Source: an uncultured Phycisphaerales bacterium
GTDB lineage: Bacteria; Planctomycetota; Phycisphaerae; Sedimentisphaerales; Anaerobacaceae
DNA length: 64,000 nucleotides
Direction of reading: 5' to 3'
Assembly: GCA_963718665.1 (NCBI GenBank)
Contig: OY970359.1
Location: 800,001-864,000, forward strand
The notes beneath the pieces are model-generated. The model saw nothing but the letters and a program-made list of their open reading frames with translations. It did not search any database and was not told where the DNA came from. Below are positions 1-64,000 of the stretch, piece after piece. Both the position numbers and the translations under genes were made by a program. Within the stretch, counting starts at the first letter, position 1. Each line of letters begins with the position of its first letter.

Positions 1-519
1 TTGTTGTGCTCCATCCTTATCAATCACCTGGCGAAAATAGCCCTGCTGGTATAGCAGCCCCACGCCGACCACCGGCACACCCAAATCGCTGGCGGCTTTG
101 AGCTGGTCGCCTGCCACATTACCAAGCCCGCCCGAATATATGGGCAGGGCCTCGCTCAGCATAAATTCCATACAGAAATAAACGACACAGGTCAAAGGAG
201 CTTTTGGATAACTTTGTTGAAACCACGCAGGCGCTGCCGACTTGCGGCCCTTGAGTTCCAAAAGCTCATCCACTTCCCTGCGAAATCCGGTGTTAGCCAA
301 TAAGTTTTTAAGTTTTTCACGTGAAACCGTCTGCAAAACGACCCATGGATTTGATGTCAGTTCCCACAATTCCGGGTCGAGCTGTCTCCAGACTTTGTCC
401 CCATAATGGCTCCACGACCATCGCATATCCAGAGCAAGCTCAGCCAGAGAATCGAACCCTTCGACTTCCACAGGCATAAAAGAGTATATTGGATTGCCGA
501 CATGTGTTTGCTTGTACAT
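1..519 (-). CDS. glgP: Alpha-glucan (glycogen/starch) phosphorylase, N-terminal part; runs off the window start
   Basis: Manual translation: MYKQTHVGNP...LALDMRWSW...YFCMEFMLSEALPIYSGGLGNVAGDQLKAASDLGVPVVGVGLLYQQGYF; AAGGAG RBS upstream of ATG at 519. Confidence 0.92.
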   Translation of the reverse strand, partial: MYKQTHVGNPIYSFMPVEVEGFDSLAELALDMRWSWSHYGDKVWRQLDPELWELTSNPWVVLQTVSREKLKNLLANTGFRREVDELLELKGRKSAAPAWFQQSYPKAPLTCVVYFCMEFMLSEALPIYSGGLGNVAGDQLKAASDLGVPVVGVGLLYQQGYFRQVIDKDGAQQ

Positions 520-608
520 TGTCACTCCTTAAGATTTTTCCTTAACGGAAACTCCAACCGCATCACCGACGATCCCGTTACAGAATCGGTTTCAAAGAGG
601 CGCAATTG

Positions 609-719
609 CAGGAATTATAGCGCAAAACCGAAGGGAAGTCGACCAATTTCAGCAAAACAAGCTGCTTGTAAGGTCAGCTTTCCCAAAAACTTAGCATCGG
701 ATGCGTTTTTTTATAGTAC
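609..719 (+). repeat. Repeat A copy 1 (left-truncated)
   Basis: ggaattatagcgc...gggaagtcgaccaatttc...aaacttagcatcggatgcgtttttttatagtac matches the other copies. Confidence 0.9.
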
Positions 720-739
720 AGGTTGGCTCTTTTTTGTGC

Positions 740-1159
740 TCACCCTCTATTGGAACTTTGTGGCTGTAAGCACTTTTTTGTAAGCCAAAAAACGCTTTCC
801 CATATTACCAATGCAACAATGGTAGCGCCCGTATCGATAAGCCATTCTGAGAAACTTGTCGAGCGACCAAAAAACTGCTGCGTGTATTCATCTATAGCAC
901 CATAAATCGTCATAATCAGCAGCACCACCACGATGCGGCGTAGTGAGCTGAAATTGAATGCTGCTAAAGTTAAGATGAACCAACTGCTCAATCCCAAAAA
1001 GCCCAATACGTGCAGAGCAAAATGTCCCAAGTCACGAATCTCTCTTGGAATTGTGTTATATGGAACATGGGTAGCAGTGAATGCTCCTATCCACATAAGA
1101 ATGAAAATGACCAAGATTAGTTTTCGATGACGATATAGCAGTTGATTATTACTGTGCAT
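740..1159 (-). CDS. VanZ-like membrane protein
   Basis: 139 aa, hydrophobic, H...FLGL and YGAIDEYTQQFFGRSTSFSEWLID motifs. Confidence 0.85.
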   Translation of the reverse strand: MHSNNQLLYRHRKLILVIFILMWIGAFTATHVPYNTIPREIRDLGHFALHVLGFLGLSSWFILTLAAFNFSSLRRIVVVLLIMTIYGAIDEYTQQFFGRSTSFSEWLIDTGATIVALVIWESVFWLTKKCLQPQSSNRG

Positions 1160-1180
1160 TTATGGTTACTTTCTTAGGAC

Positions 1181-1354
1181 TCATCCCATTCATCAGGCCG
1201 CCCTCCTGTATGACTTTAAAAGTCCATCAATACGTTTCTGACAAATGAATTATACTGCATAACTACTGGAAGTCGACCAATTTCAGCAAAGTAAGCCGCT
1301 TGAAGGATAAGCTTTCCCATAAACTTAGCGTCGGATGAGTTTTTTTATAGTACG
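1181..1354 (+). repeat. Repeat A copy 2 (nearly full length, lacks left TIR)
   Basis: catcaggccgccctcctgtatgactttaaaag...cggatgagtttttttatagtacg. Confidence 0.92.
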
Positions 1355-1388
1355 CGGTACAGGACTTGAACCTGTGACATCCTGCGTG
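1354..1388 (-). pseudogene. tRNA-Val 3'-half fragment (att-like remnant)
   Basis: Reverse complement cacgcaggatgtcacaggttcaagtcctgtaccgc contains a T-arm (GGTTCAAGTCC) and acceptor 3' strand; no 5' half. Confidence 0.75.
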
Positions 1389-1400
1389 CGGGGCAAATGG

Positions 1401-1900
1401 TTACGCGTTTGTTGTGAAGATATCGCGGGCGATATCCTCGCCTGCGTTGCTGGCATAGTAATGCTCAACTGCTTTCTGGCCTTTGCTTTCGAACATTTTT
1501 GCTGAAGAAAATGCGCCGTTTTTCATCAAAATGGCGATGACTATGCACGCGGCAACGCTGGCGAATGAATTTTTGTACTTGGCGCATCTTTCGATAATGT
1601 TCAGGTCGGGTCGGATATTTCGGAGATATTCGGCTTTAGCAGTTGTTCGCAGGCAGTGTTTGAGCACACCGATTGCCTGTGTATTGGCTCGCATCAGCAG
1701 ATTGAGATTGTGCGGCTGGGATTTTAACAGCGATATTGCAAGCTCAACCTTGCCGAGACGCGCCAATCGTCGCTGGCAACGCGGGCAGTCGGCAATATGA
1801 TTTTGTATCCAGTGTCGGTCAGGACTGAAACTGTTGGCCATCAGCCGAATGCCCGGTCTCTAAGTTGTCTGCAGTAATTTTTCCCCTTCGAGGCCCACAT
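1401..1900 (-). CDS. Putative zinc-binding anti-sigma factor (apparent 1-nt frameshift near 1845; ORF track shows 1401-1841)
   Basis: HIADCPRC (HxxxCxxC) motif, one hydrophobic segment, directly downstream of the ECF sigma; out-of-frame ATG at 1900 gives MWASKGKNYCRQLR with the expected first Cys. Confidence 0.65.
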
Positions 1901-1904
1901 ATAA

Positions 1905-2465
1905 TTACCTTGTTTCCTTTCTCATCTGCGCAGCCAGAAGCTGCACTGCTTTGCATCTGTAAACCCTCGCGGTCGCGGCCGTGATTCCCATAATCTTTGC
2001 GACCTGCTCATAGGGCAAGTCTCCGAGGTCGTGCAGAGTTACGACATCACGAAAATGATCTGGCAGCTCCGCGATACCCGCTCTTAATGTCTCGGTTAGA
2101 TATCGTGTATCAAGCTCACTGGCGGGAGAATTAGTATTGTTCTGTGTGGTTATCACCGGCGGGGGATTATTCTTTTCTACAAGTTTATGTCTCAGGATTG
2201 ATATGGCTATGTTGCTTGCCGAACGAAAGACATACGCCTTTACATGTTCGGGTTTGCATCCGTGCTCGTGATGCGCTAGTTTCAGAAACGTATCCTGATA
2301 AGCATCGCAAACGTCCTGTTCGTTGCCGAGTATTCGCCACAGCATATTAACCAGCCCCCGGCCGTGCTGCTGCATAGCGCAGAGAACCCAACCCTGCGTT
2401 CTTTCCAACGTCGCCGGGATTGGAACATCCCACAACAATTCGATGCTGACAGCCCTGCCAGTCAT
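1905..2465 (-). CDS. ECF RNA polymerase sigma factor
   Basis: Region 2 (DVCDAYQDTFLKL) and region 4 (LPDHFRDVVTLHDLGDLPYEQVAKIMG) motifs. Confidence 0.9.
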   Translation of the reverse strand: MTGRAVSIELLWDVPIPATLERTQGWVLCAMQQHGRGLVNMLWRILGNEQDVCDAYQDTFLKLAHHEHGCKPEHVKAYVFRSASNIAISILRHKLVEKNNPPPVITTQNNTNSPASELDTRYLTETLRAGIAELPDHFRDVVTLHDLGDLPYEQVAKIMGITAATARVYRCKAVQLLAAQMRKETR

Positions 2466-2636
2466 AATTTCTCCGATTATTAAGACGCGCTGCCTGATAT
2501 TATGTTAACACCAATTCAATGCCAAATGGTTAAAAATCTCATTTTTTCTGAATAACATTTGGCCCTGCCGGCGCGTCTGAATCTACAGGAGGGCGGAGAG
2601 AAAAAGCGGTAATACGTTTGTTAGGAGTACAGGGAA

Positions 2637-3812
2637 ATGGCTTTAACTCTTTATAAAGACAAGTCTTACGAGCGAAAACCGCAAGCGGGTGACGTTGTCG
2701 CACTTGTGGATGAACTGCTCACAAAAGCCGTGGATATAGGCGCCAGCGACATTCATTTTGAGCCGACCGGGTCTGAACTGGTGGTAAAATTTCGACTTGA
2801 CGGGGTGCTGAACACGGTCGAATCTTTGCCAAAAGCTGTTTCAGACAACGTAATTTCACGCCTGAAGGTTCTGGGCGGGCTTCTGACGTATCGCAATGAT
2901 GTGCCCCAGGAAGGACGGATGGAAATCAACAATGGTCACGGAAATATTGTTGACCGTCGGCTCTCGGTATTTCCGACAATATACGGCCAAAGATGTGTGG
3001 TGAGAATTTTCTACCAGAACGTTCAGTTGACAGACCTCGGACAACTTGGATTCGCACCGGAGATATATGCTGCGTTGAAGCAAATCACCTATGCTAATCA
3101 GGGTGTTCTGCTGGTGACTGGACCGGCAGGCAGCGGCAAAAGCACCACCTTAGGTGCGGTTCTGCGACATATCCAGGAACAATTTCCGGGTAAAAGCATC
3201 GTCACTCTGGAAGACCCCGTGGAAATTCGACTCGATGGCGTTACCCAAGTTCAAATCACGCCTTTTGGTCCGATGACTTTCCCGACGGCTCTGCGTTCAC
3301 TTCTTCGCCAGGACCCCCAGGTCCTGATGATAGGCGAGATTCGGGATGCTGAAACAGCGAAGATAGCAATTGAAGCGGGCCTTACGGGGCATCTGCTGAT
3401 GAGCACAATGCACAGCGGCTCAGCCGCGTCGGCGATTCTACGCCTTCTGGAGATGGGTATCGAGCCATACCAGGTGACATCAAGTATATCGGCTGTTCTG
3501 AATCAGCAGCTTGTCCGCCGACTATGCGACAAATGCAAAAAACAAACAGCTTCCGGCGATTGCGAACCAGTCGGATGTGATGATTGTTTTGGAACTGGAT
3601 TTCGGGGCAGGATGTTGATTGCCGAGCTTGTCCGGCTTGACAGCCAGTTGCGAAAAGCGATTCTCGCCAAGACCGATACTGATGAAATTGAGAAAGTCCT
3701 GACTAATAAAGGGCACACTGGTATGGTTGAAGACGGCAGGCGATTGGTTGCTGACGGCCTGACCACGCAGGATGAGCTTGATAAAGTATGCGGCTCAGCA
3801 GGGGATATTTGA
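2637..3812 (+). CDS. GspE/PilB-family secretion ATPase (short, no N-terminal extension)
   Basis: ASDIHFEP, Walker A GPAGSGKST, TLEDPVE, LRQDPQVLMIGEIRD, GHLLMSTMH, CxxC...CxxC. Confidence 0.93.
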   Translation: MALTLYKDKSYERKPQAGDVVALVDELLTKAVDIGASDIHFEPTGSELVVKFRLDGVLNTVESLPKAVSDNVISRLKVLGGLLTYRNDVPQEGRMEINNGHGNIVDRRLSVFPTIYGQRCVVRIFYQNVQLTDLGQLGFAPEIYAALKQITYANQGVLLVTGPAGSGKSTTLGAVLRHIQEQFPGKSIVTLEDPVEIRLDGVTQVQITPFGPMTFPTALRSLLRQDPQVLMIGEIRDAETAKIAIEAGLTGHLLMSTMHSGSAASAILRLLEMGIEPYQVTSSISAVLNQQLVRRLCDKCKKQTASGDCEPVGCDDCFGTGFRGRMLIAELVRLDSQLRKAILAKTDTDEIEKVLTNKGHTGMVEDGRRLVADGLTTQDELDKVCGSAGDI

Positions 3813-3841
3813 CAGGTAAATAATAATACGGGAGATTCAGG

Positions 3842-5047
3842 ATGGCGACTTTTGAATATAGTGCGATGACGGCTTCTGACCGGCTGATGAAAGGTATTAT
3901 CGAAGCCGGGTCGGTGCAGGAAGCATCTGAATTGCTTGAGCAGATGCGGCTCAAAGTCAATTCGCTCGAAAAAGCCAAATCCGAAAGGCCTAAAACGCCT
4001 ATTGCCAGGACAGAGTTTCTGCTTTTCAATCAGCAGCTTGCCTCGCTTACCAAAGCCGGGATTCCTTTGGAACAAGGGCTGAGAGAGCTGTCGAAGGACG
4101 TGGCTTCGAAGCCGATGCGCAAGCTGATAGATTCGATTGCCCTGGACCTCGAAGCGGGGATGAGCATTGAGCGGGCATTTGAGAAAAGGAAAGAGCATTT
4201 CCCGCCGCTCTATGGCCGGATACTCAAGGCCGGCGTCGAGACAGGCCGGCTCAGCGAAATGCTGACGAGCTTAAACAGACACATTGAGGTTTCCAGCCAG
4301 ACAAGACGGATAGTATTCGAAGCGATGGCCTATCCGGCGGTCGTTTTTGTTATGGGTTCCCTTATTACGACTTTTTTGCTGCTGTTTATAGTTCCAAAGT
4401 TCAAGAATATTTTACAGGAAATGCTGGAAGGGCAAGGACTGCCTCTGCTGACGCAGTTCGCTTTATCTATGTCGGATCACATTTTATATTTCTGGCTGGT
4501 AATCGGCTGTCTGGTTGTTGCGATTTTGGGAATCAATGCGATTCTCCGGTCGTTCCCGGAGGGACGACGAATCAGGGAAGCTATATTTTTACGCATACCC
4601 GCGTTCGGACCTTTATATCACAGCACCATATTGAGCAAGATGGCCGAGGCAATGGCGATGATGGTCGCGGCCGGCTGTGATATGCCAACGTGCCTGCGGC
4701 TTGGGCCTGACGCGGCGAGCAGTGAAACACTGATAAGGGAGGGGAACATGATTGCCGGGCAGATTGAAAAAGGAGCCGGCATTCTCGACGCCGGGCAATT
4801 TTGCCGGGTTATGCCCCGGTTCTTTCTTTATTCGATTCAACTGGGTTCGCAGCGAAATGAGCTGGAAGACAACCTGCGAAGCTTAGGCGATATGTATGCC
4901 CAGCAGGTTCGCAGTGCCCAGACCCGCCTGCAGGGGCTATTGTTGCCCGTTATGATTATCTTTGTGGGCTTTTTCATAATGCTGTGCATTCTTGCGATGT
5001 TTCTGCCAATGATAAAGATAATTTCAACTCTTAATGTTGGCGGTTAA
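3842..5047 (+). CDS. Type II secretion system F / PilC family platform protein
   Basis: FNQQLASLTKAGIPL, AGVETGRL, MAYP; typical TM layout. Confidence 0.92.
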   Translation: MATFEYSAMTASDRLMKGIIEAGSVQEASELLEQMRLKVNSLEKAKSERPKTPIARTEFLLFNQQLASLTKAGIPLEQGLRELSKDVASKPMRKLIDSIALDLEAGMSIERAFEKRKEHFPPLYGRILKAGVETGRLSEMLTSLNRHIEVSSQTRRIVFEAMAYPAVVFVMGSLITTFLLLFIVPKFKNILQEMLEGQGLPLLTQFALSMSDHILYFWLVIGCLVVAILGINAILRSFPEGRRIREAIFLRIPAFGPLYHSTILSKMAEAMAMMVAAGCDMPTCLRLGPDAASSETLIREGNMIAGQIEKGAGILDAGQFCRVMPRFFLYSIQLGSQRNELEDNLRSLGDMYAQQVRSAQTRLQGLLLPVMIIFVGFFIMLCILAMFLPMIKIISTLNVGG

Positions 5048-5055
5048 GGATTTTT

Positions 5056-6507
5056 ATGCTGGTTGCTTTGGCAATTATGCTGTTGATTGTTTTGGTAATT
5101 CTTGCTTTTTACAAGCCGTGGATGGGGTTTGTCGCCGGCATTGTGCTTAGTATATGTATGGCGATGTACGGCATCGCGTTTGAATTAGTGGAGATATTTG
5201 CAGCTGCACTTTTCATTTTTTTTGCTACGCTGTTGATAACTGCTTTTGGCCCCAGCAGGGAGGGCTCCCGATGGGCCAGAATCTGGGCAAGGAGGATTCT
5301 GACGGCCTTTTTCCTGATTCTGTTTACGGTCGCTGCCTTTGCATTTTTTGGTACATGGGGCGGAATTGGACTGGTTTTTGTTGAGTTGTTTATTGGGGCG
5401 GTAATCGGCGCGTTCACAACATCAGAATTCGCCAGGTCTTCTTACGTAATAACCACGATTGGTGCGAGCATGAGGCAGAATCTTCCGTTGCCTATGGCGC
5501 TGGAAATGGCTGCGGTTGGTCAGGATGAAAAACGAGCAGATATACTTAGAAATATAAAGAAGTGGCTTGTTGAAGGATACTCTTTGAGCGAATCGTTCAG
5601 GCGCGGATATCCTAAATGTCCCGGCTATATCGTGTCGATGGTAGCTGCCGGCGAACGAATCGGACAGATACCGCAGGCGATTGACGCCCTCGAGCAGGAT
5701 TTGGTCTCAAAGGCAAACACCAGCAAAAAAGTCAGGCACGTTCCTTTATTATATCCGCCGTTAGTGCTGTTTGTTATTTTTATACAGGTATTACTGGTGA
5801 TGGTGTTTGTTTTACCTAAAGTGAGGGCGGTACTGGCAGAAATGAGCAATGGCATGCAATTACCTGCGGCAACAAGGTTGTTAATGGCTATTTCAGAATA
5901 TTTTACGAAAGGCAGCGGCTCAGGGCTTATCCTTGTATTGGCCTTGCTGGTTTTGGTCTGTGGTACAGTTTATATTCGCGTCAGGTCAAGACCGCGCCGG
6001 GCTGAAAAACCGTATTTGATTTCCCGCGCAGGTGATTTTTTAAAGTGGCATCTGCCTTTTATCCGGTGGTATGAGTGGTGCTGCGCGATGCAGCGGATAG
6101 CCGGTATGCTTCGGCTTTCGCTTAATGCCGGCTGCACGGTCAACGAGGCGATAGCCAATGCACTCCGGCTGGACATAAACGAATGCTTCAGGAGAGAAGT
6201 TAAAAACTGGCTGGCAAGGGTTGAACGCGGAGACGATATAGGGTTGTCGGCCCGGCAGTGCGGTATGGGAAGCGCGATGGCATGGGCTTTTGCCGATGTG
6301 CATAACCATCGAAATACTCTCGATATTCTCGAAACGCTTGAAACATCGTATCGCTGGGGTTATAGCCGGCTGGCCACATTAGCAAGGTTCATAATTGGTC
6401 CGTGTGAAACAATTTGCCTTGGGCTGATGGTCGGATTTATTGTTTATGCCATATTCTCTCCTATTATAACGATTATATACGCGACAGCAAGTTCGATGAC
6501 ACCTTGA
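5056..6507 (+). CDS. Second GspF/PilC family protein with extra N-terminal TM segments
   Basis: GYSLSESF, MVAAGERIGQI, LYP, LPAATRLL motifs. Confidence 0.85.
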   Translation: MLVALAIMLLIVLVILAFYKPWMGFVAGIVLSICMAMYGIAFELVEIFAAALFIFFATLLITAFGPSREGSRWARIWARRILTAFFLILFTVAAFAFFGTWGGIGLVFVELFIGAVIGAFTTSEFARSSYVITTIGASMRQNLPLPMALEMAAVGQDEKRADILRNIKKWLVEGYSLSESFRRGYPKCPGYIVSMVAAGERIGQIPQAIDALEQDLVSKANTSKKVRHVPLLYPPLVLFVIFIQVLLVMVFVLPKVRAVLAEMSNGMQLPAATRLLMAISEYFTKGSGSGLILVLALLVLVCGTVYIRVRSRPRRAEKPYLISRAGDFLKWHLPFIRWYEWCCAMQRIAGMLRLSLNAGCTVNEAIANALRLDINECFRREVKNWLARVERGDDIGLSARQCGMGSAMAWAFADVHNHRNTLDILETLETSYRWGYSRLATLARFIIGPCETICLGLMVGFIVYAIFSPIITIIYATASSMTP

Positions 6508-6528
6508 TTTGGATGAAAGACGGGAAAT

Positions 6529-6949
6529 AATGAGAACTGAACGAACCAGATATCGCGGCCTGATGATGACCGAATTGATTGTTTCTTTAGCCGTTCTCGG
6601 GATGATTATGGTTGCCTTCGCGATATCGCTTGATGGTTTCAGGCGACTAAACCACTATCATTTTACAAAACAACGCTGTGTGTCCGCAGCGCAGGCAACA
6701 CTCGACAGCATTGCTGTTACAGGCAAGGCGATTGACGAAGCTGACGTGAACCGATTATGGCCGGGTGTCATTGTTAAAATTGAAGAATCAGAAGGAACGG
6801 ACCAATGGAAAGGATTAAAGCTTATTAGCGTCTCAGCCAAAGGAACTACGAGAAATAAAAAGGTTGAGGTCCGCTTATCGAGATATTTTTTGACTAACAG
6901 TATCGCGATAAGCAAAGCAGGCGATATGCCTGTTTTGCGGGAGCATTAA
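6529..6949 (+). CDS. Prepilin/pseudopilin-like protein
   Basis: RYRG|LMMTELIVSLAVLG class III signal with E at +5. Confidence 0.8.
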
Positions 6950-6950
6950 G

Positions 6951-7460
6951 ATGCGCAAGGGTTATTTTCTTGTCGAAATGGTGGTTGTCCTTTCCATTAT
7001 GGCAATGGTCATGGCGGCGCTGGATCGTTTTTTTGGAACGCTTATATATGATTTGCCCAGGGACTCCCGCCTCATTCAGGAAAACACCTCTCTTAACAAT
7101 GTGATAAGTCATATACGGGCTGATGTCGTTTCAGCAAAAACCTTGTCGGAGTCCGTCAATGGCCCTAACGAACCTAATACGCTGTTGATGAAAATGTCGG
7201 ATGGTGTGATTTCTTATAAGTTCAGCAATGGTCGCGTTTTTCGCAGTTTTGTCGGTGGCGCCACGGGTGCAGCAAGCGGAAATATGGCGTGGTCGGTTCC
7301 CCACGGCCAAATTGAGTGGCGGGTCTGGAACAAAAACAAAACGGGTTGCGCGGTTGAGATAAGCACCTGTATCGAGGATAAAAATTTTGGCCATATACGG
7401 AAAAAGATGGCTAACAACAATTTATTTTTTGCCGGCGCATTATTGGAAGCTGCCAAATGA
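6951..7460 (+). CDS. Prepilin/pseudopilin-like protein
   Basis: MRKG|YFLVEMVVVLSI class III signal. Confidence 0.82.
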   Translation: MRKGYFLVEMVVVLSIMAMVMAALDRFFGTLIYDLPRDSRLIQENTSLNNVISHIRADVVSAKTLSESVNGPNEPNTLLMKMSDGVISYKFSNGRVFRSFVGGATGAASGNMAWSVPHGQIEWRVWNKNKTGCAVEISTCIEDKNFGHIRKKMANNNLFFAGALLEAAK

Positions 7461-7843
7461 ACGCCAGAAAATCGAGACATAGCGGTTTCGTTATGCTTAT
7501 TGTCATCGCTATTCTCGCACTGATTGGGATATATATGATTGTTCTGGCCTCCGATGCGAACATCTTAGGTTTTCAGGCCGACCAGGCGTACCTTGAGGCG
7601 TGCCAGCAGAATCTTACCGCAAGCGGGTTGGCCTGGGCGAAGAAAAATGCTAATACCTCAATGACCACAGCTGCCGCTGTTGAATTGGATACTGCGGATA
7701 TGGGGATTAAGAAAGCGGCCTTGAGTGTCAAGCTGTCTGTCGGAGAAAAGGGCAAATCGCAAGTCGAAATAAAAACATCCTGCAGCAAAGCCAGACAACG
7801 GCTCCGTTCTGTTAAGAAACTTGCCATTGAAACCCGGCCATAA
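7457..7843 (+). CDS. Minor pseudopilin-like protein (GspK/PilX-type N-terminus)
   Basis: RHSG|FVMLIVIAILAL without E+5; overlaps the previous stop codon. Confidence 0.7.
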   Translation: MNARKSRHSGFVMLIVIAILALIGIYMIVLASDANILGFQADQAYLEACQQNLTASGLAWAKKNANTSMTTAAAVELDTADMGIKKAALSVKLSVGEKGKSQVEIKTSCSKARQRLRSVKKLAIETRP

Positions 7844-7853
7844 TGCGGGAAAC

Positions 7854-7897
7854 TGGGCGGTACAGAACTCGAAACTGTAGCATCCTGCGTATAAGGC
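7854..7897 (-). pseudogene. Degenerate tRNA-Val 3'-half fragment (att-like remnant)
   Basis: tgggcggtacagaactcgaaactgtagcatcctgcgtataaggc; 29/34 identical to 1354-1387. Confidence 0.7.
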
Positions 7898-7942
7898 GAG
7901 ATGTTCCAAAAACTTAGAATCGGGCGAGTTTTTTATAGTACG
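7890..7942 (+). repeat. Repeat A copy 3 (right end only)
   Basis: ataaggcgagatgttccaaaaacttagaatcgggcgagttttttatagtacg. Confidence 0.8.
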
Positions 7943-8125
7943 CGTTCAAAGTATTGGTAATTTGCAAGAAAATTCGCTTACTTGTTACTTTTTTAGTTGA
8001 AAAATCCTTAAAAAGCAGTCATAAAGTTTGAATTGTAATGGCAAATTAAGTACTCTATTGGAAATGAAGTTTGGCGGCGTAGCTGAAGAGATATAAATAA
8101 GTAATCCCAAATTAGGAAGGATACT

Positions 8126-10378
8126 ATGAAGACCAGCTTATCGTTTATTGTCGTGATACTTGCTCTGATGGGTATCGGCAGCTCCAGCGACAACTCGGTT
8201 AACTACTCAGCAGCAGCTCATTCGAGTACCAGTACTCGAATGGAAACGGTTAACGTCGCTGGGCAAAACCTCACTATAACCGAGGTGGGCGATTTACTAT
8301 CAACGCCACTCAGTTCTTCTATCACCGTAGCCAAGACCTCCGTTACAGAATCGAGCACCTTCACCATAAAAATGGCGGTGACAAACACGGGGGCTACAAC
8401 AGTCACAGGCGTCCAGCCCTCATCGCTGGATGTTAACGGAACGGGTTGGGCAGCGTTGCTCAAATGGCCGTCTCCTGCGTCGGCGTCAATCGCTCCTGGA
8501 AAAACGGTCAAGTTCTCTATGAATTACAAGGCGATGCTGGCCGGGACAGTGACTTTAAGCGGTAATGCGACAAGTTCAGATGGAAACTCTATTGTGAGTT
8601 CCTCACCATCTATTACTATTCTGCCCAAGAAAATAGGTACTGCCGCAGTTACCGATGATTTAGGCAACGCGATGCTGAAATCCGGCAAAGTTACCCTTCC
8701 AATCCAGATACAGGACGAGGATACAGGCAGTCCCATTACGGGGCTTTCGCTCTCGCTGGCGTTGGATAAAAAGAACCCCTCGCGTGCCGTGCTCGCCGTG
8801 GCAGACCCTCTCGGCAGGTATCCGCTTCAAATTCTCGTGCTTCAAGGCCCGAACACAGTCGCAGCCTCATCAGCAGCCGTCTGCAGGGCGGTTTCCCAGC
8901 ATCAGGATACTGACCCGCTTACCGTCAGTTCCCAGCCGGATTGCAGTCCTGACAATTTGTACTCTCACGTAATATTACCGATTGAAACATCAGCGTTGCC
9001 CTCTCTGAAAGTGAATGCTCCTCCTTCTCCACTATCGGACACGATATCGTCTGCAACCGAGTCGGCCCTGAGTTCAGCGATGCTAGAGAAATTGAAGGCT
9101 ACCGTGTCCAAAACAACGATTTCATGTAAGGATGCTCTGGCAGAGGATAAAGCCACACTCGCCGGATTACCCGTGGATAAAATAATTGACAAATTCATCA
9201 TTGACCCGGCGGCCACGGCCGCTTGCGCCATTGCATTCCCCGAATTTGCGGCGGCCTGTCCTGAAATTGTCGAATCAGCCGGCAAAGCAGGTGATATGCT
9301 CAAGGCGGTGAACATTATGACAGATGTGTTCCAATGTGGCCTGAATCCGAGCGATGAGCTTGTACTCCAAAGGATCACATTACTGCCCGGTTCTGCTGAC
9401 GTCCTGCTGTATCAGGAGCTTGTCTCGCCGGAGAAGACCACGCCCACGTTTGTTCAAGTCCCGGTGTCGGCAACAGACCAATATGGTCAGCCGCTCTCGA
9501 CCGGTTCGCTCGAAATGTTCAGTCAGTCGAATCAGGGAGTCGGTTTGCGAGCAGTTATCGAAAATGGCGAGGCGGAAGTTCCTGTTCCCCTTGGAGATTA
9601 CAACTGGACACTGCGTTCGAAGAACTTTAAACCACAGTGCGGTCAGGTTTCGGTGAATGACAGCAATGCGACCATAACGGCGGTTATGCAGCCGCAGCCA
9701 ATTGCCTCGGGCACTGCAACTGCTGATCAACTCACAGGATTCCTGCCGGAAGGCACAACGTTCACTGTAACTCCGCACTTCTTCGATGCAAATGGTAATG
9801 AAGTGGCATGCAGCGGCCAGGTGAAATTCTATGCCCACAACCCAGTGGGCACGCTGGTCGCAACCGTTGATGCCGATACAGGCCTTGTTACTATGCAGGG
9901 TGGCTGCGGCGCAGCCGGAATCACCGCCTGGTGTAATGGCATGGAAAGCCAACGATTGCTTGTCTCCACCGACTGCGATGGAACATTGCCGCCATCGCCT
10001 CCTACGGTGGCGGGACTGCCCAAAGGGTTCCCCCAAAACCTCCCCACGGGAAATTACGTGATGACGTGGTCGGCGGATGTCAGCAGCTTCCAGTGTTGCA
10101 GCGGCTCACCACCAACATGCGCCACTTCTCCAGGGTACTCTGTCCCTCCCACGACTGTCGGCACATTCCCATTGACAAACCTGAAGACCTTTGCGAAGGT
10201 GGTGGTGCAGGCCTTCAATTACGCAGTTGCGAGCGTCAGTGAGCCGGGCTGTTCTCAGTCCGTGAGCTATTCCCCCTTCACCGACGACGCGTTCACGGTG
10301 ACCTACACCGTGACCTGTTCCCAGGAGGACTGTACCGATGCTATCACAACGTTTACCTTCACCTTGCAAAAGCAGTAG
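8126..10378 (+). CDS. Secreted hypothetical protein, Ser/Thr-rich with probable Ig-like beta domains and a Cys-rich C-terminus
   Basis: 750 aa ORF, AAGGA RBS, signal peptide, TNTG/IAPG pattern typical of CARDB/Ig-like domains. Confidence 0.75.
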   Translation: MKTSLSFIVVILALMGIGSSSDNSVNYSAAAHSSTSTRMETVNVAGQNLTITEVGDLLSTPLSSSITVAKTSVTESSTFTIKMAVTNTGATTVTGVQPSSLDVNGTGWAALLKWPSPASASIAPGKTVKFSMNYKAMLAGTVTLSGNATSSDGNSIVSSSPSITILPKKIGTAAVTDDLGNAMLKSGKVTLPIQIQDEDTGSPITGLSLSLALDKKNPSRAVLAVADPLGRYPLQILVLQGPNTVAASSAAVCRAVSQHQDTDPLTVSSQPDCSPDNLYSHVILPIETSALPSLKVNAPPSPLSDTISSATESALSSAMLEKLKATVSKTTISCKDALAEDKATLAGLPVDKIIDKFIIDPAATAACAIAFPEFAAACPEIVESAGKAGDMLKAVNIMTDVFQCGLNPSDELVLQRITLLPGSADVLLYQELVSPEKTTPTFVQVPVSATDQYGQPLSTGSLEMFSQSNQGVGLRAVIENGEAEVPVPLGDYNWTLRSKNFKPQCGQVSVNDSNATITAVMQPQPIASGTATADQLTGFLPEGTTFTVTPHFFDANGNEVACSGQVKFYAHNPVGTLVATVDADTGLVTMQGGCGAAGITAWCNGMESQRLLVSTDCDGTLPPSPPTVAGLPKGFPQNLPTGNYVMTWSADVSSFQCCSGSPPTCATSPGYSVPPTTVGTFPLTNLKTFAKVVVQAFNYAVASVSEPGCSQSVSYSPFTDDAFTVTYTVTCSQEDCTDAITTFTFTLQKQ

Positions 10379-10844
10379 CCCCGCGCAGCGCGAATATAGT
10401 CATGGGTGCATCTGATGGGTGCGCCTGTAGCTCAATATCCATGTTTCTGTCCGATGCAACCGGCCAAGTTGGAACTGTAACGATTCATGTAGTAATTCCC
10501 TCCCTCACCTCGGGTACGACCGACACCAGCGGTTCGGATTAGCTGACCGCCTGAAAAAATAAAGTATAGATGGCCCGATGGCCGATGAATCTTTGAACAA
10601 AGTACGAGTTACCCGGATGCATAGCTTTGCCTGAAGCGGTGTCTATGCACATCAAAGAGAAGACCCAAGATGGCTTTTACTCTGGGGGTCATTGTATGTT
10701 TAGCGGATTGCGATAGTCAAAGCCGCAAGGAATGACTGAAAATAATTGCGTTTTAAGATGGATATGATAACCTGCGGAAATAGGAATGTGTAGTAGTGAT
10801 GTTAAGGCGTGTATATGAGAAACCTCAGATTAAGGAGACAGAAA

Positions 10845-11435
10845 ATGAGAAAGTTACTGACGATGTTTGTATTATTGGGGGTATTAGGTGTATGTGCGCC
10901 CTCGTATGGGTTCATCGTCGTTTATAAAGTAGCCATCAGCTATAAAACACTTGCCACTGATTATGACACGATAGCCAAAGGCGCGATAAAGGGCGTTCTG
11001 GTGATGAATATCGACGATTCCAGCGAACCCGCTGTGATTGACGAGGCACAATTTGTGCTTTATGGCAACGTCGAAGGCGGAAAACATTATGAATCGCTCG
11101 ATATTACCGACTATATAGAGTTAACGGAGAGCGAGAATAATGCGGCCATAACCATAGGTGCGACAGGGGGTATTGATTACAGCGCTAATCTGTTCGGGAA
11201 GTTAAAAGCGACAAATATCGGCCTTTCGGATAAAAAATGGATTCCCTCCGCCTTGAGCGGCGGCATACTTATGAATGGCACATTCTTTTACATAGCGGAT
11301 CTCATAGGGTTTAGCGCCGTTTCAGCAACTCTCGATTCCAAAACGACCCAAACTACCAATAGAACAGGGGCTAATGTTAGCGACGTCGTTGATAATATCA
11401 TAAGTGCATTGGGAGGTTATTCGCCTCTGTTATAA
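10845..11435 (+). CDS. Secreted hypothetical protein
   Basis: AAGGAG RBS before ATG 10845; signal peptide MRKLLTMFVLLGVLGVCAPSYG. Confidence 0.75.
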   Translation: MRKLLTMFVLLGVLGVCAPSYGFIVVYKVAISYKTLATDYDTIAKGAIKGVLVMNIDDSSEPAVIDEAQFVLYGNVEGGKHYESLDITDYIELTESENNAAITIGATGGIDYSANLFGKLKATNIGLSDKKWIPSALSGGILMNGTFFYIADLIGFSAVSATLDSKTTQTTNRTGANVSDVVDNIISALGGYSPLL

Positions 11436-11494
11436 GTCGTCTGATTGTAGGGTGGATAGGGCAGGAAACTTGCCGTTTGAATATTCGCTACCGA

Positions 11495-11687
11495 TCCCGT
11501 ACTGTAAAAATATTCATATCATCCATCAGACCGCCCTCCTGTATGACTTCAAAAGCCCGCCAAAACACTCAGGATACAGGAACCATACTGCGGAACCATA
11601 GGAAAGCCGACCAATTTCAATAAAATCAATGGCTTATAAGGCCAGATATTCCATAAACTTAGCATCGGATGAATTTTTAATAGTGCG
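11495..11687 (+). repeat. Repeat A copy 4 (full length)
   Basis: tcccgtactgtaaaaatattc...cggatgaatttttaatagtgcg. Confidence 0.92.
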
Positions 11688-11727
11688 ACTCAAAACCGCT
11701 GAACCATTAAACACGCCCTAAAAAAAC

Positions 11728-11765
11728 AAAAAAGGCAGTGCAACATAAATTGTTGCGACTGCCTT
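11728..11765 (-). terminator. Probable intrinsic terminator
   Basis: aaggcagtgcaaca-taaat-tgttgcgactgcctt stem-loop with adjacent A-run (U-tract on minus strand). Confidence 0.7.
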
Positions 11766-11776
11766 ACTTACATCAG

Positions 11777-11948
11777 TAGCGGGGGCATCATATAAGGACC
11801 TGAAGATACCGGATTTTTAGCACACTATGCCGAAAATTGATGGCACTTTTGTCACCTTTTGAACACTGCCAAAACGCGTAACTCTTTATCCGTCAAACCG
11901 TTACCGAATGTCACCCCTCTATACCCTGACAAAGTTTTAAAACCTACC
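11777..11948 (+). repeat. Repeat B copy 1 (172 bp)
   Basis: First 88 bp identical to 18099-18186; about 12 mismatches over the rest. Confidence 0.95.
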
Positions 11949-11957
11949 TCCTAAAAA

Positions 11958-11996
11958 TCAGCTTTACCTAAAACTTAGCATCGGATGAATATTTTT
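11958..11996 (+). repeat. Repeat A copy 5 (degenerate right end)
   Basis: tcagctttacctaaaacttagcatcggatgaatattttt. Confidence 0.75.
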
Positions 11997-12113
11997 CTGT
12001 GGGATATTTGCATCCTGCGCGAAAATAGCTGAAAAATTTGCCTTTTTGACAAAGAGAACTGTTGAGTCAATTGCTGTTCTTTATATCTTAGGCTTATCAT
12101 CTTGCTTAAGGCG

Positions 12114-14181
12114 TCAATTCTCATCTCTGTTTCTTGCCCAGGATTTGTATTTTTCAAATGCCCCGGAACTCCGCCAGACCTTTTCATCCCAGTTATCGCC
12201 TATGTCCATAAAATAATCTCTTGCGTCCTCTTTTTCACCGCAGGCACAAGCCATAAAACATAAACGATTGCAAGTTTCTATATCCTTGAAACCAGGAAAT
12301 TGCTTGGCGAAATCCTTCTGTCCCTCCTTGATGCGTTTATAGTCAAAACCCGATTCTCTAAATTCATTCACATCTTTCACATAACACGTCATTTTACGCG
12401 CAAGCAAAAAGTAGAGAGATTGCCCTATTTCATTTTTAGTTGATTCGGCAGCCTCTCTGGCAAGCTGTTCATATTGACCAGGTTCTCCATACCATCGGGG
12501 CAAATAGGCAAAACCACGGGTAGAATAAAGAGGATAATAAGTCGGTTCGATTGCAACCCCTTTTTCGAAAGCAGTTTCAATGTCACCCAATTTGTGAAGG
12601 CCCGTCGCAACAGAAATCCATTTTTCATAAAGGGCTGGGTCTTTGACATTCAGCTTTTCCGCTTCTTTCAACACATCCAGAGCTTTTGAAAGATCCTGTT
12701 CAAAAGGCTGCCAGGCTGTCGGTGATACGGTATTTGAGTATCCACTGCCGCGTATATGCCATCCCTGCCAATAAAGAGAAATCGCCAAAGCAATGCGCGG
12801 TGTTATAGAAGATGGATATTTAGAAATCCATTTTTCGCAATATATAGTATTGTCTTCAAATGGGCGGCTGCCATAGCCGATTTCGAATGCACTATAAAAA
12901 TAATCCAATTGCCAGTTGCCGTTGGTGAAACGTCTCTTTTCACTTCGTATCTGAGAAGCCATTTTTTCCAATTCATCAAAATCTTCTGCTCTCAAATACA
13001 TATGTATTTCCTGCAGGCAGAATTCGTTGTTGTCATATATTTTGTTATAACCTAACATTGCTCCATCATCGTAAATACCACATTTTTTGTTTTTAAAGCA
13101 TTTATTGTTGTCAACGTGCGGCGCACAGTTCTTGTCGATGCTTATGCCATGCCATTTGTTTTCTGTACAAATATTTTCGCTTACAGTTCCGGTGACACCA
13201 TTTCGCAAAAGGATGCCATTGATTCCATTGCGGCGGCATATATTTTTAACAGCCGATACACTTGTTTGACTGCTGATTTCAATTCCACTTAAGCCATTGT
13301 CAAAACAATTGTTGTCGCTGACATTAAACGGACTTTTTGAAACAAACAAGATACCTGACCATTTATTTCCACAGAACGTATTTGCGGATACTTCCACAGT
13401 CGCATTGTCTTGCATGGTCATGCCATTATGTGCATTGTTTTTACATAAATTACCCTGCACAATGCCGTCAGTAAAATCCTTGAAATGGATGCCGTTCCTC
13501 TTATTGTTAACACATGTATTGTTTTTTAATTCGACATTGCCGTTGCCAAGGACAAGGATGCCGTAGGAACGGTTATTATAAATCGTACAATCAACGATCG
13601 AAACATGATTCAAATGCACATGGTCATTCTCAATTCTGATACCATCGGAAGAACTGTCGCAAATAATAAGATGTTCAAGCGATGCGCCGCTATTGTCTAT
13701 CTGCACGATGGGCCAATTGCCTTCGGATTCGTCTCCGATAATTTCAGTGTTATAATGCCTTAATGTCAATTTACTGATTTGAGCATTCTTGCAGTTATCA
13801 ATTTTCAATACGGGACCGATACGCATATCGCCTTGTATTATCACACTGTTGCAATCTTCGCCTTGGAGAATTATTCCATCTTTAAGCGTCAATGATTCTG
13901 TATAAATACCGTTTTTGATATGAACCGTATCGCCGGGCTTTGCGGAATCAATAGCAGACTGAATTGTTTTAGACAATTTGCTATCAACCTCTAGTACCCT
14001 TCCTGATGGAACAATAGGCTCAAGTTTGGTGATCACATGCTGTATTACGCCAGGTTGTATAGTGATTGGCTGCACGCCAAGATAAATTGAAAGTTCAAAA
14101 GCGACAACAGAGATTGCAATAACAAAAAATAAAATGGCAATGGCAAGTTTGAATTTACGTGAAATTAAAATATTTATACAT
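12114..14181 (-). CDS. Membrane-anchored right-handed parallel beta-helix protein fused to a DUF4034-like helical domain
   Basis: TIQSAIDSAKPGDTVHIKNGIY, repeated N..C..N...GI units; C-terminal W..RGSGYS and YLPRWYG motifs. RBS GAAAGGAG+ATG at 14181 is one base out of frame (likely indel). Confidence 0.8.
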
Positions 14182-14810
14182 GCTCCTTTCTGCCAATGGT
14201 TTTCTATTGTCCCTCGAAATCTGGGGACACCATATAATGGCACTAACTTAACTGGAATTTCCCGTATCAAACGCTTGGCTACGCAACCAAGCTTTCCAAT
14301 TCTCGATAATATCAAAATCTTCGAGGTGTCCTAATCTTAGTTGAAGGTTCAATGGCTACTTCTGTTGGACATATTAAGCGGCCCTTTCTTTCATAGCAAC
14401 AGATTTTCCCTTCAGCGAATGAAGATATAATGAGTTCAACATCAAGGGCCTTGAAAAGATAGATGTGGCGCCTCAAGATCTAGAATATGTATATAGAGCA
14501 ATGCTGCTTTAAGACATTCATCACGTTCAGAGGCTGATAAAACAGCTGTTTTACATCCAATAGCGGGGGCGCGCTCGTGGCCGTATCACATGAAAAATGC
14601 CTTCTGGGAAAAATGGTGCGTGGCGGCTTAAATTGACCGATTGCCGTGGTTTTCTTGTCGTTGTTACCATTCGTCTACTCCTTAACCAAGTGCTTAATAT
14701 GGGAAATCCTAATTTTAAACACGTAGAGAGGCGATTTTTCTTGATTTTTCGGCCTGTTTCTGGCTATAATATGGAACCTAGTTTTATGCTGATTGTTCAT
14801 GGAGGACGGT

Positions 14811-16445
14811 GTGAGCAGATACGCCCGAATCATGGCGTTGTGGGGTGTCATAGTTTCAGCACAATATTGTGTGCTGACGCAGAAGGCATACGGTCTGGTG
14901 GAATCAACCGGTCCAGACGGGTCTGATGCAATAGCGGTGCACCAACTCGGCATTACGGGAAAAGGCGTTAATGTCGGATTCATATCGGCTGACAGTGTGC
15001 TAACCACACATGAGGCCTTCCAAGACGCCAACGGCATTATACATGCTTTTGATTACGACTTCACAGGCGACGGTAATTCGATTACCGCACACGACACGCA
15101 ATTGGCAGGAATAATCGCGAGCAACGGTGGAGCCGCATATCCGAACGAAATCGGAGTAGCTCCAGGAGCGGTTATTTACTCTGCAAGAGTTTCGGACAAC
15201 AGCGGAAACGTTTCAAGCACATGGCTTATTAACGCCCTCAATGAGCTGATTGAAGATTATAATTGCCGTGTGATTGTTACCGGGTTCGAATTTACTACAG
15301 GGACAGGAACCGAACCTAACGGCAATAGCCCATGGACACTGCTTTACGATTATTATGCGTATCAGTATGGCGTGACTTTTGTAAATGCGGCGGGCAATCG
15401 AAACACGTATGTTACCATATTTGGCGACGCTTATAACGGCATAACCACGGGCGGACTTCGGCTTACCGACCCGAATAACCCCTCTGACTATCGCTGGGCG
15501 GGACTTATAAGCGGTTCCGGGCCAACAACAGACGGCAGACGCAAGCCGGATATAACCGCACCATCACAAAATCAGATAGTGCCAACATCGAGCAGTGATA
15601 CAGCATGGACGACGGTTGGGTCAACAGGCGGGGAAACGAGTTGGGCGGAACCGCATGCCGCAGGGGCGGCTGCACTGTTACTGGAACTTGCGGACACAAC
15701 ACCGGGGCCGAATGATAATAGCAGCGTTGTAATAAAGGCGGTGCTGGTTAATTCCGCGATGCCGAATGTTAACAGTAAAACGGACATCAGCACAAATCCG
15801 GCAGATTCGAACAATACCTGGCAGGCGGACAGGGGTTATGGTCGGCTTGATTGTCTTCGAGCTTATCAACTGCTGGATACCAACGAAGTCGAGCCCGGAA
15901 CGACAATCACACAGGACAGGGGCTGGGGATTCGGTCGGATTGGGCAAGGGGCAACAAATGTTTACACGATTCATATAGCGCAAAGGTGCCGGCTTATAGC
16001 AACAACCACCTGGCTGCGAAGGATAGACAATATGATGTACGCCCATTTGGCCAACATCGATATGAATGTTTGTGCGCCGGGTGAGCCGAACGCAATTTTT
16101 AACAAAACCATGTTTGGCTACAATACCAGTGACAATCTTATAAAATGTGACCTGCTCATACTCACGCCTGGCGATTATACAATCACAATTGCGAATAACT
16201 CGACGAGCAACGAGACAGCCAATTACGGCTTTGCTTTTGAACTTCATCCGATTATGGCGGGCGATTTGCCGCCAATAGATTATGTCGTGAACTACAACGA
16301 TTTATCGACATTGGCCGCGGACTGGCTGTCGGATGACTCGCCGCTTGATTCACTGCTGGCCCCCAACGGCGTTATAGATTTTGCCGACTTCGCGATACTG
16401 GCACAGAACTGGCTGCAAATCGACCCCCTCTACTATCAATATTGA
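14811..16445 (+). CDS. S8 (subtilisin-like) serine peptidase family protein with C-terminal dockerin-like repeat
   Basis: GITGKGVNVG, HDTQLAGIIA, NAAGN, KPDITAP, GETSWAEPHAAG; C-term VNYNDLSTLAADWL...IDFADFAILAQNWL; GGAGG before GTG 14811. Confidence 0.85.
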   Translation: MSRYARIMALWGVIVSAQYCVLTQKAYGLVESTGPDGSDAIAVHQLGITGKGVNVGFISADSVLTTHEAFQDANGIIHAFDYDFTGDGNSITAHDTQLAGIIASNGGAAYPNEIGVAPGAVIYSARVSDNSGNVSSTWLINALNELIEDYNCRVIVTGFEFTTGTGTEPNGNSPWTLLYDYYAYQYGVTFVNAAGNRNTYVTIFGDAYNGITTGGLRLTDPNNPSDYRWAGLISGSGPTTDGRRKPDITAPSQNQIVPTSSSDTAWTTVGSTGGETSWAEPHAAGAAALLLELADTTPGPNDNSSVVIKAVLVNSAMPNVNSKTDISTNPADSNNTWQADRGYGRLDCLRAYQLLDTNEVEPGTTITQDRGWGFGRIGQGATNVYTIHIAQRCRLIATTTWLRRIDNMMYAHLANIDMNVCAPGEPNAIFNKTMFGYNTSDNLIKCDLLILTPGDYTITIANNSTSNETANYGFAFELHPIMAGDLPPIDYVVNYNDLSTLAADWLSDDSPLDSLLAPNGVIDFADFAILAQNWLQIDPLYYQY

Positions 16446-16538
16446 AGCTGTTATAAAGCTATAACGACATAGGAAAGTCGATATTTCCGACATTTCTGGA
16501 CAGTACCACAGACGCTAAAAGGCAAGAATGTCAAAAAT

Positions 16539-16585
16539 GTCAGCTTTCCTAAATCTTAACATCGGATGAGTTTTTTTATAGTACG
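16539..16585 (+). repeat. Repeat A copy 6 (right end; a separate short internal piece near 16467-16481)
   Basis: gtcagctttcctaaatcttaacatcggatgagtttttttatagtacg. Confidence 0.85.
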
Positions 16586-16603
16586 AGTACACGTTATTTA
16601 TCC

Positions 16604-16804
16604 TTAGGATTTATTTCTATAAAGTATCGGCCATAAAAAGTAATATATCAAGAATGTCATGATAAAAGTAAGGATAGCTGAAAGCATAATTTGTTTAAAA
16701 TACCATGACAGGATTATTTTGAATGTAAAAGCAGACCCAATTGTAGCCCCTAAAGCAACACCAATACTAGCCAATATTCTCATTTTCATTTTGTAATCTT
16801 TCAA
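16604..16804 (-). CDS. Small two-TM hypothetical protein
   Basis: 66 aa hydrophobic ORF filling the gap between repeat A copies 6 and 7. Confidence 0.55.
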   Translation of the reverse strand: MKDYKMKMRILASIGVALGATIGSAFTFKIILSWYFKQIMLSAILTFIMTFLIYYFLWPILYRNKS

Positions 16805-16865
16805 TACCGACGGTTAAATTTTCCTATTACCATAAGTATATAAAGTTCAGTTGAGAGTAAAACAA

Positions 16866-17002
16866 TCCCGTACTGTAAAAATATTCATCTCAACCATCAG
16901 GCCACACTCCTGTACGGCTTCAAAAGCCTACGAAGACGCTCCCGACATAGGAATTATATCGCGGAACCAAAGGGAAGTCGACCGATTTTAACAAAATAAG
17001 CT
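16866..17002 (+). repeat. Repeat A copy 7 (left part, interrupted by IS)
   Basis: tcccgtactgtaaaaatattc...gggaagtcgaccgattttaacaaaataagct, then the IS TIR. Confidence 0.9.
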
Positions 17003-17991
17003 TGTCCTACTCAAAAATTCGAACTTGTTCTATTTCAATAACTTATGTAAACTCCCTGAATTGCTACCAAAAATTGATTCTATAGGAATTCATGGGAGAA
17101 AGCAACCTTGAAAACGCTTTGTATGCTTATTGTTGATTTATTCACCGCCCTGCTCAAGAGCAAACGGGACTTGATCCTCGAAAACCTTGTTCTCCGTCAG
17201 CAATTGGCTATCCAGCAACGCAGCATCAAAAGGCCTAAAATCAAAAATATAGACCGTATCTTCTGGGTCTGGCTGTTCAAAATCTGGGACCATTGGAAAT
17301 CCGCACTGATTATCGTCAAACCCCAGACAGTTATTGGCTGGCACCACAAAGGTTTCAAACTATACTGGCGATGGAAGTCTCACAGAACCGGCAGACCAAC
17401 GACTGATTGGGAACTGATCAAGCTTATCCGAAGGTTTCAGAAGGAAAATCCAACCTGGTCGTCTCAACGGATTCAGGGCGAACTGGCAAAGCTCGGATAC
17501 ACTGTCTGTGATAATACCGTGGCCAAATACATGCAAAAACACAGCTGGGATGATGCTTCGCGACAGCTATGGCTGACCTTTCGCCGAGAGTGTCTGAACC
17601 ACGTCATCACTCTGAATGAAAGACATCTGCATAGCGTGCTGAACGAATACATCAATGAATATTACAACATCAGCAGAACACATATATCACTTAAGAAGGA
17701 TTCGCCCGTGCATCGCCCCCTGTTCAAACCAATGGCAATATCGTTAGCAAAGCCATCCTCGGCGGCCTGCATCACAATTACAGCCGAGTTGCCTGAATAC
17801 AAATCATGCTCTGGTTATCAAGCAAAACAGAGAACTTCTGCACCAACAATGAAGATTCAGCAAAAAACATGTTCCGGCCAGAGAAAGCCCCTTCCAAATC
17901 AGTTAATATCAACTTGCCAATGAGCAATTTCCCCCATCCGACATCCAAAAAACGTTAACTTTTACGGCCGGATGAATTTTTGAGTAGGACA
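17003..17991 (+). mobile_element. Defective IS element (integrase-core/DDE transposase type)
   Basis: Perfect 18-bp TIR TGTCCTACTCAAAAATTC / GAATTTTTGAGTAGGACA enclosing a transposase ORF. Confidence 0.9.
17108..17923 (+). pseudogene. Internally deleted, frameshifted transposase
   Basis: ENLVLRQQL, VKPQTVIGWH, ENPTW..RIQGEL.KLG, then WLTF joined directly to RRECLNHVI (central catalytic region missing). Confidence 0.85.
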
Positions 17992-18048
17992 CTTCATTGA
18001 ACAGTTCGTTGGCCCGATGATCTTGAAGACCGATGGAACCGTGACCAG

Positions 18049-18087
18049 AAAAAAAACACCGCCCTCGGAAGAACCCGAAGGCGGTGT
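18049..18087 (-). terminator. Probable intrinsic terminator
   Basis: A-run plus acaccgccctcgg-aagaac-ccgaaggcggtgt stem-loop. Confidence 0.7.
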
Positions 18088-18098
18088 GATACGGCCAC

Positions 18099-18270
18099 TA
18101 GCGGGGGCATCATATAAGGACCTGAAGATACCGGATTTTTAGCACACTATGCCGAAAATTGATGGCACTTTTGTCACCTTTTGAACGCCGCCAAAATGCG
18201 TAACTCTTTACCAGTAAAACCTTTAGTGAATGTCACCCCTCTATACCCTGACAAAGATTTAAGTCCTACC
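18099..18270 (+). repeat. Repeat B copy 2 (172 bp)
   Basis: Direct repeat of 11777-11948. Confidence 0.95.
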
Positions 18271-18321
18271 CAGCTTCCAGCCACGGTGGACATAGGTAGC
18301 CAATCTCTCGCTAGAACTGTA

Positions 18322-18493
18322 CCCATCCATCAGGCCGCTCTCCTGTATGACTTCAAAAGCCCACCCAAACGTTTCTGACATAGGAATTATATCGCAGAAC
18401 CGTAGGGAAGTCGACCAATTTCAACAAAATTAGCTGCTTGTAAGATCATCTTTACCACAAACTTAACGTCGGATGAGTTTTTATATAGTACGG
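18322..18493 (+). repeat. Repeat A copy 8 (nearly full length)
   Basis: ccatccatcaggccgctctcctgtatgacttcaaaagccc...cggatgagtttttatatagtacgg. Confidence 0.92.
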
Positions 18494-18625
18494 CATTTAG
18501 AACACGTGCGTATGAGATTGATGAAGGCAATATCGTTGGTTCTTGGTCTCTCAGTGACAACTGGGGGCTTTTATACTGATCCTCGTTAAGGAATAGGCTA
18601 AAATATGGTAGTATTTCTTGACGGA

Positions 18626-18994
18626 TCAGCTTAATCCGACCAGTATTGTGCCGCCGACAATCAGCACAACGCCCACCCATCGCCGCAGCCCAATCTGCTC
18701 CTTCAACAGCAGCCGGCAGAATACCATTATAATTACTAGTTCCAAACTACTGATGAGGTAGGCCATGCTGACATCCAATGTTCTCAACGCGAATGTCCAG
18801 CAAAACCCCGCCACCACGAAACACGCCACGCCCAAACTGACCAATTTGTATCGTTTCAGGGCCAGTCGCAGTACCGCAAAGGTCGTGTGGTTGTAACGGC
18901 CAAAATCCACCGATTGCTTGAATGCAACATGGCCCAGCCCCTCGGTGATGACCGATCCCAGAACCAACAGCAGTCCAGGCAGGCGTTCTATCAT
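18626..18994 (-). CDS. SMR/EamA-like small transporter (ArnE/ArnF-like flippase subunit)
   Basis: 122 aa, 4 TM, ALRTLDVSMAY...LLKEQIGLRRWVGVVLIVGG. Confidence 0.8.
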   Translation of the reverse strand: MIERLPGLLLVLGSVITEGLGHVAFKQSVDFGRYNHTTFAVLRLALKRYKLVSLGVACFVVAGFCWTFALRTLDVSMAYLISSLELVIIMVFCRLLLKEQIGLRRWVGVVLIVGGTILVGLS

Positions 18995-19461
18995 AGCATG
19001 GTTTCCGATGGTTGGCCTGGCATTGCGCGAGGCGAGGGCATATGAGGAGCCCTCGTGTTATGATCGGTGCTGCTGATGAACCAGACCCCAACCAGGATCA
19101 TGACAATGCCTACCATCCGCATCACGCCAACCTTCTCACCGAAGAACATAACTGAGCAGGCAACCACCGAGACCAAACTCAAGGCGGTGATCGGTCGGGC
19201 GTAGCTGAGGTCCGCCTTGGCAAGCAGAAGAATCCAGAAAATGAATTGGACTCCAAAAATGCTCAACAGGAAGTAGAATATCGGTTGAACCGTCACTGTC
19301 CGCACCGTTTCCATGAAACCGGCTGACTCCGGCACGCCAAGGACAACAGATTTCCACACCATTTGCGCCACCGTCTCCACCACGATGGTAATGGTTAGAA
19401 TCAACCAAACCATACGTGGAAACTTCGCGATGTTCTTACCGGCTTGTGGGAGATGCTCCAT
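18991..19461 (-). CDS. SMR/EamA-like small transporter (ArnE/ArnF-like flippase subunit)
   Basis: WILLLAKADLSYARPITAL...FFGEKVGVMRMVGIVMILVGV; 4-bp overlap with partner gene. Confidence 0.8.
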   Translation of the reverse strand: MEHLPQAGKNIAKFPRMVWLILTITIVVETVAQMVWKSVVLGVPESAGFMETVRTVTVQPIFYFLLSIFGVQFIFWILLLAKADLSYARPITALSLVSVVACSVMFFGEKVGVMRMVGIVMILVGVWFISSTDHNTRAPHMPSPRAMPGQPSETML

Positions 19462-19534
19462 CAGACATTTCCTATTTGATCCGATATTTCCGACTTAATG
19501 CTTTTTCGACTTTCAACTCCATTATTCGCGGCAG

Positions 19535-20206
19535 CTAAAGTAGGCCCTGTTCCTTATAACGCCGTTTCACGTCAGGAAAATGCTTTGCAATTGCGTGTTC
19601 TGCTAGATTACGGATTGGTCCTCCGTATATCATCCCATGTTCCAAATGGTTGCACAAGTACTCAAGTTGAAAATACCGACATACGGCATGTCCGACGTCA
19701 GTATATGCGTTGGCGCATATCTCTCTCACAAATATTCCCCGACAGGACAAGTCATCAATAAGCTGAAAGATACTTTTGAATAATAGCTGGACGCTTCGCA
19801 GTTTCCTGAACGAAGGATGCATACATATCTGTGAAAAGTAAATATCATAAAAGCCGGGAGGACCAAAAAATTGAACTTTGTCAATAGTAATCTGGCTGTC
19901 GAGTAATCTGCCGCGTTTGGCAACAGCATAATCTTCAGGAAGCAACGGAGCAAAATGCCAGTAACCCACAATGCTCCGCGGTTTGTTAACTAACAAACGC
20001 CAAGTGTCAGGTTGGTTCATGAAAACTGGCGCCCATTGAGCTATATCACCTTCGTGTTTAAGAACCAAACCCGGAATCGTCATGTAGTCGAGTCGGATAA
20101 GTTCGTCCACCAGCATTCGGCCATTCCATCCCCACGATAGGACATCCTGAACCCCGGCAACGGTAATACCAAGTGCACCCATAGTTTTATTAATATTTCC
20201 CTTCAA
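19535..20206 (-). CDS. Hypothetical protein, possibly GNAT-like fold
   Basis: 223 aa ORF; IVGY...ICMHPSFR pattern resembles GNAT motif A. Confidence 0.55.
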   Translation of the reverse strand: MKGNINKTMGALGITVAGVQDVLSWGWNGRMLVDELIRLDYMTIPGLVLKHEGDIAQWAPVFMNQPDTWRLLVNKPRSIVGYWHFAPLLPEDYAVAKRGRLLDSQITIDKVQFFGPPGFYDIYFSQICMHPSFRKLRSVQLLFKSIFQLIDDLSCRGIFVREICANAYTDVGHAVCRYFQLEYLCNHLEHGMIYGGPIRNLAEHAIAKHFPDVKRRYKEQGLL

Positions 20207-20332
20207 TTCAACAAGCCCTATAATACGAATTTTATAGTGCTTTGTTTATAGTTTTTTGCATAGTTTTTTCATCCATGGTTATATTTTAGACGGCAGAGTT
20301 TGACTTCAAATTTTCACGGCAATATATATGTC

Positions 20333-20379
20333 CCCAAGTTAACAAGAACCTTTCTTCAAGATTACATTTTTGTAATGTT
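20333..20379 (-). promoter_or_regulatory. 47-bp element with ATTACA-N4-TGTAAT palindrome (putative response-regulator box/promoter), copy 1
   Basis: 46/47 identical to the reverse complement of 22821-22867. Confidence 0.75.
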
Positions 20380-20382
20380 CAG

Positions 20383-20517
20383 CAACCCACCAAAACACTC
20401 CCAACATAGGAATTATATCGCGGAACCAAAGGAAGGTTGACCAATTTCAACAAGACACGCTACTTGTAATATCAAATTCACCAAAAACTTAGCATCAAAT
20501 AAGTTTTTTATGGTACG
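20383..20517 (+). repeat. Repeat A copy 9 (left-truncated, diverged)
   Basis: cccaacataggaattatatcgcggaaccaaagg...aaacttagcatcaaataagttttttatggtacg. Confidence 0.85.
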
Positions 20518-20633
20518 CGATATCGCTGGCTGTTATTAGTTCCTCAAAAAATTTCAAAATAAAACTCTTATTCACTCAGCATAGATTATAATATCCTGTA
20601 AAAATAATCCTTTACTGCAAAGGAAAACAAGCT

Positions 20634-22095
20634 GTGCTGGCGGGAAAAATTAACGTTTTGCGGCAAGATATCGCTTTCAGATTAAGTCTCTGGTATGCCC
20701 TTATTCTGCTGCTGCTGTTTACAATATCTTTTATATCCTTCTCTTTGCTGGCCAAGACCGGAATGGGGAAAAATGCGGAAAAGGATACGTTAGCCGATGT
20801 TGATGAATGTAAATCCATATTCCAGTCCGAGGGGTTAGAGGGTCTGCGTAAGGAGTTTCTTTTGCAAGCACATGCCGCTGGCAAAGGAAATATCAGCCTA
20901 AGTGTTCTGAATTCTAAAGGCCTGATACTTATAATTTCAGATTCGCCAAAATGGCAAAATTTTGCCGTTCAACCTGACAGGCTGAACCTTGCACTTGACC
21001 GAGACAAACCGGTGGTGGACATTATCAAAGTTCCTAGTTTTAAGAACAAGGCTATTGTTGTTTATGCCCGTTTGTCGCCGGACAAAATACTGAGAATTGC
21101 CCATCTTTTACGCCAGGATGAAAATTTCCTTTACGACCTGCAGAAAACCCTGATAGTCGTCATGGCAATTACACTGGTAACTGTTATTATCGCCGGCTGG
21201 TTTATACTGAAGCAGGTCATCGGGCGAGTAGTTGTGGTAACCAATACCGCCTTGTCCATCAAGGGCAGCTCGCTGAGCAAACGGGTCCCTGTCAGCGGGC
21301 TGATGGATGAGGTTGATCGTCTTGCTCAAGCCTTTAATAACATGTTAGACAAGATTGAATCCCTCGTAAAAAGCCAGCAGGAAATAACCGACAACGTGGC
21401 CCACGACCTTAGAATCCCGCTGACAAGAATTCGCCTTATCGCTGAATCGCTTTTGACCGCACGAGGCGAAAAAACTGATTCACAAGAATCTGTTAGTATG
21501 ATAATAGAAGAATCCGACCGTCTTTTGGAAATGATTAATACAATGCTCGAAATCAAATCTATCGAGATGGGCATAGCTATATGGAACCTGACCGACGTCG
21601 ACATTGCCGAGGTCATAAAACAGGCGTGTGAATTCTTCCAGCTGGCGGCTGAGGACAAAGGACTTACTCTGAAGTTAAATCAAATTATATCTTTTGTGGT
21701 CAAAGCCGATCTGCGCTGTCTGCAGCGGGTCTTTTCCAACCTGATTGACAACGCTGTCAAATATACTCCGCCAGCGGGTAATATCGAGATTACCATGCGG
21801 GCCATCAATCATGAGATAGCTGTTGAAATTTCCGATACGGGAATCGGCATCGCACCCGATGCCCTACCACGAATATTTGAACGTTTCTACCGCGGTGACA
21901 AAAGCCGAAACGTCTCCGGATTGGGACTTGGCCTGAGCCTGGCGGAAACAATTATCAAAGCGACATGGCGGAAGAATTGAAGTTGAAAGTACGGTTGGCA
22001 ATGGAAGTACCTTTACCGTCTTTTTGCCCGGCTGCAGGCCGGCCAATAACATGACCAAAAAAGAGGAACTGTGTAATGAGAGCTCTGATAGTTGA
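20634..22095 (+). CDS. HAMP-domain sensor histidine kinase (1-nt insertion near 21963 truncates the ORF at 21980)
   Basis: DEVDRLAQAFNNML, NVAHDLRIPL, NLIDNAVKYT, DTGIGI, GLGLGL; shifted frame continues HGGRIEVESTVGNGSTFTVFLP. Confidence 0.92.
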
Positions 22096-22756
22096 AGATG
22101 ATGAGAAGATCGCCTCGTTTATCCTAAAGGGATTAAAAGAGAACGGCTTTGCTGTCGATCATACCGGCAATGGTGAAGACGGCCTTCACATGGCTTTGAC
22201 CGAGCCGTACGATGCTGCCATTATCGATATCATGCTGCCCAAGCTCGACGGCCTCACACTTATCAAAGAAATGCGGAAGAACAATATTAAGACCCCGGTG
22301 ATAATTTTAAGTGCCCGAGGCACCATTGATGACCGTGTAAAAGGTCTCCATGCAGGGGGCGACGATTACCTCACTAAGCCTTTTGCCTTTACCGAGCTCC
22401 TGGCCCGTGCCCAGTCCCTTATTCGAAGGGTCAGCGGCATCGCCGAACCCACCAGCTTATCTGTTCATGACATCTCTATGGATTTTCTCAGGCGGGAGGT
22501 TACCCGTGCGGGCAAAAAAATCGAACTCACGTCCCTTGAATTTGCGCTTCTCGAATACCTCATACGAAACGTCAACACCGTTATCTCCAAGACAATGATT
22601 ATGGAACATATATGGAAATATAATTTCGACCCGCAGACAAACATCGTTGATGTCCTGGTCTGCCGGGTGCGAAATAAGATCGACCGCGATTTCGGCGAGA
22701 AATTGATACATACTCTTCGCGGGGTCGGTTACATCCTTAAAACGCCTGAATTGTAA
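22076..22756 (+). CDS. OmpR/PhoB-family response regulator (CusR/CopR-like)
   Basis: IVEDD, DIMLPKLDG, DDYLTKPFAFTELLAR, FDPQTNIVDV, LIHTLRGVGY. Confidence 0.95.
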   Translation: MRALIVEDDEKIASFILKGLKENGFAVDHTGNGEDGLHMALTEPYDAAIIDIMLPKLDGLTLIKEMRKNNIKTPVIILSARGTIDDRVKGLHAGGDDYLTKPFAFTELLARAQSLIRRVSGIAEPTSLSVHDISMDFLRREVTRAGKKIELTSLEFALLEYLIRNVNTVISKTMIMEHIWKYNFDPQTNIVDVLVCRVRNKIDRDFGEKLIHTLRGVGYILKTPEL

Positions 22757-22820
22757 CACCGAAAAAGACAAAACCTTACAGATTTCCCTTCTTTCTTTTG
22801 ACCTCTTCAGCAAGCATCTT

Positions 22821-22867
22821 AACATTACAAAAATGTAATCTTAAAGAAAGGTTCTTGTTAACTTGGG
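22821..22867 (+). promoter_or_regulatory. 47-bp element with ATTACA-N4-TGTAAT palindrome, copy 2
   Basis: Inverted copy of 20333-20379, upstream of the radical SAM gene. Confidence 0.75.
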
Positions 22868-22978
22868 AAGCACATAATGCCATGTAAAGTCGTTTTCTGA
22901 AATCCGAAAGGATAAATTTGTGGTAAAGACGGCAAAGAAGACCTTGCATGAGCCAGATTTAACGTTCTTGGTGCGCGT

Positions 22979-24469
22979 ATGATAAAGTACAAGCATGTTC
23001 TCGCTCTGAACCCGTACTTTGGGGAAGCTACCGCTGCAATGGGGATTTTCCCACCAACAGGCCTTGAGTACATTGCCGCAAGCATGAAGGGCTTGGTAGG
23101 GAAGGTGACACTTCTGGACCTTCGCAATGAGAAGGCCTACCAGAACCCTAAGAATCTCAGTGAGTTCATCAGAGCTGAGATCGATTTGCTCTGCATCAGC
23201 ATCGGATGGGAAACTAAATTTAAGAAAATCTGTGATTTCGTCGCTCAATTGCCGCCTGAAGTCACCACAGTTGTCGGGGGCTACAAGGCCACTATGGAAG
23301 TTGAACATCTGTTCGACTGTTGTCCGAATATAGATATGGTCGTACGAGGTGAAGGTGAAGAGATTATACAGCAGATTGTCAAAGGGGTTCCGCCAGAGAA
23401 TATCCCCGGGTTGTCGTATCGGACAAATGGAAATATCGTTCACAACGAAAACTGTCCATTACCCGACATCACAAGCATTCCGTTTCCAGACCGGTCTCTT
23501 AGAAGGCATGATTATAACATGATAGTGCAGGATGTCCGCCTCAGCAGGCAGACATTTGACACGATATTGTCGGCAAGGGGCTGTCCGTTTAAATGCAAGT
23601 TCTGCACCTTTAGCCTCAATCCGCTCGGGCAGAAAAGAAGCTACACGGAACGGCCGGTCGAGTCGGTCATTGAAGAACTGAAGACGATTACCGCCAACGT
23701 CGTGCTTTTCAGCGATGACAACTTTTCCACAAACCCAAAGAGGAGTGAGAGACTTTGCGATCTGATCATCGCAAACAACATCAGGAAGACTTTTCTTATC
23801 CAAACCAGGATTGACATCGCCAATCATCCCGGGCTACTCGACAAGGCATGGAAAGCAGGATTCAGAATCTTTCTTATCGGAATCGAGTCCCCTCACGATT
23901 GGATTCTCGAACAGATTCAAAAGGGCATCACCCAACAGCAGATCCGGGATGCGTTTGCGGTACTGACACAGTATGACTTCTTTCTGCATGGGTATTTCAT
24001 CTACGGCAATATCGGCGAGACGGAAGAAGAAATGCTCTACATCCCGAAGTTTGCTAAGGAGCTCAAGCTGGATTCCATCAGTTTCCAGAAACTCCGCGTC
24101 GAGAAATTCTCACCCCTGAAGGAAATAGTTGAAACAACGCCGGGCTACTACTACAAACGTATCGGCGGTTCCGTCTATTCGGACCGTTACGGGCCTAAGG
24201 AACTTAAGCGAATCCGGAACAGAATCCGCTCGGCATTCTACGATCTCCCGCAGATTCTCCATATCGCCAAAAAGGCCGGGCGATTGGGCCTTTTCCGTTG
24301 GAGCGATTTGATGATTGCATTGCCTAATTTACCCCGCCTCGTGTATGGGTTGGCCAGACGAAAAACGCGAAAGAAAAAGTACGTCGTCAGCTTAAATGAG
24401 ACAGTAAAGAGGCCTGTTTTGGTTGACGACGTACATTACGGCAAGCTGACTTACTCAAAATTAATCTGA
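22979..24469 (+). CDS. B12-binding domain radical SAM protein
   Basis: PPTGLEYIAA, VVGG, VRGEGE, RGCPFKCKFC, FSDDNF, IGIES. Confidence 0.92.
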   Translation: MIKYKHVLALNPYFGEATAAMGIFPPTGLEYIAASMKGLVGKVTLLDLRNEKAYQNPKNLSEFIRAEIDLLCISIGWETKFKKICDFVAQLPPEVTTVVGGYKATMEVEHLFDCCPNIDMVVRGEGEEIIQQIVKGVPPENIPGLSYRTNGNIVHNENCPLPDITSIPFPDRSLRRHDYNMIVQDVRLSRQTFDTILSARGCPFKCKFCTFSLNPLGQKRSYTERPVESVIEELKTITANVVLFSDDNFSTNPKRSERLCDLIIANNIRKTFLIQTRIDIANHPGLLDKAWKAGFRIFLIGIESPHDWILEQIQKGITQQQIRDAFAVLTQYDFFLHGYFIYGNIGETEEEMLYIPKFAKELKLDSISFQKLRVEKFSPLKEIVETTPGYYYKRIGGSVYSDRYGPKELKRIRNRIRSAFYDLPQILHIAKKAGRLGLFRWSDLMIALPNLPRLVYGLARRKTRKKKYVVSLNETVKRPVLVDDVHYGKLTYSKLI

Positions 24470-24508
24470 GAGCAAAAAAATAGTGAATTCAGTTGAGTTT
24501 AATGGTGT

Positions 24509-26125
24509 GTGTGTTTTCAACAGCTTCACTATCCCCATTATTTGATGACTTTAGAGCTGACAAAAACAAAAGCATTCTTGATAGCCCTTCTTGTTTGGGC
24601 AGGGATATACCTTCCTTATTTGGGTGCGCCTGAATTTCAATGTGAAGAAGCCCGTGGAGTCCTTCCAGCCATAAATATGCTCAAAACCGGCAACTGGATA
24701 GTGCCTGTTGTTGGAGGCAGGGAATTTTACAGCAAGCCCCCCGGAATCAACTGGATAGTTGCTGCTTCATTTTTAATCACCGGCGAAAAAACGGAGTTTA
24801 CCGCCCGGCTTCCGACGGTCATGTTTATTTTGATATTTGCAGCACTTCTAATCTGGATGCCCGGTCCGTGGCTCAGCCTTCCGGCCAGATTTATTTCCAC
24901 ACTGGTTTTTCTGACAAGTATCGGCATAATAGAATGGGGCCGAATGATAGAAATCGAGGCCATCTACACGGTTTTGACAGGCCTATCAATTTTATGGTGG
25001 TTAAACATCTGGAGCCGCAACGGTTCCAAATGGCTATTGTGGATTGTACCTTCTGTCGTGATTGCTTACGGCTTTCTTACGAAAGGTCCCTTTATCGTGA
25101 TATTTTTTTACAGCACAATCTTTATGGTTTTGCTCTATAACAAAAGTCTTAAGGAGTTTTTTGTCGTTCCACATATTATCGGGATTGCTATTATGGTGTC
25201 TGTGAGTTTGGGCTGGCTGTACCTTGCCTTATCTCGCGCTTCGGCACCTGCCCTGTCCAGCGATATGATGGGGCAGTTTATTGGACATACCATATTCCAT
25301 AGTTTCAGCTTAATGCTCTTTGCTGACAAAATTGTAAAAGCCCTTGCGCTTTTGCTTCCATGGCTTATATTTTTGCCTATTTTATGGGATAAAAATATTG
25401 TGGAACGCCTTGAACCCCAGAATCGCAGCACATTCAAGGCCTGCAGGACGGCGTTGATAATCTGTTTTTTACTGCTTAATCTTATGCCGGGTGCCCAAGG
25501 ACGATACTCCCTTCCTCTTATCCCTTTGGCCGCTTATTTGCTGGGCTGGATATTATCACTTCATCAAGGATTTACCTTGTCTGACCGAGTATGGAAGAAT
25601 TTGCTTCTCGGATGTTTCATCGCATTACCCGTGACAGCGGTTGTGGGGTTGTTTGTGGTAACGGCAAAGTGGCCCGCCTTTATTGTAACTGCGGTGACTA
25701 TTTGTGTTGCAATCACCGTTTTCCTGAAGCGAGACCTGCTGCGAAACGCGCTTAATCTTTCTACGGCAACTGCCGTTGTGGTTGCCTTCTCTATGCTTCT
25801 GTATGCAGTATATGGTATATTTTTCGTCATACGTTATGAGGTAGATAGGCCCAGCGCGTATACAGTAAACAGGATTGTCCCTCAAGGCGATACTGTGTAC
25901 CTGTTTGATTCCAGATACCAGACTTTCTACTTTTATATTCGTCAGCCATTTAAGTATCTGGTGTCCGAAGATGAGATTGACAAAGACGTACACTATTTGG
26001 TTCTGGAAGAAAGAATCCTGCAGGATTTAGTAGCGAACCATCAGCTTTATCGGCGTTCGCCTAAAATCCTGTACGAATTTCCGGAAAAGATTCCGACGCG
26101 ATACAGGTTGGTCGAGCTGAATTGA
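24509..26125 (+). CDS. ArnT/PMT-family lipid-carrier-dependent glycosyltransferase
   Basis: EEAR...MLKTGNWIVP, KPPGINW, EFTARLP, LTKGP, RYSLP; many TM segments. Confidence 0.88.
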   Translation: MCFQQLHYPHYLMTLELTKTKAFLIALLVWAGIYLPYLGAPEFQCEEARGVLPAINMLKTGNWIVPVVGGREFYSKPPGINWIVAASFLITGEKTEFTARLPTVMFILIFAALLIWMPGPWLSLPARFISTLVFLTSIGIIEWGRMIEIEAIYTVLTGLSILWWLNIWSRNGSKWLLWIVPSVVIAYGFLTKGPFIVIFFYSTIFMVLLYNKSLKEFFVVPHIIGIAIMVSVSLGWLYLALSRASAPALSSDMMGQFIGHTIFHSFSLMLFADKIVKALALLLPWLIFLPILWDKNIVERLEPQNRSTFKACRTALIICFLLLNLMPGAQGRYSLPLIPLAAYLLGWILSLHQGFTLSDRVWKNLLLGCFIALPVTAVVGLFVVTAKWPAFIVTAVTICVAITVFLKRDLLRNALNLSTATAVVVAFSMLLYAVYGIFFVIRYEVDRPSAYTVNRIVPQGDTVYLFDSRYQTFYFYIRQPFKYLVSEDEIDKDVHYLVLEERILQDLVANHQLYRRSPKILYEFPEKIPTRYRLVELN

Positions 26126-26223
26126 CCGAAGTTAAATGGAGGCGATAGCCTATGGCCTATTTTGGTTAACGACATACATTACGGCAAGCCCTTTTTGAAC
26201 AAAAAAGCAAATAGTTCAGAGGA

Positions 26224-26318
26224 GAATTATATCGCAGAACCGAGGGGAAGCCTCAATAGTTTATAAGGCCAGATGTCCCATAAACTCAGCATAGGATGAG
26301 TTTTTTTATAGTACGGGA
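26224..26318 (+). repeat. Repeat A copy 10 (left-truncated, internal deletion)
   Basis: gaattatatcgcagaaccgaggggaag...ggatgagtttttttatagtacggga. Confidence 0.88.
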
Positions 26319-26465
26319 GTGTATTCGGGAAATATGCAATATTTGTCCACGAAATCCGTCTTGGTATTCAATTAAGGCAAAAGATCATTGAAAAATGTAA
26401 ACGGGTGAGGTTAGAATCGCGGAATTATTACGGGATAAAAAACAGGCGATAAAGGAGAAAAACAA

Positions 26466-27521
26466 ATGGTTACAAAAGAAACGGTCTTACAAAGTGTGCT
26501 GTCGATAACGGCGATTGTCTGCGTGGCAGCATTTTGCGGCGTCGCATCAGGCGAAGAGTCAAGTTACAAGCTGATTAAGAGGGTGCCGATAGGCGGCGAG
26601 GGCGGCTGGGATTATCTTGCCGTCGATAGCGCGACAAATCGATGTTATATCTCGCACGCCAATCACGTCGTTGTTTTTGATACGGAGAAAGAAAAAGTAA
26701 TCGGCGACATAAACAATACGCCCGGCGTGCACGGGATAGCAATCGCCGCGGGGCTTAATAAAGGTTACATAAGCAACGGCGGCGACAGCACGGTAACGGT
26801 TTTCGATACGGCGACGCTGAAAGAAACCGCCAGGATTAAGGTAGGCAACAGGCCCGACGCCATTTTGTTCGACCCGGCGACAAAACGCGTCTTCACATTC
26901 AACGCAGGCAGCAAAGACAGCACCGTTATCGACGCCGTTAAAGACATAAATATCGGCAATATACCTTTGGGCGGCAAGCCGGAATTCGCGCAATCCGACG
27001 AGAAGGGGCAGGTATTCGTCAATATGGAGGACAAAAACGAAATCGCCGTGATAGACGCCGAAAAGCTGACCGTTACGAACAATTGGCCGATTTCGCCCTG
27101 CGAATCACCCAGCGGATTGGCCATTGACCGCAAAAACAAGCGGCTCTTTTCGGTCTGCTCAAACGGCAAAATGGCGATAACCGATTACACAACGGGCAAG
27201 AGTTTAGCAACGCCTGCTATAGGCAGAGGGCCTGACGCGGCGGCTTTTGACCCCGAAACAGGTTTTGCATTCAGCTCCAATGGAATGGATGGGACATTGA
27301 CGGTGATAAAGGAAGCCCCGGCCGGCCAATTCAAGGTTGTCGAAACCGTGGCAACTGCGCCGATGGCGCGCACTATGGCGCTGGACCCGAAAACGCACAG
27401 GATATACCTTGTTACGGCGAAAGTAAAACCGCCCGCACCTGGAGAGCAACAGGGCGGACGCCGCAGAAACTTTGAGCCGGACTCATTTGAATTGCTGATT
27501 GTCGGTCCAGCCGCAAAATAA
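26466..27521 (+). CDS. Secreted YncE/YVTN-type beta-propeller protein
   Basis: GGEGGWDYL, GVHGIA, PDAILFDP, GKPEF, ARTMALDPKTHRIYL; signal peptide, AAGGAG RBS. Confidence 0.88.
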   Translation: MVTKETVLQSVLSITAIVCVAAFCGVASGEESSYKLIKRVPIGGEGGWDYLAVDSATNRCYISHANHVVVFDTEKEKVIGDINNTPGVHGIAIAAGLNKGYISNGGDSTVTVFDTATLKETARIKVGNRPDAILFDPATKRVFTFNAGSKDSTVIDAVKDINIGNIPLGGKPEFAQSDEKGQVFVNMEDKNEIAVIDAEKLTVTNNWPISPCESPSGLAIDRKNKRLFSVCSNGKMAITDYTTGKSLATPAIGRGPDAAAFDPETGFAFSSNGMDGTLTVIKEAPAGQFKVVETVATAPMARTMALDPKTHRIYLVTAKVKPPAPGEQQGGRRRNFEPDSFELLIVGPAAK

Positions 27522-27659
27522 AAAACGTTTACGCCGGGTTCATGATTTAACTTATGCCGGATAATACAGTTTGGCGTTGGCCGAAATACCCTGTTTTGAA
27601 GGGTTTTTGCCGAGGGTAACGGCGACAAGATTATAAAATGACAAGGATTTGAGCTAACA

Positions 27660-29033
27660 ATGCACTCGTTATATCGAACACTGCGGACAGCAATACGCTC
27701 TTTAAGACGGCATATTATGAGGTCGGCGCTGACCTGCTTAGGAATCGTTATCGGCATCGCATCCGTCATCGCGATAATCGAAATCGGTCAGGGGACAAAC
27801 TATTCGATACAGCAGACAATTGCTGCGATTGGCGCCAACGTAATACAGATTGACCCCAGCCAGGTGATTGTTGGAGGCGTGAGCACCGGGGCGGGAGGCA
27901 AGCCGACACTTAGCCCCGATGACTGCGACGCGATTCTACGGGAGTGCAGCGCGGTTCGCTGCGGCTCGCCGAGCGTCGATTGCAGAATGCAGATTGTTTA
28001 CAGCAATCGCAACTGGTCGCCGATGAACATACTGGGGGCATCGCCTGATTACCTGGTGGTCCGTAACTGGACAAACCTGGCCGAGGGAGAGGTGTTTACA
28101 GAACACGACGTGCGAAGCGGGGCACGGGTGTGCTTAGTCGGGCAGACGATTGTCAGAGAACTTTTCAAAGGTGAGAGCCCTGTCGGCAAAGAGATTCGCG
28201 TCAAGAACGTAGCGATGAAGGTGATTGGCGTACTCAGCGAAAAAGGCGCGAATATGATGGGCAGAGACCAGGATGATTTTGTTGTTGCGCCGTGGACTAC
28301 CGTCAAATTTCAGTTGTCGGGTTCAAGGCAATCCCAAACTGCCGTAACGACCACCCCGTCATCAACTACGCAGGAAAAAGCCCTTAGCCAACTCTACCCG
28401 GACCAGCAGGTCCAGCTTTACGCGCAACAGTCAGCTGCCCAGGCGGCAAACAGGCCTCAGATGACGCGTTTTAACGACCTCGACGATATCTGGGTTTCGG
28501 CGGCTTCGCAGGAAGAAATCCCACAGGCCATCCAGCAGATTACGAGCTTACTCCGCGAACGGCACCGGATACCAGAGGGCGCACCCGACGACTTCAGAAT
28601 CCGCGACCTGACGGAAATTTCACAGACACTGGCCTCGACACAGAAAACAATGATACACCTGTTGACATGCGTAGCGTTAATATCGCTGATAGTCGGCGGT
28701 GTTGGTATTATGAACATAATGCTGGCTTCGGTAATGGAGCGAACGAGAGAAATTGGCGTCCGGATGGCGATAGGCGCACGAGCTAGAGACATCCTTCGCC
28801 AGTTCCTGACCGAAGCTGTAATTCTTTGTCTTCTCGGTGGCGCGGCGGGCATACTGCTTGGCCGGGGCGCTTCAATAGCGGTTACGGTGTTTCTGAAATG
28901 GAAGACAATATCATCGGTGCCTGCGATAGTGGCTGCTTTCGTGGTCGCCGCCAGCGTGGGAATCATCTTCGGTTTTTATCCGGCGTGGAAGGCATCTCGC
29001 TTAGACCCTATTGAGGCCTTGCGTTACGAGTAG
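27660..29033 (+). CDS. MacB/FtsX-family ABC transporter permease
   Basis: [59 protein letters not shown]. Confidence 0.93.
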
Positions 29034-29140
29034 TGAGAAGCCAGAGAACTCAACAAACTAAAGGCCAGCAAACCAGTTTGCTGCAAACGCCCGTAAGGTG
29101 CAAATATTCACATATTTATCAGCGATTAGATTCATCATGA

Positions 29141-29332
29141 CCCGTACTGTAAAAACATTCGCCCCACCCGTCAGGCCGCCCTCTTGTATGACTTCAAAAG
29201 CCTACCAAGATGCTCCCAATATAGGAATCATATCGCGGAACCAAAGGAAAGGCGACCAATTTCAGCAAAATAAGTTGCTTGTAAGTTCAGGTGTTCTTAA
29301 AACTTAACGTCGGATGAGTTTTTTTATAGTAC
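29141..29332 (+). repeat. Repeat A copy 11 (full length)
   Basis: cccgtactgtaaaaacattc...cggatgagtttttttatagtac. Confidence 0.92.
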
Positions 29333-29378
29333 TGGAGAACAAAAACTGGTGACTGTCCCCACGGATGACCGAAACGGC

Positions 29379-29618
29379 TTAAAGAACTTCTTTCCAAACA
29401 GGTAGCAGTAGCAGGTCAGCAAGGAGAATATGTGAATGGCAATCATTATTCTCACATCTATAGAAATAATTGCCTTTCCCTTGATTCTCTCTTTCTGGTT
29501 TCATTTTTTTCTTACACACGGGACAACAAGGAGGAGTTAGCGATTTGAAATCATCCTCTGAAAGAAAAACAGGTCTATCGAAGTTTTTACATTGTTGGCG
29601 TTTACATACGACAACCAC
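29379..29618 (-). CDS. Small Cys-rich (zinc-ribbon-like) protein, possibly 5'-truncated by the IS end
   Basis: CKRQQC, CPVC, CENNDC; starts 2 bp from the IS TIR. Confidence 0.45.
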   Translation of the reverse strand: MVVVCKRQQCKNFDRPVFLSEDDFKSLTPPCCPVCKKKMKPERENQGKGNYFYRCENNDCHSHILLADLLLLPVWKEVL

Positions 29619-29620
29619 CC

Positions 29621-29764
29621 TGTCCTACTCAAAAATTCGAACTTGTTTAATTTCAATGACTTATGTAAACTTCCTGAGTCGTTGTTAAGATTCGATATTA
29701 CAGCAATATTCGGGAGGAATCAATATTGAAAACCCTTACAAAACTCATTTTTGAGTTATTCAGC
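29621..29764 (+). mobile_element. Isolated IS left end with the first codons of the transposase
   Basis: tgtcctactcaaaaattcgaacttgtt..atttcaat.acttatgtaaact matches 17003 onward; MKTLTKLIFELF resembles MKTLCMLIVDLF. Confidence 0.85.
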
Positions 29765-29768
29765 TTAA

Positions 29769-29842
29769 TAGCGGGGGGAGGATTCGAACCTCCGACCTCC
29801 GGGTTATGGGCCCGACGAGCTACCAGACTGCTCTACCCCGCG
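29769..29842 (-). tRNA. tRNA-fMet (CAT), CCA not encoded
   Basis: CGCGGGGTAGAGCAGTCTGGTAGCTCGTCGGGCCCATAACCCGGAGGTCGGAGGTTCGAATCCTCCCCCCGCTA; unpaired C1, GGG/CCC anticodon stem. Confidence 0.96.
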
Positions 29843-29895
29843 GTCATTCAAAAAATAATACCACCAAACTGCCTCTCCAGCAAGAATAAAACCGG

Positions 29896-30312
29896 TTACA
29901 GATTTTTCCTGATTTTATCGGCAATTATTTCTACCTGACCAGGTCTGTACTTATATGAAGGCCACTGCGCAAAAACGCCATCACCTATCTTACGCGGCAC
30001 TATATGAAAATGCAAATGGTCAACAACCTGCCCCGCAGCCCTGCCGTTATTGCATAGCACATTATATCCATCAGCGCCGGCTGCCAAAGCGACCGCGCCG
30101 GCAATTTTGCCCAAACGAGTCCAAATTTGTCCCAGCAGTTCAGGCGGACAACTATGCACTTTTTCAACATGCTGACGAGGCATCACGAGCGTATGGCCAT
30201 CGCTGATTGGACCTATATCGAGAAACGCCACGACAACCTCATCCTCGTAGATTTTAGCTGCTGGTATCTGGCCCGACACTATCTTGCAGAAAATGCAATC
30301 CTGAACGCCCAT
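29896..30312 (-). CDS. HIT family protein
   Basis: DCIFCKI, GHTLV, HLHFHIVPR. Confidence 0.95.
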   Translation of the reverse strand: MGVQDCIFCKIVSGQIPAAKIYEDEVVVAFLDIGPISDGHTLVMPRQHVEKVHSCPPELLGQIWTRLGKIAGAVALAAGADGYNVLCNNGRAAGQVVDHLHFHIVPRKIGDGVFAQWPSYKYRPGQVEIIADKIRKNL

Positions 30313-30346
30313 TGTCTGACTCCCTCACCGAATAATCAACAACGGC

Positions 30347-30838
30347 TTACTGCTGTGCGCCGGCCGCGGCGGTTTTGGCCTTTTTGCCGGCTTTGGAGTG
30401 CTCACCTTTTTCGCCCTTATGCTTTTTCTCAACATGCTCAGAGCCGACCAACTGAAGCAAAACCAGCTCGCCGTTATCACCCAGCCGTCTTTTCGCCAGG
30501 TGAATAATTCGCGTATATCCGCCTTTCCTGTCCAAATACCGCGGACCAAGCTCACTGAACAATTTGCCGATAATCGTGCCCTTGCGAACCTGCTGACCTT
30601 CTTCATCCTTGAATATGTTACGGTCGCCCAACTGCGAAATTGCCTGCCGTCTTGCCGCCAATGTCCCTTTCCTGGCCAGTGTAATCAGCTTCTCGGCAAA
30701 ACCTTTTACTTCCTTTGCCTTTCTAATGGTCGTCGAAATCGTCTCGTGCTCAAAAAGCGCTACCGCCAGATTGCGACGTAACGCAATGCGATGCTCGCTT
30801 GTTCGACTTAATTGTCTGCCTGCGACTCTGTGACGCAT
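30347..30838 (-). CDS. rplQ: 50S ribosomal protein L17
   Basis: MRHRVAGRQLSR, GGYTRII. Confidence 0.97.
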   Translation of the reverse strand: MRHRVAGRQLSRTSEHRIALRRNLAVALFEHETISTTIRKAKEVKGFAEKLITLARKGTLAARRQAISQLGDRNIFKDEEGQQVRKGTIIGKLFSELGPRYLDRKGGYTRIIHLAKRRLGDNGELVLLQLVGSEHVEKKHKGEKGEHSKAGKKAKTAAAGAQQ

Positions 30839-30915
30839 AAACTTAAAAACCCCTTTCCGCTTTCGGCGGATAAATTACCGCCTCGCCGTCAAAACGCGAA
30901 GCTAAATACTCAAAA

Positions 30916-31914
30916 TCATTCTATTCCAGTCATTCCCAGCGACAAGCCGAGGTCCGCGAGCTTTCTCTTGACTTCGCGCAAGCTGGTTTTGCCGAAACTG
31001 CGAACCTCAAGCAGTTCCGCCTCTGTCATTTTGGCAAGCTGCCTGACGGTTTCAATTTTAACCGATTCGAGACAGTTGTTCGCCCGAACTGAAAGCTCAA
31101 GCTCCTGTATAGGCATATTCAGTTTGGTCTGCATTTCTTCGCCAACCTTGGGCTGCGGCTGGTCAACCGCAATATCGCCTGACACTGTTTCAGTTCCTAT
31201 TTCGCTGTACTGCACAAACGGATTGATGTGTTTGCGCAGAATCTTGGCTGCCTCGACCATCGCCATATCCGGCGTAATTGCCCCGTTAGTCCATATTTCA
31301 AGTATCAGCCGGTCATAATCGGTCTTTTGTCCGACTCGAGTATCCTCTGTGATGTATCGCACCCTGGTAACTGGCGAATACGCCGCATCAATCACTATTC
31401 TGCCGATTTCCTGCTCGTATCTGTCGGCCACTGCAAGCCGTTCCGCAGCGGGCACATAACCACGGCCGCTTTCAACCACCATCTCTATCTCGAAATTCAC
31501 GTCTTCTGTCAGGGTGGCTATCACTTTGTCCTTATCAATTATTTCTATCGCGGGGTCGGCAACGATATTGGCCGCGGTCACAACGCCGGCTTTATTGGCC
31601 GTAACCTTCATCATCTTCGGCCCTTCCGTCTGAAGCCGGACCGTCAGATTCTTGATGTTCAGGACAATATCCGTCACGTCTTCCATTACGCCCTTTATCG
31701 AGGTAAACTCATGGTCGACCCCCGCTATCTTTATGGAAGTAACCGCGCTGCCTTCAAGCGAGCTGAGCAAAACCCGCCTCAAGCTGTTGCCGATTGTCGT
31801 GCCCAAACCTCGCTCGAACGGCTCGACATAAAATTTCCCATATCTGTCGTTCGCTATCTTACTGTCGCGCTCGACACGAGTCGGTAATTCAAGACCACGC
31901 CATGTAATTCGCAT
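30916..31914 (-). CDS. rpoA: RNA polymerase alpha subunit
   Basis: EPFERGLGTTIGNSLRRVLLSS, LSVRANNCL; GAGGAGG RBS before MRITW. Confidence 0.98.
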   Translation of the reverse strand: MRITWRGLELPTRVERDSKIANDRYGKFYVEPFERGLGTTIGNSLRRVLLSSLEGSAVTSIKIAGVDHEFTSIKGVMEDVTDIVLNIKNLTVRLQTEGPKMMKVTANKAGVVTAANIVADPAIEIIDKDKVIATLTEDVNFEIEMVVESGRGYVPAAERLAVADRYEQEIGRIVIDAAYSPVTRVRYITEDTRVGQKTDYDRLILEIWTNGAITPDMAMVEAAKILRKHINPFVQYSEIGTETVSGDIAVDQPQPKVGEEMQTKLNMPIQELELSVRANNCLESVKIETVRQLAKMTEAELLEVRSFGKTSLREVKRKLADLGLSLGMTGIE

Positions 31915-31945
31915 ACTGGCCTCCTCAAAATCAGCCAATTCAAAC

Positions 31946-32578
31946 CTATCTCGAACAGAACTCAACAACCAACTGCTCCTCTACCGGGATTTGAACATCA
32001 TCCCTTGTTGGTACCGCCACTATCGTCGCCTCCGGCTTATCACGATCAAGCTGCAGCCAGCCCTGGGTCGTGAAATTCGGATTCAGCGCCAATTGCTGTT
32101 TAATTTCCTTAACGCTCTTTTCTGAACCTTTTACCGTAATCTTGTCGCCAACATCCAGGCTGAAATCCGGCAAATCAACCTTGTGTGCATTGACAAGAAT
32201 GTGCCCGTGAGTAACCAATTGCCGGGCGGCCTTCCGCGACGGCGCAAAATTCAATTTGTATATCACGTTATCCAGGCGTCTTTCCAAAAGCTGCAGCAAC
32301 ATCTGGCCGGTGTTGCCTTTCATCCGTTCGGCCTGGTGGAAATACCGTATAAACTGACGTTCCCAAATGCCGTAGTACCGCTTCACTTTCTGTTTTTCAT
32401 GAAGCCGGACTCCGTATTCGCTCGGCCGCCCCCGCCGCCAGCCATGCATTCCCGGCGCCAGATTCTTCTGCTTTTTCTCCACCGGGCATTTCGCCGTCTC
32501 ACACCTGCCGCCTTTAAGCATCAGCTTGATGCCTTGTCGGCGGCAATTCTTACAAGATGATCCAAGATAACGTCCCAT
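31946..32578 (-). CDS. rpsD: 30S ribosomal protein S4
   Basis: EKQKVKRYYG, LERRLDNV, ARQLVTHGH. Confidence 0.97.
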   Translation of the reverse strand: MGRYLGSSCKNCRRQGIKLMLKGGRCETAKCPVEKKQKNLAPGMHGWRRGRPSEYGVRLHEKQKVKRYYGIWERQFIRYFHQAERMKGNTGQMLLQLLERRLDNVIYKLNFAPSRKAARQLVTHGHILVNAHKVDLPDFSLDVGDKITVKGSEKSVKEIKQQLALNPNFTTQGWLQLDRDKPEATIVAVPTRDDVQIPVEEQLVVEFCSR

Positions 32579-32640
32579 TTGTTCCCGCTAAGCTCCTAAT
32601 ATATTCTAATTAAAAACATTGTTTCTATTTACCAATAAAA

Positions 32641-33022
32641 CTACACGCGCCTGCGTTTAGACGGTCTACACCCGTTATGAGGCAGCGGCGTAACGTCTTC
32701 AATTGACGATATACGCAACCCCGCCTGCTGCAGTGCGGCAATCGCTGATTCACGTCCCGGGCCGGGGCCTTTCACTCTTACCTCGACCTCGCGGACTCCG
32801 TTGCGCATCGCAGTGCTGGCCGCACGCTGGGCCGCCTGTGAGGCGGCAAACGGCGTGCTCTTACGACGCGCCTTTGAAGCCGACGCAACCGGCGGAACTG
32901 GTGCAAATCGCGCCGCCTTCAACGTCCGTTATCGTTATCAGCGTATTGTTGAACGACGCCTTTATGTGAACAATCGCCTTTGCTATGTTCTTCCTGACTT
33001 TACGTTTTACCACATTTGCCAT
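32641..33022 (-). CDS. rpsK: 30S ribosomal protein S11 (1-nt insertion near 32867)
   Basis: [12 protein letters not shown]...GFKG in one frame, RKSTPFAA...[12 protein letters not shown] in the next. Confidence 0.95.
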
Positions 33023-33063
33023 TATTCAAAAAACTCCGCGAATAAAATTATGAAAATAAAAAA

Positions 33064-33450
33064 CTATCCTCTCATTTCCTTCACGCCCTTCTTCCCGGCA
33101 ACGGTCTTCCTCGGCCCTTTGCGCGTCCTGGCATTGGTCCGTGTCCGCTGGCCGTGAACAGGCAGTCCTTTTCTGTGACGAATGCCCCTGTAACAGCCAA
33201 TATCACGCAAACGCGCGATATTTTGAGTTACCTGCCTGCGAAGCTGTCCGCCGACGACGTAACTTCGCTCGATAATCTGTGTTATTCGGCTCAACTCATC
33301 TTCGGTCAGCTTGCCGGCAGGGGTATTTACATCAACCTTCGCCTCTTTAAGAATTTTCACGGCGGTGTACCTGCCTATGCCGTAAACATAAGTCAGCGCA
33401 ATCCACATCGCCTTCTGATTCGGAATATCAATACCAACTACACGCGGCAT
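33064..33450 (-). CDS. rpsM: 30S ribosomal protein S13
   Basis: [26 protein letters not shown]. Confidence 0.97.
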
Positions 33451-33491
33451 ATCTGCTCCTTATAAATTGCCTTTGGGCCGTGACCGCCAAG

Positions 33492-33605
33492 CTACCCTTG
33501 TCTCTGTTTATGACGGGCGTTGCTGCAAATCACGCGCACTACGCCTTTACGACGCACAATCTTGCAATTCTCACAAATTCGTCTTACTGAGCTTCTTACT
33601 TTCAT
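33492..33605 (-). CDS. rpmJ: 50S ribosomal protein L36 (not in ORF track)
   Basis: Manual translation [37 protein letters not shown]. Confidence 0.97.
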
Positions 33606-33644
33606 TTCCTAAATCCGCCTTGTAAAAAAAACGACACTAATCGT

Positions 33645-33860
33645 CTAATTTCTCAAAACAATCCGGCCCCTGTTCAGGTCGTATGGCGACATTTCAACCG
33701 TTACCATATCGCCGGGCAGTATCCGGATAAAATGCATCCGCATCTTGCCGGAAACATTCGCCAGAATCTGATGCCCATTCTCGAGCTTGGCCCTGAACAT
33801 CGCATTCGGCAGCGCTTCGAGCACTTCTGCCTGCAATCTTATTGCGTCTTTCTTGGTCAT
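33645..33860 (-). CDS. infA: Translation initiation factor IF-1
   Basis: [23 protein letters not shown]. Confidence 0.97.
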
Positions 33861-33863
33861 ACG

Positions 33864-34649
33864 TTATTTTAACTTTAACGTCAAAACTTCACATCCGCGA
33901 CCGGTTATTGCTATCGTATGCTCATAATGAGCCGAAAACTTCCCGTCAGCGGTTACAACTGTCCAGCCATCCTTAAGCGTCCGAACATTGCCAACGCCGC
34001 AGTTAATCATCGGCTCAACCGCCAGAATCATTCCTTCCGCCAGGACTATGTCGTTGGCCAACAGCTCTTTGCTGACGAAATTCGGCACTCTCGGCTCTTC
34101 GTGCATCTGGGTTCCGATTCCGTGCCCGACAAACTCGGTCACAACCGAAAAGCCGGCCGACTCAGCCATTTTCTGCATTTCGCCCGCTATTCTACTCCAG
34201 CGAACTCCAGGGGCCGCCATTTTTATCGCCAAATCAAGCGTCCCTTTGGTGATATTCATCAACCGGCGATGTTCATCGGATATTTCGCCGATAGCGACCG
34301 TAACAGCCGCATCGCCGCAATACCCTCGAAGCCGAACGCCGAAATCGATACTCAGGATATCGCCTTGTTTAAGCGTTACCTGTTTCGATGGTATCCCGTG
34401 AACCACCTGCTCGTTAATAGAAGCACAAATCACGCCTGGAAACGGCATTTTCGCATACGGGCTGCAAACCCCCTTAAACAAGGGTTGTGCTCCCGCCTGC
34501 GCGGTCATATCTGCCGCCACTTCATCCAGGTAAGCTGTGCTCACCCCGGGTCTGGCAATCTCTTGCAATTTTGAAAGAACATCGGCTACAACGACACCTG
34601 CATCCCGCATCAATCCAATTTCACGTCTGCTGCGAAGCGTTATAGCCAT
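33864..34649 (-). CDS. map: Methionine aminopeptidase type I
   Basis: SINEQVVHGIP, GHGIG, MHEEP, SAHYEHT. Confidence 0.97.
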   Translation of the reverse strand: MAITLRSRREIGLMRDAGVVVADVLSKLQEIARPGVSTAYLDEVAADMTAQAGAQPLFKGVCSPYAKMPFPGVICASINEQVVHGIPSKQVTLKQGDILSIDFGVRLRGYCGDAAVTVAIGEISDEHRRLMNITKGTLDLAIKMAAPGVRWSRIAGEMQKMAESAGFSVVTEFVGHGIGTQMHEEPRVPNFVSKELLANDIVLAEGMILAVEPMINCGVGNVRTLKDGWTVVTADGKFSAHYEHTIAITGRGCEVLTLKLK

Positions 34650-34664
34650 TTAAAAAACCACACA

Positions 34665-35312
34665 CTACGCCAACGGGGCCAATTTACGGAATATCAGGTC
34701 CCTTACGTTTTCTGCTTCTTCGTTGGCGTCAATGTCAAATACAGTATTCTTTCGCTTATAGTAATCAACCAACGGTGCCGTTTGCTCGTTATAATTCTTC
34801 AGCCGGGTTATAACAACCTCAGCCGTATCATCAGGTCGCTGCAAAAGCGAACTACCGTCCTTGTCGCATTTCCCGTCAACACGGGGTTTCAAATTCTCAA
34901 CATGATAAACCGCGGCACATTTCGGGCAAATCCTTCTGCCGGTTATCCGCCGGACAATAATCTTCTCATTCACCTGCAGATTCAAAACCGCGTCTATTTT
35001 CTGTTTCTTGCTCTCAAGCGCCTTGTCAAGGTCCGCCGCCTGCTTGACCGTGCGAGGAAAACCATCCAGCACGTAACCGCCTGCCGGCGCCCTGGCGATT
35101 TCATCAATCATCATATCAATAATAATATCATCCGGCACTAACGCCCCGGAATCCATATAACTCTGCGCCTTTTTACCCAGCACTGTGCCCTTCGCCCTGT
35201 GACGCCTGAGTATGTCGCCGCTTGACAAATGCAGCAAACGATATTTTTCAACTATATACTTGCACTGCGTACCTTTGCCGGCACCAGGAGCACCCAGCAG
35301 CACAATTCTCAT
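34665..35312 (-). CDS. adk: Adenylate kinase (zinc-lid type)
   Basis: GAPGAGKGTQ, LDGFPRT, CPKC...CDKD. Confidence 0.97.
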   Translation of the reverse strand: MRIVLLGAPGAGKGTQCKYIVEKYRLLHLSSGDILRRHRAKGTVLGKKAQSYMDSGALVPDDIIIDMMIDEIARAPAGGYVLDGFPRTVKQAADLDKALESKKQKIDAVLNLQVNEKIIVRRITGRRICPKCAAVYHVENLKPRVDGKCDKDGSSLLQRPDDTAEVVITRLKNYNEQTAPLVDYYKRKNTVFDIDANEEAENVRDLIFRKLAPLA

Positions 35313-36673
35313 GAGTACGCTCCTTTTATCCTGCCGGTCTCGCTGAATCCCTCATAGCTGTGCATAAGCAAGCTGGCTTCGATTCTCTGAACGAGGTCAA
35401 GCGAAACACTGACGACAATCAATAGCCCCGTCCCGCCCAAAAACGTTGCCACTCGCCAGTCAACCCCCAGAAGTACCATCACCACCGACGGCACAACCGC
35501 GATTACGGCCACAAATGCTCCGCCATAATATGTTACCCTGGTCATTACCGTCTCAAGATATTCCGCAGTTCTGCGCCCCGGGCGTAATCCGGGAATAAAG
35601 CTGCCCGAATCACGAAGGTTCTTCGCAAGGTCTTTGGGCTGGAACTGAACGGAAACCCAGAAGTATGCGAACAGGAATATCAGAACCATATATATGATGT
35701 TGTAGGTGAACGCGTGTGGGCGCAGCGCATTTTGGAGTGCTATAAAGAACCCTGAGCGCCCAACCGCCTCTATACGTGCCAGTTGAACCACAATGACCGG
35801 CAAAAAGGACATAAAAGCCGAAGCAAAGATAATCGGCATCACGCCGCCGTGGTTTACACGCAAAGGCAGGTAATGTCTCTGGCCGCCATACATCCGGTGG
35901 CCACGCATCATTTTCGCCTGCTGAACGGGTATGCGCCTTTGCCCCTGTGTTATCAGTATCGCCCCTGCAACGACAAACACAAACGCTCCGATAAGAAACA
36001 GAACCTTCGTCGGACCAATGCTGCCAGCAGGCGTAGCTACGTCAAATGAAACGCTTTTCGCAAGCTTGTGTAATGCCCAGGGCATACGCGAGATAATTCC
36101 GGCCATAATAATCAAGCTTATACCATTGCCTATGCCGTATTCGTCAATCTGCTCACCGAGCCACATCAGGAATATTGTCCCGGCGGTCATACCGACGATG
36201 CCCATAATCGCCGCCTGAACTTGCATCCCCGGATACATAAATCCTCGCATGCCCAGCAGACGCATATACATCAATGCCTGAATAATGCAAATCGGCACCG
36301 TCAAGTACCGCGTGTATTCCTGTATCTTCTTATAGCCGGTCTGCCCTTCCTGACGCAGCTTTTTCAACGCCGGCACTACTTCCTGCACCAGCATCAAAAT
36401 AATCGACGCCGTGATATAAGGCATAATACCAAGGCCGAACAAGCTGCTGTTGTCAAGGTTGCCGCCTGTGAACATCTGCATCATTTCGGCCGCTCGTCCC
36501 AGCGGGCTTTCCGTATCACGGGCGCCTGCCGCATCCGCTATCGCATTGATATCAAACCCCGGTATCGGGATATGAAAACCTATGCGATAAATGCACAACA
36601 TGCCCAGCGTGAACAACAGTTTGTTCCGCAAATCAGCTATCTTGAATATATTGACTACTGTTTTAAGTATCAT
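35309..36673 (-). CDS. secY: Preprotein translocase SecY
   Basis: LGIMPYITASII, GIGNGISLII, FIPGLRPG, GGTGLLIVV. Confidence 0.97.
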   Translation of the reverse strand: MILKTVVNIFKIADLRNKLLFTLGMLCIYRIGFHIPIPGFDINAIADAAGARDTESPLGRAAEMMQMFTGGNLDNSSLFGLGIMPYITASIILMLVQEVVPALKKLRQEGQTGYKKIQEYTRYLTVPICIIQALMYMRLLGMRGFMYPGMQVQAAIMGIVGMTAGTIFLMWLGEQIDEYGIGNGISLIIMAGIISRMPWALHKLAKSVSFDVATPAGSIGPTKVLFLIGAFVFVVAGAILITQGQRRIPVQQAKMMRGHRMYGGQRHYLPLRVNHGGVMPIIFASAFMSFLPVIVVQLARIEAVGRSGFFIALQNALRPHAFTYNIIYMVLIFLFAYFWVSVQFQPKDLAKNLRDSGSFIPGLRPGRRTAEYLETVMTRVTYYGGAFVAVIAVVPSVVMVLLGVDWRVATFLGGTGLLIVVSVSLDLVQRIEASLLMHSYEGFSETGRIKGAYS

Positions 36674-36718
36674 CGTTCTATCGACCGACAACAATCCTCA
36701 AAATTTGTGAACAGCACG

Positions 36719-37162
36719 CTACGCAACCTGCACCGTTCCTCCGCAACCAGTAATTTTCTGCTCGGCGGCCTTGCTGAACTTATGGGCCGTAACCTGCAAA
36801 CGTTTAGTCAAAGCTCCGCCTCCGAGAATCTTTACCTTGCTTGTGCTTCTGTCTATCAGGCCTACGTCTGAAAACTGCTGTAAACCAACGACGCTGCCGT
36901 CTTCAAATCTCTCTAACTGCGAGACGTTCACAACCTCATACCTATGGGCGAACTGGACGTTACTGAAACCCCGCTTGGGCATACGCCTGAAGATAGGTAT
37001 CTGTCCGCCTTCTCGGTTCCCTGATCTGTCCGCGCCCGACCTGCTCAAGCTACCCTTGTGCCCCCGGCCGCACGTCTTGCCGTTACCGCTGCCAGAACCT
37101 CTGCCCAGACGCTTACGCGATTTATGTTTACCCGCAACAGATGTTATTTGCCACTCGTACAT
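36719..37162 (-). CDS. rplO: 50S ribosomal protein L15
   Basis: GRGSGSGNGKTCGRGHKG, EGGQ. Confidence 0.97.
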   Translation of the reverse strand: MYEWQITSVAGKHKSRKRLGRGSGSGNGKTCGRGHKGSLSRSGADRSGNREGGQIPIFRRMPKRGFSNVQFAHRYEVVNVSQLERFEDGSVVGLQQFSDVGLIDRSTSKVKILGGGALTKRLQVTAHKFSKAAEQKITGCGGTVQVA

Positions 37163-37168
37163 CTATAA

Positions 37169-37687
37169 TCACCACCTTTTTACCGGCTGCACTTCAACGC
37201 CTCTAAGCCGCTCAATCACTTCCTTGGTGCGCAGCTTCATCAAGCCGTCCATCGTGGCCTTAAGAACATTTTTGGCTGACGTGCTGCCATACACCTTCGT
37301 TAGCACATCCTGAACACCCGCGTATTCCAGCACCGCTCGTGCGCTCAAACCGGCGATAACGCCTGTTCCCGGACTCGCCGGAACTAATGTTACCCGCGTC
37401 GAGCCGAATTTCCCCATCACCTGATGAGGAAGCGTGCGACCCGTAAGCGGAACCTTACGCAGGTCCTTCTTGGCTTCTTTTATGCCTTTTTCCACCGCCT
37501 GCGGAACCTCGTTGGCCTTCGCGTAACCGATGCCGACTGTTCCTGCACGGTCACCAACCACCACCAAAGCCCCGAAGCTGAACCTTCGCCCGCCTTTTAC
37601 TACTTTGGCGCAGCGATATATCTTTACCACCGTATCTTCAAACGGCGACTCTTCACGATCCATCGGTCTACCTGGTTCTGCTGCCAA
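37169..37687 (-). CDS. rpsE: 30S ribosomal protein S5
   Basis: [19 protein letters not shown]. Confidence 0.97.
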
Positions 37688-37722
37688 TTTTTTTCTCCAG
37701 AATTACCGTGTTACTATTGTCT

Positions 37723-38088
37723 TTAAAATGCCAGTCCTGCTTTTCTGGCTGCGTCCGCCAAACTTTTTACTCTGCCGTGATATTTATACGATCCTCTGTC
37801 AAAACACACACACTTGATGCCCACGCCCATCGCCTGCTTGGCAATCGCCTCGCCAATTATTTCCGCCGCCTTCTTGTTGCCCGTCTTGGCGATTTTGTCG
37901 CGCAGCGTTTTCGACTTGGTGCTGGCTGAAGCGAGAGTCAGGCCCGCAACATCGTCTATGACCTGGACGTATATATGCCTGCTCGAGCGGAATACCGATA
38001 ATCTCGGCCGCTCAGGCGTTCCATTCAATTTTTTGCGCACATGAAACTTACGTCTCCGTGCGGCCCTTTGTACATTTTTCCATCTCAT
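37723..38088 (-). CDS. rplR: 50S ribosomal protein L18
   Basis: [21 protein letters not shown]. Confidence 0.97.
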
Positions 38089-38109
38089 TACTTATCAACC
38101 AAACCTTAA

Positions 38110-38691
38110 TTATGCTGTGCCTGAAGTAAATGTCTTGCCGACCTTGCGTTTCACAACTTCACCTGAGAAACGAATTCCCTTGCCCTTATACGGTTCGGGT
38201 GGTCTTACCTTACGCACGTCCGCGGCAAACCTGCCCAGAACGCATTTATCTACCGACGTCAAGGTGAACTTCGCCGGCGTATCATCGCCCCTGGTTGCCG
38301 CCACGTCTATTTTCACTTTAATGCCCTTCGGTATTTCTATATCTATTGGGTTGGCATAACCTACCTGAAGGACCAATTTGCCGCCCTGCTCCTTGACGGT
38401 GTAGCCGGTTCCGAATATTTCGAGCTTCTTTTCGAACCCTTTGCTGACACCTTCAACCATATTGGCCAATATCGCCCGCATCGTCCCGTGAAGCTGCTTG
38501 TCTTCCCGTATCTGCGGGTTCTTGTTACCGACCACGATGTTACCCGTCGCGCTGTCGAGCTTGACTTCTATCTGCGGACGGCAGGCAATTTCAATATTGC
38601 CTAACGGCCCGGAAATCTTGACCTGTCCGCTCTTCTGCTCGAACTTCACGCCGGAAGGAACACTTATTGGTTTTTTACCTATACGACTCAT
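38110..38691 (-). CDS. rplF: 50S ribosomal protein L6
   Basis: MSRIGKKPI, PEPYKGKGI. Confidence 0.97.
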   Translation of the reverse strand: MSRIGKKPISVPSGVKFEQKSGQVKISGPLGNIEIACRPQIEVKLDSATGNIVVGNKNPQIREDKQLHGTMRAILANMVEGVSKGFEKKLEIFGTGYTVKEQGGKLVLQVGYANPIDIEIPKGIKVKIDVAATRGDDTPAKFTLTSVDKCVLGRFAADVRKVRPPEPYKGKGIRFSGEVVKRKVGKTFTSGTA

Positions 38692-39089
38692 CAACGCACC
38701 GTACAAATTATTTCGCCGCCGATTTTTGCCTGCCGACAGCTCTTATCACTCATCATTCCCTTGCTCGTCGATATTATGGCTATACCCATACCGTTCAAAA
38801 CAAATGGCAAATCATCAACCGACGAATAAACCCGACGACCGGGTTTGCTTATTCTCTTTATTTCTTCAATAACCGACCGACCCGTCTGGTCGTATTTCAG
38901 CGTAATCCGCAATATCCCCTGCGTAGCGTCATCTACCTTCTCGAAGTCCTCTATGTAACCTTCCGTCTTCATCACGGCCGCTATCGACATGCAGACCTTC
39001 GAGGCCCTTATGTTCACCTTCTCGCTCATTATCCGAGCAGCGTTGCGAACTCGCGTCAACATATCAGCTATTGGATCACTCAAGCTCAT
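38691..39089 (-). CDS. rpsH: 30S ribosomal protein S8
   Basis: DPIADMLTRVRNA, SKPGRRVY. Confidence 0.97.
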   Translation of the reverse strand: MSLSDPIADMLTRVRNAARIMSEKVNIRASKVCMSIAAVMKTEGYIEDFEKVDDATQGILRITLKYDQTGRSVIEEIKRISKPGRRVYSSVDDLPFVLNGMGIAIISTSKGMMSDKSCRQAKIGGEIICTVR

Positions 39090-39130
39090 ATTTTTTCTCT
39101 TAATTCTCCAGCCGGCTCAACCGGCAACTT

Positions 39131-39316
39131 TTACCAGCTCGCCTTTTTTACTCCGGGTATCTTGCCTTCGTTAGCAAGCTTCCGAAAGCAAATCCGGCAA
39201 AGCTTAAACTTTTGATAAACAGCTCTGGCCCTGCCGCAAATCTCACAACGAGTGTACTTCCTTACTTTGAACTTCGGTTTCGATCTTGCCTTATTAACAA
39301 GGGCCTTCGTTGACAT
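39131..39316 (-). CDS. rpsN: 30S ribosomal protein S14 (type Z, zinc-binding)
   Basis: CEICGR...CRICFR. Confidence 0.96.
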
Positions 39317-39357
39317 AGTTACCTGCTAAAAATCCTTAATTTGTTCTATAAATCCGG

Positions 39358-39933
39358 TTAATCCTGATCATCTTTCGACTTCGAATCGGTTTTCAATGCC
39401 TTGAACGGCATACCAAACAGCGCCAGCATACGCCTCGCCTCATCATCGCTCCTGGCCGTCGTTACAAACGTGATATTCATACCCTGCTGAAACTCTACCT
39501 TCACCGGGTTGATTTCCGGGAAAACCGTCTGTTCGCTCAGTCCCATCGAATAAGCACCTCTGCCGTCAAAACCGTTTCGGTTAAGCCCGCGAAAATCTCT
39601 TACCCGCGGTATCGCCAAACTGATAAGCCGGTCAAGAAACTCATACATTCGTTCGCCGCGCATCGTAACCTTCAAACCGGTCTCCTGACCCGCGCAAACT
39701 TTGAAATTCGAGACGCTCTTCTTGGCCTTGCACACTAACGGCATCTGTCCTGTTATCAATGTCAGGTCGGCTTTGGCCAGCTCAATATACTTTTTATCCG
39801 TCACCGCTTTGCCGACGCCCATCGAAACGACTATTTTCTCTAAGCGGGGCACCGCCATCCGGTTCTTATATCCGAACTCTTTTACCAGTTCCCCGACTAC
39901 TTTCGATTTGTATAAATCTTTCAAACGTGCCAT
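39358..39933 (-). CDS. rplE: 50S ribosomal protein L5
   Basis: [21 protein letters not shown]. Confidence 0.97.
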
Positions 39934-39949
39934 CGTTATTTACCGTTGC

Positions 39950-40288
39950 TCATTTCTTTTTCGGATGTCTGATTACGCTTATTTTTGTGCCGTCTTCGGC
40001 CACTCTCAGCTTGCCGCCGTTGCTGCCAACCTCAAAATGAACCCGGCTCGCCTTCGAGGTCTTCGGGTTGACCGGCAAAACATTGCTTACGTGTATCGGC
40101 TGCTCGATATTTATCCGACCGCCTGAAGGACTCTTTCGCGACGGCTTAACATGCTTCTTCGCCAGGTTGATACCCTGAAGGATGACCTTGTTCTCATCCC
40201 GCATCACGCGAAGCACCTTGCCCGTTGTGCCTTTGTGGTCGCCGGTTATCACTTGTACCATATCATCTTTTTTAATGTGCATCGCCAT
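39950..40288 (-). CDS. rplX: 50S ribosomal protein L24
   Basis: IKKDDMVQVITGDHKG, PIHVSNV. Confidence 0.96.
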   Translation of the reverse strand: MAMHIKKDDMVQVITGDHKGTTGKVLRVMRDENKVILQGINLAKKHVKPSRKSPSGGRINIEQPIHVSNVLPVNPKTSKASRVHFEVGSNGGKLRVAEDGTKISVIRHPKKK

Positions 40289-40301
40289 CTGCTGTATCCC
40301 G

Positions 40302-40688
40302 TTAAACTACCTCGCTTGCCAGCGAGATTATCTTCATATAGTTCTTTTCACGAAGCTCACGGGCAACCGCTCCGAAAATACGGGTGCCTATCGGGTTGCC
40401 TTCGGCGTCAATCATAACCGCCGCGTTGGTATCGAACCGCACGTAACCCCCGTCGGGACGCCTTATCGGCTGCTTGGTGCGGACGATCACGCACTTGTGA
40501 ACCTTCTTGTTATCGAGCTGGCAGGTGGGCAACCACTTCTTTATCGCCACACACACGATGTCCCCGACACTCGCTACCGCACGCGTGAACTTGCCCCTGG
40601 CGCCGCTCTTGCCTAAAACCCTGATGCACTGTGCTACCTTTGCACCAGAGTTGTCGGCTATATTCAACATTGTTTCTTGTTGTATCAT
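40302..40688 (-). CDS. rplN: 50S ribosomal protein L14
   Basis: [30 protein letters not shown]. Confidence 0.97.
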
Positions 40689-40702
40689 CTTTTGCTTTCC
40701 AT

Positions 40703-40975
40703 CTATTGTTGCGGCAGTTCCTGGGCCGCTTTCGTTATAATGCGCACGAGGCGCCACCTTTTAGTTTTGCTGTACGGCCTGCACCCGGTAACTTCAACCA
40801 CGTCACCCACGCTGGCAGCATTTTGCTCATCGTGAACAGCCATCCGGGTCTGCCTCTTGAGCGTCTTGCCATACTTAGGATGCCTGTACACATAATCTAC
40901 GGCAACCCTTATGGTCTTGCTGCTGCCCTTGCTTATCACTACCGCTTTTGTCGTTTTTACCTTGTGTTCCTGCAT
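40703..40975 (-). CDS. rpsQ: 30S ribosomal protein S17
   Basis: [20 protein letters not shown]. Confidence 0.96.
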
Positions 40976-40999
40976 CCTTCTGATTCCTTACCGGAGGCC

Positions 41000-41203
41000 T
41001 TATTGTTTTTTGGCCTCTATTTGACGCTGACGTAATACCGTCTTTATCCTCGCTACCTCACGACGTGCGTTAATTGCCGCCCGGCAATCCTGCAGCTTTT
41101 CTGTCGTCGCCTGCGAACGCAAATCAAACACGTGCCGCTGCAATTCCTGCACTTTGCTCTCAAGCTCATCCGTACTCATTTCACGATAAACTTGTGCTTT
41201 CAT
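41000..41203 (-). CDS. rpmC: 50S ribosomal protein L29
   Basis: FDLRSQ...RREVARIKT; position in the S10 operon. Confidence 0.93.
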   Translation of the reverse strand: MKAQVYREMSTDELESKVQELQRHVFDLRSQATTEKLQDCRAAINARREVARIKTVLRQRQIEAKKQ

Positions 41204-41213
41204 CTGTTTACCC

Positions 41214-41636
41214 TTATCCAACCGTGCGTCTGCGACGGATTAACCTGCATTTCATCGGCATCTTGTGCGCCACACGCAACAACGCCCGTTTAGCAACTTC
41301 CTCGCCAATACCGCTGACTTCAAACAAAACCGCGCCTGGTCTGACTCGCGCCACCCAGAACGCCGGCTCACCTTTACCTTTACCCATTCGCGTCTCAAGC
41401 GGCTTGGCGCTTACCGGCTTGGCTGGGAATACCCTGATATAAACTTTACCTTCACGCTGTAGATAATGTGTCGCTGCGACTCGGCCGGCCTCTATTGTCT
41501 TGCCTTCGAGCCAGCACTGTTCCAGCGACTGCAAACCGTATTCGCCGAACGCAACATAATTCGCCCTGGCAGCGTTGCATTTCATCTTACCACGCTGGCT
41601 CTTACGGTATTTCACTCTTTTCGGCATCAATGCCAT
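41214..41636 (-). CDS. rplP: 50S ribosomal protein L16
   Basis: PKRVKYRK, ETRMGKGKG. Confidence 0.97.
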   Translation of the reverse strand: MALMPKRVKYRKSQRGKMKCNAARANYVAFGEYGLQSLEQCWLEGKTIEAGRVAATHYLQREGKVYIRVFPAKPVSAKPLETRMGKGKGEPAFWVARVRPGAVLFEVSGIGEEVAKRALLRVAHKMPMKCRLIRRRRTVG

Positions 41637-41696
41637 TTTGTAAACCCTACGTTAAAACCTAAATATCAAATCTTTAAAATTACGTATCTTAAACCG

Positions 41697-42485
41697 TTAA
41701 CCTGCCTGAGGACTTCCATCTTCAGTCGGCGCCGCACCGGTATCCGCCGGTGGACGGCTCGCCTGTCTCGGCCTGCTCGAACCTTCGCCGCCGCCCTCGC
41801 CGCGACCGAACGGCTTGCGCCTCGGCGCCTGTTTGACAACAATCGCCTCGCCAAAAAGACCGCGATGCACCCACACCTTGATACCTATCGTCCCGTATGT
41901 CGTCTCGGCACGGGCCTGAGCATAATCAACATCCGCGTCCAGAGTGTGAAGCGGGATACTTCCCTTCCTCTGCGTCTCACGCCGGGCTATTTCGGCTCCG
42001 CCTAATCGGCCTGAGCACAGAATCTTCACGCCCTTCGCGCCGGCGTTCATCGCCGACTCGCAGAACTGCTTCATCGTGCGCCTGAATGACGCCCGTTTGC
42101 AAAGCTGCTCAGCAACCGCCTCGCCAATCAAAAACGCATTCAGGTCCGGGTCTTTAACTTCAACAACGTTGACTGTAACCTTGCGGCCAGTCAACGCTTC
42201 TATTTCTTCACGCAGCTTGTCAACCTCGCCGCCTCGCGGGCCGATTACCACGCCAGGCCTTGCGCTGTGCAGCGTTACTGTTACCTCATTGCGGGTCCTT
42301 ATGATTTCCGTCTTCGCTACGCCGCCCTTGGGCATCTGCCGGTTGAATTTCTTGTCGATGAACTTGCGAATTTTCTGATCCTCAACAAGAAACGTCCCGT
42401 AGTCCGCTTTCGACGCAAACCACGTGCTGTCCCAGCCCCTAGTTATGCCTGTCCTAAAACCTATTGGCGATACCTTCTGACCCAT
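41697..42485 (-). CDS. rpsC: 30S ribosomal protein S3
   Basis: MGQKVSPIGFR, SGRLGGAEIAR. Confidence 0.97.
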   Translation of the reverse strand: MGQKVSPIGFRTGITRGWDSTWFASKADYGTFLVEDQKIRKFIDKKFNRQMPKGGVAKTEIIRTRNEVTVTLHSARPGVVIGPRGGEVDKLREEIEALTGRKVTVNVVEVKDPDLNAFLIGEAVAEQLCKRASFRRTMKQFCESAMNAGAKGVKILCSGRLGGAEIARRETQRKGSIPLHTLDADVDYAQARAETTYGTIGIKVWVHRGLFGEAIVVKQAPRRKPFGRGEGGGEGSSRPRQASRPPADTGAAPTEDGSPQAG

Positions 42486-42511
42486 AGTTTAATTCGCCTT
42501 TAAATCTGCCC

Positions 42512-43060
42512 TTATGGCTGCGAAACCGTAATATATATATGACAACCTTTTTTAGTGAGAGAATGAGCTCTGCCTCTGTCCTTGGCTATCCATCGCTTGG
42601 TGCCGATCCTGACACCCGCGTCATCCACACGCGCCTCACTTATGTAAAGATTATCCACGTCTGCTTCCTGCTCATCCGCGTCGGCTATCGCCGCGCGAAG
42701 CGTCTTGCTTATCATTTCCGCGGCACGCTTCCGCGTGAACTTCAAAATATCCAGCGCGTCCTGCACCTTCCGGCCCGCTATCAACTGCGTAACCAGCCGT
42801 GCCTTGCGCGGTGCAAACGGTGCGTATCGGCAGGTTGAACACCAACCGGCAATATCATTCGGCTCAACTCCCAGCGCCGTCGCCAGACGCTTTACGTCTT
42901 CGCTGCTGGGTATCGGCTTGAATAAACCGTGCTGCCAGTTCTTTACAGCCGATATCGCGTCCTGCTTATCAAGCCCCGCCCTTACAATCTGGCCGCCCAA
43001 TTGCTCCACGCTAATCTTACGCTGCTTACTGATTTTTTTTAATTTTTCCGGGTTCAACAT
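42512..43060 (-). CDS. rplV: 50S ribosomal protein L22 with ~70-aa N-terminal XRE/HTH-like extension
   Basis: C-terminal PRKARLV...GRKVQDAL...RGRA...HI is L22; the ORF starts 14 bp after the rpsS stop and fills the gap. Confidence 0.92.
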   Translation of the reverse strand: MLNPEKLKKISKQRKISVEQLGGQIVRAGLDKQDAISAVKNWQHGLFKPIPSSEDVKRLATALGVEPNDIAGWCSTCRYAPFAPRKARLVTQLIAGRKVQDALDILKFTRKRAAEMISKTLRAAIADADEQEADVDNLYISEARVDDAGVRIGTKRWIAKDRGRAHSLTKKGCHIYITVSQP

Positions 43061-43074
43061 ATCTATTCAAAACC

Positions 43075-43371
43075 TTACTCTCTAGCCGGTGCTGCCGTCT
43101 CTTCTTCTACCTTCCTTGTTGAATGTCCTCTGAATACCCTGGTCGGCGAAAATTCCCCGAGCTTATGACCAACCATATCCTCGGTAACGTAAACTTTGTG
43201 GAACATTTTGCCGTTATGCACCATAAATGTATAACCAATGAATTCCGGAATTATCGTGCACCTTCGTGCCCAGGTCTTTATCGGCTCGCGTAACCCGGTC
43301 TGTATCTGCTTGTTGACCTTCGCAAACAGTTTCACGTCAACATACGGTCCTTTTTTCAGCGATCTTCCCAT
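43075..43371 (-). CDS. rpsS: 30S ribosomal protein S19
   Basis: [22 protein letters not shown]. Confidence 0.97.
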
Positions 43372-43417
43372 TCGATTTCCTCAGGCCGGTCAACCGGCCT
43401 CGATAACATCCTTCCCA

Positions 43418-44269
43418 TCAAATTTCCACTTGTCCATGCGCGCTGCTCTTGCGTCTCCGGATAATTCGCTGGCTGCTGACTTTTCTCGGGCATCTTGTTT
43501 TTCCGCCCTTTGCCAGCACGCCGGTCGGTGAGCAGGGATGACGTCCGCCGTTGCTCCTGCCTTCGCCGCCGCCCATCGGATGCGCTACCGGGTTCTGTGC
43601 CTTGCCGCGAACGTGGCCTCTGCGGCCTTTATGTCTTGTCCGCCCCGCCTTGCCCCACCGGATATTCTGGTAGTCGGAATTGCCCAGCTTGCCTATCGTC
43701 GCGCGACATTCTTTGCGCACCATTCTCATTTCACCGCTGGGCAGTTGAAGCGTTACCCAGTCGCCTTCTTTCGCTATTATTCTCGCCGCCGAGCCGGCAA
43801 CACGCACTAACTTGCCGCCCTGGCCGGCTGTCATTTCAATATTATGAACTTCAAGACCGCTCGGAATTGCCTCTAACGGCATCGCGTTGCCGACTTTCGG
43901 CTCGCAAACCATACCGCTCTCGACTTTATCGCCCATTTTAATGCCTTCCGGGGCCAGTATGTATCGTTTTTCGCCGTCAACGTAGTGCAGCAATGATATA
44001 TAACAATTCCTGTTCGGGTCATATTCCACGCTTGCTACGTTCGCGCTGACGCCGTCTTTGTTCCTCTTAAAATCAATGAGGCGGTAAATCTGCCTCGCAC
44101 CGCCTCCTCTGAACCGAACCATAGTCATACCACTGTGGTTTCTGCCGCCTGATTTCTTTATGCGAATACACAGGGACTTTTCCGGCCTGTCAGTGGTCAG
44201 CTCGGCAAAATCATTTACTGAGCTGTTCCTGCGTCCTGCGCTTGTCGGCTTGTATATTTTAATTCCCAT
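43418..44269 (-). CDS. rplB: 50S ribosomal protein L2
   Basis: EYDPNR, HPMGGGEG. Confidence 0.98.
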   Translation of the reverse strand: MGIKIYKPTSAGRRNSSVNDFAELTTDRPEKSLCIRIKKSGGRNHSGMTMVRFRGGGARQIYRLIDFKRNKDGVSANVASVEYDPNRNCYISLLHYVDGEKRYILAPEGIKMGDKVESGMVCEPKVGNAMPLEAIPSGLEVHNIEMTAGQGGKLVRVAGSAARIIAKEGDWVTLQLPSGEMRMVRKECRATIGKLGNSDYQNIRWGKAGRTRHKGRRGHVRGKAQNPVAHPMGGGEGRSNGGRHPCSPTGVLAKGGKTRCPRKVSSQRIIRRRKSSAHGQVEI

Positions 44270-44291
44270 ATTGCTTCTCTTGCTCTCTTTA

Positions 44292-44570
44292 TTAGAACAG
44301 GTCGATATGATAATCGGGTTTCAGGTACACCACGGCCTTTTTCCAGTCCTGCGTGAAACCCGACGTCCTGCCCTTGCGTCTGAACTTCCCTTTTCTGTTC
44401 GCGGTCCTCACCTTGTCAACCTTAACTGCGTACAGCCGCTCAACAGCGCCTCTAATCTGCATCTTGTTGGCGTCCTTGTTCACTTCGAACGCGTACGCGC
44501 TTATTTTACCTGCAAGGTGCGTACCCTGCTCTGTAATCAACGGTTTAACTATAATATTATGGTCTTTCAT
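44292..44570 (-). CDS. rplW: 50S ribosomal protein L23
   Basis: PLITE, ANKMQI, WKKAVV. Confidence 0.96.
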   Translation of the reverse strand: MKDHNIIVKPLITEQGTHLAGKISAYAFEVNKDANKMQIRGAVERLYAVKVDKVRTANRKGKFRRKGRTSGFTQDWKKAVVYLKPDYHIDLF

Positions 44571-44581
44571 AACGCCGGCAG

Positions 44582-45217
44582 TTAATTCTCACCTGATTCA
44601 TTCTTGTTCACAAGAGACAGAAACGCCTCTTTGGTAAACAACAGTTTTGTATGTCTGCAAATATCCCCCGCGTTTGATTCCGCCGCCAGGAGCACCGACA
44701 CCTTCGGTATATTTCTCGCTGAGCGCCAAAGCGTATCGTTGTGCTCACCGATTATCACAAGACAACTGCGTTCTATTTTAAGATTCCCGAGTATATTCGC
44801 GAAATCCTTTGTCTTCGGCTTCTCAAACGCAAGCTGGTCAACAACAACAACATTATTGCTCAAAAGCTTCGACAGTATCGCCGAATCTCTCGCTAATTTC
44901 TTCTGCTTTTTGGGCATGTCCTGACTGAAATCCCTCGCTTTTTTCGCGAATGTTACACCGCCGCCGACTCTTTTAGCCGTCCTGATTGTGCCGGCCCTGG
45001 CGTTACCGGTATGCTTCTGTGCGTATATCTTGCGGGTCGAACCTTCAATCTGCCCCCTGCCTTTTGTCGCCGCAGTGCCCACCCGTTTGTTCGCGTTGTA
45101 CATTACTATTGCCTGCTTCAGCAATGCGTATCTCACGCGCCCGCCGAACGCCGACTCTGCGACCTTCAGGCTGCCAACCTCTTTACCGCTCTTATCATAT
45201 ACAGGCAAGCTTATCAT
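44582..45217 (-). CDS. rplD: 50S ribosomal protein L4
   Basis: QKHTGNARAG, VGGGVTF. Confidence 0.96.
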   Translation of the reverse strand: MISLPVYDKSGKEVGSLKVAESAFGGRVRYALLKQAIVMYNANKRVGTAATKGRGQIEGSTRKIYAQKHTGNARAGTIRTAKRVGGGVTFAKKARDFSQDMPKKQKKLARDSAILSKLLSNNVVVVDQLAFEKPKTKDFANILGNLKIERSCLVIIGEHNDTLWRSARNIPKVSVLLAAESNAGDICRHTKLLFTKEAFLSLVNKNESGEN

Positions 45218-45238
45218 CTGCTAATCCCTGTGCCCAAC

Positions 45239-45892
45239 CTATACTTTATTCTTCTGTGAAGTTCTAACTACAACATAACCGCCCGAAGGCCCGGGTACTG
45301 AACCTTTTACTACGAGCAGATTATTTTCCGGATCTATTGAAACAAGCTGATGTGTTTTGACTGTGATTCTCTTGGCCCCCATGTGTCCGCCCATCTTTTT
45401 ACCCTTCTTTATGTCACCACCGTGACCACGGTCGGTTCCATAACCCGCCTGCGAACCCGGCGAACGGTGCTTGCGTTCTGTGCCGTGCGAACCAGGCATG
45501 CCGCCGAAATGGTGTCGCTTCATCGGGCCTGCGAATCCCTTGCCTTTGCTCGTCCCGATGACATCGACGAATTTCGTTTCCGCGAATGTCGTTACCGTTA
45601 CAGCGTCGCCCGGATTCACTTCCGCTTTCGCATCGCCGATAAGACGCATTTCCCTGATAAATCTCTTCGGGGCAGTCTTGGCCTTCTCAGCGTGTGCAAT
45701 CGCGGCCTTGGTGCTGCGCGACGCTTTCACGTCGTCAAACCCGAGCTGAACCGCGTTATAGCCGTCTGTCTCAACGGTCTTTACCTGCATAACGACACAG
45801 GGGCCGGCCTGTATGACCGTAACGGGCAACAGCCGTTCCTTCTCATCGTAAACCTGCGTCATTCCAACTTTTTTTCCAAGCAGCATTGCCAC
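45239..45892 (-). CDS. rplC: 50S ribosomal protein L3
   Basis: GKKVGMTQ, SKGKGFAG, HRSPGS. Confidence 0.97.
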   Translation of the reverse strand: MAMLLGKKVGMTQVYDEKERLLPVTVIQAGPCVVMQVKTVETDGYNAVQLGFDDVKASRSTKAAIAHAEKAKTAPKRFIREMRLIGDAKAEVNPGDAVTVTTFAETKFVDVIGTSKGKGFAGPMKRHHFGGMPGSHGTERKHRSPGSQAGYGTDRGHGGDIKKGKKMGGHMGAKRITVKTHQLVSIDPENNLLVVKGSVPGPSGGYVVVRTSQKNKV

Positions 45893-45922
45893 TTTTATCT
45901 TCCCTGTTACTGACCTGCTTTA

Positions 45923-46237
45923 TTATGCCTTGATTTTTACGAAAACACCGGCAGGCACAACCAGCCGGTTAAGAACTTCAACCGTCCGTGCATTCGCCTC
46001 GCGAATATCAATCAGACGCTTGTGCGTTCGCAACTCAAATTGTTCACGTGATTTCTTGTCGATATGCGGGCTTCTCAGCACGGTGTATCTTTCGATACGT
46101 GTCGGCAGGGGAATGGGGCCGCTGATACGAGCATTGGTCCTTCTGGCGTGTTCCACTATTTCCTTTGCGGATGCATCCAGAATCCTGTGGTCGTATGCTT
46201 CCATCCTTATTTTTATTCTTTCTGTTTCACCGGCCAT
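45923..46237 (-). CDS. rpsJ: 30S ribosomal protein S10
   Basis: [21 protein letters not shown]. Confidence 0.98.
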
Positions 46238-46664
46238 AATACTGTGCCTAAATTCTTAGTATTGTTACAACCTGTTTTTTCACACCTTTGACCGCGACTA
46301 CTACACTTCTGCTGTCACTGCACCGACAAAAACACCCCTGCGGTTTCAGCGCTCTATCATGCCTTCTTGGCAGGAAGGACCTGATTTGGTCATCAAACGC
46401 CCGCGGTCACAGGCATCCGACGCCACAATCGCCTTCCTTAACGAATCGGGGTTCTAATCCTTTTGGACAAAGCTGCCTGGCCCTCAGCCGACAACTCATC
46501 CCAGCTCTTACGGGGTTTATTGGCAACCCCTGCTGTACCCCTTAATTAAACCAATCAACCAATCAAACCGTCCTTGACGACCACGATTCGCAAGACGTGT
46601 TACAGCCCAACTCGTCAATCGCAAAGCCATCCCTGGCGATGCTCGCTACGGCTGAAAGATTAGC

Positions 46665-46693
46665 AATTTAACATACAGCCCGACTTACGTCAA
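46665..46693 (-). promoter_or_regulatory. Putative sigma70 promoter for the S10 operon
   Basis: TTGACG-N17-TAAATT with extended -10 TG and AT-rich upstream sequence. Confidence 0.6.
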
Positions 46694-46734
46694 CCAGCAA
46701 ATTACAAAAATTTTTCAAAGAAATTAATATTTTT

Positions 46735-48813
46735 TTACAGCGATATAACCTGTTCAGCAATCTGTTCGGGCACTTTCTCGTAACTTAAGGGCTCCATCGT
46801 AAACGTGCCTCGACCGGCTGTCGCGCTTCTTATCTCGCTGGAATACCCGAACATCTCGGACAACGGGACTTTAGCGTCAATTGTCCGCGTTTTTCCGTGA
46901 ATCCTGCTGTCTGTGATAAATCCCCTCTTGGAAAGCAAGCTGGCCTGGATAACCCCGAAATGGGCCTCCGGAACAATAACCTCAATCTTCATAACCGGCT
47001 CCAAAAGTATCGGGCCGGCCTTCTCGAGGGCCGCCTTAATCGCAATCGCCGCCGCCTGCTCAAATGCAATATCCGATGAATCCACAGTATGATATGAGCC
47101 GTCAATTAACGTAACTTTAATCCCCATAACGGGATAGCCCGCTAAAGTGCCTGTCCCAAGGGCATCTTCAACCCCCTTCTCGACAGCCCCGACATACTCT
47201 CTGGGCACCCTGTCTCCACCTGCCTCATTGATAAACTCCATCTCCCTGCTCAAGTGTCCGTCTTCGCCAAATAATGGCTCAACCTTCAAAACAACATGCC
47301 CATATTGCCCCCTTCCCCCAGTTTGACGCACAAACTTGCCTTCCGATTCGGCTTGTTTGGTAATCGCCTCTTTATATGCCACACGAGGCCTGCCAACCTT
47401 GATATCTACCCCTTTTTCCTTCATCAGCTTGTGCTGCAGAATCTCAAGATGAAGCTCGCCCATACCGCTGATAATCATTTGGCCGGTTTCGTGGTCAACC
47501 TTCGATTCAAAAGTCGGGTCTTCCCGCCGCAATGCTGCAAGGGCGTCGCCCAGCTTATTTTTATCGCCGGCCGTCTTCGGCTCTATCGACATACTTATTA
47601 CCGTCTGCGGGAAAGTAATGCTGGCAAGCAGCACCGGATGTTTCGGGTCGCTAAGCGTGTCGCCCGTAATTGTATGTTTAGGTCCAACCACAGCCACTAT
47701 GTCACCTGCATGGGCCTCTTCGAGAATTTTGCGGTCGTTGGCGTGCATCTCAAACATTCGCGTGATATTTTCCCGCTTGTCGCGAGTAACATTGAGCACC
47801 CTGCTGCCCGACTTCAATGTCCCCTGGTATATCCTTATGAAATTCAGGTCCCCGTGCGGCTCACTGATAATCTTAAAGGCAAGAGCCACTAAACTGCCTT
47901 TCGGGTCGCACTTGACCGGGATTTTCTTTTCCTCGTCGCCGGGCGCATGGGCGATAATCGGCGGTTTTTCCATCGGCGAAGGTAAATATGCCACAACCCC
48001 GTCCAGCAGCTTCTGAATGCCGATATACTGCAAAGCAGACCCGCAAAACACAGGGTGCAGCTTGCCGGCAATTGTCCCCTTCCTTATCGCCCTGTGAATC
48101 AGCTCCTCCTCAATGGGCTTGTCGTGAACGTATTTATCCATCATTTCTTCATCATGCTCAGCCGCGTGCTCAAGCAGCGTATGCCTGGCCTGCTCCACTT
48201 TGCTGTGGTACTCCGCGGGAATCTCGACCTCCTCGAAATCAGCCCCCAGCTTTTTCGTGTCGAAAATAACCGCGTGCATCTTGATTAAATCTATAACCCC
48301 GGTAAAAGTGTCTGAAGCCCCTATTGGAAGCTGTACAACAAGGGGATTGGCAACAAGTTTTTCTCTGATGCTGTCAATGCTCATTTCAAAATCAGCACCG
48401 ACCTTGTCCATTTTGTTGATAAAGCAAAGGCAGGGCACGCCGTATTTCTGTCCCTGTCTCCAGACCGTCTCGCTCTGCGCCTGCACGCCTTCACTGCCAT
48501 CAAAAACAATCACGGCCCCGTCAAGCACTCTCAACGACCTTTCCACTTCCGCCGTAAAATCAATGTGTCCCGGCGTATCAATAAGGTTGACTTCCGCCCC
48601 GGCCCACGGGAATCTTGTCGCCGCCGACGTAATGGTTATCCCTCTTTTTTGCTCTTCTTCGAGGTAGTCCATCACCGCCGTGCCGTCGTGAACCTCGCCC
48701 ATTTTGTAGGTCTTGCCAGCATAATAAAGAACTCGCTCAGACACCGTCGTTTTGCCTGCGTCAATATGAGCGATAATGCCTATATTGCGTATTTTCTTAA
48801 GCTCTTCTAACAT
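46735..48813 (-). CDS. fusA: Elongation factor G
   Basis: RNIGIIAHIDAGKTT, RGITI, DTPGH, QTGGRGQYGHV. Confidence 0.97.
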   Translation of the reverse strand: MLEELKKIRNIGIIAHIDAGKTTVSERVLYYAGKTYKMGEVHDGTAVMDYLEEEQKRGITITSAATRFPWAGAEVNLIDTPGHIDFTAEVERSLRVLDGAVIVFDGSEGVQAQSETVWRQGQKYGVPCLCFINKMDKVGADFEMSIDSIREKLVANPLVVQLPIGASDTFTGVIDLIKMHAVIFDTKKLGADFEEVEIPAEYHSKVEQARHTLLEHAAEHDEEMMDKYVHDKPIEEELIHRAIRKGTIAGKLHPVFCGSALQYIGIQKLLDGVVAYLPSPMEKPPIIAHAPGDEEKKIPVKCDPKGSLVALAFKIISEPHGDLNFIRIYQGTLKSGSRVLNVTRDKRENITRMFEMHANDRKILEEAHAGDIVAVVGPKHTITGDTLSDPKHPVLLASITFPQTVISMSIEPKTAGDKNKLGDALAALRREDPTFESKVDHETGQMIISGMGELHLEILQHKLMKEKGVDIKVGRPRVAYKEAITKQAESEGKFVRQTGGRGQYGHVVLKVEPLFGEDGHLSREMEFINEAGGDRVPREYVGAVEKGVEDALGTGTLAGYPVMGIKVTLIDGSYHTVDSSDIAFEQAAAIAIKAALEKAGPILLEPVMKIEVIVPEAHFGVIQASLLSKRGFITDSRIHGKTRTIDAKVPLSEMFGYSSEIRSATAGRGTFTMEPLSYEKVPEQIAEQVISL

Positions 48814-48842
48814 CTGTTTGTCATCACTAAAAAAATTTCAAT

Positions 48843-48883
48843 AAAAAAAACTGCCACGGTTGACCATAAGGCACCATGGCAGT
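48843..48883 (-). terminator. Stem-loop plus U-tract between rpsG and fusA
   Basis: A-run then actgccacggt...accatggcagt. Confidence 0.55.
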
Positions 48884-48897
48884 TCAATACGTCCTTG

Positions 48898-49371
48898 CTA
48901 CCACGCGAAATGGGCAAACGCCTTGTTGGCGTCCGCCATCTTGTGCACGTTTTCCCTCATCATCATTGCGCCGCCTTTTTTGTTGTAGGCCTCAATCAGC
49001 TCCGCCGCCAGGCGTTCACACATGGGCTTGCCCTTTGCGCCTCTCGACGCATCGAGTATCCATCGTATCGCCAGCGACTGCTGACGCTTCGAGCTTACCT
49101 GCATCGGGACCTGGTAACTTGCCCCGCCGACGCGCTTGCTGCGAACCTCAATCGCCGGCTTGACATTATTCACCGCGGCCTCGAAAACCTCAATCGCCGG
49201 AGCGGCCTTTTCCTTCTCGGCTATTATATCTATCGCATCGTAAAATATCCGCTGCGCAACGCTCTTTTTGCCTGCCCACATCAGGCAGTTGATAAATTTC
49301 CCCGCCAGCCGGCTGTTATATTTGCCGTCGGCCTTCAACTGCTCTTTTGACGCTGTTGCTTTTTTTGCCAT
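48898..49371 (-). CDS. rpsG: 30S ribosomal protein S7
   Basis: [18 protein letters not shown]. Confidence 0.97.
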
Positions 49372-49413
49372 TCTTTTGTTCCTCGATACCCTTACTCAAA
49401 CCTTAAAAGTAAA

Positions 49414-49785
49414 TTATTTGCCTTTCTTTGCGCCGTATTTGCTTCTGCCCCGCCTGCGATTGGCGACGCCCGCGCAATCCAGCACCCCGCGAATTATATG
49501 GTAACGCACGCCGGGCAAATCACGCACGCGGCCCCCTCGTATCATTACCGTGCTGTGTTCCTGCAGGTTGTGGTCTATTCCCGGTATATAAGCCGTTACT
49601 TCCTTGCCGTTGGTCAGCCGAACACGAGCCACCTTACGCAAAGCCGAATTGGGCTTCTTGGGAGTCATCGTCCGGACAATCAGGCATACCCCTCGTTTCT
49701 GGGGCGACCCGCTTATATCCGACCGTCTTTTCTGGCCCTTTGATTTGGCTCTCGGCTTTCTTACCAACTGGTTCATTGTCGCCAT
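49414..49785 (-). CDS. rpsL: 30S ribosomal protein S12
   Basis: [18 protein letters not shown]. Confidence 0.98.
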
Positions 49786-49813
49786 AAATCTGTCACTCCA
49801 ACGTCTATAAAAA

Positions 49814-54206
<4,393 letters not shown>

Positions 54207-54275
54207 TTATCTCTGGCTCCTTAATGACACTATTGCCAATATAATCAACAAGGGTTCCCGACACTCTATCGACCT

Positions 54276-57200
54276 TTACAAAGTTACTGTTCCACCCAGC
54301 CGTTTCTTTTCGAGCTGGATATTCAGACCCAGCCCTCTTATTTCATTGCAAAGCACGTCAAACGACAGCGGCGTCCCGGCCTCGAGGGTATTTTGCCCCT
54401 TTACCATCGACTCGTATATCTTGGTGCGCCCCTCAACGTCGTCGCTCTTTACCGTAAGCATTTCCTGCAATGTATAAGCTGCGCCGTAACCTTCCAGCGC
54501 CCAAACTTCCATTTCGCCGAACCTCTGTCCGCCCGTCCTCGCCTTGCCGCCCAATGGCTGCTGCGTTATCAAGCTGTAAGGCCCCGTCGAACGAGCGTGA
54601 ATCTTGTCGTCAACCAAATGATGCAGTTTCATAATATAGATAAACCCAATCGTCGCCTGCTGGTCGAACGGCTCACCCGTCCGCCCGTCATACAACTGTG
54701 TCTTCAGCGACTTGGGAACCCGAACAAAAAGCTCATCGTCCGCGGGGGCATGGCCTGCCTTCTCAAGCTCAACCTTTCGACGAGCCATCAATTCGTTGGC
54801 CTCCTCGGTCAGGTTTCTGATGTCCTGCTCCTTGGCGCCGTCGAACACAGGCGTAACCGCCGTAAAGCCCAGCACCTTCGCTACCCAGCCCAGGTGCGTC
54901 TCAAGAATCTGGCCGACGTTCATTCTGCTCGGCACACCCAGCGGGTTGAGCAGTATGTCAATCGGCGTGCCATCCTCAAGGAACGGCATATCTTCCTGCG
55001 GCAACACCTTCGCGATAACGCCTTTGTTGCCGTGGCGACCTGCGATTTTGTCTCCAATCGACATAATTCGTTTGGTCGCGACATATATTTTGACCATTTC
55101 AATAACACCGCTGGGAAGTTCATCGCCGTGTTTCAGCCGTTCGACTCGCTTTTTGGCTTCCTCATCGAGCGCTTTTATTTTCTCAATGAACTTATCCGCC
55201 AGCTTCTCGACCTTCTCACGCATCGGGGCGGGCTTGACCCATTTTATATCCCAGTTGGTAACCTGCTCGTAAACAACCTCGTCGTCTTCGCTGATGCCTG
55301 CCTTCTGCCTGCTGGACGGGTCAACAATATCGACCTCGAATTTCTCATGAATCGCGGCCACCATTTGCCTGAATATCACGCACTGCTTTGACCGTATATC
55401 TTTTTCAATTTCTCTTATCTGGGCGTTAATCGCCTTTTTGCCCTCTTCGCCGCCTGCTCCTCGCCGCACAAAACGCTCGGTTTTAATGACGACGCCTTCG
55501 TAACCGTTGGGCAGCTCAAGCGAATCATTCTTAACGTCTTCGCCGGCCCTTCCGAATATCGCATGCAGCAGTTTTTCTTCGGGCGTAAGCTCGGTCTTGC
55601 CCTTCGGCACAACCTTGCCCACCAGGATATCGCCCGGCTGAACCCTCGTGCCCTCCTGAACCACGCCGTGCTCGTCAAGATTACGCAGCGCTTTTTCGCT
55701 TACGTTTGGTATGTCGTTGGTGAATTCTTCCTTGCCCAACGGCGTCTCGCGTATCTCGGCGTCAAACTCATTGATATGAATACTTGTGAAGCTGTCATTC
55801 CTGACTAATCGCTCGCTGACAATGATAGCGTCCTCGAAGTTGAATCCTTCGTATGACATAAACGCACAAAGCACGTTCCTGCCTAATGCAAGCACACCGT
55901 TTTCAGTGCCACCGCCGTCAGCCAGCGTCTGGTCTTTCTCAACCTTTTGCCCAAGTTTGACAATCGGTCTCTGATTAAGACACGTCCGCTCATTCAAGCC
56001 GAAGTATTTCTCCAGCTTATATTCATCTGTATGATTAATCACAATCTTAGTGGCATCAACGGCGGTAACTGTTCCCGCCTTTTGCGCCCGCACAACCATA
56101 CTCGAATACCGCCCCGCCATTTCTTCCATACCCGTCTGAACCAGCGGCGCTTCGCACTTCAACAGCGGCACCGCCTGGCGTTGCATGTTCGAACCCATCA
56201 GCGCCCTGTTCGCGTCGTCGTGCTCAAGGAACGGTATCAACGCAGCCGACAAACCTACAATCTGCTTGGGCGAAACATCGACGTAATTCACCTCATCGCG
56301 TCCTACCTGTGCAAGTTCACCCTGCTGTCGTGCCAGCACCATACCTTCCGGTATCCTGTTTGTTTCCGGGTCAACCGCACTTGGCGGAGCGAATATCGCT
56401 TTCATTTCCTCATCCGCCCGCAGGAATGCGACGCTGCCCGTAACCTTGCCCTTGTCAACCTTGTAATAAGGCGACAGCAGGAACCCATACTCGTCAACCG
56501 TGGCAAATATCGCCAGCGAGCTGATAAGACCGATGTTTGTGCCTTCCGGCGTCTCTACCGGGCAAATCCTGCCGTAGTGACTGATATGAACGTCGCGAAC
56601 TTCAAAGCCCGCGCGTCTTCTGTTCAAACCGCCAGGCCCAAGCGCCGACAAACGTCTTTCGTGTGTCAACTGGCTAAGCGAATTGGTCTGGTCAACTATC
56701 TGGCTCAGTTCGCCTCGTCCGAAGAAAAAGTTTATGCTGCTCGATACGCTCTTCGAATTGACAAGGTCCGCTATCCGCAATGGCTGCTCGCCTTCCTTCA
56801 TCGTGCTCATTCGTTCCTGCACGGTCTTGCGAAGCTTCAAAAGCCCCTTGCGAATTTCGCCGCCTGCCAATTCATCAATTGTTCTCAGCCGACGGTTGCC
56901 CAGATGGTCAATATCATCAACCTCGCCCTCGTTGTTCCGCAATCCGATTATATATTTCACCGCATTGATGAAATCCTCGGCCCGCAGCGTCATTTCCGTA
57001 AGGGCAACGTTTTGTCCGAATTTACGATTCAGCCGGAACCTGCCCACTTTGCCTAACCGGTACCGGTTGACATCAAAGAACTTCTCCTCGAAGAATTGTT
57101 TGGCCTTTTCCTGGTTGGCAGGATTGCCGGGCCGTAACCTCACGTAAAACTTCAACAACGCCTGGTCATGATTCTTGCAGTCGTCTTCCGCAAGCGTATT

Positions 57201-58037
57201 GAACACCAGCGCATCACACGACCCTTCGACTATCTCGATTTTCTTTATTTCGCTTTGCTGAATAATCGAAACCTTGTCGCCGATTTGTGCGCCCGCTTTT
57301 ACGATTATCTCGCCGCTTTCGGTATCGACAATATCTCGCACCACCCACATATCAGGCGAAAGCTTGTTCTTCTGCACCTCTTTGGTCTCGTAGAACCGCC
57401 TGATTATCTGTTCTGTCTCGCTGAAATCAGGACTTAACGCTCGCAGGAAAATCGTCGCGGGAATCTTGCTTGACTGGTCTATTTTCACAACCAGAACGTC
57501 TTTGTGTGTAACGCTGATTTCTATCCAGCTTCCGCGTTCCGGGATGATTCTGCCGCCGTGAAGTATGCGGTCGCCTTCTTTGCTCTCTACAAGGAAATCA
57601 ACGCCGGGACTCCTGTGAAGCTGGCTTACGATAACCCTTTCGGCTCCGTTGATAATGAACTCACCGCCGCCGATCATGACGGGTATTTCGCCGAGATATA
57701 TCGCCTGTTCGGCTATGTCCTGTCCGTCCTTGTTGCGAAGCCGACAGGTAATCTTGAGCGGATAACCGTACGTCAGGCGAAGCTGCCTGCACTCGTTTAT
57801 GGTGTACCTCGGCTGCTCAAGCTCATAGTAAAGGTACTCAAGGATTATCCCTTTATCGTAGCTCTCTATCGGGAAGGTCTCCCGAAACAGCTCTTCCAGG
57901 CCCCTGTTCGCACGCTTCGTAGGGACTACGTCCATTTGCAGAAACTCTCCGTAGCCCTTCCTCTGCACGACAACAAGGTCAGGGATTTCGACTTTCTCCC
58001 GCATTTTGCCGAAATTACGAACTTTCAATTCAGCCAT
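54276..58037 (-). CDS. rpoB: RNA polymerase beta subunit
   Basis: [36 protein letters not shown]. Confidence 0.98.
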
Positions 58038-58116
58038 TTTTCAGTCCCGAATTAAACGGCAATCGTTAAATTGTCTTGTTTTTTTATTTTTGGCCCTTTA
58101 GGGGCACATTCAATCG

Positions 58117-58527
58117 TTAGGCGATTTCCACTTCTGCGCCGGCGCTTTCGAGTTGTTTCTTGGCGGCCTCTGCCTCGTCCTTGCTTACGCCGGTCTTTAC
58201 CGGTTTCGGTGCGCCGTCAACCAGGTCCTTCGCTTCTTTGAGGCCCAGTGATGTCAATGCTCTGACTTCCTTGATGACCTGAATCTTCTTTTCGCCGGCT
58301 GCCTTGAGGATAACGTCAAACGTGCTCTTCACCGGTGCTGCCTCAGCCGCTGCTGCCGCCGGGCCTGCCATCATTACCGCGCCGCCCGCTGCCGGCTCTA
58401 TGCCGTATTCTTCCTTAAGATAGTCGCCAAGCTCCTTGGCCTGCATCAGCGTCAGCTTTACAATCGCGTCGCCAAGTTTCTTTGTTTCATCGCTCCAGCT
58501 CTTTGCCTGTTTTGTTTCTTCTGACAT
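58117..58527 (-). CDS. rplL: 50S ribosomal protein L7/L12
   Basis: [19 protein letters not shown]. Confidence 0.97.
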
Positions 58528-58644
58528 GTTCGTTAAACTCCTATATCAATTCGCCCGATGGTAGCCGGAACTACGCCGTCCCGTTTAACCCCGAAAATCC
58601 GGGGGCAGCCGTCTGAGCTGTTTGTATTCGTTTTGAGCCACCCC

Positions 58645-59187
58645 TTATGCGGCCTTGGTCTCCGATTTTTCGCTTTTGTCCACAATCGTCTTTATGCAGC
58701 CGGCGATTCTTCCGGCAGGTCCGCCAATTGCCCCGGCCAATCTCGCGGCCGGCGACTTGGCCAGCATAATAATCCTGCCCTGCAATTCCACCCGGCTCGG
58801 CATCTTTGAAAGCCCCTGTGCCCTCTTGTCATCCAGCGATGCGCCTTCGAGATACGCGCCTTTTATATGAATCGCCTTAACCTTGCCGGTCCAGACGCTC
58901 AATTCTTTTGCGACATCGACTATGCTGTCGCCACCGTACGCGACCACGCAAGGCCCGACGAAAAGCGACAATGCCGATTCCATCTTCAGCTTCGCCAGCG
59001 TCCTTTTCATAAGAGCGTTCTTAACGACCAACAGTTTAATGCCTTTGCTCTTGAGCGCACCGCGCATTACGTTGTTATCAACGCCGTTTACTTTCTGCGT
59101 GCTGATAACGATAAAATCGGTAACCTTTTCGTTAACGATTCTTTTTTCCAGTTCTGAACACAGTAAATCTTTTACGAACTTGCTCAT
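58645..59187 (-). CDS. rplJ: 50S ribosomal protein L10
   Basis: VVKNAL, LSKMPSR; position between rplA and rplL. Confidence 0.93.
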
Positions 59188-59263
59188 ATTTTCGCCTGCC
59201 TGATTCTTTCACAAACGCGTTATGCACAGCGAATCTCTGCGCACAACCAAAATTCAAATCCGC

Positions 59264-59945
59264 CTATACGACAACCAGCACGCCCGGGCTCATCGCCGCG
59301 TGAATGCTGATTTTCTTTATATAAGTTCCTTTTGAGCTTACCGGCTTAATCCTCTTGATATGCGCTATAACCGCATCGATGTTGTCTATCAGCTTCTGCG
59401 CATCAAAACTCACCTTGCCGACCACAACGTGGACGTTTCCGCCCGTGTCGTTTTTGAATTCGACCTTGCCCGCCGCGAACTCACGCACCGCGGTAGCAAC
59501 GTCGGCAGTTACCGTGCCGTTTTTGGGCGAGGGCATTTTGCCCTGCGGACCAAGAACCCGGCCCAGCTTGCCTACCTTGCCCATAACCTTCGTTGAGGCA
59601 ATCGCCACGTCGAAATCCGACCAACCGCCTGTTACCTTTGCAATCAGCTCGTCCACACCTACCTCGATGGCGCCCGCCTGTTTGGCTGCGTCGGCGTCTG
59701 CTCCTTCGCAAAACGCAATGACTTTCTTTTGCTGACCTATCCCGTGAGGCAGCGATAGCGCGCCGCGTATAATCTGGTCCGACTGCTTCGGGTCGATACC
59801 CAGCCAGAAATATTAACTGGACCGTCTGGTCAAACTTCGTTGAGTTAAACGTCTTAACCTTTGCTACCGCCTCAGCCAAACTAACCGGCGTATCGCTGGT
59901 CTTCTCTGCGTCTTTGCGGTATCTTTTGCCTCTGGTAATCGTCAT
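59264..59945 (-). CDS. rplA: 50S ribosomal protein L1 (1-nt insertion near 59808)
   Basis: KFDQTV in one frame, LGRVLGPQGKMPSPK in the other. Confidence 0.95.
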
Positions 59946-59983
59946 AATTTTATTTCTCGAATCGCCTTTGTTTTACTCTTCTA

Positions 59984-60438
59984 TTAATCTACAACGTCAA
60001 CGCCCATACTGCGAGCTGTCCCGCGGATAATCTTCTCCGCCTGGTCCAAACTGTACGCGTTGAGGTCTTTTATCTTCGCCTGTGCAATCTGCCGAACCTG
60101 CTCGGCTGTTACCTTGCCGACCTTTTCCTTGTTCGGCGTGCCGCTGCCCTTGGCAACGCCCGCTGCCTGTTTCAGCAATACCGCCGCCGGAGGACTCTTC
60201 ACCTCAAAGGTGAACGTCTTGTCCGTATATACGGATATCACCACCGGCACAGTCGTCCCGTTCAACTCTTTTGTCCGCTCGTTGAACTGCGAGACAAACT
60301 GCCCGATATTGACGCCGTGCTGGCCAATGCAGGACCAATCGGGGGGGCCGGGGTCGCCTGCCCGCCGGACGCCTGCAGTTTTATCTTAACCAATAATTCT
60401 TTTACGCCACCTCTTGCTGCCGGTTTTTCCTTTGCCAT
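59984..60438 (-). CDS. rplK: 50S ribosomal protein L11 (1-nt deletion near 60323)
   Basis: KLQASGGQATPAPPIGPAL then GQHGVNI...GTARSMG in the shifted frame. Confidence 0.95.
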
Positions 60439-60481
60439 TATTCAACCTCAAAACACGTCGCACTTCTTCGCCGAACAGGCC

Positions 60482-61024
60482 TTATGCCTTTTCAATTTGC
60501 CAATATTCGATATCCAGCGGAGTGCTTCGCCCGAATATTTCAACAATAACCTTTACAATGCCTCTGTCCTGGTCAATCGCCTCAACTGTTCCCTCGAAGC
60601 TCTCGAACGGACCTTCACGAATCTTAATCTGGTCGCCCTTCTTGAAATCAACCTTGATGCTCGGCGCCTCTTCGGGCTTTTCAACTTCCTGCATCATCTT
60701 GGCGACATCGGTATCCCGCATCGCCGTCGGAACACCTTCTGTCCCGACAAAATCGCCTACGCCGGGAATCTCTTTTATCACAAACCACACTTTTTCCTGA
60801 ACCTTCCCGTCTTCGGCGGTATTCATTTCCATAAAAACGTAGCCGGGGTACAGCTTTCGCTTGTGAACGGTCTGCTTATTGCCGCGAACCTTCTTGACCC
60901 TCTCGACGGGAACTTCTATCCTGCCGATAATGTCCGTCAGGCCGGCCGCGTTGACCTTCTGCGAAAGCACCTCTTTGACGTGCATCTCCTTATTGGATGC
61001 AACTCTCAGCACGTACCATTTCAT
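60482..61024 (-). CDS. nusG: Transcription factor NusG
   Basis: KWYVL, YPGYVF, GPFESFEG, IFGRSTP. Confidence 0.97.
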   Translation of the reverse strand: MKWYVLRVASNKEMHVKEVLSQKVNAAGLTDIIGRIEVPVERVKKVRGNKQTVHKRKLYPGYVFMEMNTAEDGKVQEKVWFVIKEIPGVGDFVGTEGVPTAMRDTDVAKMMQEVEKPEEAPSIKVDFKKGDQIKIREGPFESFEGTVEAIDQDRGIVKVIVEIFGRSTPLDIEYWQIEKA

Positions 61025-61080
61025 TAAAACGCCCCGACTCAATTACAAAAACGGCTTAAAACGGGCTTACGCCCGCGTTT

Positions 61081-61461
61081 TTACTGCACCAACCAGGTAA
61101 CGGACAGCTGTAAAACAAAATCCGCGATGCCCAGCAGCGTCGCCAAGAGAATCACCACCGAAATCACAACAATTGTCGAAACCGTTACTTCCTGTCTTGT
61201 TGACCAGTTTACTTTTTTCATTTCGCCTTCAGCGGCAATCATAAAATCCGCGATGCTTGGCCTGTTCATCAGCCACATAATCAAAACTGACAGGCCGATA
61301 AACAGTCCGACAGGCACCATCGTCGAAACCCACAGGCCGATATCCGCCGCATCGAGCGTTCGATAAAGCTGAAAACACCCTATCGCCACTATCAGCGCAC
61401 CGCTCAGGACGGTAAACATCCGCGTATATTTGCCCTGACCTCTTTTATATACACTCATCAT
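61081..61461 (-). CDS. secE: Preprotein translocase SecE (3-TM form)
   Basis: YKRGQGKYTR, EMKKVNWST. Confidence 0.93.
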   Translation of the reverse strand: MMSVYKRGQGKYTRMFTVLSGALIVAIGCFQLYRTLDAADIGLWVSTMVPVGLFIGLSVLIMWLMNRPSIADFMIAAEGEMKKVNWSTRQEVTVSTIVVISVVILLATLLGIADFVLQLSVTWLVQ

Positions 61462-61579
61462 AATGCACCTGATTCCTTGCCTGAACGCTTTTTTGCCATC
61501 CCTGCCTTGCCCGCCCATAACCTCAATGCTTTATCAGGATAAAAGCGGTAGCTTTCGAGCGTCGGCGACTGGCCCACAC

Positions 61580-61652
61580 CAGGCCAGAAGGGAATCGAAC
61601 CCCCAACCTTCGGTTTTGGAGACCGACGCTCTGCCAATTGAGCTACTGGCCT
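61580..61652 (-). tRNA. tRNA-Trp (CCA)
   Basis: AGGCCAGTAGCTCAATTGGCAGAGCGTCGGTCTCCAAAACCGAAGGTTGGGGGTTCGATTCCCTTCTGGCCTG. Confidence 0.96.
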
Positions 61653-61677
61653 ATCATTGTCTCTGTACCAACCCGTA

Positions 61678-61845
61678 TTACTTACGCTTCAGCTTATGAG
61701 TCGTATGTTTTCGCTCGAACTTGCAGTACTTCTGTAGCTCCAGCTTCGGAGTGCCTTCAGCTACGCTGATATTGGTCCTGTAGTTTCGCTGCCCGCAGTC
61801 CTTGCATTCAAGCCAAACAAATTCTCTTTTACTTTTCTTAGCCAT
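61678..61845 (-). CDS. rpmG: 50S ribosomal protein L33 (not in ORF track)
   Basis: Manual translation MAKKSKREFVWLECKDCGQRNYRT...KLELQKYCKFERKHTTHKLKRK. Confidence 0.95.
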   Translation of the reverse strand: MAKKSKREFVWLECKDCGQRNYRTNISVAEGTPKLELQKYCKFERKHTTHKLKRK

Positions 61846-61877
61846 ACGACCCTGCTGTATTGTCCTTTATTCGTTCA

Positions 61878-63104
61878 CTAACCGATAACCTTGGTTACAA
61901 CGCCGGCGCCTACGGTCCTGCCGCCTTCACGAATGGCGAACCTCAGGCCTTCTTCCATCGCGATGGGCGATATAATCTCGACTTCCATAGCGATGTTATC
62001 GCCGGGCATACACATCTCAGCGGGCTTGCCTTCTCGGCTCTGAATGAGCTTGACTGAACCCGTTACGTCTGTCGTCCTGAAATAGAACTGCGGCTTATAT
62101 CCCGGGAAGAACGGAGAATGTCTTCCGCCTTCTTCTTTCGTCAGGACGTAAACCTCAGACATGAAATGCGTGTGCGGCGTGATGCTTCCCGGCTTAGCAA
62201 TAACCTGTCCGCGTTCGAGGTCTTTCTTTTCGACGCCTCTAAGCAGCAATCCGACGTTATCACCCGCCTGTCCTTCATCCAGCGTCTTGTTGAACATCTC
62301 AACGCCGGTAACTACGGTATTTCTGATTTCCTTTGACAGTCCGATTATGGACATTTCCTCGCCGACCTTGACAATGCCTCTTTCGATCCTGCCCGTGCCT
62401 ACGGTTCCCCTGCCCTTAATGCTGAATACGTCTTCGACGGGCATAAGGAACGGTTTATCAACCTGTCTCTGCGGAATTGGAATATACTCATCCATCGCCT
62501 TGAGCAGCTCAACAATAGGTGCACAAGCGGGGTCATCTATTGACTTGGCGGCAAGGGCCGCGGTCGATGAACCGCGAATAATCGGGGTTGTGTCGCCCGG
62601 AAACTCATATTTATTCAGGAGGTCTCTTACTTCCATCTCAACCAAGTCAACAAGCTCCTTGTCATCGACCAGGTCAACCTTGTTCAGGAACACAACAATC
62701 TTCGGCACGTTTACCTGACGGGCAAGCAGTATGTGCTCGCGGGTCTGGGGCATCGGGCCGTCATAAGCGCTGACTACCAGAATTGCGCCATCCATCTGGG
62801 CGGCGCCGGTTATCATGTTTTTCACGTAATCGGCGTGTCCCGGACAGTCAACGTGGGCATAATGACGATTTTCCGTCATATACTCGACGTGCGCGGTCGC
62901 AATCGTCAATATCTTTGTCGGGTCTCGCCGGCCCTGCGACTCAGAGGCCTTCGCTATATCATCATAGCTCTTAAACTTCGACAAACCCTTCAGTTCCATT
63001 ACCTTCGTCATCGCCGACGTCAGCGTCGTCTTGCCATGGTCGACGTGTCCAATCGTGCCGACGTTGACGTGGGGCTTAGTTCTCTCAAATACCGCCTTAG
63101 CCAT
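61878..63104 (-). CDS. tuf: Elongation factor Tu
   Basis: [31 protein letters not shown]. Confidence 0.98.
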
Positions 63105-63247
63105 GGTTTTACAAACCTCCTATCATTTGTTTCCTTTTAGTTTCCGTTTACTGTCCTACGCTGTTTTTAAATTTACGTTTTTATAAAATCAACTCACAGC
63201 CGGCCCTGACCACCAAGCCAACACGCCGGCCTGAAAACTCTGCACTT

Positions 63248-63320
63248 AGCTGCTGATGGGATTTGAACCCATGACCTCGTCCTTACCAAGGACGCACTCT
63301 ACCAACTGAGCTACAGCAGC
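63248..63320 (-). tRNA. tRNA-Thr (GGT)
   Basis: GCTGCTGTAGCTCAGTTGGTAGAGTGCGTCCTTGGTAAGGACGAGGTCATGGGTTCAAATCCCATCAGCAGCT. Confidence 0.96.
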
Positions 63321-63725
63321 AGTTTAAACATAATTTCTGCTTGCCCCGTTAGAAATCTGCGGTTCATTATAAAATCCCATATTACAATCTTTTCTAACGG
63401 GGCGAGCGCAAAAATACAGGCAGGAACTAAAAACAGTTCCCACGCTCGGCCGCAGGCCTCTAAAACCACGCCATCCTCTAATTCGGTCGAAACAACGTTT
63501 TGAACAGTGGAACAGTTGACCGCAGTTTCGCATTTTCACCTGCTCAACTGTTCAAATGCTCAACTGCTCTATTGGCCAAAGGCCAATGAGTAGGGTAGTT
63601 TACAAAAAACTGGGGCGTTCTGCAAACACAAAAAACAAAAAAAATAATATTTTTTTTAGACCCCCTCCATCTCCCTGGTTTTCAGATATTACTTTACCCC
63701 CTGACCAACGCTGATATCAGTATTG

Positions 63726-64000
63726 TTATCCGCCCGTATTTGGGTCCTCAGTCAAACCAAACCGTTTACTCCACCGGGCCAGGTTTTGACGCCACAAAGG
63801 CCGCTGATCAGATGCCTTGACCTTCCGCAGCGATTTCAAAACCATATTGGGCTCTGCCCCCCCTGACGGATTATCCAGAAACGCATCTATCGAGCGAACA
63901 ACCGCACTGTCGCCACCTAAGTCCTTTTCCAGTAAGGAATTACCTACAAGCAGTGTCGCCGCCTCCACCTTTGGCCAGCGCAGATACACATTTATTAATT
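63726..64000 (-). CDS. C-terminus of a hypothetical protein (runs off the window end)
   Basis: Open frame to the window edge ending at stop 63726. Confidence 0.55.
   Translation of the reverse strand, partial: LINVYLRWPKVEAATLLVGNSLLEKDLGGDSAVVRSIDAFLDNPSGGAEPNMVLKSLRKVKASDQRPLWRQNLARWSKRFGLTEDPNTGG

What the first reader, a model, noticed from the sequence alone, without database searches (positions are those of the whole stretch)
609..29332. Eleven co-oriented copies of a ~190-bp element divide 29 kb of unrelated cargo into cassette-like modules
Seen: repeat A occurs at about 609, 1181, 7890, 11495, 11958, 16539, 16866, 18322, 20383, 26224 and 29141. Every copy is intergenic and in the same orientation, and none was seen in the 34-kb core half. 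Copies fall at boundaries between functional modules (glgP | VanZ | ECF+pilin cluster | secreted proteins | beta-helix+S8 | small ORF | flippases | TCS+rSAM+ArnT | YncE+permease | Zn-ribbon). Two leftward genes stop about 20 bp from the element's right end (740 and 16604). Inference: random MITE insertion would give mixed orientations, so this looks like a repeat-delimited cassette array, integron-like in organisation but without attC structure or intI, grown downstream of tRNA-fMet.
Basis: partly seen in the sequence, partly recalled or inferred. Interest (0 to 1): 0.85.

Follow-up and report, generated by a model that had tools for sequence, protein, structure and literature searches.

The report
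Mini-transposon copies punctuate shuffled gene array
The repeat is a shrunken, non-coding copy of an unclassified jumping gene; same-direction copies mark the joints of a gene array that is reshuffled between related bacteria, much as the resistance transposon IS26 does, and it is not an integron.

Summary
The 11 co-oriented copies are real, but only 2 have both ends. Read on the minus strand, repeat A is a ~190-bp MITE: the left 111 bp plus the last codons and right part of a ~1.2-kb IS found with a whole DDE transposase in congener G020. The family is IS481/IS3-related, below both cut-offs, usually ends CGT...ACG, and shows no target duplication (0 of 58 MITEs, 0 of 15 gene-bearing elements). 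Copies occur at six more loci on both strands and in 18 of 23 congeners; neighbours are co-oriented 89 to 8. Cargo is reshuffled between species at the repeat, ends sit at nested depths in the same cargo, and copies are mosaics. Best reading: an IS26-like pseudo-compound array. Ends capture adjacent DNA one side at a time, and recombination between copies forces direct orientation. It lies on a second scaffold of att-bounded mini-islands at tRNA-fMet. No IntI, no attC fold, no whole transposase in this genome, and no module shown moving intact with both junctions.

The parts
602..720 (-). Repeat A piece: IS left end (terminus at 720) with promoter-like site; right part replaced; upstream of glgP
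1183..1354 (-). Repeat A, left terminus at 1354, transposase tail LLKSYRRAA-stop kept, right terminus lost
1354..1388 (-). 3' half of tRNA-Val(TAC), 35 of 35 identical to the gene at C1:345808, cut by the repeat A left end
7852..7897 (-). Second, decayed 3' half of tRNA-Val(TAC) (87%); with 1354-1388 it brackets the ECF/T2SS-pilus module
7885..7942 (-). Repeat A piece: terminal ~58 bp of left end
11498..11687 (-). Complete MITE with both termini; mosaic (right third 91-95%, rest 71-75% identical to the copies at the same junction in G007 and G017)
11777..11948 (-). Island-end element D4 ending in the 9-bp core CCCCCGCTA (equal to the tRNA-fMet 3' end)
11954..11996 (-). Repeat A fragment without terminus, next to D4
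14561..14642 (-). Island-end element B ending in the same 9-bp core; elsewhere fused to the repeat A left end
14713..16467 (+). S8 peptidase segment, 99.5% identical to C1:2580205-2581959 (recent intragenomic duplicate; borders not at repeat termini)
16536..16585 (-). Repeat A piece: terminal 50 bp of left end
16869..17002 (-). Repeat A, right terminus at 16869, left part cut off by the sister IS
17003..17991 (+). Sister IS remnant with perfect 18-bp TGT...ACA inverted ends and internally deleted rve transposase (17108-17923)
18099..18492 (-). Long form: repeat A left end + transposase tail + degenerate right site + D4 + 9-bp core, followed by a terminator (18087-18056); colinear with the right part of the G020 element
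18623..20302 (-). Flippase module, 99.9-100% identical in two pieces to C1:1425798-1427600, where it lies next to another repeat A copy
20333..22867 (.). Two-component module bracketed by a 50-bp inverted repeat (20333-20382, 22818-22867) whose left arm cuts a repeat A copy
20378..20517 (-). Repeat A, left terminus at 20517, right part lost
26218..26315 (-). Repeat A piece, left terminus at 26315, internal deletion
29143..29333 (-). Complete MITE with both termini; 89/111 and 54/64 identical to the left and right parts of the G020 element
29621..29762 (+). Left end and first codons of a second sister-IS copy, broken off at the tRNA 3' end

Best explanation
Repeat A is a non-autonomous miniature (MITE) of an unclassified IS481/IS3-related DDE insertion sequence (shown). 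Its ends were joined by a transposase to new DNA one side at a time, so each copy carries two flanks of separate origin and no target duplication, and the same cargo is trimmed to different depths in different species (pattern shown; enzyme inferred). Such one-sided or intramolecular events release circles of cargo plus one copy (inferred). Circles, or sister chromosomes, recombine with a resident copy inside the repeat, by RecA or by an IS26-like targeted reaction; this can only give direct orientation, swaps neighbours and makes mosaic copies (mosaics and swapped neighbours shown; the reaction inferred). The result is an IS26-like pseudo-compound array, laid over tandem att-bounded mini-islands at tRNA-fMet that seeded and helped orient it. 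With no whole transposase found in this genome the array is now probably passive or RecA-driven.
For: Origin: the G020 element (L044 8503-9732) has a 353-aa ORF with rve_3/HTH hits, a D178-D244/246-E279 triad and an integrase fold; the MITE matches it 89/111 left and 54/64 right, and 5 of 5 window copies tested keep an LLKSYRRAA-like tail. No duplication: 0 of 58 independent full copies at 3-40 bp; 2-bp matches 9 against 7.35 in shuffles. Co-orientation: 89 same against 8 opposite among neighbours within 10 kb in 11 genomes, while strands overall are 89/86. Flank swapping: 9 junctions recur with a different partner on the other side; 15 candidate nested pairs (flippase and pilin series read by eye). 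Shuffling: G017 has an extra 1.4-kb module at the 7885 joint; MacB is joined to flippases across one copy in G019; VanZ and glgP modules sit at other loci in G007/G017. Mosaics: in 14 of 16 pairs sharing one junction the shared side is the more alike after subtracting background (my arithmetic; pairs not independent).
Against: Only 1 of 48 two-sided modules recurs with both junctions, and in a shared context, so intact unit transfer is not shown. No circle or new joint was seen in the four runs laid, which were contigs only. The two recent duplicates (S8, flippases) do not end at repeat termini. No whole family-1 transposase in G000 (genome 94.6% complete) and only 1 of 23 congeners has one. 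The G020 element has a degenerate right terminus. Gene-bearing elements in other phyla lack duplications too (0 of 15), so the lack may be simple chemistry and not a sign of flank swapping. Copies are only ~80% alike, which limits present recombination.
Confidence: 0.55

Rival explanations
1. Tandem accretion of att-bounded mini-islands: a site-specific recombinase supplied in trans stacks units at tRNA 3' ends, always in one orientation; the IS/MITE rides inside the unit at a fixed site and only trims cargo afterwards.
For: The 9-bp tRNA-fMet 3' core recurs at 18099, 14561 and 11777; integrase-less units bounded by it lie at the same tRNA in G002, G014 and G015. The left end sits at one spot just past the tRNA terminator in G000, G002, G006, G017, and the gene-bearing IS lies between that spot and D4 in L044, L092, L113, L117. 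Large serine recombinases lie in or by these islands in G002, G007, G016 and an integrase-like ORF in G020 (by eye). Other G000 clusters lie by partial tRNA/tmRNA duplications.
Against: Only 3 cores for 11 copies in the window; most cross-species breakpoints fall at or in repeat A. It does not explain mosaic copies or arrays such as G014:C9 with 14 or more copies in two opposed runs. No such recombinase in G000.
Confidence: 0.25
2. Ordinary MITE with a strong orientation bias (replication fork or tRNA transcription) inserting into island hot spots without duplication; later deletions blur the flanks.
For: In G000, 7 of 9 loci have the element on the leading strand by GC skew, 1 lagging, 1 mixed (my tally, skew minimum is broad). 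Ends prefer a G-rich dinucleotide then purine, T, in this genus and across phyla. The sister IS also keeps one orientation to tRNA-fMet in G000, G014, G017, G020.
Against: No full copy had both flanks contiguous in any held sequence (0 of 28 tested; many flanks had no homolog to test). The four copies by tmRNA in G007 follow the tmRNA, which is lagging in G000. Swapped flanks and mosaics need recombination between copies.
Confidence: 0.13
3. A dedicated integron-like system: repeat A is the target of a site-specific recombinase that adds fixed cassettes.
For: Strict local co-orientation, intergenic positions, genus-restricted repeat, a conserved promoter-like site in 51 of 58 full copies.
Against: The repeat is an IS remnant with a transposase tail; borders vary; no IntI (best 86.9 bits against cut-off 265); no stable single-strand fold (z -0.71); cargo downstream of the promoter is 29 co-oriented to 29 opposed.
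Confidence: 0.04

Closest known systems
IS26 translocatable units and pseudo-compound transposons (PMC4196232 abstract; PMC7885326 introduction)
   Same: Arrays of unique segments separated by directly oriented copies, no target duplication at the joints, DDE enzyme.
   Different: Transposase is not IS6/IS26 family; separators are 190-bp MITEs of ~80% identity and not identical full IS; IS26 needs intact transposase and makes 8-bp duplications by its copy-in route; chromosomal tRNA islands in a planctomycete genus; reaction untested here.
TIME-COMPs and MITESen1-bounded structures (PMC13367494, passages)
   Same: MITE-bounded cargo; the authors propose circles of one MITE plus cargo entering by homologous recombination at a resident MITE, giving direct orientation.
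   Different: Those MITEs derive from Tn3, have 5-bp duplications, bound one segment, and are mostly inverted (135 of 142 for TIME244); here 13 copies form one direct array.
IS481 family, including the IS1202 group (PMC10045372, passages)
   Same: Single ORF of ~350 aa, HTH plus rve core, short terminal inverted repeats; best NCBIfam hit.
   Different: 107.8 bits against cut-off 224; ends mostly CGT...ACG; no 2-29-bp duplication found.
Tandem accretion of integrative elements at tRNA 3' ends (search listing; mechanism recalled)
   Same: Short att core repeated between units, integrase-less units, variable content at one tRNA.
   Different: Explains the D4/B boundaries, not the repeat itself.
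Integron cassette arrays (recalled)
   Same: Co-oriented intergenic repeats between unrelated modules.
   Different: No IntI, no attC fold, multi-gene modules up to 6.5 kb on both strands, variable borders.

Membership tests
MITE | Short, non-coding, terminal inverted repeats | tested here: met
   ~190 bp, 22-bp inverted ends
MITE | Derived from or sharing ends with an autonomous element | tested here: met
   89/111 and 54/64 identity to the G020 element
MITE | Multiple dispersed copies | tested here: met
   25 hits at E<1e-5 at 7 loci, both strands
MITE | Target-site duplication or empty site showing movement as a single unit | tested here: not met
   0 of 58 at 3-40 bp; 0 of 28 empty sites in held sequence
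IS481 family | Transposase above the curated NCBIfam cut-off | tested here: not met
   107.8 against 224
IS481 family | Single ORF with DDE core and HTH | tested here: met
IS481 family | Target duplication, mostly 6 bp (2-15; up to 29 in IS1202 group) | tested here: not met
   0 of 15 at 3-15 bp, 0 of 3 at 2-40 bp, 0 of 58 MITEs
IS481 family | Phylogenetic placement among ISfinder members | not testable with these tools
   No ISfinder set was available
IS3 family | Transposase above cut-off; two frameshifted ORFs | tested here: not met
   74.3 against 160; one ORF
IS26/IS6 pseudo-compound transposon | IS6-family transposase and 14-bp ends | tested here: not met
   No IS6-family hit at E<=0.01; different ends
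IS26/IS6 pseudo-compound transposon | Directly oriented copies between unique segments, no duplication | tested here: met
IS26/IS6 pseudo-compound transposon | Unit of cargo plus one copy moves intact | tested here: inconclusive
   9 one-sided swaps but 1 of 48 modules repeated with both junctions
IS26/IS6 pseudo-compound transposon | RecA-independent targeted conservative reaction | not testable with these tools
   Needs a bench assay
Integron | IntI integrase | tested here: not met
   TIGR02249 best 86.9 against 265
Integron | attC hairpin | tested here: not met
   z -0.71 for one full copy; Rfam found only tRNAs; IntegronFinder not run
Integron | Cassette genes co-oriented with a common promoter | tested here: not met
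   29 to 29 (simple ORF caller)
tRNA-targeted integrative elements in tandem | att core duplicated between units | tested here: met
   9-bp core at 29769, 18099, 14561, 11777
tRNA-targeted integrative elements in tandem | Cognate integrase identified | tested here: inconclusive
   None in G000; candidates in congeners

The most novel reading that the evidence does not exclude
A large unclassified DDE family (thousands of 50%-identity clusters in the profile search, which also picks up neighbouring families) with CGT...ACG ends joins its ends to targets without duplication and, like IS26 but by independent origin, targets resident copies of itself; its MITE has become the standing recombination joint of a chromosomal gene-capture array in this genus, and the gene-bearing form rides inside tRNA-targeted mini-islands with one live end.
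Probability: 0.25. Interest if true: 0.78.

Novelty: new variant of a known kind. Interest (0 to 1): 0.52.

Why it matters
IS26-type arrays are known mainly from resistance regions of clinical bacteria and from one IS family. A MITE-punctuated array of the same shape, built from an unrelated and apparently uncharacterised transposase family in an environmental planctomycete lineage, would show that this route to gene capture and shuffling is more general. The family's lack of target duplications and CG termini are unusual for an integrase-fold enzyme and are directly testable, because an intact-looking gene and many end junctions are now in hand. It also warns that co-oriented intergenic repeats are not by themselves evidence of an integron-like system.

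Tried and rejected
Integron/attC: rejected. Repeat A as a tyrosine-recombinase attP with a core at the tRNA-Val anticodon: considered, dropped when the parent IS was found. Target duplications at shifted termini (offsets 1-4): none. Empty sites: none found. Promoter acting as a cassette promoter: rejected on orientation counts. Sequence search of the transposase in PDB: 0 hits; fold model is moderate (pLDDT 65) and gave only generic integrase/transposase matches. Laying four runs of one study on 10000-29950 showed no circle junction; joints matched other loci of the same genome; contigs cannot show absence; depth over the S8 and flippase segments was about twice the neighbours in two runs, a weak sign only. 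Telomeric-transposon preprint read by passages: TnsBC elements, not this family. D4 search over 61 family genomes found only short core-side matches and no adjacent integrase. The tyrosine-recombinase query was translated in the wrong frame; its rows were not used. Earlier findings of the scan: nothing returned. Nine literature searches showed no description of this family or array; ISfinder and most subscription journals were not searchable, so it may be catalogued there.
Full report
OBSERVATION. A profile built from eight window copies finds all 11 named copies and nothing in the core half. All lie on one strand between genes. Only two have both termini (11498-11687, 29143-29333); most others keep one and the same end. 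The element has 22-bp inverted ends. In the whole genome (2.61 Mb, one contig, 94.6% complete) there are 25 hits at E<1e-5: 13 in this array, which continues left of the window, and 12 at six other loci, 3 on plus and 9 on minus. Most clusters lie beside tRNA or tmRNA genes or their partial duplications. The repeat is in 18 of 23 congeners (four of them only weak short hits) and was not found in the 37 other genomes searched.

WHAT THE REPEAT IS. Searching relatives with the broken transposase at 17108-17923 led to locus L044 in congener G020, where a 353-aa ORF is flanked by the two halves of repeat A. On the minus strand the window copy 29143-29333 matches the first 111 bp of that element at 89 positions and its last 64 bp at 54; five of five copies tested still read an LLKSYRRAA-like tail, the end of the transposase gene. 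So repeat A is an internal-deletion derivative, a MITE. The protein has rve_3 and HTH hits, a conserved D-D-E triad in an 11-sequence alignment and an integrase-like fold. It scores 107.8 bits on IS481 (cut-off 224) and 74.3 on IS3 (cut-off 160). Relatives occur in records titled Planctomycetota, Acidobacteriota, Chloroflexota and Actinomycetota; the profile finds 6,255 cluster representatives at E<=1e-30. The identical protein lies in a record titled Sedimentisphaerales (L091), which points to the host order. No match to it at E<=1e-8 is in G000, and G020 is the only one of 23 congeners with the whole gene. A sister IS with TGT...ACA ends, whose end aligns with that of repeat A from the terminus, is present as a remnant at 17003-17991 and 29621-29762 and with a whole gene in G014, G016 and G017.

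ENDS AND TARGETS. From loci of 13 genomes I collected 290 ends, 210 unique, in 178 independent junction groups. The terminal dinucleotide is CG in 144 of 178. Flanks read G/C, G/C, purine, T/A and then nothing. Of 58 independent full copies none has a duplication of 3-40 bp, and 9 have a 2-bp match against 7.35 in shuffles. Among 78 gene-bearing loci from other taxa, 15 had both ends detectable; all 15 start CGT, none has a duplication of 3-15 bp, and 4 have a 2-bp match against 2.2. Three Streptomyces plasmid copies with TGT ends also lack one. Where the same flank exists without the repeat (27 junctions), the first two bases match the native sequence in only 15, while bases 3 and 4 match in 26 and 25, and the lost side is A-rich at -3 and -4; this is unexplained and may reflect a short exchanged spacer. 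No empty site was found for 28 full copies, though many flanks had no homolog in hand.

THE ARRAY IS DYNAMIC. The interval between tRNA-fMet and tRNA-Lys measures 45.0 kb in G000, 36.2 in G017, 11.6 in G019 and 68.4 in G020. Neighbouring copies within 10 kb are co-oriented in 89 pairs and opposed in 8, over 175 copies in 11 genomes (27 from G000, 148 of the 149 rows; one row was a piece of another copy), while strands overall are even. Window modules recur elsewhere with breaks at the repeat: G007 shares 1181-11688 with other neighbours; G017 shares 1191-7864 and 7885-11678 with an extra 1.4 kb between two copies; G019 joins the MacB module to the flippases across one copy; glgP plus the 609 copy sits at another locus in G007 and G017. 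Nine junctions recur with a different partner on the far side, and 15 candidate pairs show an end at different depths in the same cargo (some may be noise; the flippase and pilin series were read by eye). Copies that share one junction tend to be alike on that side only: 14 of 16 pairs after subtracting background, most clearly 11498-11687. Against a strict cassette model: just 1 of 48 two-sided modules recurs with both junctions, and the two recent intragenomic duplicates do not end at termini.

SECOND LAYER. The last 9 bases of tRNA-fMet recur at 18099, 14561 and 11777 as the end of elements D4 and B. In congeners the sequence after these cores is often the same terminator block that follows the tRNA elsewhere, and integrase-less units of a few kb bounded by the core sit at this tRNA. 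The IS left end has a hot spot just past that terminator, and the gene-bearing IS lies between it and D4 in L044, L092, L113 and L117 (each shows part of this arrangement), with a degenerate right terminus. Serine recombinases of 621-633 aa lie in or by these islands in three congeners; none is in G000. The pilus-gene module sits next to tRNA-Val in G014 and is bracketed by tRNA-Val pieces here and in G019, so it was first moved by an island process and then trimmed by repeat ends.

MECHANISM. Best reading (0.55): ends are joined to new DNA one side at a time, releasing cargo-plus-copy circles or deleting adjacent DNA, and recombination inside the repeat re-enters them in direct orientation. 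This is the logic described for IS26 (PMC4196232, abstract; PMC7885326, introduction) and proposed for MITESen1 structures (PMC13367494, passages). Shown: origin, ends, lack of duplication, co-orientation, swapped and nested junctions, mosaics. Inferred: circles, the enzyme acting, and whether entry is by RecA or transposase; mid-body switches fit RecA at least as well. Rivals: island accretion (0.25, not exclusive), oriented insertion (0.13; 7 of 9 G000 loci are on the leading strand), integron-like system (0.04).

MEMBERSHIP AND NOVELTY. It is a MITE by structure and descent, though single-unit movement was not shown. It works like an IS26 pseudo-compound array but is not IS26-family. The parent is near IS481 but fails the cut-off and the duplication feature (IS481 features from PMC10045372, passages). 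Nine searches of the held library gave no description of this family or such an array in planctomycetes; ISfinder could not be consulted and no supplements were read. Verdict: new variant of a known kind, interest 0.52.

Noticed in passing
window 14713-16467 and C1:2580205-2581959: An S8 peptidase gene with relatives in most congeners has a 99.5% identical second copy inside the array; its borders are not repeat termini.
   Followed up: partly
window 18623-20302 and C1:1425798-1427600: The flippase module is present twice at 99.9-100% identity but in two arrangements (head-to-tail here, divergent there); G007 has the first, G018, G019 and G020 the second.
   Followed up: partly
window 20333-20382 and 22818-22867: A 50-bp inverted repeat (96%) brackets the sensor kinase and response regulator; possibly the ends of another element or an invertible segment.
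   Followed up: no
window 17003-17991, 29621-29762; L040, L042, L044: The sister IS always lies antiparallel to repeat A and to tRNA-fMet; in G014 and G017 whole-gene copies sit 99 and 18 bp past the tRNA 3' end, without target duplication.
   Followed up: partly
C1:2343231-2344250 and 2116014-2116720: A small broken tyrosine recombinase is preceded at two loci by a sister-IS right end and a repeat A terminus in the same layout.
   Followed up: no
L240-L246: The D4 core with inverted arms around it occurs in other genera of the family, suggesting a widespread att system for tRNA-fMet.
   Followed up: partly
L062 15082-16947, L071 2170-4035, L357: Large serine recombinases (621-633 aa) in or by tRNA-fMet islands of G007, G002 and G016, beside phage-like genes in the first two.
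   Followed up: partly
G014:C9 6772-78943: Two long runs of repeat copies in opposite orientation face each other on one contig.
   Followed up: no
L329, record W01: A 1.5-Mb Streptomyces plasmid holds about 26 diverged copies of the same transposase family, on both strands.
   Followed up: partly
window 24411-24446 and 26154-26189: A 36-bp direct repeat (92%) brackets the ArnT-like gene, which occurs as a separate module in G007 and G020.
   Followed up: no
C1:1681987-1694345: An island lies upstream of another tRNA-Met(CAT) with a duplicated 5' half, and carries four repeat copies and a D4 core.
   Followed up: no

Follow-up and report, generated by a model that had tools for sequence, protein, structure and literature searches.

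On the 50S subunit, the globular part of the ribosomal protein uL22 occupies the solvent face at the rim of the exit tunnel. Four proteins, uL22 among them, surround the tunnel exit, which is described as a docking platform for biogenesis factors (PMC5071890). [quoted passage not shown]

Bacterial core ribosomal proteins rarely acquire a whole extra folded domain. We analyzed a window of 64,000 nucleotides from an uncultured Phycisphaerales bacterium (contig OY970359.1, positions 800,001 to 864,000), in which, as judged from the sequence and from structure prediction, rplV encodes a uL22 with a folded five-helix domain of the XRE/Cro-C1 type joined without a linker to the first β-strand of the core. 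The features of the locus, in window coordinates, are as follows.

41697..42485, minus strand: rpsC (uS3), the downstream neighbour (ORF list).
42512..43060, minus strand: rplV, encoding uL22 with an N-terminal XRE-like domain, 182 aa (ORF list and translation; stop codon at 42512-42514).
42515..42844, minus strand: canonical uL22 core, residues 73-182, with its first strand (72-80), helices and long β-hairpin (PF00237 match and VIA superposition).
42590..42619, minus strand: tip of the tunnel β-hairpin, residues 148-157, with a 3-residue insertion (alignment).
42845..43060, minus strand: predicted five-helix XRE/Cro-C1-type domain, residues 1-72 (AlphaFold; Foldseek and VIA; hhalign).
42914..42943, minus strand: K-N-W-x-x-G-x-x-K-P patch, residues 40-49, where conservation within the extra domain is highest, covering the end of helix 3 and the loop that follows (alignments A1 and A2).
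43061..43074, minus strand: rpsS-rplV spacer, 14 nt; the rpsS stop TAA and the following GG form an AAGG Shine-Dalgarno-like motif (sequence).
43075..43371, minus strand: rpsS (uS19), the upstream neighbour (ORF list).

The rplV ORF opens with an ATG separated by 14 nt from the stop codon of the upstream rpsS (43075-43077). Its own stop is followed, after 26 nt, by the start of rpsC at 42485. Because these two short gaps flank it, the ORF occupies the rpsS-rpsC interval, as an initial annotation of the locus had stated. The translation agrees with the sequence quoted there, and the strand, which that annotation left out, is minus. The minus-strand gene order is rplC-rplD-rplW-rplB-rpsS-rplV-rpsC-rplP-rpmC-rpsQ-rplN, with rplV at its position in an S10-type operon, and a search of the entire source genome (G000) returns a single rplV match, so that the long form is the sole copy. 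A TAAGG(T) motif precedes the rplV ATG by 9-24 nt in 10 of the 17 loci compared within the order, Sedimentisphaerales. The extension had also been read as fused in frame with no methionine ahead of the core, and this is borne out: the first internal Met of the product is residue 116, within the uL22 core, no in-frame ATG, GTG or TTG occurs between codons 22 and 90 of the window's rplV, and no start codon conserved near the domain boundary was found among the orthologues.

Contigs from four peat metatranscriptome libraries align to parts of the window at 90-99% identity, and one of them, 566 nt long and matching 42753-43317 with 28 differences, reaches from rpsS across the spacer and all of the HTH-coding part into the beginning of the core. 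Such contigs place the sequence of close relatives in RNA libraries and lend weak support, short of proof of transcription or translation, because they can come from DNA. The neighbouring uS3, encoded by rpsC (41697-42485, minus strand), has 262 residues, of which about 40 form a C-terminal tail with abundant Gly, Arg and Pro.

The C-terminal part of the product is an ordinary bacterial uL22. Pfam Ribosomal_L22 (PF00237) matches residues 78-179 with an E-value of 1e-26 and 93.6 bits (cut-off 28), and NCBIfam TIGR01044 (rplV_bact) scores 89.3 bits, above its equivalog cut-off of 73.65. In VIA superpositions on solved bacterial uL22, model residues from about 70 to 182 align with Z of 18-19.4 and rmsd of 1.1-1.5 Å, the best (Z 19.4, rmsd 1.1 Å) over 109 residues, and the N-terminal domain is covered by none of the 50 best solved uL22 chains. 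The excess of about 72 residues over ordinary uL22, first noticed from a length of 182 residues where some 110-120 are usual, is real. The 3-residue insertion at the hairpin tip occurs in the sequences of the order and is missing in families f19, f15, f11, f20 and f14 of the same class; we take the tip to be the region where small deletions in E. coli uL22 alter macrolide sensitivity.

AlphaFold, run on the full-length protein with a 34-sequence alignment, gives a model with pLDDT 90.8 and pTM 0.80, and the extra domain modelled alone reaches pLDDT 89.6. The predicted helices of the domain comprise residues 4-13, 18-26, 32-43, 53-63 and 67-70. A VIA search of 48,161 chains with the isolated domain retrieved 22 chains at Z of at least 8, and almost all of the top 50 are XRE-type, among them C.Csp231I (3lfp; Z 10.1, 70 residues aligned, rmsd 3.2) and C.AhdI (1y7y; Z 9.2, 60 residues aligned, rmsd 1.5 Å). 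Foldseek returned TM scores of 0.65-0.73, with a best E-value of 0.018, which is weak. Since VIA Z values under 8-13 may reflect an arrangement that is common in helical proteins, evidence was sought in the sequence as well.

The profile of the 25-sequence domain alignment (A1) aligns by hhalign to the free-standing protein P0209, itself called XRE from its sequence pattern alone, at a probability of 97.8% with an E-value of 8.3e-13, over 70 columns and with 29% identity. Pfam matches to the window's domain fall below threshold: HTH_19 covers residues 5-70 with E 7.7e-4 and 19.8-20.8 bits (cut-off 30.2), HTH_3 scores 16.7 bits (cut-off 23), and HTH_26 and HTH_31 are sub-threshold too. Orthologous domains reach E-values of 0.01 or better with HTH_31 in 10 of 25 cases (best 1.3e-6) and with HTH_19 likewise in 10 of 25 (best 4.8e-6). 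Based on predicted fold and profile homology, and despite the sub-threshold Pfam scores, we conclude that residues 1-72 form a diverged but true member of the XRE superfamily. The XRE/Cro-like HTH proposed from the sequence pattern has thus held up in the fold check of residues 1-72, in which a lack of HTH matches would have spoken against it.

The connection between helices 2 and 3 exceeds that of the Pfam HTH profile by about 7 residues (only profile positions 2-58 are spanned by residues 5-70), and it carries insertions of 6-7 residues in two genera (loci L025 and L027). Among solved structures the best profile match was to TniQ of type V-K CRISPR-associated transposons (7oxd, 7n6i), whose N-terminal region matched residues 22-72 (42845-42997, minus strand) with a marginal E-value of 1.2e-3 and 22 bits; TniQ is missing from the top fold matches and was dropped as a lead. 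A look-up of residues 1-72 in the ESM Atlas gave no usable match.

Conservation within the domain centers on the patch at residues 40-49. M1, N41 and W42 are invariant in A1, where L7, L21, G29, A35, A38, P49 and A60 are at least 90% conserved, and G45 reaches the same level in the 34-sequence full-length alignment (A2). Of nine pairs for which dN/dS was computed, those that were not saturated gave 0.09-0.18 for residues 2-72 (5 pairs with estimable dS) and 0.014-0.07 for the uL22 core (4 pairs). Among 32 orthologues the domain has net charges between -4 and +8, positive in 29 and negative in three (-4, -2 and -1).

At the junction, the predicted helix 67-70 leads directly into the core strand 72-80, with pLDDT of 90-94 across it. 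Trp73 matches a Trp near the N-terminus of the short uL22 in sister families, for example f11 and f20, and the domain was therefore added with essentially no linker. A split-chain complex prediction of residues 1-72 against 73-182 gave no answer (score 0.00, mark 0.32) and was counted neither way.

In the genomes sampled, the long form is confined to a part of the class Phycisphaerae. Within the order, as defined by record titles, 38 of 41 genomes have an rplV match; 37 of these matches are full length and free of stops, running from residue 1 (or 4-5) to 180-182, the 38th is a fragment at a contig end, and the three genomes that lack a match are 80-87% complete. A class sample of 151 genomes gave 150 matches, full length from residue 1-2 in every genome of the order (20) and in every one of family f19 (7), which belongs to another order; in the other 123 matching genomes the domain was not found, and matches begin at residue 38 or later. 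Of 201 genomes sampled across the phylum, six are detected by the N-terminal profile at E ≤ 1e-5 (the source genome, one other of the order and four of f19), and the other 195 have no match. Both the survey of rplV length in Phycisphaerae and the wider sample therefore agree with the description of the extension as lineage-specific.

Start, frame and length (180-189 aa) are constant across eight families of the order and in f19, whose proteins have 180-181 residues and are labelled Phycisphaerales bacterium. The L22 of the cultured Sedimentisphaera salicampi, 183 aa long, is identical to one sequence of the set. Among the best 80 public loci 79 are full length, under titles naming Sedimentisphaerales, Phycisphaerae or Planctomycetota, or bearing automatic 'Pirellulales' labels; the class named in the initial annotation, Phycisphaerae, is consistent with these titles. 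Relatives thus keep one uninterrupted ORF where two separate ones would have pointed to a sequencing error, and on this comparison the fusion is not such an error. On the same sequences, taken with the dN/dS values, it is old, inherited and under purifying selection.

We also looked for the domain outside rplV. When 1.84 billion representatives were searched exhaustively with HMMER, 144 matches reached E ≤ 1e-3, of which the strong single-stretch ones begin at residue 1. Candidate free-standing copies among the matches of 41-120 aa were rejected where inspected: 15 L22-type sequences of 62-122 aa, among 20 retrieved, end at the domain or core boundary or become unrelated, out-of-frame-looking sequence, and the short database L22 entries inspected are cut at contig ends or run into frameshifted sequence. 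Multi-stretch matches were likewise discounted as copies, being tandem arrays of ordinary HTH_3 domains in 15 of 20 proteins scanned. Four metagenomic proteins that surfaced as summed weak matches to the domain profile (P0122, P0150, P0163 and P0177; 700-1900 aa) contain 8-12 tandem XRE-type HTH_3 domains, P0122 with HEAT repeats in addition. A genome with the domain contains just a single place that the N-terminal profile matches at E ≤ 1e-5.

Families that lack the domain show no relic of it between uS19 and uL22 in 20 loci. The distance from the uS19 stop to the start of the uL22 match is 7-89 nt in 17 of these loci, and in the other three the match extends back over the uS19 stop into the uS19 coding sequence; the few matches that begin before residue 65, whose stop-riddled upstream similarity might be taken for a relic (for example residues 38-181 in G069), overlap the uS19 coding sequence and were rejected. 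In a 23S rRNA tree of 14 genomes, whose root depends on one distant outgroup (E. coli), f19, with the domain, is sister to G047 of f15, without it (support 1.000), and f19 and f15 stand apart from the order. The uL22-core tree also places f19 with f15 (support 0.968). This grouping in both trees, and the lack of the hairpin insertion in f19, argue that the f19 gene was not simply imported whole from the order. The history of the domain would thus need at least two events: either it was gained once, anciently, and then lost several times, or it was transferred on its own.

What might such a domain do on uL22? An old inherited fusion under purifying selection and with no conserved internal start implies that every 50S subunit should carry the domain, and since the globular part of uL22 is on the solvent face and the junction has no linker, the domain would have to sit there, the uL22 N-terminus being placed on the 50S subunit from general knowledge. 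The large subunit of this lineage would then probably bear an extra knob beside the tunnel exit. The reading that we favor, at somewhat less than an even chance, is that the domain is a permanent surface module of the 50S subunit, packed on rRNA or on the ribosome surface. It would reside permanently on the solvent face near the tunnel exit and contact rRNA or a partner there; the conserved helix-3/loop face (K40-N41-W42, G45 and K48-P49) may pack on 23S rRNA or the adjoining ribosome surface, and the domain would serve subunit architecture or assembly rather than transcription. The placement of the EDF1/Mbf1 HTH between rRNA helices is a precedent for such packing.

Some observations temper the packing on rRNA. 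The negative net charge in three of 32 orthologues counts against it, being unusual for an obligate RNA binder, and the conserved N-W-x-x-G...P is also a general structural signature of XRE domains, as in P0209, and may therefore reflect the fold and not an interface. No matching change in 23S rRNA was found either, which counts against the packing too: in an alignment of 14 genomes and E. coli, 16 blocks differ in length by at least 5 nt, and in none of them do the 8 genomes that have the domain part from the 6 that lack it. As a separate observation, the 23S rRNA of G031 (L113) has about 300 extra nt at E. coli positions of about 1861-1873, and a stretch of 30 nt in E. coli, at positions of about 1711-1741, corresponds to 96 nt in that of the source genome (L114). 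These are lineage-specific expansions or intervening sequences, unrelated to the presence of the uL22 domain.

The lack of a co-varying rRNA change fits as well with a second reading, to which we give a minor though serious share of belief, namely that the ribosome-borne domain docks a protein partner at the tunnel exit, such as a factor for nascent-chain processing, targeting or folding, or a hibernation factor. XRE-like folds serve roles other than DNA binding, the top structural matches include HEPD, MPnS, HppE and the SinR-SinI complex, and a net charge that varies so widely among orthologues suits a protein interface better than an RNA interface. Against docking, no candidate partner was found. 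Trigger factor (TIGR00115) and bL32 (PF01783) occur in all 18 genomes compared, irrespective of the domain, and therefore provide no phyletic partner signal; by the same count, the loss of a neighboring component alongside the domain was rejected for both.

By analogy with Mbf1/EDF1, the domain might instead be a built-in Cro/C1 HTH that does more than scaffold: a covalent bacterial counterpart of that factor which, at the tunnel exit, recruits a factor specific to the lineage or senses a state of the translating ribosome, or which lets uL22 act in addition as a nucleic-acid-binding regulator. We consider this doubtful, with a modest probability at most.

A further reading, which we hold to be improbable, is that free, non-ribosomal uL22 binds DNA or its own mRNA through the HTH and so controls the ribosomal protein operon autogenously, a possibility that the initial annotation had raised beside a contact with the nascent chain or rRNA. 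Autogenous control by ribosomal proteins is well established, and the domain is homologous to XRE-family transcription regulators and positively charged in most orthologues, with the invariant N41 and a mostly basic residue 40 on helix 3, the recognition helix of XRE proteins; both residues presumably map to DNA-contacting positions. The known autoregulators among ribosomal proteins, however, bind mRNA through their rRNA-binding surface and not through added HTH domains. The lengthened helix 2-helix 3 connection, tolerant of insertions, is a poor fit to the tight turn required in the major groove, the missing linker does not give the domain reach to DNA, and the net charge is not constant in sign.

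The region in which an operator or leader element might be expected offers little to this reading either.

46238-46734, minus strand: fusA-rpsJ gap, 497 nt, between fusA (46735-48813) and rpsJ (45923-46237).

The gap lacks the tuf gene that many bacteria have at this place, encodes only small ORFs of up to 85 aa, and contains a promoter-like site with an extended -10 at 46693-46665; the S10-type operon may have its long leader here. Between 40000 and 50000, Rfam has no match at E ≤ 1. Upstream of rpsJ there is no operator-like palindrome, the only inverted repeats being A/T-rich ones at the fusA stop, and the predicted fold is weakly better than that of shuffled sequences (z -1.65), which is not a strong fold. 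As judged from these sequence features, a role of the domain as a transcription factor appears less likely.

Finally, it is very improbable that the extension is neutral, as a passenger or a functionless captured ORF, or that it arose artificially from a mis-called start or an error of assembly: although the Pfam HTH scores lie under the gathering thresholds and some database entries are truncated or frameshifted, start, frame and length are shared across the order and f19, residues 2-72 have low dN/dS, the AlphaFold models are confident, no relic lies upstream of uL22 in families without the domain, and the short entries inspected end at contig ends or run out of frame.

The addition is a lineage-specific extension of a core ribosomal protein, here, by sequence and model, a whole XRE-type domain. 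If the domain sits on the 50S subunit as we infer, it alters the surroundings in which nascent chains encounter factors for processing, folding and targeting, in a widespread group of anaerobic sediment and peat Planctomycetota, and bacteria would have a parallel to the Cro/C1 HTH with which Mbf1/EDF1 binds the ribosome. Should a regulatory or recruiting role prove true, this would be the first XRE-type regulatory module shown to be integral to a bacterial ribosome. The patchy spread, over a whole order and one family of another, poses the question of ancient gain with losses versus domain transfer. Full-text literature searches, made mainly outside the subscription journals, returned no paper describing an HTH on uL22. 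Long L22 proteins are already in public databases as plain 'L22', some with precomputed Pfam matches to both HTH_19 and L22.

How does this protein compare with known systems? Like other bacterial uL22, it passes the thresholds of PF00237 and TIGR01044, is encoded between rpsS and rpsC and superposes closely on solved structures; unlike them, it has 72 extra N-terminal residues as a separate globular domain, together with the 3-residue insertion at the hairpin tip. The extra domain shares its predicted five-helix fold with XRE/Cro-C1 (lambda-repressor-like) domains such as those of the controller proteins C.Csp231I and C.AhdI, of P22 c2 and of DdrO, and differs from them in its fusion to a ribosomal protein, its sub-cut-off Pfam scores and its longer, variable helix 2-helix 3 connection. 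The N-terminal XRE-like domains of HEPD, MPnS and HppE are also similar (Z 9.3, TM 0.64-0.68), although these are parts of cupin-type enzymes with no ribosomal context; they show that the XRE fold occurs as an enzyme domain too, beyond free-standing regulators.

Enlarged uL22 proteins have been described before. The NCBIfam model NF008917, 'L22/unknown domain fusion protein' (311 positions), likewise represents a lineage-specific addition to uL22, whereas the window's protein matches only its positions 13-109, the L22 part, with 46.1 bits against a cut-off of 526. Chloroplast uL22c has N- and C-terminal extensions and is almost twice the size of its E. coli counterpart, but these extensions are mostly unmodelled, and no HTH is reported for them in that account (PMC5071890).

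A further parallel is Mbf1/EDF1 of archaea and eukaryotes, in which, as in our proposal for uL22, a cro/C1-type HTH resides on a ribosome. Mbf1/EDF1 is a separate factor that is recruited to collided ribosomes and binds the small subunit, whereas the domain described here is a covalent part of a large-subunit protein (PMC7486125). The architectures also differ: the HTH of Mbf1/EDF1 follows an N-terminal MBF1 domain in eukaryotes or a zinc ribbon in archaea, whereas the window's protein, in which Pfam detects L22 and HTH families only and neither an MBF1 nor a zinc-ribbon domain, carries its HTH N-terminal to uL22.
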